Below, piece by piece: positions 1 to 38,445 of a stretch of DNA of 38,445 nt. Below the pieces are notes generated by a model. The model was not told the DNA's origin. It made no database searches and worked only from the letters and a program-made list of their open reading frames with translations. Location: the NCBI GenBank assembly GCA_038064675.1, contig JBBTSM010000001.1, forward strand, positions 1 to 38,445, in the 5' to 3' direction. Position numbers and translations under genes: made by a program. How positions within the stretch are numbered: the first letter of the stretch is position 1; every line of letters starts with the position of its first letter. Origin of the DNA: Patescibacteria group bacterium. Its GTDB lineage: Bacteria > Patescibacteriota > Patescibacteriia > UBA9934.

Positions 1-33
1 GTTTATACATCCTGAAACCTTACCCTGTTCTGA

Positions 34-609
34 GTGAAACATCTGGGTCAGACCCGGAACGACGACGGGTCGCAGACAATGGTCGTCACCAACGCGAAGC
101 CCGTTTACACCCTTCTGAGCCCCTCGTCGGTGACCGTTTCCCCGGGAGACGACATCGTCGTGGATGTAGCGATCAGCTCGGTGGACGAGTGCGGGGAGAT
201 CGAGCTCGGCTTCCTGTACTACTTCGGGTGGTCGGGCGATGCTACGTGGGACTGGATGGGGGAGGCCGCGGCGGACATGGCCCCGTCCTCGCTCGAGATC
301 GTCGACCCGATGACGACCTTCGCCGACAGCGCTGCGTTCATCAATACGGAGTGGGATCCCAATATCCGCTACTGTTGGGACGATGAGGTCAACTGGGTCG
401 GCTGTCCTGCCGTGATCGGTACGCAGACCATTCCGGCGACGGATGAGATCGTATACCGGTTCACCTGGAAGCAGAGCGACTACGCACCGTCGGACACGTA
501 CATCCAGCTCGATCTGGAGATGGCGAGCTGGACCGACCCGGCAACGGGCGAGGTGATCGACGATTACACCACCGCGGGCTCCACCATCGTGGACGTGACC
601 ATCGAGTAG
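34..609 (+). CDS. GC-rich acidic hypothetical protein, probably 5'-truncated
   Basis: 191-aa Asp/Glu/Thr/Trp-rich ORF with mostly G/C-ending codons. In-frame TGA at 13-15 and 31-33; true start uncertain. Confidence 0.6.
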   Translation: MKHLGQTRNDDGSQTMVVTNAKPVYTLLSPSSVTVSPGDDIVVDVAISSVDECGEIELGFLYYFGWSGDATWDWMGEAAADMAPSSLEIVDPMTTFADSAAFINTEWDPNIRYCWDDEVNWVGCPAVIGTQTIPATDEIVYRFTWKQSDYAPSDTYIQLDLEMASWTDPATGEVIDDYTTAGSTIVDVTIE

Positions 610-624
610 TGCCTGAGTTCACGC

Positions 625-692
625 GCGCACCCGCGCGGCAGTTCACGGAGCAATCCGCAGAAGCGCCGCCTCCGGGTGCGCTTTTGCTTTTT
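625..692 (+). terminator. Long GC-rich hairpin with T-tract
   Basis: gcgcacccg...cgggtgcgc-ttttgcttttt, with apical cgga-GCAA-tccg loop. Confidence 0.6.
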
Positions 693-716
693 CAATTACG
701 CTATACTTCTTCCATT

Positions 717-1925
717 ATGCCGAAGCATGTTGGGGTAAAGCTCTCGTGGCACGAGCGATTGCTCTTGCTGTCGTTTTTCTTTTTTGCATTGGCGTCGCCA
801 ATATTCTTTCTCTTTACCAATACATTTCTTTGGAAGGAAAGTGCTTCGCCAACGGCAATGATTATGTACAACGGCGGAATATATTCCGGGCTTATTTTTG
901 GATTCATTGCGAATCGAACGTTGCTTCTACGCGTTTCAGCTCATGTGTTGTATAGAATTTCCTGTATCCTTCAAGGGATTGTTCCGCTGTTCCTTATTGG
1001 CTTTGCGCCAAGAGGCACGGTGAATATTGTAGGGCTGGGATTGTGTTTTGGTTTTTCGGCGGGTTTGTATTTTGCGAATCGCAATTTTTTTACATCGCTT
1101 ATTACGCAAGGGAAGCATCGGTTTGCGTTTTTGTCTCTTGATCAAGCATTAGCAACGGTAAGTGGCGTGTGCATTCCGGTTGTTGTTGGTTGGTATCTCA
1201 CATTTGCCCAGACGACTCAGCATATTCCTACGATAACCGCTTATTTGCATGCGGCAATATTTGGTTTTGTGTTGTTGTTTGTTTCAGCGATCTTTTTCCG
1301 TGTCCCTGACGATGTGCCACAACACACACCTCGGCGCGTGTTTGTGGCGCATGCGTCTCGGCGATGGAATGCGGTCCGGCTCATGGATTTTATCGGCGGC
1401 CTTGCGCACGGCGTTTTTATGACGATTCCGCTTGTGGTGGCGCTGACGGTTTTGAGCACGGAAGTATCGATTGGAAAATTACAAAGCGGAGCGACAATCA
1501 TTGGTGCGCTGTCTATCTATCTTGTGGGGAAATATCGATCGAAGATTCCTCACGGAACGTTACTCGGTGTGTGGCTTTTATGTTCGACAATTGCCGGCGG
1601 TCTTGTGGCGTATGTATTTTCCACGTGGAGTGTCATTATTTCCGCAATTCTCATGGGCGCAGTCGGTCCCCTGTATCGGACTTCAACGGCGCATTTGATG
1701 TATGAGGCCGTAGATAGAGAGTCGAATGACGATCGAGCGAGTTACTTACTTGATCGGGAAATATTTCTCGATGGAGGACGAGTTATCGCGCTCATTGGTT
1801 GTGGGTACGCGCTATTATTCTCGTTCGATTTCACATTACGATACGGATACCTTTGTGCGTCGGTAGTAAACGCTGCGCTTCTCATTGCCGCCCTTCGGGT
1901 TTCGCGATATCTCCGTACTGCGTAG
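717..1925 (+). CDS. MFS-like transporter (about 12 TM)
   Basis: Many hydrophobic helices in two halves. ATG at 717 lies 9 nt after TATACT; the ORF-track extension to 609 runs through the terminator. Confidence 0.7.
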   Translation: MPKHVGVKLSWHERLLLLSFFFFALASPIFFLFTNTFLWKESASPTAMIMYNGGIYSGLIFGFIANRTLLLRVSAHVLYRISCILQGIVPLFLIGFAPRGTVNIVGLGLCFGFSAGLYFANRNFFTSLITQGKHRFAFLSLDQALATVSGVCIPVVVGWYLTFAQTTQHIPTITAYLHAAIFGFVLLFVSAIFFRVPDDVPQHTPRRVFVAHASRRWNAVRLMDFIGGLAHGVFMTIPLVVALTVLSTEVSIGKLQSGATIIGALSIYLVGKYRSKIPHGTLLGVWLLCSTIAGGLVAYVFSTWSVIISAILMGAVGPLYRTSTAHLMYEAVDRESNDDRASYLLDREIFLDGGRVIALIGCGYALLFSFDFTLRYGYLCASVVNAALLIAALRVSRYLRTA

Positions 1926-1939
1926 CGTATACTTTGTGT

Positions 1940-4480
1940 ATGTCTCCGCTTTTGCCGTTTCATGCTATTGAGGCCCACGACGCGCTGCTTTCGCTGCGTT
2001 CTTCGATGTCGGGGCTGTTGTCAAGCGACGCGCGGAATCGCTTGAATGGTGCAACAGTGTGGAGCGTAGCTCCGCCAAAACCGCAGAGCGTCTTCCGTTT
2101 GCTTTGGAAGCAGTGCCAAAGCCCGTTTATCGTTATTCTTCTTGTCGCCATTGGTATTTCGTGGTGGACGGGGGAGATTCTCGATGCCGTGGTGACATTT
2201 GCGATTGTTTTTGTAAATGTTGGCTTAGGATTTTTTCAAGAGTTTCATGCCGACAGGGAATTTTTTGCGCTCCAGCAATATTTGCCAAAGCGCGTCACGG
2301 TTCGACGTGATGGCGCGAGCGTGACGATTCCTGCTGAGGCGCTTGTTCCTGGCGACGTGGCGCTGTTTCGTGCTGGGCAAAACATTGTGTGCGACGGGCG
2401 CATCCTCGACGCAACACGCTGTTCAGTGAATGAGGCAGCGCTTTCTGGAGAATCGGCTGCTGTGGAAAAGCAAGCGGCGGTGTGCGTTGCGACGATTGGT
2501 ATTTTTGCGCGAACAAACATGGTGTACGCCGGAACATCGATGCTGACAGGTCAGGCGACAGTGCTCGTCACTGCGCTTGGCTCTCAAACAGAGTTTGGGA
2601 AAATCGGTGCCATGACGATGAATGTTGTAGAGCGCCAAACGCCACTGGAAGGCGAAATACATCGCGTCTCACGATTACTGACTGTCTTTGTGCTGATTCT
2701 TGCTGCGGTCGTCCTCGTTGCAGCGTTGCTTCGAGGCGACCAGCTCATGTTTGCACTGTCGCTTTCTGCGGCGCTTGCAATTGCCGCGATTCCCGAGGGG
2801 CTGCCGATGACGCTGACCGTGCTGCTTTCTGCGGCAATGCGCAGAATGTTTCATCGAGGGGTGTTGGTGCGGCACTTGAACGCCACAGAGGCACTCGGGT
2901 GTGTAAACGTGTTGTGTGTTGATAAAACGGGAACGCTTACGACCGGCGTGATGTCTGTTGTGGAGGTGAAGGCGCAAAAACCCGATCTTTTGCCTGCGCT
3001 TGGCTGTTTTGCAACGATCCACGCAGAAACAGGCGATGGTGCGTTTGCTGGTGCTGCAACCGCAGATGCGGTGATGCGTTACGTTCGCGATACGACGGGA
3101 TTGAAGAAAATGTCGTCTACCGCAACGATTCCATTCGACCCGACGTATCGAATGAGCGCATGTCTTCAGCAGGGCGCTGATCGAATCGCGTATGTGATGG
3201 GCGCTCCGGACGTTGTGGTGAGCCGATGTGATGTTCGCGATGCTGAGCGTGCGCAGCTGTTGAAAAGTGTCGACGAGATGGCAGCTCGGGGTTTGCGAGT
3301 GATCGCTGTTGCATCGTCTGCACTCGGGAACCGAACCTTTGCTATCGATTCCTTTCGTGATGGAAGGATCCTTGGCTTGCTCGGTATCGAAGATCCGCTT
3401 CGCGAAAGCGTTCCCGCGGCAATCGCTAGCGCTGCTCGCGCCGGGATTCGTACGATGATGATGACGGGGGATCATCCAGAAACTGCGAAGAATATTGCTA
3501 TGCAAGCATTCGGGCCCCACGACCTTGTGGTAGCACTTGGTGCAGACTTTGCGGCAATGCCGGCGCCTGATCGTCTGCGTGCAGTTATGCATACTACGGT
3601 GTTTGCACGCATGCTTCCTGAGCACAAACTTCTTGTCGTCGAAGCGCTGCATGCGAATGGTATGCGCGTGGCAATGACTGGCGACGGCGTGAACGATGCA
3701 CCAGCGCTAAAGGCGGCAGATGTTGGTATCGCCGTTGGCCACGCTACAGAGGTCGCAAAGGAATCGTCCGATCTTGTGCTGATTGATGGAGACTTTGGAA
3801 ATATCACTGCCGCTATCGCGGAAGGGCGCACCGTATTTACGAATGCAAGGAACGTTACGATTTTTCTGCTTGCGCTTGGCCTTGGAGAAACGTTCGGCGT
3901 GCTTGTTGCGTTCGTGTTTTCCATGTCTCCGTTTCTGACGCCGCTCCTTATCTTGTGGCTGAATGTTGTGACAGACGGAATCCCCGCGATTTTTTTTGCG
4001 TTCGAGGGTGCAGATCACAGGGCAATGATCGAGAATCCTCGTTCGCCAAACGACGGACTGGTGTCGGCAGACATTCGGGCCTTTCTGTATTTTTCCTCCG
4101 TCATTTTGCTCCTGGTGTTGTGCGGGTTCCTTGTGTTCCTTCGATCATCGTCCATGAATGTGATGGCTATACTCACGATGAGCTACGTGTTTATTGGTGT
4201 ACTTGGCCTGTGTTTTGTCTTTGTGACGCGTTCGCTCCGAACATCAATCGTGAAGAATATGTTTGCGAAAACACCGCTATGGATTGGGGTGATTGTTGGT
4301 GCGGTATTTCTTGTGCTGCCCCTTGCTGTGCCTACGCTTCGGAATTTCTTTGGTCTTGTTGAGCTTTCGGTTCCGATGATTGGTGTGGTGTGCGGCGCGA
4401 TCGTCCTTGTTCTGCTTCCGCTCGATATCGCAAAGAAACGGTTCGTGCACCGCGCGAGCACGTCACGTTTGGTATCATAA
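1940..4480 (+). CDS. Cation-transporting P-type ATPase (type II, Ca2+-pump-like)
   Basis: Motifs LSGES, IPEGLP, DKTGTLT, MMTGDH, TGDGVNDAPALK and ILWLNVVTDGIPA. Confidence 0.93.
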   Translation: MSPLLPFHAIEAHDALLSLRSSMSGLLSSDARNRLNGATVWSVAPPKPQSVFRLLWKQCQSPFIVILLVAIGISWWTGEILDAVVTFAIVFVNVGLGFFQEFHADREFFALQQYLPKRVTVRRDGASVTIPAEALVPGDVALFRAGQNIVCDGRILDATRCSVNEAALSGESAAVEKQAAVCVATIGIFARTNMVYAGTSMLTGQATVLVTALGSQTEFGKIGAMTMNVVERQTPLEGEIHRVSRLLTVFVLILAAVVLVAALLRGDQLMFALSLSAALAIAAIPEGLPMTLTVLLSAAMRRMFHRGVLVRHLNATEALGCVNVLCVDKTGTLTTGVMSVVEVKAQKPDLLPALGCFATIHAETGDGAFAGAATADAVMRYVRDTTGLKKMSSTATIPFDPTYRMSACLQQGADRIAYVMGAPDVVVSRCDVRDAERAQLLKSVDEMAARGLRVIAVASSALGNRTFAIDSFRDGRILGLLGIEDPLRESVPAAIASAARAGIRTMMMTGDHPETAKNIAMQAFGPHDLVVALGADFAAMPAPDRLRAVMHTTVFARMLPEHKLLVVEALHANGMRVAMTGDGVNDAPALKAADVGIAVGHATEVAKESSDLVLIDGDFGNITAAIAEGRTVFTNARNVTIFLLALGLGETFGVLVAFVFSMSPFLTPLLILWLNVVTDGIPAIFFAFEGADHRAMIENPRSPNDGLVSADIRAFLYFSSVILLLVLCGFLVFLRSSSMNVMAILTMSYVFIGVLGLCFVFVTRSLRTSIVKNMFAKTPLWIGVIVGAVFLVLPLAVPTLRNFFGLVELSVPMIGVVCGAIVLVLLPLDIAKKRFVHRASTSRLVS

Positions 4481-4486
4481 AGCAAT

Positions 4487-5944
4487 ATGGATCTCTCCAG
4501 CATCCACAATTTTCAAGACGCAGTCGTAACGGTGATGGGTTTGGGCCGATACAAACGGGGGAGTGGTATGGGCGCAACAAAGTGGTTGGTGCGACATGGC
4601 GCACAAACGGTCATTACGGACCTGAAGAATGCGGACGAATTGAAGGAATCCGTGACGATTATCATGGATTGGTATCGGCGGTATCGAGAGTTGTATCCAG
4701 ATCGCACACTCTACCAGCCCGTGTTTGTGCTGGGCGAGCACCGGAAGGACGATTTTTTGAATGTGGATTGCGTAGTGCAGAACCCGGGCGTTCCGAGTGA
4801 GTCGGAATATATCGTCGCTGCAAAAGAACAAAATGTTCCGATTGAATCCGATGTAAGTTTGTTCTTCCGCTTCTATCAGCAACCGATTATTGCAGTCACG
4901 GGAACAAAGGGGAAAACGACAACAACGTTGTTGCTTGCGGAGATGATGAAACGAAAGGACGAGAAGGCGGTTGTGGCGGGGAATATCAAAGTGTCGCCGC
5001 TCGAGCACCTCGACGAGCTCATCGAAGAGCCGAATGCGATTCCGGTGGTACTCGAACTGTCGTCGTGGATACTGGAATCGCTGCCACAAGCATTCGCCGA
5101 TATCAAACGCGGCCCAGCAATATCGATTCTTACGAATGTGTATCCAGATCATTTGGATCGCTATCCTTCGTTTGAGGCATACACCGCAAGCAAGCGGATT
5201 ATTTTCGAGCATCAAACGCCGGATCAGTACACGCTGTTGAATGCCGATCACGAATTAGTGAAGAGCATGGCACCTCTCGTCAAAGGAAAGCTGTTCTGGT
5301 TCTCGAAAGATCCTCGTGAAGAAAATGGGTGCTACATGAACAATGGCAACGTGGTGTTTCGGAACAATGGCGCAGAGACCATCGTGATTTCGGCCGCTGA
5401 TGTTGCGCTGAAAGGCAGCCACAACATTGAGAACATTTTGTCTGCAACGTGCGCGGCGATGTTGTCGGATGTTTCTGTTGGCGACATTGCTGATGTGTTA
5501 CGGCACTTTGAAGGCGTCGTTGATCGGCAGGAAATGGTGCGCGAGATTGATGAGATTACGTACATCAACGACACGGCCGCCACTGGTCCAGACGCGGTGA
5601 TTGCGGCGCTTCGTCGATTTGGGACGGAGAAGAAGGATATTGTGCTGATTGCTGGAGGTGTGAATAAAAAGCTTGCATATGAGGGCTTGGGGGAGGAAAT
5701 TGTGAAGGCGTGTAAGGCAGTGTTCCTGTTTCCCGGTGATGCGTCGGATTTGTTGTATGCGGCAATCAAGAGCCGTATTCCGGTAACGATGGTGAAAAGT
5801 ATGAAAGAAGCGGTGCAGGGTGCTCATACCGCCGCCGTTCGTGGTGATACTGTGCTGCTCTCCCCGGGTGCTGCAAGTTTTAATCTGTTCCGCAACGAAT
5901 TCGAACGCGGCGAACAGTTCCGGGAGGAAGTACGGAATTTGTAA
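4487..5944 (+). CDS. murD: UDP-N-acetylmuramoyl-L-alanine--D-glutamate ligase
   Basis: Motifs VMGLG, NPGVP, AVTGTKGKTTTT, ELSSW, NVYPDHLDRY, LIAGG and LLSPGAASF..F.NEFERGEQF. Confidence 0.93.
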   Translation: MDLSSIHNFQDAVVTVMGLGRYKRGSGMGATKWLVRHGAQTVITDLKNADELKESVTIIMDWYRRYRELYPDRTLYQPVFVLGEHRKDDFLNVDCVVQNPGVPSESEYIVAAKEQNVPIESDVSLFFRFYQQPIIAVTGTKGKTTTTLLLAEMMKRKDEKAVVAGNIKVSPLEHLDELIEEPNAIPVVLELSSWILESLPQAFADIKRGPAISILTNVYPDHLDRYPSFEAYTASKRIIFEHQTPDQYTLLNADHELVKSMAPLVKGKLFWFSKDPREENGCYMNNGNVVFRNNGAETIVISAADVALKGSHNIENILSATCAAMLSDVSVGDIADVLRHFEGVVDRQEMVREIDEITYINDTAATGPDAVIAALRRFGTEKKDIVLIAGGVNKKLAYEGLGEEIVKACKAVFLFPGDASDLLYAAIKSRIPVTMVKSMKEAVQGAHTAAVRGDTVLLSPGAASFNLFRNEFERGEQFREEVRNL

Positions 5945-5949
5945 CTTTT

Positions 5950-6124
5950 TTCAGTCATCCTCGCGTAGGCGGGGATCCAGAGCATTGCTCGCTGGTGGCT
6001 CGGATACATTCTTCTGCACTCCGCGCGAATCCCCTACGCTGCACGTCTCACTATCGTTCGACTGCAGCTGAGGGGCGCGTGCTCGTTGGAAGAATGTATC
6101 CTCGCCGCTGGCGCTCGCGATGTC
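5950..6124 (+). repeat. Family B element copy 1 (GTCATCC..GGATCCAG palindrome plus long hairpin)
   Basis: ttcagtcatcctcgcgtaggcggggatccag followed by a hairpin with perfect 13-bp stem 6002-6014/6089-6101. Homologous to the reverse complement of 25146-25326. Confidence 0.85.
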
Positions 6125-6127
6125 ATT

Positions 6128-6184
6128 TCACTCGCTCAATTTGCTTAAGGGTAATCCCGATCGCCCAAGCGCAGCGATCGCTCA
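6128..6184 (+). repeat. Family D four-box leader motif copy 1
   Basis: tcgctca-ttgcttaa-[ggg taat ccc]-tcgcccaa-[gcgcagc]-tcgctca, ending 11 nt before the murE ATG. Confidence 0.8.
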
Positions 6185-6195
6185 TCATCTCCCAC

Positions 6196-7524
6196 ATGTC
6201 TCTCCTCCGCAAAATCAAATCCCTTGTTCCATCGCCAATCGTGGCGCAGTACCATCATGCTCTCGCAGGAATCGCTGAGGTTGTTTATCGTCATCCGTCG
6301 GATGAGATGATTGTTGTTGGCGTGACGGGAACGAGTGGAAAGTCCTAAACCGTGAGTTTCTTGGCGCAGATTTTAACAACACTTGGGTATACCGTTGGAT
6401 ACACCTCGACGGCGGGGTTCAACATCGCCGGGAAGGACACAGTGAACGCGATGAAAATGACGATGCCTGGGCGATTCACGTTGCAGCGGCTACTCCGATC
6501 GATGGTGGATGCGAAGTGTACCGTGGCGATTGTGGAAACGTCGTCGCAAGGACTGATCCAATATCGGCATGTCGGCGTGAATTACGACGTGGCGTTGTTC
6601 ACGAAGCTCACCCCAGAACACATTGAGGCGCATGGCGGATTTGAAAACTATAAAAAAGCGAAGGGGATTTTGTTTAAACACCTTACTGCGAGATCGAAGA
6701 AGACGGTCGGCGGGAAATTGATTCCAAAGGTGAATGTCGTAAATACCGACGACGAACATGCCGCATATTACGCTTCCTTCCGCGCAGACCGACGCATCGG
6801 ATTTGGTTTTTCTGGAACGCCAGGCACGGATCAGCTTGTTGCATACGTTGAACATCACGACCGTGAACGTGGTGTGACATTATCGGTGAACGGGGTAGAA
6901 ACATCGCTTTCGTTGATGGCCGACTTCGAACATAAGAACGCGCTTGCCGCCGTTGCTGGTGCAGTGGCGATTGGTGTTCCGCTGGCCGACGCCATGCGTG
7001 CTGCTGCGTTGTTGCATTCTGTTCCTGGCAGATTTGAGAGTATTGAGGCGGGTCAGCCGTTCATGGTTATTGTAGACTTCGCATTCGAACCTTTTGCGTT
7101 GCAGGCGTTGTATCGATCGTTGCCACCAGGCCGCACCGGTCGAATCATCGGCGTCCATGGCTCCACGGGCGGTGGACGAGACGCGGCTCGACGCGTGGAA
7201 ATTGGTCGCCTTGCCGCACAGAATGAGGACATCGTCATCGTCACGAATGAAGATCCGTACGACGAAGATCCACGAGTCATCATCGACGCTGTTGCTGCTG
7301 GTGCACGAACACATGGGAAGATCGATGACGAAACGCTTTTTGTGATCGATGATCGGCGCGAGGCGATTGAAAAGGCAATGCACATCGCGCGAACTGGAGA
7401 TATTGTATTGATTACGGGAAAGGGATCGGAGCCGGTGATGGTCGTTGCGAGTGGAAAGATTCCATGGGACGACCGTGATGAGGCGCGGCGCGCTTTGGCG
7501 AAGTCTGGCTATTCCGTCCTATGA
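6196..7524 (+). pseudogene. murE: MurE ligase interrupted by in-frame TAA at 6346-6348 (nonsense allele or sequence error)
   Basis: One frame reads ...VVGVTGTSGKS*TVSFL..., then KMTMPGRF, ETSSQG, LTPEHIEAHGGFENY, VPGRFE, VTNEDPYDEDP and LITGKGSE. Confidence 0.85.
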
Positions 7525-8000
7525 TCCAGCGAAAGTTTTTTACGCTTGAACCAGACGAGGAATTTCTTGGCGTGATCCGCCCGAGTTTGTGGTTGCTGAC
7601 TCCGCGGATTCTTTCTGCATTGGTATTGATTGTGTTCCCGTTTGCGTTCTGGTCGTCGCTGCTGTACCTCGGCGTGCTGTTCGGCGGATTGCTCGCGGCG
7701 ATTTCGCTGGTCATCGGAACAACTCAGCTTCGCGATACGCGCCGGCAGTATTTGGAGAACGGCATTTACATTACCTCTCGTCGCGCGATTGATGTTCATG
7801 CGAAACGGAAATCGTTTCATGCCACGGAGCTTTCGTGGAATGTTGTGGAGAAGATTGTTGCGATGCGAAAAGGCTTTTCGTCAATGATCGGCTACGGCCA
7901 TGTGTGCATTCGCGGTGCAGACGAAGATGGATTTTCATTGATTGTTGGCCCGGTGTGGAAGCCGGATCTCGTTATTGGTGCCCTGCCTAAGGTACAATAG
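7521..8000 (+). CDS. Two-TM membrane protein with bacterial PH-like domain
   Basis: L.PDEE....IRP, two TM helices, YITSRRAID and GYGHVCI pattern; ATGA overlap with murE. Confidence 0.6.
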   Translation: MIQRKFFTLEPDEEFLGVIRPSLWLLTPRILSALVLIVFPFAFWSSLLYLGVLFGGLLAAISLVIGTTQLRDTRRQYLENGIYITSRRAIDVHAKRKSFHATELSWNVVEKIVAMRKGFSSMIGYGHVCIRGADEDGFSLIVGPVWKPDLVIGALPKVQ

Positions 8001-8008
8001 CCGGAGAT

Positions 8009-8413
8009 ATGAACGATCGCCCGGTTCGGCATAGGTCGAAGTTTCGTGTCGCGGTGATTCTTCCCGTGGTGTTGTTGTTGCTTGTGGGGTTTGGATTTGG
8101 CGAGGAGTATTTGCGGAATCGGGAAATTGAAGATCAAATCGCCCAAATGCAGGCGGAAAACGCAAAGCTCGATGCGGATCGGTTGTCCTCCCTGAAGCTT
8201 ATTGATACATTGTCCAGTTCGTATTACGTGGAAAGCGAGGCGCGCCAGAGTGGCATGGGGAAAAACGGCGAACAACTGATTATTGTTCAAGACGGGTCGG
8301 CGAACACGGACGCTGCAGTCCCTGCGGTATCGCACGACGACGTACCGAACCCGGTACGGTGGTTTGACTATTTCTTTGATCACGAGGCTTTTACTGCACT
8401 GCAGAACGTATGA
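8009..8413 (+). CDS. Septum formation initiator (FtsB/DivIC family)
   Basis: TM helix, coiled coil, YVESEARQSGMGKNGE motif and C-terminal NPVRWFDYFF. Confidence 0.8.
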   Translation: MNDRPVRHRSKFRVAVILPVVLLLLVGFGFGEEYLRNREIEDQIAQMQAENAKLDADRLSSLKLIDTLSSSYYVESEARQSGMGKNGEQLIIVQDGSANTDAAVPAVSHDDVPNPVRWFDYFFDHEAFTALQNV

Positions 8414-9303
8414 CCGTGGTATGGCATCACGAACATCACGTTCATGAGCGTCATGTTGCTCCGGAGCGCTCCCGTATTGTGTGGTGGGCGCTTGGCGCTG
8501 TGGTGATTTTGAGCGTGGTTGCGGGCGGTGGATGGTTTTTTTGGAAAGGGTGGCGCAGCGGATCGTTCCCCGCGATTCTTGAGCGTACGTTATTTGTGCC
8601 GATTGGATTTGAAGACGGCCACGTGCTGTGGTTCTCGAGTGTTGCCCGACTTGCCCGTGGCATTGCTGCTGCCGACGGACGATCCGCGGTTTCTGAGGCA
8701 GACTATGCGCAGGCCATTGATGCCATGGTTCGCCGTCATGCGCTTGAGGATATTGCGTCGGAAGAACACGTGAATGTTTCCAATGCCGATGTATCCGCGG
8801 CGGTTGAGTGGACGGACGATATTCGATCGTTTGAGACATTGGCCGGATGGAGCGACGGTGAATACTTGAAATACATTCAGCGTTCATTTGTATTGTCTAC
8901 CGCGGTGCAGAGTGCGTTGCATACGAGCGAGGTGTATCAAGCGGGAGCGCGTGACCGCATAGCGGACATTCAGGCGAAGCTGACGTTGGGCATTGCGTTT
9001 GAAGACGTTGCAAAAGAATATTCTGAGGATCCTGCAACAGCGCAGATTAAAGGAAGCTTTGGCTACGTCTTGCCGTCCGAAGTTGATGCGACATTCGCTC
9101 CGGCATTTCTGCTTCCAACGAACACGGTGTCTGATGTGATTGTGACCAGCGACGCCTATTGGTTGCTTCGTATTGAGGACGCGGTGACCGACGATAGCGG
9201 TACCCGATACTTGCTGAGGGGGATTGCGATAAAGAAGGGAACTCTCGCCGACATTCTCGATGAACGAACCTCGGGAATTGCTCCAAGTCTTTGGGTGAGA
9301 TAA
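8410..9303 (+). CDS. Membrane-anchored parvulin-type peptidyl-prolyl isomerase (PrsA/SurA-like)
   Basis: N-terminal TM; parvulin segment FEDVAKEYSEDP..A..KGSFGY and VSDVIVTSDAYWLLRI. Confidence 0.75.
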   Translation: MTVVWHHEHHVHERHVAPERSRIVWWALGAVVILSVVAGGGWFFWKGWRSGSFPAILERTLFVPIGFEDGHVLWFSSVARLARGIAAADGRSAVSEADYAQAIDAMVRRHALEDIASEEHVNVSNADVSAAVEWTDDIRSFETLAGWSDGEYLKYIQRSFVLSTAVQSALHTSEVYQAGARDRIADIQAKLTLGIAFEDVAKEYSEDPATAQIKGSFGYVLPSEVDATFAPAFLLPTNTVSDVIVTSDAYWLLRIEDAVTDDSGTRYLLRGIAIKKGTLADILDERTSGIAPSLWVR

Positions 9304-9358
9304 CGGTGCATTCTTCGCTTTACGGCAAAGAGCGTTCATGATATAAAATTGCCCGCGT

Positions 9359-9433
9359 GCAGGAGTAGTTCAGTGGTAGAACGTCTGCTTCCCAAGCAGA
9401 AGGTCGCGGGTTCGATCCCCGTCTCCTGCTCCA
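9359..9433 (+). tRNA. tRNA-Gly(CCC)
   Basis: Acceptor stem GCAGGAG/CTCCTGC, anticodon arm tctgc-tt-CCC-aa-gcaga, TTCGA loop, encoded CCA. Confidence 0.96.
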
Positions 9434-9445
9434 AGAAATCATCAC

Positions 9446-9548
9446 TATTTGGCTCATTTTCGACTCGTGACATCGCAAACTTTTTCAACGTACCGAGAAG
9501 TACGTCTCAAAAGCTTTGCTCGTCACTCATCGAAACTGATCACAAATA
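9446..9548 (-). repeat. Family A hairpin copy 1
   Basis: Minus-strand core ga-gacgtac-ttctcg-gtacgtt-ga; locus-specific flanking stem extends to about 9435-9559. Confidence 0.9.
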
Positions 9549-9640
9549 TTGACGATTTCGTCCGCAGAACCTTTCAGAGTCTTTATCGAATCGACAAAGA
9601 CTGCAAAATGTATTAAGTTTGTTCAGACTTGGAACGTCGC

Positions 9641-9743
9641 CATTTGAGACCATTTTCGATAAACGAGGAGCAAAGTTCGCGAGGCGTACTTCACGGTACG
9701 TTGAGCGAATTTGCGACGCAGTGAGTCGAAAAGAGGCCAAATG
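9641..9743 (+). repeat. Family A hairpin copy 2
   Basis: Core ga-ggcgtac-ttcacg-gtacgtt-ga; flanks ggaacg.../...cgttcc. Confidence 0.9.
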
Positions 9744-9757
9744 GTGCCGTTCCACGT

Positions 9758-9833
9758 GCCATTTTAGCTCAGCTGGTAGAGCAATGCTTTCGTAAAGCAG
9801 AGGTCCCGGGTTCGATTCCCGGAAATGGCTCCA
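9758..9833 (+). tRNA. tRNA-Thr(CGT)
   Basis: Acceptor stem GCCATTT/AAATGGC, anticodon loop tt-CGT-aa, TTCGA loop, encoded CCA. Confidence 0.95.
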
Positions 9834-9839
9834 AGAAAT

Positions 9840-9864
9840 CCCCCGATCCTATCGGGGGTTTTTT
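9840..9864 (+). terminator. Intrinsic terminator after tRNA-Thr
   Basis: cccccgat-cct-atcggggg-tttttt. Confidence 0.8.
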
Positions 9865-9887
9865 GTTTCGAGTACAATGAGTGCAGT

Positions 9888-10700
9888 ATGAAAAAAACAT
9901 CCAAAAAACTTTCTTTTTCTCGCAGGCTCGCGATACTTACCCCTTTGATGCTTCTTGCGGGCATTGCTGCGGTTCGTGCTACGGAGATGCATCGTGCAGA
10001 AGTAGCGCATCCGCTTTCGTATGGCGACAATCGGCATGTGGAGAATGTGAAGTGCTCGGGGCAATGTGATGGTCTCATGCTTGTGAGTGATCAGGAACCT
10101 GATGTGCAATATTACGACGGAGCAAAAAGCCCAACATGTGCAGAGGCGATGTTGTGGGCAAATGCAAACGGCCGCGAGGACCAGATTGTGTTTGGCGGCT
10201 ACGAAATGATTGATGGGTATCAAGTGAACCTTCCAACGCAAACATTTGGGCTTGATGTTTTCAGCGGCAAAGACGTTGAATTCACGTTGCCAGATAGCGG
10301 CAGCATGTTTACTGCGCACATCAAAGACACCGGTGAATGGAATCTGCTTGATTCTGTGGCATGTGATCAGCTTGCATGTTCAGGATTTACTCGAGTACTC
10401 ACCGATCGTGATTCTGGAAGAGTTACGCTTTACGATTCTTGCGCATCGTCTTCGGATGACGCGGATATCTATGCTTTGTATCAGGCTCCAGAAGTTCATG
10501 GGCCAGATACGGGCGACACCTATCGTGTGAGCATCGGCCTTCGGGCGTTATTGAACACGGGGACAGAGACGGGATGGGTAGAAGACGTGGGATTTGAGCG
10601 AATGTACACATCCTCCGAACTCGCTGACGATACTATTCATGTTGTGGCCGATCTTGGTGACACGACATTCGAATTCGATTTGGTGAAAGACGCAGAATAA
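9888..10700 (+). CDS. Hypothetical exported or membrane-anchored protein (acidic, several Cys)
   Basis: MKKTSKK followed by a hydrophobic segment; ATG lies 9 nt after TACAAT. Confidence 0.7.
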   Translation: MKKTSKKLSFSRRLAILTPLMLLAGIAAVRATEMHRAEVAHPLSYGDNRHVENVKCSGQCDGLMLVSDQEPDVQYYDGAKSPTCAEAMLWANANGREDQIVFGGYEMIDGYQVNLPTQTFGLDVFSGKDVEFTLPDSGSMFTAHIKDTGEWNLLDSVACDQLACSGFTRVLTDRDSGRVTLYDSCASSSDDADIYALYQAPEVHGPDTGDTYRVSIGLRALLNTGTETGWVEDVGFERMYTSSELADDTIHVVADLGDTTFEFDLVKDAE

Positions 10701-10717
10701 TCGAGCGCAGCGAGCGA

Positions 10718-10896
10718 TTCAACGGGTGGCGCCGAGGGAGGTCCCCGTACGGAGCGCAACGAGCGCCGTAGTACATGATGATCACCGATGAATTCGTGCG
10801 CGCGGTGAGCACCGTAACGGGGTCCGAGGCGACAGGACCCGTTGATGAATGAGAGAAGCAGGAGTCTGGATCCCCGCCTGCGCGGGGATGACTGAA
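10718..10896 (-). repeat. Family B palindrome joined to a different long hairpin
   Basis: ctggatccccgcctgcgcggggatgactgaa at 10866-10896; hairpin closed by tcaacgggt/acccgttga at 10719-10845. Confidence 0.75.
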
Positions 10897-10938
10897 GGAG
10901 CGATCAACGAAAGGGTTGCACGTGCTATAATTCTCTGC

Positions 10939-11622
10939 ATGATCACGTTCAAAAACGTGACAAAAGAATATCCGCCAAAAACACACGCGCTTGCTGGTGT
11001 GAGTTTTCGTATTGAGGCGGGGGAGTTTGTTTCCATTACTGGTCAGAGCGGTTCGGGAAAATCTACGATCGCGAAGCTTATCTTTGCCGAAGAAAAACTC
11101 ACGAGCGGTCATATTCACATTGGTGACTGGGATATTTCCAACGTTCGACATTCCGACATTCCCATTCTTCGTCGGCAGATTGGCGTGGTGTTTCAAGATT
11201 TCAAGCTCCTTCCAAAAAAGACGGCATTCGAGAATGTTGCGTTTGCGTTGGAAGTTGCGGGGGAATCGAACAAGCGCATTCGCGAGGTTGTTCCGCATGT
11301 GTTGAAGATCGTTGGCCTTGGTGAAAAGGGTGGGCGCTATCCTCGTCAACTTTCTGGCGGTGAACAGCAGCGCGTGTCGATCGCTCGTGCGCTCGTGCAT
11401 CGGCCAAAGATTATTGTTGCCGACGAACCAACGGGAAACCTCGACGCGATTACGGCGCGAGAAATTATCGAGCTGTTTACGCGGATTAATGACTTCGGCA
11501 CCACCATTGTTCTGGTAACGCACGATCGCGACATTGTGAACGGCTTGCACCGTCGTGTCATTACGTTGCGCGATGGCAAAGTGGCATCGGACGCAGAAAA
11601 GGGTAAATATCTTCTCGCCTAG
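10939..11622 (+). CDS. ftsE: Cell division ATP-binding protein FtsE
   Basis: Motifs GQSGSGKST, LRRQIGVVFQDFKLL, LSGGEQQRV, ADEPTGNLD and VTHD; lies upstream of ftsX. Confidence 0.93.
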   Translation: MITFKNVTKEYPPKTHALAGVSFRIEAGEFVSITGQSGSGKSTIAKLIFAEEKLTSGHIHIGDWDISNVRHSDIPILRRQIGVVFQDFKLLPKKTAFENVAFALEVAGESNKRIREVVPHVLKIVGLGEKGGRYPRQLSGGEQQRVSIARALVHRPKIIVADEPTGNLDAITAREIIELFTRINDFGTTIVLVTHDRDIVNGLHRRVITLRDGKVASDAEKGKYLLA

Positions 11623-11625
11623 CGT

Positions 11626-12537
11626 ATGCGCTCATTCTTTCGCATCATTCGGTTCGCGTTGCAGAGCATGATGCGGAATTTTTGGTTGTCCTTCGTTACG
11701 GTGTCGGTATTTGTATTGACGTTGGTGACGATAAACTCCGTGATTATTTTGAACGTGCTTGCAAACGCGTCGGTAAAGAGTGTCGAGGGCCGTGTGCAGG
11801 TCACGGTGTACTTCACGTCGGATTCGTCGGAAGGCACGGTGAAGAATGTTCAAGGGTATTTGCTCGGATTGTCGCAAGTGAAGGAAGTATCGTACGTAAA
11901 GGCAGAAGAGGCGCTCGCAACATTTCAAATCATTCATCAAAACGATCCGGTGATTCTTGCTGCTTTGGACGAAGTGAATGGCAATCCGTTTGGCCAAGCC
12001 CTGAAGATTCGGGCATACAACGCGAGCGATTTTCCGTTTATTCTGGAGGCGCTCGAAACCCCAGAGTACAAGCCGTTTATTAAAGAAAAGAATTACGACA
12101 ACTACGAATCTGCGCTTAAGGTGCTGAGCGATTTCTCTGAAAAGGTTCGTCTCGGTTTTCTGATCCTCGCGCTGTTCTTTGGCTTCATCGCTGTGCTCAT
12201 CGTGTTCAACACCATCCGCGTTGCTATTTACGTGCACCGCGAAGAAATCGGTATTATGAAGCTTGTGGGTGCGAATGACTGGTTTGTACGCGGACCATTC
12301 CTCTGTGAATCGATCTTTTACGCATTGATCGCTACAGGAATCATGGCCGGCATTATCGCCGCCACGCTTTCGTTTGCGAATCCGTACATCGTCGCCTTCT
12401 TCCAGGGTGTGGATGTCGATCTCGTCGCATACTACAGTGCCAATGCTGTTCCACTTTTCGGCGCACAATTCGGTATCCTTGCGTTCCTTGGTCTTGGAAC
12501 AACAGCATTCGCGATGCGAAGATATCTCAGAGTGTAG
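11626..12537 (+). CDS. ftsX: Cell division permease FtsX
   Basis: NTIRVAIYVHREEIGIMKLVGANDWFVRGPF motif; 4-TM topology. Confidence 0.93.
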   Translation: MRSFFRIIRFALQSMMRNFWLSFVTVSVFVLTLVTINSVIILNVLANASVKSVEGRVQVTVYFTSDSSEGTVKNVQGYLLGLSQVKEVSYVKAEEALATFQIIHQNDPVILAALDEVNGNPFGQALKIRAYNASDFPFILEALETPEYKPFIKEKNYDNYESALKVLSDFSEKVRLGFLILALFFGFIAVLIVFNTIRVAIYVHREEIGIMKLVGANDWFVRGPFLCESIFYALIATGIMAGIIAATLSFANPYIVAFFQGVDVDLVAYYSANAVPLFGAQFGILAFLGLGTTAFAMRRYLRV

Positions 12538-12558
12538 GGAAGGAAAGACTTTCAACAA

Positions 12559-12592
12559 CACACCAGCCCGAGAGCTGGTGTTTTTGTGGTTC
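12559..12592 (+). terminator. Terminator after ftsX, duplicated at the tRNA-Gln 3' end
   Basis: acaccagc-ccgaga-gctggtgt-tttt; 12574-12592 is identical to 13378-13396. Confidence 0.7.
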
Positions 12593-12715
12593 TGCGTCGC
12601 GGTCTCGTTTGCGGTATTTCGAGCGTCTTTTTAGACACTCACCGCTCTGATCCGGTCAGACGGGCTTGGTCTTATGCGGGCAGCCTTTTGGAGGGAATAT
12701 GATAAGCTATTGTAT

Positions 12716-13201
12716 ATGAAATTTTTCCCGATTTTTACTCTCGGCGCGCTGACTTTGACACTCGTCGGAGCTGGTTGCATGAAGTCACTTGAGGCACGAG
12801 TCTCTCAATACGAAGATGAACGAAAAGTGTGCGTCGAGGAGAAGCGATCTGCCAGCCCCACCATAACCTTCAACGGTCTGACAAGACCCTGGGATGAAGG
12901 GGATGATTTTACAGCGGAGTACAGATGTTCAACCGTTGATCTTGCTAAAAAATATTATCAACAAGATCCGGAGGGAGTCATTGAACTTTGTGTGAGAACT
13001 AAGCAGATTGGAATGTACACATACGAAAAAGGTCTAGGCGGATCACTGACGAGTAAAGAGCTTGAACAGCTCCATACCTCGGAAACATTCGCCGATATAA
13101 CTATGGACTCTCAGGGAAAAGTAACGATCGGCGACACTACCCTTGAAAACTGGCGAGGACTTTGTAAGACCGTAATCGAAGGAGTTATCGAGGGGGATTA
13201 A
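12716..13201 (+). CDS. Hypothetical lipoprotein-like protein
   Basis: MKFFPIFTLGALTLTLVGAGC signal with lipobox-like Cys; looks AT-richer than its neighbours. Confidence 0.7.
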   Translation: MKFFPIFTLGALTLTLVGAGCMKSLEARVSQYEDERKVCVEEKRSASPTITFNGLTRPWDEGDDFTAEYRCSTVDLAKKYYQQDPEGVIELCVRTKQIGMYTYEKGLGGSLTSKELEQLHTSETFADITMDSQGKVTIGDTTLENWRGLCKTVIEGVIEGD

Positions 13202-13216
13202 ATAACCCGCCAAATG

Positions 13217-13250
13217 CAAAACCCCCGAGTCTTTCGACTTGGGGGCTTTG
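13217..13250 (+). terminator. Hairpin after the lipoprotein gene
   Basis: cccccgagtc-tttc-gacttggggg. Confidence 0.6.
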
Positions 13251-13352
13251 CTGGACCAACGCCTGATTGGTCGCTCGAACGGGTACTCGATGGAACATCG
13301 AACCGCATCCATGTTCCGTGCGCCGCTGTGCGGCTGGCCAGCTGCGCTGGCC

Positions 13353-13396
13353 GAACCACAAAAACACCAGCCGTGGGGCTGGTGTTTTTGTGGTTC
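13353..13396 (-). terminator. Perfect 19-bp inverted repeat at the tRNA-Gln 3' end
   Basis: gaaccacaaaaacaccagc-cgtggg-gctggtgtttttgtggttc. Confidence 0.7.
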
Positions 13397-13464
13397 CGGG
13401 ACATGGATTCGAACCATGGTTCACGGCTTCAAAGGCCGCTGTCCTGCCGTTAGACGATCCCGGA
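13391..13464 (-). tRNA. tRNA-Gln(TTG)
   Basis: Minus strand: acceptor TCCGGGA/TCCCGGA, anticodon arm gcggc-ct-TTG-aa-gccgt, TTCGA loop, encoded CCA. Confidence 0.95.
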
Positions 13465-13475
13465 ATGAACGTCCC

Positions 13476-13578
13476 CGTTTGGTCTATTTTGGGCTCACCG
13501 CGTCGCAAATTCGCTCAACGTACCATGAAGTACGCCTCGCGAACTTTGCTCCTTGTTCACCCAAACTAGCCTCAAACG
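13476..13578 (-). repeat. Family A hairpin copy 3
   Basis: Minus-strand core ga-ggcgtac-ttcatg-gtacgtt-ga; flanks aatgaacgt/acgttcatt abut the tRNA-Gln 5' end. Confidence 0.9.
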
Positions 13579-13743
13579 GGAACGTTCATTGTACTAATCC
13601 TTATGGGGGTGCACCGAAACTAGCCTAAAATAAAGAAATTCTCCAGGAAGTCGATCGATGCGAAGTGTATCGCAACATGAAAGAATCATCAAAGCGAGAA
13701 TACATTGTTCGATTATACCTTCAGCTTATATTAGCTAATTTTA

Positions 13744-13772
13744 TTGACAAAAGCGCACTTTTCTGATATAGT
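13744..13772 (+). promoter_or_regulatory. Sigma70-type promoter
   Basis: TTGACA-17 nt-TATAGT with TG extension. Confidence 0.75.
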
Positions 13773-13902
13773 TTTCCGTTATTCGTTGCGCATTCTTTTT
13801 GCGAAAATCTGTTGAATAAGCTATTCAACCGGTTTTCGTGGAGGGAATTTTTCCTCCGCATCATTCGCGTTCCTGTTTCGTCCCCTACCCCCGAGGTCTG
13901 CC

Positions 13903-15192
13903 ATGAATTACGGCACCGCCCGTCTCGTTGAATCTCTCGGTTCCCGGCCCGCCCCGGTTTCCGCTCGTCAGTCCGTCGTCGCCCCGGCTTCCCGCCGGGC
14001 CAGCCGGCTCGACGGCGCCATCGTGGTGAACCCGGTGGCTCCGGCGTCGCCGCCGACCTCCAAGCGTCGGTCCGACACAGCCCCCGTCGTCGCCCCGCCC
14101 ACCCCCAAGGTGGTGCGGATCCCGCGCGACCCCGCCGTTGCAGCCGCCGAAGCCGAGCGGAAGCTCCAGGCCAAGGCCGCCGAAGAAGCGGAGCTCGTGC
14201 GCAAGGCTCAGGAGGCCCGCGTGGCCGCCGAAGCCAAGGCTGTCGCCGCCCGCGTTGCGGTCGAACAACAGTTCGCCGCGGAGCGTGTTCGTCGGGCCGA
14301 GGCGGCTCGTGTTGCCGAAGCCGAAGCCGAAGCGACGGCTCGGGCCGACCGCGAAGCTGCCGAGCTCGTGCAGCGCCAGCAGCGCGAGCTGCGGGATGCG
14401 CGCGACGCGTTCATCGCGGAGGTCCGCCGGGCGCCCGATGCCTTCTTCGTTCAGGCCTGGGGCGGCAAGTACTCCCGGAGCTGGTTCGTGGAGAACATCC
14501 CGCGTGGCGATATGGAGTGGGTCGGCAAGACCCAACCCATGTTCGCCGACGTGATGGGCGACTACCGGCGCAAGGAGGCCCTCGCCGTCGCCGATGCCAA
14601 GACGGAGTTTGAGACGTTTGTCGAAGGTATCGACCTCGACGTTTTCCCGCACATCTGCCTGGGCCTCAGCTGGGCCCCGCGCCGTACGACCCGCGACGAG
14701 CTCATCAACCTGGCTCGCATCGGTACGTCGGCGCGTGAGATTGCTGACATCCGGAGCGCGGTGGCTCAGGCCATCGTGCGTCGCGACCAGGCCCGACGCG
14801 CCGCGGAAGCGGAGCTGAAGCGCAAGAAGCTCGACCCGAAGAGCAAGCACTTCGATCTGCGGGCGCATCTCGAGGCCACGGTCGGGAAGTACATCGGAGC
14901 CGACAGCCGCCCTCCTCCGAAGGAGGCTGCGGTCAACGCGAAGGCCATCGGAGCAGAAGCTTCGGGTGCGTTCACGATCCAAAGTTCGCTCCTTGCGGAG
15001 CGCATCCGACGGCTCGACCCCAAGGTCGTTGCACGGATCCATCGCGATGGGCACCAGTACGGCAAGAACCGTTGGCCGACCATCGAGCGTATGCTCGAGG
15101 TCGAGAAGTGTCCGACGTGGGGCGGTCGTGGCGAAGGCGAGAGGACCCGCGAGGGCCTTGAGCGGTTCGTCACCCGGTGCGAGCGGGGATGA
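13903..15192 (+). CDS. GC-rich orphan with Pro-rich N-terminus and Ala/Glu/Arg coiled coil
   Basis: 429-aa ORF with strong GC3 bias; GAGG SD before the ATG; own promoter and terminator. Confidence 0.75.
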   Translation: MNYGTARLVESLGSRPAPVSARQSVVAPASRRASRLDGAIVVNPVAPASPPTSKRRSDTAPVVAPPTPKVVRIPRDPAVAAAEAERKLQAKAAEEAELVRKAQEARVAAEAKAVAARVAVEQQFAAERVRRAEAARVAEAEAEATARADREAAELVQRQQRELRDARDAFIAEVRRAPDAFFVQAWGGKYSRSWFVENIPRGDMEWVGKTQPMFADVMGDYRRKEALAVADAKTEFETFVEGIDLDVFPHICLGLSWAPRRTTRDELINLARIGTSAREIADIRSAVAQAIVRRDQARRAAEAELKRKKLDPKSKHFDLRAHLEATVGKYIGADSRPPPKEAAVNAKAIGAEASGAFTIQSSLLAERIRRLDPKVVARIHRDGHQYGKNRWPTIERMLEVEKCPTWGGRGEGERTREGLERFVTRCERG

Positions 15193-15233
15193 GCCGAGCA
15201 GAGTGACCGGTGACATCACGGTGACTCACGACG

Positions 15234-15278
15234 GCGGGCCGGGAACCAATTGGTTTCCCGGCCCGCAGTTCGTTTTTA
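15234..15278 (+). terminator. Intrinsic terminator
   Basis: gcgggccgggaa...ttcccggcccgc followed by a T-rich run. Confidence 0.7.
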
Positions 15279-15312
15279 GAGAATACGGTACAATCGGGTC
15301 ATGGGGTCATCA

Positions 15313-15406
15313 TGGGGTCAGGTCTTGAATCTATGCATTTTGGAGCTTCGACCACTACAGGTTGTGGTTTAAGAAGCAAAATGCTCATTATCAAGACCTG
15401 ACCCCA
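15313..15406. repeat. 94-bp palindromic element with 16-bp perfect terminal inverted repeats (MITE/REP-like)
   Basis: tggggtcaggtcttga/tcaagacctgacccca, with inner pairings gcatttt/aaaatgc, gcttc/gaagc and accac/gtggt. Confidence 0.8.
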
Positions 15407-15418
15407 ATACAAGCCAAT

Positions 15419-16111
15419 ATGTCCAAAGTTGCTGTTGCTCAAGGGAACAATCCGGTGGTTGCGATCCGCGAGGCGATCGAGGATCTCGGTTTGGCATTCG
15501 TCGACCTCGTAAAATCCGCGAAGTCGATTTGCGTTGTTTCGACAGCATCGGATGAATCGATTCAGGCCATCATCGATGCGATCGCTTTTCACAGCCGCGT
15601 TCCGATTCATGTCTTGAACGCTGACGATGAAAGCGACGCTGTAGAATCAACGATTCCTCGAGGAGACGATGTTCGCATGTCTGTACGCCGACCTCGCTCG
15701 ATCGTGGACGCCGATGTCGTGATTTCTCTCGTGCCGATGCTCGCGGATCGTAATCGTCGAACTGCGTTGTCGATTGAACAATTTCTTTTTGCCACATGGT
15801 ACGTTCCAGAACGCCGAACTGTTCGCGGATTTGTGCGGAGCCACGAGCCGTGGTTGGAAGGGGATTTGCGCGATATTGTGCTCGCTGATCTTTACGCACA
15901 GCGGCCGATCGATCTCGCGATTGTCGACGGAACCGCAACCGCCGGTATCGTCCTCGCAAGTTTCGATCCCGTCGCCATCGACGCCGTCGCAATGCACATG
16001 AATGGAATCGATCCAGAATCTGTCGGCTATCTTACGGCGCTTTCGCAACAAGGGATGGGCGTTTGTGCGTTGTCCAGAATCGATGTTCCCCTGGGATTCA
16101 TTTCACGCTAG
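15419..16111 (+). CDS. Divergent DUF362-like protein
   Basis: MSKVAV start, DADVVISL, IDLAIVDG, and ASFDPVAIDAVA...GIDPESVGYL..L...GMG C-terminus. Confidence 0.65.
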   Translation: MSKVAVAQGNNPVVAIREAIEDLGLAFVDLVKSAKSICVVSTASDESIQAIIDAIAFHSRVPIHVLNADDESDAVESTIPRGDDVRMSVRRPRSIVDADVVISLVPMLADRNRRTALSIEQFLFATWYVPERRTVRGFVRSHEPWLEGDLRDIVLADLYAQRPIDLAIVDGTATAGIVLASFDPVAIDAVAMHMNGIDPESVGYLTALSQQGMGVCALSRIDVPLGFISR

Positions 16112-16122
16112 AATACTTCACA

Positions 16123-16181
16123 TCACTCGCCCATTTTGCCCAAGGCGTAACCGCCGATCGCCCAAGCGCAGCGATCGCTCA
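16123..16181 (+). repeat. Family D four-box leader motif copy 2
   Basis: tcgccca-ttgcccaa-[ggcg taac cgcc]-tcgcccaa-[gcgcagc]-tcgctca, ending 9 nt before ATG 16191. Confidence 0.8.
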
Positions 16182-16190
16182 ATACTCCCT

Positions 16191-16679
16191 ATGTCCACCT
16201 GTATTTTTCCCGGTCGGTTTCAGCCATTCCACGAAGGCCATTTGCTCGTGGTGCAAGGCATGATGAAAATTCATGGCAATGCCACCATCGCGATTTGCGA
16301 AGGGAAGTCTGAGCATGGTTCGGACACGCCGTTTACTGTGGCACAGCGTCACGAGATGATTAGCGCCGCATTGCTCTCTGCCGACATCACCGAAGCAACC
16401 ATCGTCGACGTTGTTGATAAGCCAGCGGACGAGCAGTGGGTAGATGCGGTGCTTGATGCTGCGGGCCGGCCAACAGAACCGTTGGTGTGGAGTGGACGCG
16501 ACGAGATTCGGGCGATGTTCGATGCGAAGAAGATTCCTACAAAAAAGATTGTTCCGGTCCCCGGTATCGACGGCGCCGCGATTCGGTCTGCGATCGTGAG
16601 CGGGAAGGTGGACGAATGGCGAAAAAAGATTCCTGCTGGCGCACTGGATGTGGTGATGGAAATTGTGAACAAACGGTAA
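16191..16679 (+). CDS. HxGH nucleotidyltransferase (NMN adenylyltransferase/NadM-like)
   Basis: Motifs FPGRFQPFHEGH, TPFTVAQRHEMI and GAAIR. Confidence 0.8.
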   Translation: MSTCIFPGRFQPFHEGHLLVVQGMMKIHGNATIAICEGKSEHGSDTPFTVAQRHEMISAALLSADITEATIVDVVDKPADEQWVDAVLDAAGRPTEPLVWSGRDEIRAMFDAKKIPTKKIVPVPGIDGAAIRSAIVSGKVDEWRKKIPAGALDVVMEIVNKR

Positions 16680-16689
16680 AACAGCGCGG

Positions 16690-16728
16690 CCCGGGCCTCC
16701 TTGCGGAAGTCCGGGCCGTTGCGTCGTG
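16690..16728 (-). terminator. 39-bp repeated terminator copy 1
   Basis: Minus strand cccggacttcc-GCAA-ggaggcccggg followed by T-run; identical to 17231-17269. Confidence 0.75.
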
Positions 16729-16731
16729 ACA

Positions 16732-17121
16732 CTACTGGCGCGTGTAGCACAGCAGCGCGTCATGGAACATCTGGGAGTAGCCCGCGTAGTCCGATGGTTC
16801 CGCGGGCAGGGTCTCGATCCCATCGAGGACTCCGTCCGCTCCGGTGTCGATGAACGAGTAGTAGGCGAAGCCGCCACGCGAGCTCACGATGTTGACGGTG
16901 ACGTACAGCGTCTGACGCCCAGCGGTGTCCACGCTCAAGCCGACCAACGTACTGGCGTTCATCGCGTAGCAGTTCGGAGTGCTGAACGACGTCGTGAAGC
17001 CGGGGAAGATGGCACGATGATCGGCGTTCTTCAGTTCGGCGACGGCCTTGCTGACCAGAACTGCGTCGGTCGGTGGATCGAAGGCGCTTGCGGTGAGGGA
17101 GAAGAGCAGAATCGAGAGCAT
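16732..17121 (-). CDS. GC-rich secreted orphan with DxxADGxxD motif
   Basis: GGAGG SD, signal peptide MLSILLFSLTASA, motif DTGADGVLD. Confidence 0.7.
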   Translation of the reverse strand: MLSILLFSLTASAFDPPTDAVLVSKAVAELKNADHRAIFPGFTTSFSTPNCYAMNASTLVGLSVDTAGRQTLYVTVNIVSSRGGFAYYSFIDTGADGVLDGIETLPAEPSDYAGYSQMFHDALLCYTRQ

Positions 17122-17165
17122 CGGGATGCCTCCGTGGGTTGCTTCCATAGTTTGGAAGTCCTCTA

Positions 17166-17194
17166 ATATTAGCAGATTTTCCGACTTTTTGCAA
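17166..17194 (-). promoter_or_regulatory. Sigma70-type promoter
   Basis: Minus strand TTGCAA-17 nt-TAATAT with TG extension. Confidence 0.6.
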
Positions 17195-17230
17195 GCCGGA
17201 GATTGTAAATGGCCAATAAAACGTACGCGA

Positions 17231-17269
17231 CCCGGGCCTCCTTGCGGAAGTCCGGGCCGTTGCGTCGTG
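17231..17269 (-). terminator. 39-bp repeated terminator copy 2
   Basis: Identical to 16690-16728. Confidence 0.75.
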
Positions 17270-17294
17270 GCGAACAATCAGATCGAGTACGTCG

Positions 17295-17807
17295 CTACTT
17301 CGTGGTGGAAACGATACAGTGAATCATGCCGTCGAAGATTGTCTGGGCGCTGGGGATCGATAGCCGGTGGTCGAGTTGATTCTCATCCACGATGCCGTCG
17401 GCGTTCACGTCGCTCACGAAGTAGGGATCGACGGGACCTTTGATTCCGATTCGACCCACTTTGACGGCCACGGTGATGGACGTCACGGTCACTCCCTGCC
17501 CGAGCGTCGCTCGCACGACACTCATTCCTCCTCCGCATTGTGGTGGATCGTATTCCCGGATTTCCACCGGGGTGGACTTTCCGTCGAGGCCTTTGATGGC
17601 GTCTTCGGAGCGCCCGCCCTTTGCGTCGACAACGGCTACGGCCCTCGCGACGTCCTTGGGCTCGGCGCCCCACGCCAGACCCAGGCCGCAGATACTGACG
17701 AACAGGATGACGATGGTGACGAAGATTCGCTGCAGGTTGGCGAACCAGAGCACGAGATTCACGGCGTCTTCGACGACGACGAGAATGAAAGGGGCAGGAC
17801 CGAACAT
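17295..17807 (-). CDS. GC-rich membrane or secreted orphan with DxxADGxxD motif
   Basis: GGAGG SD, hydrophobic N-region ending AWG-AE, motif DVNADGIVD. Confidence 0.7.
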   Translation of the reverse strand: MFGPAPFILVVVEDAVNLVLWFANLQRIFVTIVILFVSICGLGLAWGAEPKDVARAVAVVDAKGGRSEDAIKGLDGKSTPVEIREYDPPQCGGGMSVVRATLGQGVTVTSITVAVKVGRIGIKGPVDPYFVSDVNADGIVDENQLDHRLSIPSAQTIFDGMIHCIVSTTK

Positions 17808-17849
17808 GGGAACCTCCAAGAAAGATATTCGCAAACTTTTGCCAAAAAT

Positions 17850-17880
17850 TCAATACCGAGCCTTGCGGGCTCGGTATTGA
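17850..17880 (-). terminator. Hairpin downstream of the SPFH gene
   Basis: tcaataccgagcc...ggctcggtattga; GCAA loop and T-run on the minus strand. Confidence 0.65.
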
Positions 17881-17900
17881 ATTGAGTTTTGCGCCTTTTC

Positions 17901-18003
17901 CATTTGAGGCTAGTTTCGATGAACGAGGAACAAAGATCGCGAGGCGTACTTAACGGTACGTTGAGCGATTTTGTGACGAAGTGAGTCGAAAATAGACCAA
18001 ATG
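17901..18003 (+). repeat. Family A hairpin copy 4
   Basis: Core ga-ggcgtac-ttaacg-gtacgtt-ga; flanks gcgccttttc/ggggaggcgc. Confidence 0.9.
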
Positions 18004-18014
18004 GGGGAGGCGCA

Positions 18015-18758
18015 CTACATTCCCTTCTTAAACCCTTCGATCGCTTTCAGTACCTCGAGCGGTACTGCAAAGACCACAGTATTCGATGCGTCAGACGAGA
18101 TGTCGTTGATCGAGTTCAGTGTGCGGAGGTGCAGGGCGCCTGGAGCGGCGGAGAGCATGATTGCGGCCTTGGAAAGGTTTTCTGCAGCAGCGACTTCGCC
18201 TTCCGAATTGATGATGACGGCGCGGCGCTCGCGCTCGGCCTCGGCTTGCTTTGCAATAGTGCGCACCATGTCTGGTGGCAAGTTGATGTCCTTCAGCTCA
18301 ACCGCTGTCACTTCTACGCCCCATCCGCCAGTTGCCGCCTCAACAAGCTGTTCGATTCGCGATGAAATCTGCTGGCGTTGCGAAAGGAGTTCGTCGAGAG
18401 TAACTTCACCAACCACGTTTCGCATCGTCGTTTGTGCAAGTTGGAGCACCGCCCAGTGGACGTGCTCAACTTCGATGACGGACTTCTGTGCATCCACGAT
18501 TTTGTAATAGATGACAGCAGTGATTTTTGCAGAAACGTTGTCCTTTGTAATCGCGTCTTGTGGGGGAACTTCCACCGCTTTCAAACGAAGATCAACTTTG
18601 GTCATTGATTGAAAGATCGGGAACACAATCCGCCATCCTGGATTGATCATGCTTGAATAGCGGCCCATGGTGAACTTCACGCCGCGCTCGTACTGGTTGA
18701 CCTGTCGGAGTGAAATGAGGATAACGATTGCGATGACGATGAGAAAAAAATATGGCAT
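18015..18758 (-). CDS. SPFH/band-7 (stomatin/slipin) protein
   Basis: Motifs QYERGVKF, VDLR, ITKDNV, LAQTTMRNVVG, QAEAERERRA and ALHLRTL. Confidence 0.92.
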   Translation of the reverse strand: MPYFFLIVIAIVILISLRQVNQYERGVKFTMGRYSSMINPGWRIVFPIFQSMTKVDLRLKAVEVPPQDAITKDNVSAKITAVIYYKIVDAQKSVIEVEHVHWAVLQLAQTTMRNVVGEVTLDELLSQRQQISSRIEQLVEAATGGWGVEVTAVELKDINLPPDMVRTIAKQAEAERERRAVIINSEGEVAAAENLSKAAIMLSAAPGALHLRTLNSINDISSDASNTVVFAVPLEVLKAIEGFKKGM

Positions 18759-18785
18759 AGAAGGAGTAAAGAGTATGCAATAGTG

Positions 18786-19700
18786 TTAGTCCGATTGCGG
18801 GCAAAGCGCAAGGAGGGTGGCAAGAAATGCCTCGTGTGCCGGTTTCTTCTCAACCACCACGTGATAGATCGACTGAATGAACGGGAGATCTGAGAGCACG
18901 ATGCCAGGAATGTTCACGATGCACGGAATAGTGTTGAGCGCTTCGCTTCCGCGAACGGGTTTGAGACTCTGGGCGAATCGGATACCTGTGGTGTAATTTG
19001 TTGAGTTCGCGCTTTGCGATGTTGCCACAAGATCACCCAGACCTGCAGGGCCGAATGCGGTTTGTGGATTCCCGCCAACGGTCGTAACGAGATGCATCAT
19101 TTCTTGTGCAGCTTGCGCCACAAGCGCTCCGTGAATATTGCTTCCCATCTTAAGACCGTCGCAAATGCCGAGTCCGAGTGCGTAGATATTCTTGAGCGCG
19201 GCCGCGAGCACTGCTCCAGCCAGATCGTCTGTTTGGCAGATGACAAGTGGCGTGCGATTGAAGAGCCCTGCGACTGTTGCTCTCGCCTCGATCGATGTAC
19301 TTGCAGCGATGCCGATTGCCGGAAGCCCAGAGAGAATTTCTTCTGCAATCATCGGGCCACCTAGAAATACGAATGGATTATGGTTTGGGAGATTTTGCGG
19401 GAACAGCGTATCTACGCGATGACAGGTTTCTTTCTCAAATCCCTTGGATGGGCTGACGACGATGGTTTTTGGATTCAGGAATGGATGGACGCTCTGTAAT
19501 GCAGATCGTGTGGTCCATGTTGGTACGCACACAAAGAGCACATCGCACGTTGGAATGATTGCCTCCAATGGGTGTTGTTCTGGAATGATGTCGCTATTTT
19601 TATCCCAACATGTCACCGTGACGTCCTTTTGTGGAAGGAGGAGGTGATGAATGGCTTTTCCAAATTCTCCGTATCCAAGAATCACGACCTGTGTGGTCAT
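18786..19700 (-). CDS. gpsA: NAD(P)H-dependent glycerol-3-phosphate dehydrogenase
   Basis: Motifs ILGYGEFG, SKGFE, GGPMIAEE, ALKNIYALGLG and GPAGLGDLVAT. Confidence 0.88.
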   Translation of the reverse strand: MTTQVVILGYGEFGKAIHHLLLPQKDVTVTCWDKNSDIIPEQHPLEAIIPTCDVLFVCVPTWTTRSALQSVHPFLNPKTIVVSPSKGFEKETCHRVDTLFPQNLPNHNPFVFLGGPMIAEEILSGLPAIGIAASTSIEARATVAGLFNRTPLVICQTDDLAGAVLAAALKNIYALGLGICDGLKMGSNIHGALVAQAAQEMMHLVTTVGGNPQTAFGPAGLGDLVATSQSANSTNYTTGIRFAQSLKPVRGSEALNTIPCIVNIPGIVLSDLPFIQSIYHVVVEKKPAHEAFLATLLALCPQSD

Positions 19701-19817
19701 ATATCGGCAGTATACCGGAATCATGAATCATTGATGAAGCATGGACTGGAATCGATGGTGAAGGCGATTTATACTATTGGTTGGTTCAGAGATATTTTTT
19801 ATTGATGATTGATCTGT

Positions 19818-21059
19818 ATGGACAAGCAGATGCTCAAGCAACACCTTCCGTCGCTCTTGGTTGGCTTTATTGGTGCGGTGTTGTGCCAGGTGGTGCTCGT
19901 TGCGGTGGGGTTGGGGATTCTTTTGCATTCGCCACTGAAAGATTCGCTCGCACAACAGCTGCAGTCTATCGTGGATAAAGCGGTTACCGAAAAGAATCTT
20001 ACGGATTCTGCGGGGAACCATTCCGACGTGATTGATGTGGTGGATGCCGCGGATCCTGCAGTGGTGTCAATTGTTATCACGAAAGATGTTCCAAAGATGG
20101 AACAAATCCTCAATCAAGACGGTCAGAACAGTCCGTTCGGCATGTTTGGTTGGGGTATGCCACAGTATCGACAGAATGGAACGGAAGAAAAAGAGATTGG
20201 CGGAGGTAGCGGTTTCATTGTATCCGATGACGGATATATCGTGACGAACGCACATGTCGTCAGCGATAAGGACGCGAAGTACACGGTGCTGTTGAACGAC
20301 GAGAGCAAACACGACGCAACGGTGGTTGCAGCAGATAGCACGTTGGATGTCGCGGTGCTGAAAATTGATGCGTCCAATCTTTCGTTCCTTGAGTTTGGCG
20401 ATTCCGACACGGTGAAGGTTGGCCAGTCGGTGGTGGCGATTGGCAATGCGCTCGGGCAGTTCCGTAATACTGTTTCCGTTGGTGTGATTTCTGGACTGTC
20501 GCGATCCATTACCGCGGGAAGCAATGGCGGTTCAGAATTGCTGTCAGATGTACTCCAGACGGATGCCGCGATCAATCCGGGGAACTCTGGTGGTCCGTTA
20601 CTCGACCTTTCCGGCCAGGTTATTGGTGTGAACGTCGCTACAAGTAGCGGGGGAGAGAATATTTCCTTCTCACTTCCAAGTAACACCGTGAAGGCGACGG
20701 TTGATTCCATTCGTCAGAACGGTCGCATTGTTCAGCCGTACCTTGGTGTGCGATACGTCATCATCGATGAAGAGTATGCAAAGGCGAACGATCTTTCAGT
20801 TACTGATGGTGCGTTAGTGATTCGCGGCAGCGACGGAAAGACCCTCGCAGTGGTTCCAGGATCACCAGCAGACAAGGCGGGCATTGAGGAGAATGACATC
20901 ATCACCGAAGTCGATGGCGTAAAACTTGATAGCACGCACCAGCTTGCTACAGAGCTCCGTCAAAAGGCGGTCGGCGATACGGTAACACTGAAGATTTTGC
21001 ACGATGGCGCAGAAAAGACGTTAACAGCTACGCTCGAAGAACGACCAAAGGCCGACTAG
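19818..21059 (+). CDS. htrA: HtrA/DegP-family serine protease with one PDZ domain
   Basis: Motifs GGGSGFIV, TNAHVV, DVAVLKI, QTDAAINPGNSGGPL and GSPADKAGI; N-terminal TM. Confidence 0.93.
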   Translation: MDKQMLKQHLPSLLVGFIGAVLCQVVLVAVGLGILLHSPLKDSLAQQLQSIVDKAVTEKNLTDSAGNHSDVIDVVDAADPAVVSIVITKDVPKMEQILNQDGQNSPFGMFGWGMPQYRQNGTEEKEIGGGSGFIVSDDGYIVTNAHVVSDKDAKYTVLLNDESKHDATVVAADSTLDVAVLKIDASNLSFLEFGDSDTVKVGQSVVAIGNALGQFRNTVSVGVISGLSRSITAGSNGGSELLSDVLQTDAAINPGNSGGPLLDLSGQVIGVNVATSSGGENISFSLPSNTVKATVDSIRQNGRIVQPYLGVRYVIIDEEYAKANDLSVTDGALVIRGSDGKTLAVVPGSPADKAGIEENDIITEVDGVKLDSTHQLATELRQKAVGDTVTLKILHDGAEKTLTATLEERPKAD

Positions 21060-21092
21060 CGGTTTCGGGGGAATGGCGTATGCTGGCTGCAT

Positions 21093-21983
21093 ATGAAACA
21101 TCCATTCTCTATCGCGTTAGTGGCAATTCTTGCACTGCTCGGTGTGGCACTTGTCGGCCTGTTGGTGTTCCGCTTGATGAATGGGGCGATTATTCCTCCA
21201 GATTGGAGAGATACTGACGACACAACAGACGTTGGCGACGGCACGAATGTTCCAGGCGATACAGACGACACAGCGCAAGCGGCAACGTCTACATCCGGCA
21301 ACATCACTGTTACGAGTCCAACGGCAGACGAAACGATCGGCTTGCCGCTCGTCACTAAGGGGAAGGCTCGAGTATTTGAGGGCACGTTCAATTATCGGTT
21401 GCTCGATGCGAATGAAACGGTGCTCGCAGAAGGCAACGCGATGAGCAACGCTCCTGACGTCGGTGAATTTGGAGCCTTTACCGTGACGACAAGCTACGAT
21501 GCACCAACCGGTACTTCTGGAACGCTTGAAGTGTTCGACTACAGTGCAAAGGACGGCGCGGTTATCGACCTTGTGACATTCCCAGTGAAGTTTCCAACGA
21601 TGGAAACAATGATTGTAAAAACATATTGGACGAATATGGAAACGAGCGGATCCTGTAGCTCGGTGACCGCAACAGAACGTCGTGTGGCGAAGTCTGCGGC
21701 CGTAGGATACACGGCGCTCACGGAGTTGCTCGCTGGTCCAAATACTCCAGAATCCATGGCGCAGCTCGCGACGAGCATTCCACCGTTCGTCTCCATCAAG
21801 AGCCTAACGATCAACGACGGCGTCGCGAAAGTCGAATTCTCGAAATCGCTCGAATCCGGCGGTTCTTGCCGCGTCGCATCGATCCGTGCACAGATCGAAT
21901 CCACATTGAAACAATTCCCAACGGTCACATCGGTGATCATCAGCACCGAAGGCCGAACCTCAGCTGAATCATTGCAGCCGTAG
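21093..21983 (+). CDS. Membrane-anchored Gmad2-type Ig-like plus GerMN domain protein
   Basis: G.ARVFEGTFNYRLLD; ALTELLAGP...SIP; GGSCRVASIRAQIESTLKQFPTVTSVIIS. Confidence 0.8.
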   Translation: MKHPFSIALVAILALLGVALVGLLVFRLMNGAIIPPDWRDTDDTTDVGDGTNVPGDTDDTAQAATSTSGNITVTSPTADETIGLPLVTKGKARVFEGTFNYRLLDANETVLAEGNAMSNAPDVGEFGAFTVTTSYDAPTGTSGTLEVFDYSAKDGAVIDLVTFPVKFPTMETMIVKTYWTNMETSGSCSSVTATERRVAKSAAVGYTALTELLAGPNTPESMAQLATSIPPFVSIKSLTINDGVAKVEFSKSLESGGSCRVASIRAQIESTLKQFPTVTSVIISTEGRTSAESLQP

Positions 21984-22003
21984 GGCGAAACGAGACATAA
22001 AAC

Positions 22004-22034
22004 AAAAACTCCCCGATTGCTCGGGGAGTTTTTT
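22004..22034. terminator. Bidirectional intrinsic terminator
   Basis: aaaaactccccga-ttgc-tcggggagtttttt between convergent genes. Confidence 0.85.
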
Positions 22035-22051
22035 GAACGATTAGGACTTTC

Positions 22052-22157
22052 TCATTTTAGACTATTTTCGGTGCGCCAGGAGCAAAGCTTGCGAGGCGTA
22101 CTTCATGGTACGTTGAGCAAGTTTGCGACGCAGTAAGCCGAAAAAAGTCAAAATGAG
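22052..22157 (+). repeat. Family A hairpin copy 5
   Basis: Core ga-ggcgtac-ttcatg-gtacgtt-ga; ends ctcatttt/aaaatgag. Confidence 0.9.
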
Positions 22158-22167
22158 GAAGGACTAT

Positions 22168-22455
22168 TTAGAGAAGCGCTTCCTTTGCTGCCTTGCTCAC
22201 ACCGAACTTGAGAACGGTGCGTGCTGGGATCTTGATGGTTGCACCCGTTGCTGGGTTGCGGCCCATGCGTGCTGCGCGGTTCTTCTTCACCATCTTTCCA
22301 AGACCTGGGAATGCAACTTCGCCAGCGCGTTTGATTTCTCCGTAGATCATTGCAACGAAGCTATCGTACATTTCTCCAGCTTGCTTCTTGGAAACTCCCC
22401 AGCGCTCTGAAAGATCTGCCATGATCTGTGACTTCGTAAGACGTTTCGCTGCCAT
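22168..22455 (-). CDS. hup: HU-family DNA-binding protein
   Basis: LTKSQI...PGLGK....RAARMGRNPATGATIKIPA....KF signature. Confidence 0.92.
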   Translation of the reverse strand: MAAKRLTKSQIMADLSERWGVSKKQAGEMYDSFVAMIYGEIKRAGEVAFPGLGKMVKKNRAARMGRNPATGATIKIPARTVLKFGVSKAAKEALL

Positions 22456-22525
22456 ATCTTTTTCTTAGTGAGTAAAGAGATTACGCGGGAAAGCTTAGCA
22501 ATCTTTCAGATCTCACGAAAGAAGG

Positions 22526-22534
22526 TTATTCACA
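22526..22534 (+). promoter_or_regulatory. DnaA-box-like 9-mer
   Basis: TTATTCACA in the hup/LCP divergent promoter region. Confidence 0.4.
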
Positions 22535-22594
22535 GGGGTATCTGTATTGCATGATTGTCTGCTTTGAACTATGAAGGAGGTAAGAATTTGTTGT

Positions 22595-23803
22595 ATGTCC
22601 TTTTTGATCTTTTGGAAACGCGAAAAACGGAGGATTACCTTGCTTGTTGTTGCCGCGAGTTGTACCGCGATGGTGACGGCATTTTTGTGGTTTCGTGCAG
22701 TTCCACTTTCAGTTTCTGCTGTGACGCCGCGAGTGAATAGTGCTGTAGATACCGTGCTTGCGGCCCGAAAAGCCACGGTGCTTCAGTATGATGATGTCCC
22801 GTTTGGTGATGATCAATCCATCAATGTGCTGGTGCTTGGATTGGATTCGCGCAAAGAGGGAATTGAGCAACATTGTGATTCCATTCACATGGTGTCTGTG
22901 AATACGAAAGACTGGACGGTGCTCATGACGAGTGTTCCGCGTGGAACGTATGCATACATTCCACCAGGCACGTATGCCGACAATGAATACTATCTTGCGA
23001 ACGCGTGTGCATTCGCGGGCCTCGACTACGGCGTGGAGCAAATCGAGCGCATCGTTGGCGTGAAAGCGGACTACGTGGTGACCGCGGGATTTTCTCAAGT
23101 GCTCGGAATTTTGCGCACGCTGGAATTACCGACCACCGAGGGTTTGCAATGGCTTCGTGCGCGTCAGAGCTACAAGATTGGCGATCCGCAGCGCAGCGAA
23201 AATCAAGCGGTCTTTTTGAAAGATGTTGCACTTAAACTGCTCGGTGGGAATGGCGTTCCGGATGTGATGTTCCACTTGCTGTATTCGTTCGTGGACACTG
23301 ACATGAGCGAAAGTACAGCAAAGGCGTTGTACGACGGTTTGTTGCTTCATGGCATCGCGAACCGTCCAGACAACATTATGCTCACCATGAAGCCGCATTA
23401 CGACGTGAAAGAGATTCATTTCGATCCTGAAAATGCGGCGAAGCAAATTGATGATCTTCTCGCGAAGCTTGAGGGCCGATTGTTGCGATTCGATCTTGTT
23501 GGCCGAACAATCGCGGATGTTCAGCGCGATTTAGTAGTATATCTTGAAGCGGTGCTTGCGGGATCGGAGGGATCGGTTTCCGACGTGATCGATCAGCAGT
23601 TGTGGCTGCAGGTGGAAGATGAGGGTGTGCGTGAATCGCTGCAATATCGGTTCGTAGAAGAATATGCGACGAAGCTGAATGCTACCAGTCACGACGCTGC
23701 GGTACAGTTCATTGCGGACTACATTTTGGAACAGCAGACGCTCGGTTCATTGGTATGGGAAGCGAAAGGTCGTGCGTTGTTGGAAACGCTGTTGGCGAAA
23801 TAA
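22595..23803 (+). CDS. LCP (LytR-CpsA-Psr) family protein
   Basis: TM then INVLVLGLDSR, CDSIH, TSVPRGT, LRAR and GDPQRSENQ. Start may instead be 22571. Confidence 0.8.
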   Translation: MSFLIFWKREKRRITLLVVAASCTAMVTAFLWFRAVPLSVSAVTPRVNSAVDTVLAARKATVLQYDDVPFGDDQSINVLVLGLDSRKEGIEQHCDSIHMVSVNTKDWTVLMTSVPRGTYAYIPPGTYADNEYYLANACAFAGLDYGVEQIERIVGVKADYVVTAGFSQVLGILRTLELPTTEGLQWLRARQSYKIGDPQRSENQAVFLKDVALKLLGGNGVPDVMFHLLYSFVDTDMSESTAKALYDGLLLHGIANRPDNIMLTMKPHYDVKEIHFDPENAAKQIDDLLAKLEGRLLRFDLVGRTIADVQRDLVVYLEAVLAGSEGSVSDVIDQQLWLQVEDEGVRESLQYRFVEEYATKLNATSHDAAVQFIADYILEQQTLGSLVWEAKGRALLETLLAK

Positions 23804-24116
23804 GACGAGTGTGTTAAAGTTTCTTTACGTTCGTGGAGCAGTAGGCACAATGATGCTGCCGTGAAGGAGCACGGAGACGATGTGCCTTTGTGGGATCAAC
23901 ATGGAGGCCGATCCCGCAAGAAAGGAAGGAGGACAAGAGGGATAATGGCGCTCCTACGCAGGAGCAACGCGCTCGCGAAAGGGCGTTTCCGACATGGGGA
24001 AAAGGAAGCAAAGGGTGGGTCGGACGCCCCGGGGAGTCCGTCGGGCTTGGTCGAAGGATCATTCATCGGCGGACTCTCCGCATTTCTCCCTGTCGATCTT
24101 ATGATCGATTTCACGA

Positions 24117-24162
24117 GAAAACGAATGAGGCTTAGCCGACGCGGCGGCCTCGTTTTCGTTTC
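24117..24162. terminator. Hairpin downstream of recR
   Basis: aaacgaatgaggc...gcctcgttttcgttt. Confidence 0.5.
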
Positions 24163-24189
24163 GGAGACGACCCAGCGGGTCGTCTCTAC
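24163..24189 (-). repeat. GTAG-tagged REP palindrome overlapping the recR stop codon
   Basis: Minus strand GTAG-agacgaccc-gct-gggtcgtct. Confidence 0.7.
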
Positions 24190-24785
24190 GCCTTTGATCT
24201 GCCGGTCATCGCACTCGCCAACGTCACTTCATCCGCGTATTCAATATCGGCGCCCATCGGGAGACCGCGGGCAAGGCGGGTCATGGTTTTTCCAAATGTC
24301 GAGAGTTGACGCTGCAAATACATGATGGTGGTTTCGCCGTGAACGTCGGCGGAGAATGCTAGGATGAATTCGGCGATTGATGGGGAATTTTTCACGTGGT
24401 CGAGTAATGCTTTCACGTTCAGCATCTCTGGCGTGCGGCCGTCGATCGGGTTCAATGTGCCGCCGAGCACAAAATAGCGGCCTTTATATACGCTTGTTGC
24501 TTCGATGGTAGAAATATCTCGTGCCTCTGCGACGATACAAAGTTTTGTGGCGTCGCGATTCGGGTCTGCACAAATTTCGCACACGTCTTTTTCAGCAAAC
24601 GTAAAGCAGGTTTGGCACAGGGTGATGTTGCCGAGATCGACAATCGCGCGGCCAATGCTCGCCAGTTCAAGTTTGCTGAAATGGAGAAGTGCGAACGCAT
24701 AACGAAGTGCGGTTTTTGGCCCCACTCCCGGAAGGCGGCCGAGTGCTGCCGCAGCATTATGAATGGGAGTAGGGAACCTGCGCAT
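24186..24785 (-). CDS. recR: Recombination mediator RecR
   Basis: LPGVGPKTALR, C4 zinc finger, YFVLGGTLNPIDG, and TRLARGLPMGADIEYADEVTL. Confidence 0.96.
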   Translation of the reverse strand: MRRFPTPIHNAAAALGRLPGVGPKTALRYAFALLHFSKLELASIGRAIVDLGNITLCQTCFTFAEKDVCEICADPNRDATKLCIVAEARDISTIEATSVYKGRYFVLGGTLNPIDGRTPEMLNVKALLDHVKNSPSIAEFILAFSADVHGETTIMYLQRQLSTFGKTMTRLARGLPMGADIEYADEVTLASAMTGRSKA

Positions 24786-24792
24786 AGAGCGG

Positions 24793-24826
24793 TCCCCCTC
24801 CTTACGAAGGAGGGATTAGGGGAGGT
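24793..24826. repeat. Family E palindrome copy 1
   Basis: ccctcctt-acg-aaggaggg followed by attaggggaggt. Confidence 0.75.
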
Positions 24827-25120
24827 TTACAGTCCGAGATTCTTAAACGCATCCAATCCGCCCATTTCTTTCATTTTCTTCATGAGCTCAACCTGAAGTT
24901 TGCTATTCACGTCGTTGAGCGCATCTTTCACTCCAGCCTCAATTTTCGATCGGTCGAGCTCTTCATTAATCTTTACGCCAAGAGTCTCGTGACTTCCGTT
25001 CACCGTGATCATCACCTTGCCGCCCATGCCCTGACCAACAATAACGACTTCATCAAGCATCGCCTTCATCTGCTTGCTCTGATCGCGCATGTCTTTGATC
25101 TGCTTAATCTTATTGAACAT
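24827..25120 (-). CDS. ybaB: YbaB/EbfC nucleoid-associated protein
   Basis: 97 aa, GQGMGGKVMITVNG motif, immediately upstream of recR. Confidence 0.85.
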   Translation of the reverse strand: MFNKIKQIKDMRDQSKQMKAMLDEVVIVGQGMGGKVMITVNGSHETLGVKINEELDRSKIEAGVKDALNDVNSKLQVELMKKMKEMGGLDAFKNLGL

Positions 25121-25145
25121 AGAAATGATGGAAAAGAATGAGACG

Positions 25146-25326
25146 GTGACATCGCGAGCGCCAGTGGCGAGGGTGCACGTTTCGTAACGAGCAGTACTGA
25201 TGCCCAGCCGTAGTCGAGTGATAGCGAGACGTTACGGCGTAGCGTCATTACGCACAGTGGAGAAACGTGTACCCGAGCCACCAGCGAGCGATAGTCACTG
25301 GATCCCCGCCTACGCGGGGATGACTG
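25146..25326 (-). repeat. Family B element copy 2
   Basis: Reverse complement aligns along its length with 5950-6124; stem 25171-25183/25262-25274. Confidence 0.85.
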
Positions 25327-25381
25327 AAAAGAAACAGGGAATGACGGAATACGATTTCGTACGCTCCGAATGGTACCAATC

Positions 25382-26848
25382 TTAGTGTTTTGGTGGAAGG
25401 CCGTAGCCTTTGGGCGGAATTCCTGGAGGGAGACCGACATTGTTTGACTTTGGTTCGTTTGACTGTCCTTCGTTCTGGGGTGAGGTTTGCATCATTGGCG
25501 CGCGATTCTCTAAGTTCTTGAACGACGCATGTGTTGCGTCCCAGAACAGTGGCACCATGCCCGTTGGTCCGTTACGATGTTTTGCGATGTGCACTTCGGC
25601 ACGTGTTTTTTCTTCTGGTGTCAGTTCTTCCGGTTGGTAGTTTCGATCGGCTGCCTTGCGGTATAAAAACATCACCACGTCGGCGTCCTGCTCGATGCTT
25701 CCGGAGTCGCGAAGGTGGGCGAGCTTTGGAATAGCTGGCTTCGTCATTTCCACGGCACGCGACAGCTGTGCGAGTGCGAGCACTGGAACGTTCAGCTCGC
25801 GGGCGATCTGCTTTAAACCTCGAGAAATTTCTGCAACTTCTTGCACGCGATTATCCGTTTTCTTTCGGGCTTCCATGAGCTGCAAGTAGTCGATAACAAT
25901 CATCGATAAACCGTGCTCACTTTGTAATCGACGCGCCTTCGTTCGGATGCTCATGATTGTTGCGATCGGAGAGTCGTCAATAAAGATCGGCGCTTCGGAA
26001 AGCTTGCCAAGTGCTTCGCCAATGCGAGGGAAGTCGTCGGCGCTTTCGCTTAATCGGCCGGTACGAAGCTTCCACAGATCGACGTTCGCTTCGGCTGAGA
26101 TCATACGGTCGACCAACTGCTCCTTGCTCATTTCAAGACTAAAGAATCCCACCGGCTTCCCGGTGCGGAGCGCGACGTTACGAATGATGTCCATGGCAAA
26201 CGACGTCTTTCCGACGGATGGTCGGGCCGCGAGAATGATGAGATCGGAGTTCTGTAGCCCAGCAAGGAGATTGTCGATACCAAAGAATCCCGTTGCGACA
26301 CCACGGAGTTTCCCTTTTTCTTTATGAAGCTCGTCGATGCGATCAAACGCCTCGGTGAGCAGTGTGTGCAGTGGTGTAAATGATTGTTTAATGAAGTTTT
26401 GAGACACGTTGAAGAGTCTGCGCTCGGCTTCGTCGAGGAGCACGTCAACATCCTGTGATTCGTCGAATCCAAGATCGGTAATATCGCTTGCTGCACGAAG
26501 CAGGCGACGGAGCGCCGCTTTCTTGGCAATAATTTCTGCGTGATGTGCAACGTGTGCTGCAGTTGTTGTGACGTTGGTGAGTTCAACCAATGCGGTTCGT
26601 CCACCAATTTGCTTAAGTACGCCCTTTTCTTCAAGGCGATTTCCGAGCGTGAGGACGTCGATCGGTTCGTGCCTATCCACGAGTTCGAGCATGATTTCGT
26701 AAAGAATCCGATGAGAATCTTTGTAGAAGTCTTCGGATCGCAGTGTATCGCCAATTTTGAGGAGCACTTCCTGATCAAGCAAAAGCGCGCCAAGCAGCGA
26801 GCGCTCGGCTTCGAGGTTGTGTGGGGGGATGCGACCAACATCAGACAT
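25382..26848 (-). CDS. dnaB: Replicative DNA helicase
   Basis: Motifs PPHNLEAERSLLG, AARPSVGKT, FSLEM, IDYLQLM, LRDSGSIEQDAD and KHRNGPTG; no intein. Confidence 0.97.
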   Translation of the reverse strand: MSDVGRIPPHNLEAERSLLGALLLDQEVLLKIGDTLRSEDFYKDSHRILYEIMLELVDRHEPIDVLTLGNRLEEKGVLKQIGGRTALVELTNVTTTAAHVAHHAEIIAKKAALRRLLRAASDITDLGFDESQDVDVLLDEAERRLFNVSQNFIKQSFTPLHTLLTEAFDRIDELHKEKGKLRGVATGFFGIDNLLAGLQNSDLIILAARPSVGKTSFAMDIIRNVALRTGKPVGFFSLEMSKEQLVDRMISAEANVDLWKLRTGRLSESADDFPRIGEALGKLSEAPIFIDDSPIATIMSIRTKARRLQSEHGLSMIVIDYLQLMEARKKTDNRVQEVAEISRGLKQIARELNVPVLALAQLSRAVEMTKPAIPKLAHLRDSGSIEQDADVVMFLYRKAADRNYQPEELTPEEKTRAEVHIAKHRNGPTGMVPLFWDATHASFKNLENRAPMMQTSPQNEGQSNEPKSNNVGLPPGIPPKGYGLPPKH

Positions 26849-26962
26849 ACGTAGCCACATCTTAACCGACTCCGTGTGTCATCGAAAGCGAAAAACGTGT
26901 GTAACGTGTGAAGAAGATGTGCGTGGGGAGGGGATAAGCGGGAATGGTACAATGATGGCGCT

Positions 26963-28093
26963 ATGGATAGTGATTCATCTCGTATTTGGAGCGCCGCGCG
27001 GCCACTCATCGGCACCATGATTGGTGTGGGAATTTTGGGCTTGCCGTACGCCATTCTTCAGGTTGGTATCGGTATCGGTATTCTTGAACTCTTTCTTGCT
27101 GCGCTCATCAGCTATCTTGTTCTGCGGCTGTACGGTGATCTCGTGATGATCCGGGGAGGAAAGGCACGGTTTATTCAAGTGATTGGTCGCGAACTTGGCC
27201 ACCTTGGCACAGGCATCGCGGCGTTTGCGTACATTGGAGCGGCGTTTGGCGCATTGCTCGCATATATTATTTTTGGCGGACAGTTTTTACGTGTGGTGAC
27301 GTTTTCGATGCTCCCGATGACCACGACGGCGGCGAGCGTTCTCTTCTTTACTGTCGCGTCGATCTTCACCGTTGGAGGCGCGCTGTTCGTTGCCCGTACG
27401 CAGAAGATTCTCATCCCACTGTTTATTGGTCTTATCGTACTCCTGATGATTGTTGCGGCGCCGCACATGACGACTGCGCATGTTCTCGCATCAACGTCTG
27501 GCGATTTCAGTATTCCTCTTGGCGTCATGTTCTTTGCGTTTCACGGTATCTCTGCGGTGCCAGAAATGCGTGACATCCTTGGCCGTCGATCAAACTTGCT
27601 ACCAAAATCGATCGCACGCGCCACAATTGTCGTCGCGTTGGTGTACGCGGTGTTCTGTATTGGAATCCTTGCCGTGACTGGCTCGGCAACCACGGAGAAT
27701 GCGATTCTTGGACTCTCGACAATTGGAAAGAGTCTTGTACTTCTTGCGAGCGGTATCGCGCTGCTGACCACGTTCAATGCGTACACGAATGTTGCAACGC
27801 AACTCACAAATACATTCTTGTACGACTTACGCATGCGATTTCTTTCCGCATGGTTTTTGACGACGACGATTCCGTTCGTGCTCTTCCTCGCCGGCGCGCA
27901 ACGCATTTCATCAGTGCTCTCAATCACCGGTGGCGTCCTCGGATCTCTCACCGCAATCATGATGCTTATTGCCTACGAACGCGCTCGAGTAAGCGCCGAT
28001 CTCCCAAAGAATTCTCTGCAGATTTCGCAGTGGGCGATTGGTTTAACCTTTGTGGTTTTCATCGGCGTGATGGTGACGACGGTGATTGGGTGA
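26963..28093 (+). CDS. Aromatic/hydroxy amino-acid permease family transporter
   Basis: IGTMIGVGILGLPY, GALLAYI and FAFHGISAVPE motifs; about 11 TM. Confidence 0.85.
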   Translation: MDSDSSRIWSAARPLIGTMIGVGILGLPYAILQVGIGIGILELFLAALISYLVLRLYGDLVMIRGGKARFIQVIGRELGHLGTGIAAFAYIGAAFGALLAYIIFGGQFLRVVTFSMLPMTTTAASVLFFTVASIFTVGGALFVARTQKILIPLFIGLIVLLMIVAAPHMTTAHVLASTSGDFSIPLGVMFFAFHGISAVPEMRDILGRRSNLLPKSIARATIVVALVYAVFCIGILAVTGSATTENAILGLSTIGKSLVLLASGIALLTTFNAYTNVATQLTNTFLYDLRMRFLSAWFLTTTIPFVLFLAGAQRISSVLSITGGVLGSLTAIMMLIAYERARVSADLPKNSLQISQWAIGLTFVVFIGVMVTTVIG

Positions 28094-28096
28094 CAG

Positions 28097-28131
28097 CTCT
28101 CCCTCTTACGAAGGGGGAGTAAGGAGGGGGT
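28097..28131. repeat. Family E palindrome copy 2
   Basis: ctccctctt-acg-aagggggag followed by taaggagggggt, just after the permease stop. Confidence 0.75.
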
Positions 28132-28574
28132 CTGACCTTGGATGGATGTGAGCGGAATGCGAAGGCTAGGAGTGCGAGGTAACGCGACAGAAAATGATAC
28201 CCTGGTTTTTGGGGGTTAAAAAACTGGGCAACGAAATGCGATCTGAGCCTGAATTTGATGAAAAGTCAGATGGATTTTGAAAATGCCAGATCGACGATTG
28301 CTGGAGGCGTTATCGTTGATGCTGCAGGTCGTCAGTATCGGTCATGCGTTCCTAAAAGCAACTCGGTTGCGTTTGCAAGGTACCCTCTTTGAAATCGAGT
28401 ATCCCCACTCTCGCCGCTCATGTTTTGTCGCTGTTGTCGTCCCAACCCATTCAAGGGTTCAGTTCAGATTCAAGATTGATTTCTTTCATTATCCGTGCTA
28501 TATTTTTTCGTCACGAAGACGTTCGTGATGTGCCAAAACAGTGCGACTCCGACGACGGTCGATGTGGTGGTGGT

Positions 28575-28774
28575 ATGCCGTTTCCCTTCATTCTGTTCTT
28601 CATGACGCTTCTGATGGCTGCGGAGGTCTTCCTCTGCTCCATCCTGTATCCAAGCATTGGACATCTCAGTGGCGTCGGCATATCGCGTTCGGGATCCTCG
28701 ACGCGAGTGCGGCTGGCCTTGTCTATGCTGCCGTTCGGGAGGCGCTCAAGGACGACCGGAACAGGAAGGGGTAG
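28575..28774 (+). pseudogene. Small two-TM orphan split by a frameshift near 28680
   Basis: MPFPFILFFMTLLMAAEVFLCSILYPSIGHLSGVG joins IAFGILDASAAGLVYAAVREALKDDRNRKG* in another frame at ggc-at-atc; a terminator follows. Confidence 0.45.
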
Positions 28775-28788
28775 GCGTGACGGAACGC

Positions 28789-28837
28789 AACGCGCGGGGC
28801 GAGGACGAACGGTCCTCCCCGCGCGTTTCTCTTTTTT
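28789..28837 (+). terminator. Intrinsic terminator
   Basis: aacgcgcgggg..gaggac-gaacg-gtcctccccgcgcgtt-tctttttt. Confidence 0.75.
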
Positions 28838-28893
28838 ATCATCTGCGGTATATTTTCTCCTAGTGTGGATATAAATATCTTGAGGGATTTTGT

Positions 28894-29820
28894 ATGATGA
28901 AAGAACTCACTGAAGATCATGTAGTAGAATCGTTGTTCAGGGATCGAGAGGATTCTGTCGATCGTGTGCTTCGAAGTCGTTTCGGAGAAGCGTTTGAGCG
29001 GTTTTCGATGCGATTAAAGGATCGTCTTCGTTTGCAGGAGCGTTTGCAAAAGAATACGGGAGAAGATGAACAGATGTGTATTGATATTGGCAGAAAGATG
29101 AATCTCCTCGATTCTCAGACATTTGAAACAGTTGAGATCGCAACACGGTGGACTGACTTTGGAAAAACTGGACCAGCCGATGCGACACTTGAACAGCAAT
29201 CCCTTATTGCTCGGATGTACGCGATTGAAAAAACATTTCCCAAACCACCGCATCTTATGTCGTTGCGGGATTTTCTTGAGCTTTCAGCTGACCCAGATAT
29301 TACCCGGCGCATTCCCGAGCATCTTGAAACGTTGTGGGACATGGGATTGATCGAGTGCAATGTTCGTCAGTTTATTAACCTTCATGCACAGTGGACGATG
29401 GATATTATTCGTGACGAACCGGCAATTCCATATGAAGCAAAAGTCTCTGCCGCGTTGCACCATATTTTAGAGGGAAATAATCCGGATGGTTTGGTGGATC
29501 TTTCCACGGAGGAGTTGATGATTCCATCGCTGAATCGCCCGATCGGTATGCAGGAGATTCTTACAATTCTTTTAGACAAATATCAGGCGCGACGACGATT
29601 TCCTATTCCAGGAACTGAACGACTTCGCACGCATGCAGAACAGATTGAATGGCTGCGAATCTATATGGAAAAGTATGTTGCGTTGAAGCAATATCCATCA
29701 TGGCTTCGTGAAAAGCTCCACGCATGCATTAATGTTCTTGAGGGCGCAGGACCGTTTTCAGAATTCTTCGCTGCAGATCGTGAAGCGGAGAACGTTGAGG
29801 CGGCTCTCGCGGCGAAATAA
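28894..29820 (+). CDS. Hypothetical protein, possibly a degenerate HD-domain fold
   Basis: 308 aa with ordered motifs TDFGK, LHAQWT, ALHH and LLDKYQA. Confidence 0.6.
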   Translation: MMKELTEDHVVESLFRDREDSVDRVLRSRFGEAFERFSMRLKDRLRLQERLQKNTGEDEQMCIDIGRKMNLLDSQTFETVEIATRWTDFGKTGPADATLEQQSLIARMYAIEKTFPKPPHLMSLRDFLELSADPDITRRIPEHLETLWDMGLIECNVRQFINLHAQWTMDIIRDEPAIPYEAKVSAALHHILEGNNPDGLVDLSTEELMIPSLNRPIGMQEILTILLDKYQARRRFPIPGTERLRTHAEQIEWLRIYMEKYVALKQYPSWLREKLHACINVLEGAGPFSEFFAADREAENVEAALAAK

Positions 29821-29836
29821 TGTTTTTTTCAACAAC

Positions 29837-31201
29837 ATGATCCCTTCTTCCATTCGCATTTTGCACGACGAGCTTCCAGATGCTCCTGGAGTGTATTTGT
29901 ATTACGACGTGGCGGGGAAGTTGTTGTACATCGGGAAGGCAACAAGTTTGAAAAAGCGTGTGGGGTCGTACTTTACGAAGTCGCACAACAGCCGCATCGC
30001 CGATCTTGTCGCCAATATCGCACGTATCGATCACGTCCAAACGCCAACGGTTATTGAGGCGCTTGTGCTCGAATCAAATCAGATCCGCAAGAACCAGCCG
30101 CCGTACAATATTTTGAGCCGCGATGATAAAAGTTTTTTGTACCTTTGCATCACGAACGAAGATTTTCCAAAGCCAGTGTTACTTCGTGGTCTCGATCTTG
30201 AACGCATGGGAATCCAGCCATTCACAAAATCGCTTTCGCCAGTAGCAAAAAAGAAATTTCTTGCCGTGTTTGGCCCGTACATCAGCAGCCGATCGCTACG
30301 TACGGCATTAGATTTGGTGAGGAGATCGATTCCGTGGAGTGTGTGCGAGCCCGGAAAGAAAGCATGTTTCGACGCGCAGATCGGGCGATGCCCTGGTGTG
30401 TGTACTGGAGCGATCTCGAAAAAAGAGTATCGAAAGATCATCCGTCAGCTAATCCAATTCTTTGAAGGAAAGAAAACATCCATCGTGAAGCAGATGATGA
30501 AGGAAATGAAACGCGCTGCACTCGCGAAAGATTTTGAGCTTGCCGCGGGCTTGCGAAACAAGGTAAACGCACTCGAACACGTGAACGATGTAGCGTTGAT
30601 TACCCGAGAAGATGACTGGAGTGTTCAGGATGACAACTCTCCCTCCTTACGAAGGAGGGAGTCGGAGGGAGGTGAGTTCATCAACATCCTCGGTCGCGTC
30701 GAGGCCTACGACATCGCGAATATCTCCGGTACATCGAATGTCGCATCAATGGTTGTTTTCGAAAACGGTCAACCGAACAAGGCGATGTATCGCAAATTCA
30801 AAATCAAAACGTTCAAAGGGGCGAACGATGTTGCGGCAATGGAAGAAGTGTTGCAGAGAAGGTTGAAGAGGGCAAGGGGCAAGGGGCAAGGGGCGGAGAA
30901 GGGATGGGAGCTGCCGGATGTGATGGTGATTGATGGGGGAGAAGGGCAAGTGAATCGGGTAAAAGACGTTCTCGCCGATCTCGGATTCAGCATTCCGATC
31001 ATCGGCATTGCGAAAGGATTCGATCGGAAACAAGACCGTTTAGTGTACGACGAATCAAATCCCGAACTTCGCCGAATCGCAGAATCAAGTAAAGAAATCC
31101 TCCAACGTGCCCGCGACGAAGCCCACCGCTTCGCCGGCGCGTATCACCGTGTGTTGCGATCAAAGAATTCGGGCATACCAAAGAGAAAAAAGAATATTTA
31201 A
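29837..31201 (+). CDS. uvrC: Excinuclease ABC subunit C, short form lacking the C-terminal HhH domain
   Basis: LPDAPGVY..YIGKATSLKKRV.SYF, EALVLE, PPYNI, Cys cluster, UVR segment, EAYDIAN, IDGGEGQ and RDEAHRFA. Confidence 0.92.
   Translation: MIPSSIRILHDELPDAPGVYLYYDVAGKLLYIGKATSLKKRVGSYFTKSHNSRIADLVANIARIDHVQTPTVIEALVLESNQIRKNQPPYNILSRDDKSFLYLCITNEDFPKPVLLRGLDLERMGIQPFTKSLSPVAKKKFLAVFGPYISSRSLRTALDLVRRSIPWSVCEPGKKACFDAQIGRCPGVCTGAISKKEYRKIIRQLIQFFEGKKTSIVKQMMKEMKRAALAKDFELAAGLRNKVNALEHVNDVALITREDDWSVQDDNSPSLRRRESEGGEFINILGRVEAYDIANISGTSNVASMVVFENGQPNKAMYRKFKIKTFKGANDVAAMEEVLQRRLKRARGKGQGAEKGWELPDVMVIDGGEGQVNRVKDVLADLGFSIPIIGIAKGFDRKQDRLVYDESNPELRRIAESSKEILQRARDEAHRFAGAYHRVLRSKNSGIPKRKKNI
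30637..30675. repeat. Family E palindrome copy 3, in frame inside uvrC
   Basis: ctccctcctt-acg-aaggagggag followed by tcggagggaggtga. Confidence 0.8.
30869..30896 (+). repeat. Heptamer tandem repeat (RGGGCAA)n inside uvrC
   Basis: agggcaa ggggcaa ggggcaa ggggcgg. Confidence 0.7.
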
Positions 31202-31211
31202 GAAAACGCGA

Positions 31212-31242
31212 ATGTCCGCCTCTCTCGTTGGGTGGCGGACAT
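31212..31242. terminator. Hairpin between convergent genes
   Basis: atgtccgcc...ggcggacat. Confidence 0.6.
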
Positions 31243-31256
31243 CGTCGTAGTGGAGC

Positions 31257-31646
31257 TTACGAGTTGAGCGCCCGGATAGCGGCCTCGATCGTTGGTGCAA
31301 ACTGATCGTCGCGGATACCCACGGAACGGAAGTTTTTTCGTTCTTCGCTTGGGGACCCGGTCTCGTCCCTTCTGGCGATAGCGATCAGGCGTCCGCTGTA
31401 CGGCCGTTCGACGAGTTCTCTCGCCACGGCATAGATGGTTCGGTGTGCATTGCCGTGGACGCCGATGAGGACGATGGCGCCGTATGGCGCCAGATCCATG
31501 GTCGGCGTTGCCTTGAGCGCGGCTTCGATTTCCTGGAGCGTTTGTGCTGTCCCAAGAACCGAAATCGTGTGCGTCGTGTCCGCGCCGAGCATCCGGCGTA
31601 CGAATCTTTCAGAATCTGCAGACCCACTCACGAGAAGAATGTGCAT
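31257..31646 (-). CDS. Possible pseudo-receiver (CheY-like) domain orphan
   Basis: MHILLVSGSADSERFVRRML beta1-alpha1 pattern, then YGAIVLIG and LIAIA; GGGAG SD-like sequence upstream. Confidence 0.55.
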   Translation of the reverse strand: MHILLVSGSADSERFVRRMLGADTTHTISVLGTAQTLQEIEAALKATPTMDLAPYGAIVLIGVHGNAHRTIYAVARELVERPYSGRLIAIARRDETGSPSEERKNFRSVGIRDDQFAPTIEAAIRALNS

Positions 31647-31699
31647 GAGGTTTCTCCCAGATGATAGTTTTACAGAAAATCGAATGAACGTCCAAATCG

Positions 31700-31754
31700 A
31701 AAGCCCCCGGTGCTGCACCCACCGCGTTCGGCGGGGAGCACCCTGGGGGCTTTT
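31700..31754 (-). terminator. GC-rich hairpin after the orphan at 31778-32293
   Basis: aaagccccc...gggggcttt. Confidence 0.65.
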
Positions 31755-31777
31755 CGTGTCGTGGCGCGCGCGGTCGC

Positions 31778-32293
31778 CTATAGGTCATCCGCTTCCGCGT
31801 CGGCGCGTTCGGCTTGCGCCAGGCACCAGTCGATGCCGGCCTCTGGAGAGTTCCCGAGGGTGTTGACGTAGGACATATAGACGCAGTCCTGCGTCTGCCG
31901 ATCCATCGCGTCCCAGATCCTTCCGTTGTTGAGCGTCCAGCGTTTGAAGGCCGTCGCCCGACCGGAGAGCGTGTCGGGCTCGCCGTTGTCGAAGAATTCA
32001 TTCGGTTGATCCGGCAGGAGCGTCTCGTCGATCGCGCCCGGAACGAATTCCACGTCCGGACTCGTCTTGGGAATCGGGATGAAGAGCGCCGCGAGACTCG
32101 AGTCGCTGTTCGGTGCGTCCATCGGCGTGCCGGTGTCGACGATGTCGACCTCCTCGACGTTGAGATCGATGTGATTCGACGGCTGCGGCTTTGGCCGCGA
32201 ACGGAAGAAGTCGTGAGCGAGGATGAAGACGATGCCGCAGGCGGCAATTGCGGTGGAGATCAGGCGAATGAGGGCTGCGTTTGAAATGTTCAA
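31778..32293 (-). CDS. GC-rich single-TM acidic orphan
   Basis: AGGAG SD before TTG start, N-terminal TM, strong GC3 bias. Confidence 0.65.
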   Translation of the reverse strand: MNISNAALIRLISTAIAACGIVFILAHDFFRSRPKPQPSNHIDLNVEEVDIVDTGTPMDAPNSDSSLAALFIPIPKTSPDVEFVPGAIDETLLPDQPNEFFDNGEPDTLSGRATAFKRWTLNNGRIWDAMDRQTQDCVYMSYVNTLGNSPEAGIDWCLAQAERADAEADDL

Positions 32294-32365
32294 GGCTGCT
32301 CCTAAGGGCGAAGGTTCGAGTTTCGAAACGATGAAGCACGCTCCCCACGGTATCAGAAATACCGG

Positions 32366-32374
32366 TTATCCACA
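32366..32374 (+). promoter_or_regulatory. DnaA box
   Basis: Perfect TTATCCACA upstream of mraZ. Confidence 0.55.
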
Positions 32375-32406
32375 AGTTTTAGCCAAATTTCGTGATCACG
32401 AACGTC

Positions 32407-32446
32407 AAAGTGGTGTAAAGTGGGGCCATGAGGAGAAAAGTGGGGA
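32407..32446 (+). promoter_or_regulatory. MraZ-binding direct repeats
   Basis: aaaGTGGtgt aaaGTGGggc catGAGGaga aaaGTGGgga with 10-bp period, directly upstream of mraZ. Confidence 0.8.
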
Positions 32447-32485
32447 AACTCCACTTGAAAACTACTCATACTAAAGCATTGCGCC

Positions 32486-32917
32486 ATGTTCCTTGGTCAA
32501 TACAACCATTCTATCGACGACAAAGGACGGCTCGCCGTTCCAATGAAGTTTCGAGAAGCACTCGCGTATGGCGCGGTGGTGACGCGAGGCTTGGACTCTT
32601 CATTATTCCTGCTGCCCTTGGAGGAGTGGGGCAAATTAGCGACATCGCTCGCGAATTTACCCTTGGGGCAGGCTAACGCACGTGCATTCGCCAGGCTCAT
32701 GCTTGCTGGGGCAATGGATGTGGTGTTGGACAAGCAGGGACGGTGTGTCGTTCCGGAGTATTTGCGTCAATATGCAGGCCTCCGGAAGGACGTGGTCATC
32801 GTAGGAGTGAACACGCGCCTGGAAATTTGGGACGTCGAGAAATGGCAGACGTATGTCGCTTCAACGGAAAAGGACGCGGAAAAGATTGCAGAGAACCTCA
32901 GTTCTATGGGACTTTAG
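32486..32917 (+). CDS. mraZ: Transcriptional regulator MraZ
   Basis: MFLGQYNHSIDDKGRLAVP, LDKQGR and RLEIWD motifs. Confidence 0.96.
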   Translation: MFLGQYNHSIDDKGRLAVPMKFREALAYGAVVTRGLDSSLFLLPLEEWGKLATSLANLPLGQANARAFARLMLAGAMDVVLDKQGRCVVPEYLRQYAGLRKDVVIVGVNTRLEIWDVEKWQTYVASTEKDAEKIAENLSSMGL

Positions 32918-32923
32918 CGCCCT

Positions 32924-33796
32924 ATGAGCTCCGATTCCGCAAAAGTCCACATTCCTGTTCTTGCCAACGAAGTACTGAGCGGCCTGGCATTGAAGCCTGG
33001 CAGTCGAGTACTCGACGGCACCATTGGCCTTGGCGGACACGCGAAGCTTATGCTCGCGGTAACGCAGCCTAACGGGGAATTGGTTGGGTTCGATCGTGAC
33101 GATCGGAACTTGATCGTGGCAAAGGAACGCTGCGCAGAATTCGGTGATCGCGTCACGCTCATTCACGATTCGTTCAGTTCAATCGGTGCTCGCGACGTTG
33201 GAACCTTCGACGCGATGCTGTTCGACCTCGGATTTTCTTCGGTACACGTAGACGACGCGTCGCGAGGCTTCTCCTTCATGAAGGACGGGCCGCTCGACAT
33301 GCGCTACGACACGCGCCAGGAATTATCTGCTGAAGTGATTGTGAACACGTGGACGCGTGAAGACCTTACGACGATTCTCCGCCGACTCGGTGAAGAGCCG
33401 CGGAGTGCCATTATCGCGAAGGCCATCGTGGATGCTCGACGGGAAATGCGCATTGACACGACGTATCAACTTGCAGAAATCGTTGCAAGCGTCGTCCATC
33501 GTTCGGGAAAAATTCATCCGGCAACGAAAACATTTCAAGCGTTGCGCATTGTGGTGAACGACGAGCTTGGGGAGGTTGAACGAGGACTTACTGCGGCGCT
33601 CGCAAAGTTGAACAGCGGTGGACGATGCGCGGTGATCACATTCCATTCACTCGAAGATCGTTTAGTGAAGACACTTTTTAAAACTCAGGCTGGTCTGAAG
33701 CCGATCACGAAGAAACCTATCATCGCCACGCAAACGGAGATGATTGAGAATCCTCGCTCACGCAGCGCAAAGTTACGCATCGTCGAAAAGAATTAA
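32924..33796 (+). CDS. rsmH: 16S rRNA m4C1402 methyltransferase
   Basis: Motifs HIPVL, DGTIGLGGH, DLGFSS, GPLDMR, HPATKTFQALRI, ITFHSLEDR and NPRSRSAKLR. Confidence 0.97.
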   Translation: MSSDSAKVHIPVLANEVLSGLALKPGSRVLDGTIGLGGHAKLMLAVTQPNGELVGFDRDDRNLIVAKERCAEFGDRVTLIHDSFSSIGARDVGTFDAMLFDLGFSSVHVDDASRGFSFMKDGPLDMRYDTRQELSAEVIVNTWTREDLTTILRRLGEEPRSAIIAKAIVDARREMRIDTTYQLAEIVASVVHRSGKIHPATKTFQALRIVVNDELGEVERGLTAALAKLNSGGRCAVITFHSLEDRLVKTLFKTQAGLKPITKKPIIATQTEMIENPRSRSAKLRIVEKN

Positions 33797-33811
33797 TACT
33801 TATGACTTGCA

Positions 33812-33914
33812 TATTTGAGACCAGTTTCGATGAAGGGCGAGGAAAGCTTCTGAGGCGTACTTCTTGGTACGTTGAAGAAGTTTCCGAAGGCCTGAGTCGA
33901 AAATGGGCCAAATA
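33812..33914 (+). repeat. Family A hairpin copy 6
   Basis: Core ga-ggcgtac-ttcttg-gtacgtt-ga; flanks ttatgactt/aagtcataa. Confidence 0.9.
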
Positions 33915-33933
33915 GGAAAGTCATAAAAATTGT

Positions 33934-34260
33934 ATGGAGGTACAACAAGGAGGAAAAAACATCTTCATTCGCGCGATCAAAAATCCGCGCGTCATGAGTG
34001 TGCTCAGTGTGGGCTGTATGCTCGCATTTGGGGTGTTGTATGTGGGGCAAGTGAATAGCGCGGCAACAAAAGGGTATGCCGTGCGCGCATTGCAAGAAAA
34101 GAATGTGGAGCTTCGTCACGAGCGGGATCGGCTCGACATGCAGATTGCAAAGTTACGTTCACTCGACAGTGTTACGGCACGTGAATCTTTTCTTGGATTG
34201 AAAAAAATTGATCAGGTGAGCTTTGTAAAGATGGGAACAGATGTTGTGGCGGTGAGGTAG
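33934..34260 (+). CDS. FtsL-like cell division protein
   Basis: One TM, YVGQVNSAATKGY, then a coiled coil; canonical position after rsmH. Confidence 0.7.
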   Translation: MEVQQGGKNIFIRAIKNPRVMSVLSVGCMLAFGVLYVGQVNSAATKGYAVRALQEKNVELRHERDRLDMQIAKLRSLDSVTARESFLGLKKIDQVSFVKMGTDVVAVR

Positions 34261-34270
34261 ATGAGTTGGG

Positions 34271-34325
34271 GAGGGCAAAGGACAAGGGGCAGAGGGAATT
34301 TCTTTGTCCTCTGCCCATTGCCCTC
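34271..34325. repeat. Inverted array of GGGCA-type heptamers
   Basis: gagggcaa aggacaa ggggcag aggg ... tgtcct ctgccca ttgccctc. Confidence 0.6.
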
Positions 34326-34346
34326 TCTTCATGGTACAATTCACAC

Positions 34347-35951
34347 ATGACCTCTGCAGAAAACTCAACAAATGCGCGTCGTCCACGTCCGGTTGTTCTT
34401 TGTGTTTTAGACGGTTTTGGTATTGCACCGGACGCTGAAGGAAACGCCATTACTCGCGCACAAACACCAACGTTTCACACGATGACGTCGCGGTATCCGT
34501 CCATGACGTTGCGTGCGTCGAGCGAAGAAGTTGGATTGAATTGGGGAGAGATGGGGAATAGTGAAGTTGGGCACCTTGCGATTGGTGCCGGGCGCGTGTA
34601 CTACCAGACGTTGCCGAGATTAACGAAGTCCATCGCAAGCGGGGAATTCATGAAAAATCCTGCGCTCATGAAAGCGTTCGAGAAAGTGAAAGCGACCGGC
34701 GGGGTGTTGCACCTCATGGGTATTTTGTCGTCTGGAAAAGTGCACGGGTTTGATGAACATTGTTTTGCCCTATTGCGCATGGCAAAGAAATACGGATTGA
34801 AGCGTGTTGCCGTACACGCGGTACTCGACGGTCGAGATACGCTGTACAATTCCGGCCTCGACTTTGTAAAAAACGCGTTGTCGCAGATGAAGGAAATTGG
34901 TGTTGGGGAATTGGCGAGTATGAGCGGGCGTTTCTACGCCATGGATCGCGACAATCGTTGGGACAGGGTTGAAAAGGCGTACAACGCGATGGCGATTGGC
35001 AAGGCAGACGTCATGGTGGAGGATCCGGTGGAGGCGATTGAGCTTTCGTATTCACGTGAAATTTACGACGAGGAGTTTGTACCAACAGTGCTCACAAAAA
35101 AGGGGATGCCGGTTGCAATGATCGGTGCGGACGACGCGGTGATTTGTTGGAACTTCCGTCCGGATCGTTCGCGCGAAATCACCAAGGCATTCGTGGTGCC
35201 AGCGTTCGAGAAGTTTGCACGCGAATACATCAAGGGCCTTACGTTCGTCACGATGACGGAGTACGAAGAAGGGCTGCCGGTGGATGTCGCGTACGCGCCG
35301 GAAAAGATTTCAAATTCGTTAGCGGAAGTTATTTCGAATGCTGGCCTCGTCCAGCTGCACATCGCGGAAACCGAAAAGTATGCGCACGTCACATTCTTTT
35401 TGAACGGTACACGCGAAGAACCGTTTCCGCATGAGGATCGTGTTCTTATTCCGTCGCCGCACGTGGCGAGTTACGCGGAAGAACCAGCGATGAGCGCGGT
35501 GGCGATCACTGATCGGATTGTTCAAGAGATTAAGCGTGGCAACTACGACGTAATTCTGAGCAACTTCGCAAATGCCGACATGGTTGGCCACACCGGCAAC
35601 CTTGCGGCAACAATTGCGGCGGTTGAAACGATCGATGCATGTTTGGCGCGCATTATCGATGCGGTACTCGCGGCCGACGGTGTACTCCTTGTGACAGCCG
35701 ATCATGGAAATGCGGAAGAGGTGCTCAATTTACAAACGCACGATATTGATAAAGAGCACAGCACGAATCCTGTGCCACTGTGGATTATCGGTAAACAATT
35801 TGAAGGCAAGCCATCCATCGCTGGCGATGTCCCCAACGGCGATCTCTCTCTCATGCCACCGTGCGGCATGTTGGCGGACATTGCTCCAACCATCCTCGCG
35901 ATCTTGGGAATTCCCCAACCTGCGGAGATGACGGGAACGGCGTTGTTGTAG
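34347..35951 (+). CDS. gpmI: 2,3-bisphosphoglycerate-independent phosphoglycerate mutase
   Basis: Motifs VLDGFG, MGNSEVGH, DGRD, GRFYAMDRDNRWDR, AETEKYAHVTFF, DMVGHTG and TADHGNAE. Confidence 0.97.
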   Translation: MTSAENSTNARRPRPVVLCVLDGFGIAPDAEGNAITRAQTPTFHTMTSRYPSMTLRASSEEVGLNWGEMGNSEVGHLAIGAGRVYYQTLPRLTKSIASGEFMKNPALMKAFEKVKATGGVLHLMGILSSGKVHGFDEHCFALLRMAKKYGLKRVAVHAVLDGRDTLYNSGLDFVKNALSQMKEIGVGELASMSGRFYAMDRDNRWDRVEKAYNAMAIGKADVMVEDPVEAIELSYSREIYDEEFVPTVLTKKGMPVAMIGADDAVICWNFRPDRSREITKAFVVPAFEKFAREYIKGLTFVTMTEYEEGLPVDVAYAPEKISNSLAEVISNAGLVQLHIAETEKYAHVTFFLNGTREEPFPHEDRVLIPSPHVASYAEEPAMSAVAITDRIVQEIKRGNYDVILSNFANADMVGHTGNLAATIAAVETIDACLARIIDAVLAADGVLLVTADHGNAEEVLNLQTHDIDKEHSTNPVPLWIIGKQFEGKPSIAGDVPNGDLSLMPPCGMLADIAPTILAILGIPQPAEMTGTALL

Positions 35952-35987
35952 ACCTCCCCCCGACTCGATAACGTAATCACCGTGACT

Positions 35988-36434
35988 TTCACCTCCCCCC
36001 GACCCCCTCCTTCTTCATTTTCACTTCCGTCTTTGCGAGGAGGGTAATCCCGACGAAGCAATCTAGGTATGAACGATCGTCAATATTACATTTACATTCT
36101 CACGAACATTTCGAATTCAGTCGTATACGTCGGAATGACGAATGATCTCCTTTGTAGAATCGAGGAACATCGTGCGGGATCGGCTGACGGATTTACAAAG
36201 AAGTATCATTGTCACAAGCTGGTTTACTATGAGGTTTTTGATACGGCGTACGATGCGATTAGTCGTGAGAAGCAATTAAAAGCGGGTTCGAGGAAAAAGA
36301 AGGATGCGCTCATTGCAACCTTGAATCTGACATGGAAAGATCTTGTAAACGATCTTGCCTAGATTGCCGCGTCGAACGATTACGTTCTCCTCGCAATGAC
36401 TGATTATTTATTGAGGGGGCAAGGGGGAGGTGAA
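35988..36434 (+). mobile_element. Candidate cassette: GIY-YIG gene inside nested inverted repeats
   Basis: Inner IR 36029-36067/36358-36400; outer IR 35988-36009/36413-36434 (19/22 match). Confidence 0.55.
36069..36362 (+). CDS. Small stand-alone GIY-YIG nuclease (UPF0213-like)
   Basis: YYIYIL....VYVGMTNDL..RIEEH, FTKKY, LVYYE and AISREKQLK motifs. Confidence 0.92.
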   Translation: MNDRQYYIYILTNISNSVVYVGMTNDLLCRIEEHRAGSADGFTKKYHCHKLVYYEVFDTAYDAISREKQLKAGSRKKKDALIATLNLTWKDLVNDLA

Positions 36435-36441
36435 TGTAGCT

Positions 36442-37176
36442 ATGAATCCAATCCAAACCCTCCATCATCTTTCCCTCCTCTACCCCGACACTGGCGCTCT
36501 TCACGTTGGCACGCCGTATCACATGATCGTGATGGTCGCATTGAGCGCAAGAACGAGGGATGAGCAGATTTTGAAGCTCGCTCCGGGATTTTTTCAGAAG
36601 TTTCCGACGGTACGCGATCTCGCCGTCGCCGATATCGGATCGATCACCCGGACGATAAACACGATCGGAATGTTCCGACAGAAGGCAAAGCACCTGAAAT
36701 CGATGGCACAGATGATTGCGAATGAATTCGGCGGGGAGGTTCCGAAGACGCTCGAGGAGCTCGTTCGCCTTCCTGGCGTTGGCCGAAAAACCGCGAGCGT
36801 TATTCTTGTTGCCGCATTCGACACGCCGGCGATTGCCGTGGACACGCACGTTCATCGCGTAGTGAATCGGCTGGGATGGGTAAAGACGAAAACCGTTGAA
36901 GCGACGGAACAGGCCCTGCTTCGAATCATCCCGAAATCGATGCAACCGATCGTCAATCGCGTCTTTGTTCCATTCGGCCGCACAATCTGCATCGCAAAGC
37001 CTCGGTGCTGGGCATGTCCACTCGTGAACGAATGTGCATTTGCGAACAAGAATCTTATCCCTCCCACGAATCGAGAAAAGGTGTTGAGTACGATACAATC
37101 CATGCGTGACGGCATTCGAACGCTAAAAACTTCACTGCAAGATTTCCTTCACTCGCTCAATTTGCCCAAGGCGTAA
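36442..37176 (+). CDS. nth: Endonuclease III
   Basis: LSARTRD, HhH motif LPGVGRKTA, IAVDTHVHR and C-X6-C-X2-C-X5-C Fe-S motif. Confidence 0.93.
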   Translation: MNPIQTLHHLSLLYPDTGALHVGTPYHMIVMVALSARTRDEQILKLAPGFFQKFPTVRDLAVADIGSITRTINTIGMFRQKAKHLKSMAQMIANEFGGEVPKTLEELVRLPGVGRKTASVILVAAFDTPAIAVDTHVHRVVNRLGWVKTKTVEATEQALLRIIPKSMQPIVNRVFVPFGRTICIAKPRCWACPLVNECAFANKNLIPPTNREKVLSTIQSMRDGIRTLKTSLQDFLHSLNLPKA

Positions 37177-37216
37177 TCGCCGATTGCCCAAGTCGCGCTG
37201 GTGCGACGATCGCTCA
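37149..37216 (+). repeat. Family D four-box leader motif copy 3
   Basis: tcgctca-ttgcccaa-[ggcg taat cgcc]-ttgcccaa-[gtcgc gctggt gcgac]-tcgctca, ending 7 nt before ATG 37224; contains the nth stop codon. Confidence 0.8.
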
Positions 37217-37223
37217 TTCCTTT

Positions 37224-37718
37224 ATGTTGCACTTTGATGAACATCTCACTACGCAAATTCGTGAAGCGGGAAAATCGACGCTTCCATTGTGGCGTTTTTT
37301 GGCGAGCTACGGAATTGTGGTGCTTTTTGGTTTTGGAGTGGTGACGATTTTGCTCGGGTACGTGAGCTGGTTTGTGTTGTTGATTCCGGTTGCGCTCACT
37401 CATGCTATTACGCTTGGTTTGCAGCATATTGTTGGTCGTGCACGACCTCCGCTTGGTGTGTCGGAAATTCAGATGTGGTATCGCACCCCTTCATTCCCGT
37501 CTGCGCACTCTGCGGGAAGTATGGCGTTTGCAGTGGCGATGTCTGCCGTAATGCTCCGCGTGCCACAGTACGGGATCCCTCTCGGTATTGCGCTGATTGT
37601 TTTTGCGCTTTTGATTGGTATTTCTCGTATTATGGCTGGCGTGCATTATCTTGGCGACGTCCTCGCCGGGTTTCTCTTTGGCATTCTTGTGACTGGAATT
37701 TTCTTGACGGCTGTTTAG
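37224..37718 (+). CDS. PAP2-family membrane phosphatase
   Basis: Motifs RARP, SFPSAH and SRIMAGVHYLGDV. Confidence 0.88.
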   Translation: MLHFDEHLTTQIREAGKSTLPLWRFLASYGIVVLFGFGVVTILLGYVSWFVLLIPVALTHAITLGLQHIVGRARPPLGVSEIQMWYRTPSFPSAHSAGSMAFAVAMSAVMLRVPQYGIPLGIALIVFALLIGISRIMAGVHYLGDVLAGFLFGILVTGIFLTAV

Positions 37719-37733
37719 AAAAAATGTCAGTCG

Positions 37734-37742
37734 TGTGGATAA
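37734..37742 (-). promoter_or_regulatory. DnaA box
   Basis: TGTGGATAA (reverse complement TTATCCACA), intergenic. Confidence 0.5.
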
Positions 37743-37818
37743 GCACTGCGTATGATCAGTTCGGTTGCGGTATGATTTTATTGAATTAGGGTTCTTTTTA
37801 ATTCACGAAGCTCCACCT

Positions 37819-38445
37819 ATGACTGACGTTCGAACATCATCGGAAACGATAACGCGACTCAAGAGGTTCACGGCTGCTGGCTTGCTGGCTGCGATTGGGT
37901 TTTTGGGGACGGGTCATTTTGCACATGCAGCAGCTGGTGAGGGAACGGTAGCTATTCGTGTTGCGCAAAGCAGCGGATCAGATAACGCGAGCACAGCAAC
38001 ATTTGCCAGCCCAAGTAGCGCCGTAACAGTAACAGTTGGAACAAAAACATATTTGCGTGTGGACGTAGCTGTTGGCGCAAGTCATATTGCTGCAGCACAA
38101 AACAACGTTACCATGCAGGTAAACCTCAATTTGTTCCCAACAAACGGTTGGACAACGGATACGCAAGCTGCAGTGTCGGATCTTGATACTGTGGGCGAAT
38201 GGTTCGTTACATATACGGATACTGATTCCGTTACAACAAACAATAGCGCGATCAGTTTTGCTGCGAGTGCTTCGGTGAACACTGGATTGCTCACCATTCA
38301 GGCCGATCAGCAAATGGACTCAACGGATATCATCAAGGTTTTCATGGTTGTGAATGATAACAACTATGTTCGTTCTGCTGCGAACTTCGTCGTTTCCGTT
38401 GACGACACGGGTGGAGATAGTTTGACCCCGATTAGCGCGCCGGCG
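37819..38445 (+). CDS. Secreted or surface protein, 3'-partial (absent from the ORF track)
   Basis: MTDVRTSSETITRLKRFTAAGLLAAIGFLGTGHFAHA-A signal peptide; Thr/Ser/Ala/Val-rich frame open to the window end. Confidence 0.75.
   Translation, partial: MTDVRTSSETITRLKRFTAAGLLAAIGFLGTGHFAHAAAGEGTVAIRVAQSSGSDNASTATFASPSSAVTVTVGTKTYLRVDVAVGASHIAAAQNNVTMQVNLNLFPTNGWTTDTQAAVSDLDTVGEWFVTYTDTDSVTTNNSAISFAASASVNTGLLTIQADQQMDSTDIIKVFMVVNDNNYVRSAANFVVSVDDTGGDSLTPISAPA

What the first reader, a model, noticed from the sequence alone, without database searches (positions are those of the whole stretch)
9446..33914. Family A: six long hairpins with compensatory changes, tandem G.A pairs and a fixed apical core
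Seen: copies at 9446-9548(-), 9641-9743(+), 13476-13578(-), 17901-18003(+), 22052-22157(+) and 33812-33914(+) share GA-GRCGTAC-TTN3G-GTACGTT-GA. The next stem varies but always pairs: ctttt/aaaag, ttcgc/gcgaa (two copies), atcgc/gcgat, cttgc/gcaag, cttct/agaag. The following stem does too (gcaaa/tttgc, acaaa/tttgt, ggaaa/tttcc), as does the outer one (ttcga/tcgaa, ttggg/cccaa, ttcgg/ccgaa). Stems are separated by GA/GA mismatches, which can form sheared pairs on one strand only. That strand is sense to the nearest gene in copies 2, 3 and 6 and antisense in 1, 4 and 5. Inference: a protein-recognised single-strand structure, probably acting as DNA (REPIN- or attC-like in logic), whose enzyme is not in this window. 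This is the best candidate here for an undescribed system.
Basis: partly seen in the sequence, partly recalled or inferred. Interest (0 to 1): 0.82.

Follow-up and report, generated by a model that had tools for sequence, protein, structure and literature searches.

The report
Mobile long-hairpin repeat at gene ends
The six look-alike stretches are copies of a roughly 127-base DNA repeat that folds into one long hairpin; it has spread to dozens of sites flush against genes in this tiny bacterium, has relatives in several other bacterial phyla, and has no known enzyme or function.

Summary
All six copies are real. The 1.05-Mb genome holds 58 copies. Stems covary far beyond shuffled controls, and the strand carrying the GA/GA mismatches and G.T pairs folds better in 56 of 58 copies.

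The same architecture and apex recur at high copy in a Nitrospira MAG and in Geobacter sp. OR-1. A variant-apex relative was printed in 2009 as uncharacterised "predicted short RNA elements" of Geobacter metallireducens. Rfam 15 has no match. This scan has flagged the family several times before on other DNA.

The element is mobile: empty and filled orthologous sites exist, and the genus holds 2 to 92 copies per genome.

Its 3' foot abuts tRNA or gene boundaries in 33 of 57 copies, the 5' foot in 8 of 58. There is no replication-strand bias and no flanking target motif.

No partner enzyme emerged. The genome's Y1 (RAYT-like) genes carry their own unrelated inverted repeats, and Y1 presence does not track copy number. 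attC and REP defining features are not met.

One old copy replaces the tmRNA terminator and shows compensatory change in place.

Verdict: a mobile REP/MITE-like hairpin repeat, mechanism unknown.

The parts
9435..9559 (-). Copy 1: 103-nt core at 9446-9548 plus an 11-bp outer stem. Its 3' foot lies 1 nt from the 3' end of tRNA-Gly.
   Evidence: Absent at the orthologous site in G012, G006, G008 and G001 (L074), present in G010.
9627..9757 (+). Copy 2: core at 9641-9743 plus the outer stem. Its 3' foot lies 0-3 nt from the 5' end of tRNA-Thr.
   Evidence: Present in G012 and G006, absent in G010, G008 and G001 (L074). 88% identical to the G012 orthologue.
13464..13590 (-). Copy 3: core at 13476-13578 plus a 12-bp outer stem. 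Its 3' foot touches the 5' end of tRNA-Gln.
17886..18018 (+). Copy 4: core at 17901-18003 plus the outer stem. Its 3' foot overlaps the stop codon of the convergent SPFH/Band-7 gene (18015-18758, minus strand).
   Evidence: No family A copy at the corresponding place in G012, G010 or G008.
22042..22166 (+). Copy 5: core at 22053-22155 plus an 11-bp outer stem. It is inserted between a canonical bidirectional terminator (22004-22033) and the stop codon of the convergent gene 22168-22455.
   Evidence: The site is empty in G010, G008 and G012.
33800..33926 (+). Copy 6: core at 33812-33914 plus a 12-bp outer stem. It fills the spacer between two same-strand genes, 3 nt after the stop of 32924-33796 and 7 nt before the start of 33934-34260.

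Best explanation
Family A is a lineage-specific burst of a non-autonomous, mobile, roughly 127-nt palindromic repeat. It belongs to a superfamily found in several bacterial phyla.

Shown:
- The unit is kept as one long rod-like hairpin on one particular strand. Helices covary, while an apical stem-loop (GA-GRCGTAC-TT..G-GTACGTT-GA) and an internal loop (AAGG opposite AAC in the other phyla) stay constant.
- Copies are gained and lost between related genomes.
- New copies land in very short spacers with the 3' foot of the folding strand against a tRNA, tmRNA or protein-gene boundary.

Inferred:
- A trans-acting protein that reads the constant apex and loop on the folded single strand copies or moves the element.
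- That protein is none of the standard transposase families tested here, so it may be an unrecognised or housekeeping enzyme.
- Most copies are selfish passengers.
- Some old copies have been taken over by the host. One example is the copy occupying the terminator slot behind the tmRNA gene, where pairing has been maintained by compensatory change in place.
For: Copy number and distribution:
- 58 full copies in G000.
- Model R1 finds 2 to 92 matches per genome in all 14 genomes of the genus, but matches in only 6 of 150 other Patescibacteria sampled.

Gain and loss:
- The tRNA-Gly/tRNA-Thr spacer is 8 nt and empty in G008. It holds copy 1 only in G010, copy 2 only in G012 and G006, and both in G000.
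- The copy 5 site is empty in G010, G008 and G012, and the terminator and stop codon on either side are conserved.

Superfamily:
- The 21-base core occurs in 24 contigs titled Nitrospira/Nitrospirae, Delta-/Thermodesulfobacteriota, Geobacter, Binatia, Bryobacterales and Bacillota. By my own arithmetic, about 0.3 matches are expected by chance.
- These contigs are homologous over the full length.
- R1 finds at least 91 copies in one Nitrospira MAG and at least 42 in Geobacter sp. OR-1.

Covariation across phyla:
- 92.1% of cells pair.
- 186 cells are changed on both sides, against 55.6 +/- 6.2 in shuffles (0 of 500 reach the observed value) and 27-61 when partners are slid.

Strand asymmetry.

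Polarity:
- The 3' foot lies within 10 nt of a boundary in 33 of 57 copies, the 5' foot in 8 of 58; medians are 5 and 63 nt.
- In other phyla the 3' foot lies within 4 nt of, or overlaps, the end of a convergent ORF in 14 of 31 copies, the 5' foot in 3 of 31. Of 10 such ORFs checked, 8 have Pfam domains.

Co-option at the tmRNA locus:
- The element sits flush behind tmRNA in 6 of 9 loci.
- G008 has a short canonical terminator there instead.
- The orthologues differ by both-sided changes at many pairs.
Against: - No mobilising enzyme was found. Y1_Tnp is absent from the richest genome (G006, 92 copies) and present three times in each of the poorest (G013, G004).
- In 23 Geobacter-family genomes, Y1 count and copy number are unrelated (Spearman rho -0.15; 4 of 15 genomes with at least 10 copies have no Y1).
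- DDE_3, the TnpB TNB domain and IS110 are in 0 of 5 high-copy genomes. rve and DDE_Tnp_1 are only in G006. RVT_1 is absent from G006.
- No target-site duplication could be read, because the nearest genomes are only 75-85% identical.
- No flanking motif exists on the flush side (at most 0.07 bits per position).
- Orientation shows no GC-skew bias, which does not fit IS200/IS605-type insertion at replication forks.
- Compensatory change in place at the tmRNA locus fits a host function better than pure selfishness, although gene conversion between copies could mimic it.
- Gene calls come from my own crude script, and protein start sites are approximate.
Confidence: 0.55

Rival explanations
1. 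A structured RNA module. The hairpin is transcribed with or beside its neighbour and acts as RNA. It could be a processing or punctuation site (for example for RNase III) next to mature tRNA, tmRNA and mRNA ends, a transcriptional insulator, or the binding site of a conserved RNA-binding protein. Its spread would then be secondary.
For: - Constant loops with covarying helices across phyla are the usual signature of a structured RNA.
- Many fixed G.U-type pairs and tandem G.A pairs occur on one strand only.
- The foot lies 0-6 nt from mature tRNA 5' or 3' ends in 14 copies called by script, plus one more seen by eye.
- Pairing is maintained by compensatory change in place at the tmRNA locus, where another genome has a plain terminator.
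- The Geobacter authors also read their relatives as short RNA elements (PMC2700814, passages seen).
Against: - The folding strand is antisense to the abutting gene at 17 of the 33 flush sites in G000 (13 CDS ends and 4 tRNA ends) and at the 14 flush outgroup sites, all convergent ORF ends. On the neighbour's transcript the weaker strand would form.
- No sigma-70-like promoter is enriched in the 5' flank (5 of 58 against 2 of 57 in the mirror control).
- Copy number of 2 to 92 within one genus, and empty orthologous sites, show that most copies are dispensable.
- Rfam has no matching family.
Confidence: 0.22
2. A true REPIN/REP system, or a TIR family, mobilised by the Y1 HUH (RAYT or TIRYT) transposases encoded elsewhere in the genome.
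For: - G000 has three Y1_Tnp genes, and two reach NCBIfam's REP-associated tyrosine transposase cut-off (80.6 and 82.8 bits against 80).
- One of them (contig 3, 167101-167961) has two family A copies within about 500 nt of its 3' end.
- Published REPs also sit close to the 3' end of the upstream ORF, and their tag can supply the stop codon (PMC3733652, section 15).
Against: - Both full-length Y1 genes are bracketed by their own 29-33-nt inverted repeats containing GGGGTCAGGTCTT. This fits the published TIRYT motif GGGGWSAS and is unrelated to family A (PMC3733652, section 16).
- Of 11 Y1 loci scanned in five genomes, only that one has adjacent copies; one other has a copy 1.2 kb away.
- Y1 presence does not follow copy number in the genus or in the Geobacter family.
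- A GTAG tag is at the 5' foot in 1 of 58 copies and at the 3' foot in 4 of 58; a CGTC tag in none.
- The half-element did not look self-complementary by eye, unlike a REP; this was not computed.
Confidence: 0.1
3. A classical DDE-type MITE that duplicates a TA target, like the Correia/NEMIS or ERIC type elements (recalled from memory, not tested here). It would be moved by an IS630/mariner-like or other DDE transposase.
For: - Many copies end TA-GGAC...GTCC-TA. 10 of 58 show the TA-flanked form at both ends.
- Size and palindromic shape resemble those families.
Against: - DDE_3 is found in 0 of 5 high-copy genomes. DDE_Tnp_1 and rve are only in G006.
- tRNA-adjacent copies and most outgroup copies lack TA flanks.
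- The copy 5 empty sites show no TA at the junction.
- The most conserved part is the apex, not the ends.
- No solitary arms or gene-bearing parent element turned up in G000.
Confidence: 0.06
4. Ordinary intrinsic terminators, or integron-type attC recombination sites.
For: - Outgroup members carry A5...T5 tracts around the inner hairpin.
- The tmRNA-adjacent copy is flanked by A4/T4 and stands where G008 has a terminator.
- attC sites are also strand-specific folded hairpins (recalled).
Against: - Family A copies are followed by a T-run in 4 of 58 (GA strand) and 7 of 58 (opposite strand), against a 6.3% background.
- Copy 5 sits next to a canonical terminator.
- 16 copies abut gene or tRNA starts.
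- attC boxes RYYYAAC and GTTRRRY occur together in 0 of 58 copies.
- No integron integrase scores above the cut-off (best 89 bits against 265).
Confidence: 0.04

Closest known systems
[quoted passage not shown] 2009, PMC2700814)
   Same: - Dispersed intergenic multicopy hairpin.
- The printed central palindrome GRCGTAGCGCTGCTACGCC occurs in 22 of 23 Geobacter-family genomes, up to 71 times.
- My model R1 matches 6 of 8 such loci over its full length (E from 3e-8 to 0.026). These share the ends GGCTGTTCAAAA...TTTTCAACAGCC, the CAGAT/AGATG tandem G.A and the AAGGCGCCC/GGGCAACG loop.
   Different: - The apex stem-loop differs (GGCGTAGC-AGC-GCTACGCC, fully Watson-Crick, against GRCGTAC-TTN3-4G-GTACGTT with two G.T pairs).
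- The paper only lists the family and guesses at an RNA role.
- Its alignment is in supplementary files I could not open.
- I found no later paper naming these loci.
REP / REPIN elements with RAYT transposases; TIR families with TIRYT (PMC3733652; PMC6006769; PMC3116915 seen only as a search listing)
   Same: - Abundant extragenic palindromes that fold as single strands.
- Patchy across phyla, with lineage-specific bursts.
- One end lies close to the 3' end of the upstream ORF and can overlap its stop codon (compared).
   Different: - One 127-nt rod, not a 20-40-nt REP or a doublet of self-complementary REPs.
- No GTAG or CGTC tag.
- The conserved part is the apex, not the foot.
- The Y1 genes present have other inverted repeats, and their presence does not track copy number.
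ERIC, Correia/NEMIS and similar palindromic MITEs (recalled from memory, not tested against their sequences)
   Same: About 100-160-bp imperfect palindromes in intergenic DNA, co-transcribed with neighbours, often touching stop or start codons, some with TA at both ends.
   Different: - No DDE transposase partner in the carriers tested.
- Apex and internal loop conserved across phyla.
- Strong one-strand bias.
- A fixed polarity toward the gene boundary.
Integron attC sites
   Same: Function is thought to depend on one folded strand rather than on the duplex sequence; stems vary while the fold is kept.
   Different: R/L boxes are absent (0 of 58 copies), there is no integron integrase, the copies do not bound cassettes, and they abut core genes such as tRNAs.

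Membership tests
REP/REPIN-RAYT | Unpaired GTAG (or CGTC) tag at the foot of the palindrome | tested here: not met
   GTAG is at the 5' foot in 1 of 58 copies and its complement at the 3' foot in 4 of 58; CGTC in 0. Some outgroup copies have CTAG or TTAG next to the 3' foot because a stop codon lies there.
REP/REPIN-RAYT | A RAYT gene flanked by the same repeats (REPtron), one per REP family | tested here: not met
   Both full Y1 genes are flanked by their own GGGGTCAGGTCTT inverted repeats. R1 finds adjacent copies at 1 of 11 Y1 loci.
REP/REPIN-RAYT | Co-occurrence of the transposase with the repeat population | tested here: not met
   G006 has 92 copies and 0 Y1 genes; G013 and G004 have 3 and 2 copies and 3 Y1 genes each. 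In the Geobacter family rho is -0.15 over 23 genomes. Related genomes are not independent, and completeness is unknown for the Geobacter set.
REP/REPIN-RAYT | REPIN = two inverted, individually palindromic REPs | not tested
   By eye the arms are not self-complementary and only the whole unit and the apex fold. I did not fold the half-elements separately.
Integron attC | R''/R' core boxes (RYYYAAC ... GTTRRRY) at the base of the hairpin | tested here: not met
   Both boxes occur together in 0 of 58 copies.
Integron attC | Integron integrase and a cassette array | tested here: not met
   Best TIGR02249 score is 89.1 bits against a cut-off of 265. Copies are dispersed beside core genes.
DDE-type MITE | Terminal inverted repeats shared with a parent IS, and a target-site duplication | tested here: inconclusive
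   No parent element or solitary arm was found in G000. TA flanks both ends in 10 of 58 copies. The empty sites are too diverged to read a duplication.
DDE-type MITE | A matching transposase in carrier genomes | tested here: not met
   DDE_3 in 0 of 5, IS110 DEDD in 0 of 5, TnpB TNB domain in 0 of 5; rve and DDE_Tnp_1 only in G006.
Intrinsic terminator | Hairpin followed by a T/U tract | tested here: not met
   4 of 58 and 7 of 58 copies against a 6.3% background. The scan of 9300-23000 flags no full copy. The feature is met by the divergent tmRNA-adjacent copy.
Any Rfam 15 family | Covariance-model match | tested here: not met
   No hit at gathering score in the window. No hit at E up to 10 on copies 1 and 2 except a chance miRNA model. 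No hit on 9 loci holding outgroup or divergent members.
Geobacter 'predicted short RNA elements' (Gmet_R1005 type) | Central palindrome GRCGTAGCGCTGCTACGCC within an intergenic multicopy unit of about 120 nt | tested here: inconclusive
   The window copies do not carry that palindrome, so they are not members in the strict sense. R1 links the two groups over their full length at 6 of 8 loci, so they belong to one superfamily.

The most novel reading that the evidence does not exclude
The element is not moved by any transposase. It is a cross-phylum structured nucleic-acid module whose invariant apex and AAGG/AAC loop are read, on one folded strand, by a widely conserved host protein involved in replication, repair or RNA processing. 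That interaction both inserts new copies with fixed polarity exactly at the edges of functional genes and gives old copies a role as gene-boundary punctuation (termination, insulation or RNA-end definition). This would be a mobile element class defined by a host-read structure rather than by its own enzyme.
Probability: 0.2. Interest if true: 0.85.

Novelty: new variant of a known kind. Interest (0 to 1): 0.6.

Why it matters
Small palindromic repeats are common in bacteria, yet only the REP/RAYT pair has a proposed enzyme. This family shows three things together:
- It crosses phyla with an unchanged tip and internal loop while every helix turns over.
- It reaches one copy per 10-20 kb in genomes of about 1 Mb that lack the usual transposases.
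- It always turns the same end toward a gene boundary.

That combination points to an unrecognised way of copying or placing DNA, or to an unrecognised structured RNA or DNA signal at gene ends. The family also occurs in cultivable Geobacter, so the question can be taken to the bench. In practice, these repeats break metagenome assemblies and can be mistaken for tRNA leaders or regulatory RNAs.

Tried and rejected
- **Rfam:** gathering and E-value modes gave nothing.
- **Neighbour genes:** no gene family is shared around the 24 outgroup loci.
- **Y1/RAYT linkage:** rejected.
- **Other candidate enzyme families** (DDE_3, TnpB, IS110, rve, DDE_Tnp_1, RVT_1): none is common to the carriers.
- **DUF559 (my own idea that a Vsr-like nuclease might read the G.T pairs):**
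  - In the genus it is present in 5 of 6 genomes with at least 32 copies and in 2 of 8 with fewer.
  - In the Geobacter family, 3 of 15 genomes with at least 10 copies lack it, and the one genome with 0 copies has four.
  - I dropped it.
- **Replication-strand bias:** none.
- **Shared or transduced 5' flanks:** none.
- **Flanking target motif:** none on the 3' side, and only a weak A at -2 on the 5' side.
- **Own promoter in the 5' flank:** not enriched.
- **Terminator form:** not met.
- **Subfamily versus target type:** tRNA-adjacent and gene-adjacent copies are interleaved in a core tree, and I read no support values.
- **Sequencing runs:** no RNA holder is listed. Laying four DNA runs showed only that contigs break at the repeats, and that relatives have an empty tRNA-Gly/tRNA-Thr spacer.
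- **Metagenome loci for the gene left of copy 5:** the best relative is 58% identical, so no near-identical strain was found to read a target duplication.
- **Plasmids:** no match for a window copy or an outgroup copy.
- **Viral contigs:** one hit, apex only and no full element.
- **Literature searches:**
  - The motif words gave only primer-like coincidences in the 10 papers listed of 268.
  - Searches on the locus tags and on REPIN/RAYT/Nitrospira terms gave no description of this family beyond PMC2700814.

Full report
**1. The observation**

The six stretches align over 103 nt with 84% mean column identity. They fold into one hairpin of 39 pairs, 15 of which show a both-sided change that keeps the pair. 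The flanks show that the hairpin continues for another 11-15 bp on each side, giving about 127 nt, and this outer stem also covaries.

The window lies in a 1,051,274-base assembly of 10 contigs at about 51% G+C. Earlier notes of this scan place it in Patescibacteria. A profile of the six copies finds 61 hits, 58 of them full length. I used these 58 throughout.

Over 41 consensus pairs, 95.3% of cells pair. 415 cells are changed on both sides, against 112 +/- 14 in 300 shuffles.

The apex with GA on both sides is exact in 33 of 58 copies, relaxed in 44 of 58, and never present on the opposite strand. Four copies carry a compensatory C-G to T-A change inside the apex stem.

At least six more divergent relatives lie in the same genome, next to tmRNA and in tRNA clusters.

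**2. One strand folds**

With the outer stem included, the GA strand is more stable than its complement in 56 of 58 copies. The mean energies are -63.8 against -48.9 kcal/mol with RNA parameters and -35.5 against -27.9 with DNA parameters.

G.T cells outnumber A.C cells 207 to 27 in G000 and 140 to 22 across phyla. At pairs whose majority state is Watson-Crick the counts are still 55 to 25 and 55 to 21.

**3. A superfamily across phyla, once noted in print**

The 21-base core occurs in 24 contigs of the species-representative collection. By record title they are:

| Title group | Contigs |
|---|---|
| Nitrospira/Nitrospirae | 7 |
| Delta-/Thermodesulfobacteriota, including Geobacter sp. OR-1 | 12 |
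| Binatia | 1 |
| Bryobacterales | 1 |
| Bacillota | 2 |
| 'Gammaproteobacteria' | 1 |

The last contig has the same coordinates as a genome of the window's own genus. About 0.3 chance matches are expected by my arithmetic.

These contigs are alike over the whole length. They share ends (GGCTGTTCAAAAAGG...CCTTTTTCAACAGCC), a CAGATG/CAGATG tandem G.A, and an internal loop of AAGG opposite AAC.

A covariance model built from 21 of them (R1) gives these counts. They are lower bounds, because only 150 candidates per genome are scored.

| Genome | R1 matches |
|---|---|
| G000 | 57 |
| Nitrospira MAG (G043) | 91 |
| Geobacter sp. OR-1 (G042) | 42 |
| G041 | 7 |
| G044 | 3 |

On 34 distinct sequences from these phyla:
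- 92.1% of cells pair.
- 186 cells are changed on both sides, against 55.6 +/- 6.2 in shuffles (0 of 500 reach the observed value).
- The slid controls give 27-61.

Rfam 15 has no match.

The only printed record I found is Aklujkar et al. 2009 (PMC2700814; passages read). [quoted passage not shown]
- That palindrome occurs in 22 of 23 Geobacter-family genomes.
- R1 matches 6 of 8 such loci over its full length.
- So this is the same superfamily with a different apex.
- Its alignment is in supplements I could not open.
- No later paper in the library names those loci.

**4. Mobility**

R1 finds 2 to 92 copies in all 14 genomes of the genus, but matches in only 6 of 150 other Patescibacteria sampled (stricter filters).

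At the tRNA-Gly/tRNA-Thr spacer:
- G008 has 8 nt and no element.
- G010 has copy 1 only.
- G012 and G006 have copy 2 only.
- G000 has both.

Contigs from other groundwater runs also join the two tRNAs with 7-10 other letters between them.

Copies 4 and 5 have no counterpart in G012, G010 or G008.

At the copy 5 site the three relatives keep the same bidirectional terminator and the same stop codon, with 10-17 nt between them. In G000 the element sits 1 nt from that stop codon, with 8 nt of the spacer left on its 5' side. The genomes are too diverged to read a target duplication, and no closer strain was found.

**5. Polarity toward genes**

| Foot of the folding strand | Within 10 nt of a boundary | Median distance |
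|---|---|---|
| 3' foot | 33 of 57 copies | 5 nt |
| 5' foot | 8 of 58 copies | 63 nt |

The 33 flush boundaries are 13 gene ends, 10 tRNA starts, 6 gene starts and 4 tRNA ends. All six window copies follow the rule.

In the other phyla the 3' foot lies within 4 nt of, or overlaps, the end of a convergent ORF in 14 of 31 copies, the 5' foot in 3 of 31. I checked 10 of those ORFs, and 8 have Pfam domains running to their C-termini.

Further findings on placement:
- No motif lies on the flush side (at most 0.07 bits per position), and only a weak A at -2 on the other side.
- The 5' flanks are not shared between copies.
- Orientation is unrelated to GC skew (31 with, 27 against).

Published REPs show a similar habit. 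They lie close to the 3' end of the upstream ORF, and the tag sometimes supplies the stop codon (PMC3733652, section 15).

**6. The search for a partner**

G000 has three Y1 HUH genes, and two reach NCBIfam's REP-associated transposase cut-off. One has two family A copies just downstream.

Evidence against these as the partner:
- Both genes are bracketed by their own 29-33-nt inverted repeats containing GGGGTCAGGTCTT. This fits the GGGGWSAS motif of published TIRYT elements (PMC3733652, section 16; PMC6006769, passages).
- Only 1 of 11 Y1 loci examined has adjacent hairpins.
- In the genus, the richest genome has no Y1 gene and the two poorest have three each.
- In 23 Geobacter-family genomes the correlation is -0.15.

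DDE_3, TnpB, IS110, rve, DDE_Tnp_1 and RVT_1 are not shared by the carriers. DUF559 does not hold up either. No plasmid or virus carrying the element was found.

**7. Not plain terminators or attC sites, but one copy looks co-opted**

Family A copies lack T-runs (4 and 7 of 58 against a 6.3% background), and copy 5 lies beside a canonical terminator. attC boxes and an integron integrase are absent.

A divergent member sits 2 nt behind the tmRNA gene in 6 of 9 complete loci of the genus. G003 has one about 110 nt away. G011 has none. G008 has a short canonical terminator at that place instead.

The six orthologues are flanked by A4/T4. They differ by both-sided changes at many pairs, including inside the apex, while the tmRNA gene itself is 84-96% identical between them. 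This points to selection on pairing at a fixed locus, although gene conversion from other copies cannot be excluded. The G.T-rich strand there is antisense to tmRNA.

**8. Reading**

The best-supported picture is a mobile, non-autonomous hairpin repeat of the REP/MITE kind that must fold on one strand. It is placed with fixed polarity at gene edges and moved by something not yet recognised, and a few old copies have been put to use by the host.

Shown:
- the fold;
- the strand bias;
- the mobility;
- the polarity;
- the cross-phylum kinship.

Inferred:
- the trans-acting reader of the apex and loop;
- the selfish status of most copies;
- the terminator role of the tmRNA copy.

This scan had already reported the same family on other DNA. 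I re-tested its main claims here. New here are:
- the negative evidence on Y1 transposases;
- the lack of replication-strand bias;
- the copy 5 empty site;
- the tmRNA-locus replacement of a terminator.

Noticed in passing
window about 15300-15420; also genome contig 10 at 2420-3400 and contig 3 at 167101-167961: A second repeat family. The core GGGGTCAGGTCTT occurs 18 times in the genome in three subtypes. It forms the 29-33-nt terminal inverted repeats of two Y1 (TIRYT-like, C-terminal HTH) transposase genes, and also gene-less inverted pairs. One such pair is inside the window (motifs at 15314 on the plus strand and 15393 on the minus strand).
   Followed up: partly
genome contig 2 at 174736-174854 (locus L028 737-855): A divergent, outgroup-like member of the hairpin superfamily lies 2 nt behind the tmRNA gene. 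The position is conserved in 6 of 9 genus loci, and G008 has a short canonical terminator there instead.
   Followed up: yes
genome contig 3 at 151521-151814 (locus L029): Two more divergent members sit in a tRNA-Thr/tRNA-Tyr/tRNA-Thr cluster, one with the apex GAAACGTAC...GTACGTTGA.
   Followed up: partly
L009 (record titled uncultured Gammaproteobacteria): This 0.7-Mb MAG gives the same contig coordinates as G011 of the window's own genus, so its public label looks wrong.
   Followed up: no
window 22004-22033: A canonical bidirectional intrinsic terminator lies between two convergent genes and is conserved in three relatives. In those relatives the same spacer holds other inserts of 220 to 825 nt, so the site is an insertion hot spot.
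   Followed up: partly
window 4487-7524: Two adjacent Mur-ligase-family genes follow a P-type cation ATPase. This looks like ordinary cell-wall gene content for a small-genome bacterium.
   Followed up: no
L051 (Geobacter sp. OR-1, contig 55, 157669-157918): Two members of the superfamily stand head to tail about 10 nt apart. Geobacter sp. OR-1 carries both apex types: at least 42 R1 matches and 21 matches to the published palindrome.
   Followed up: no
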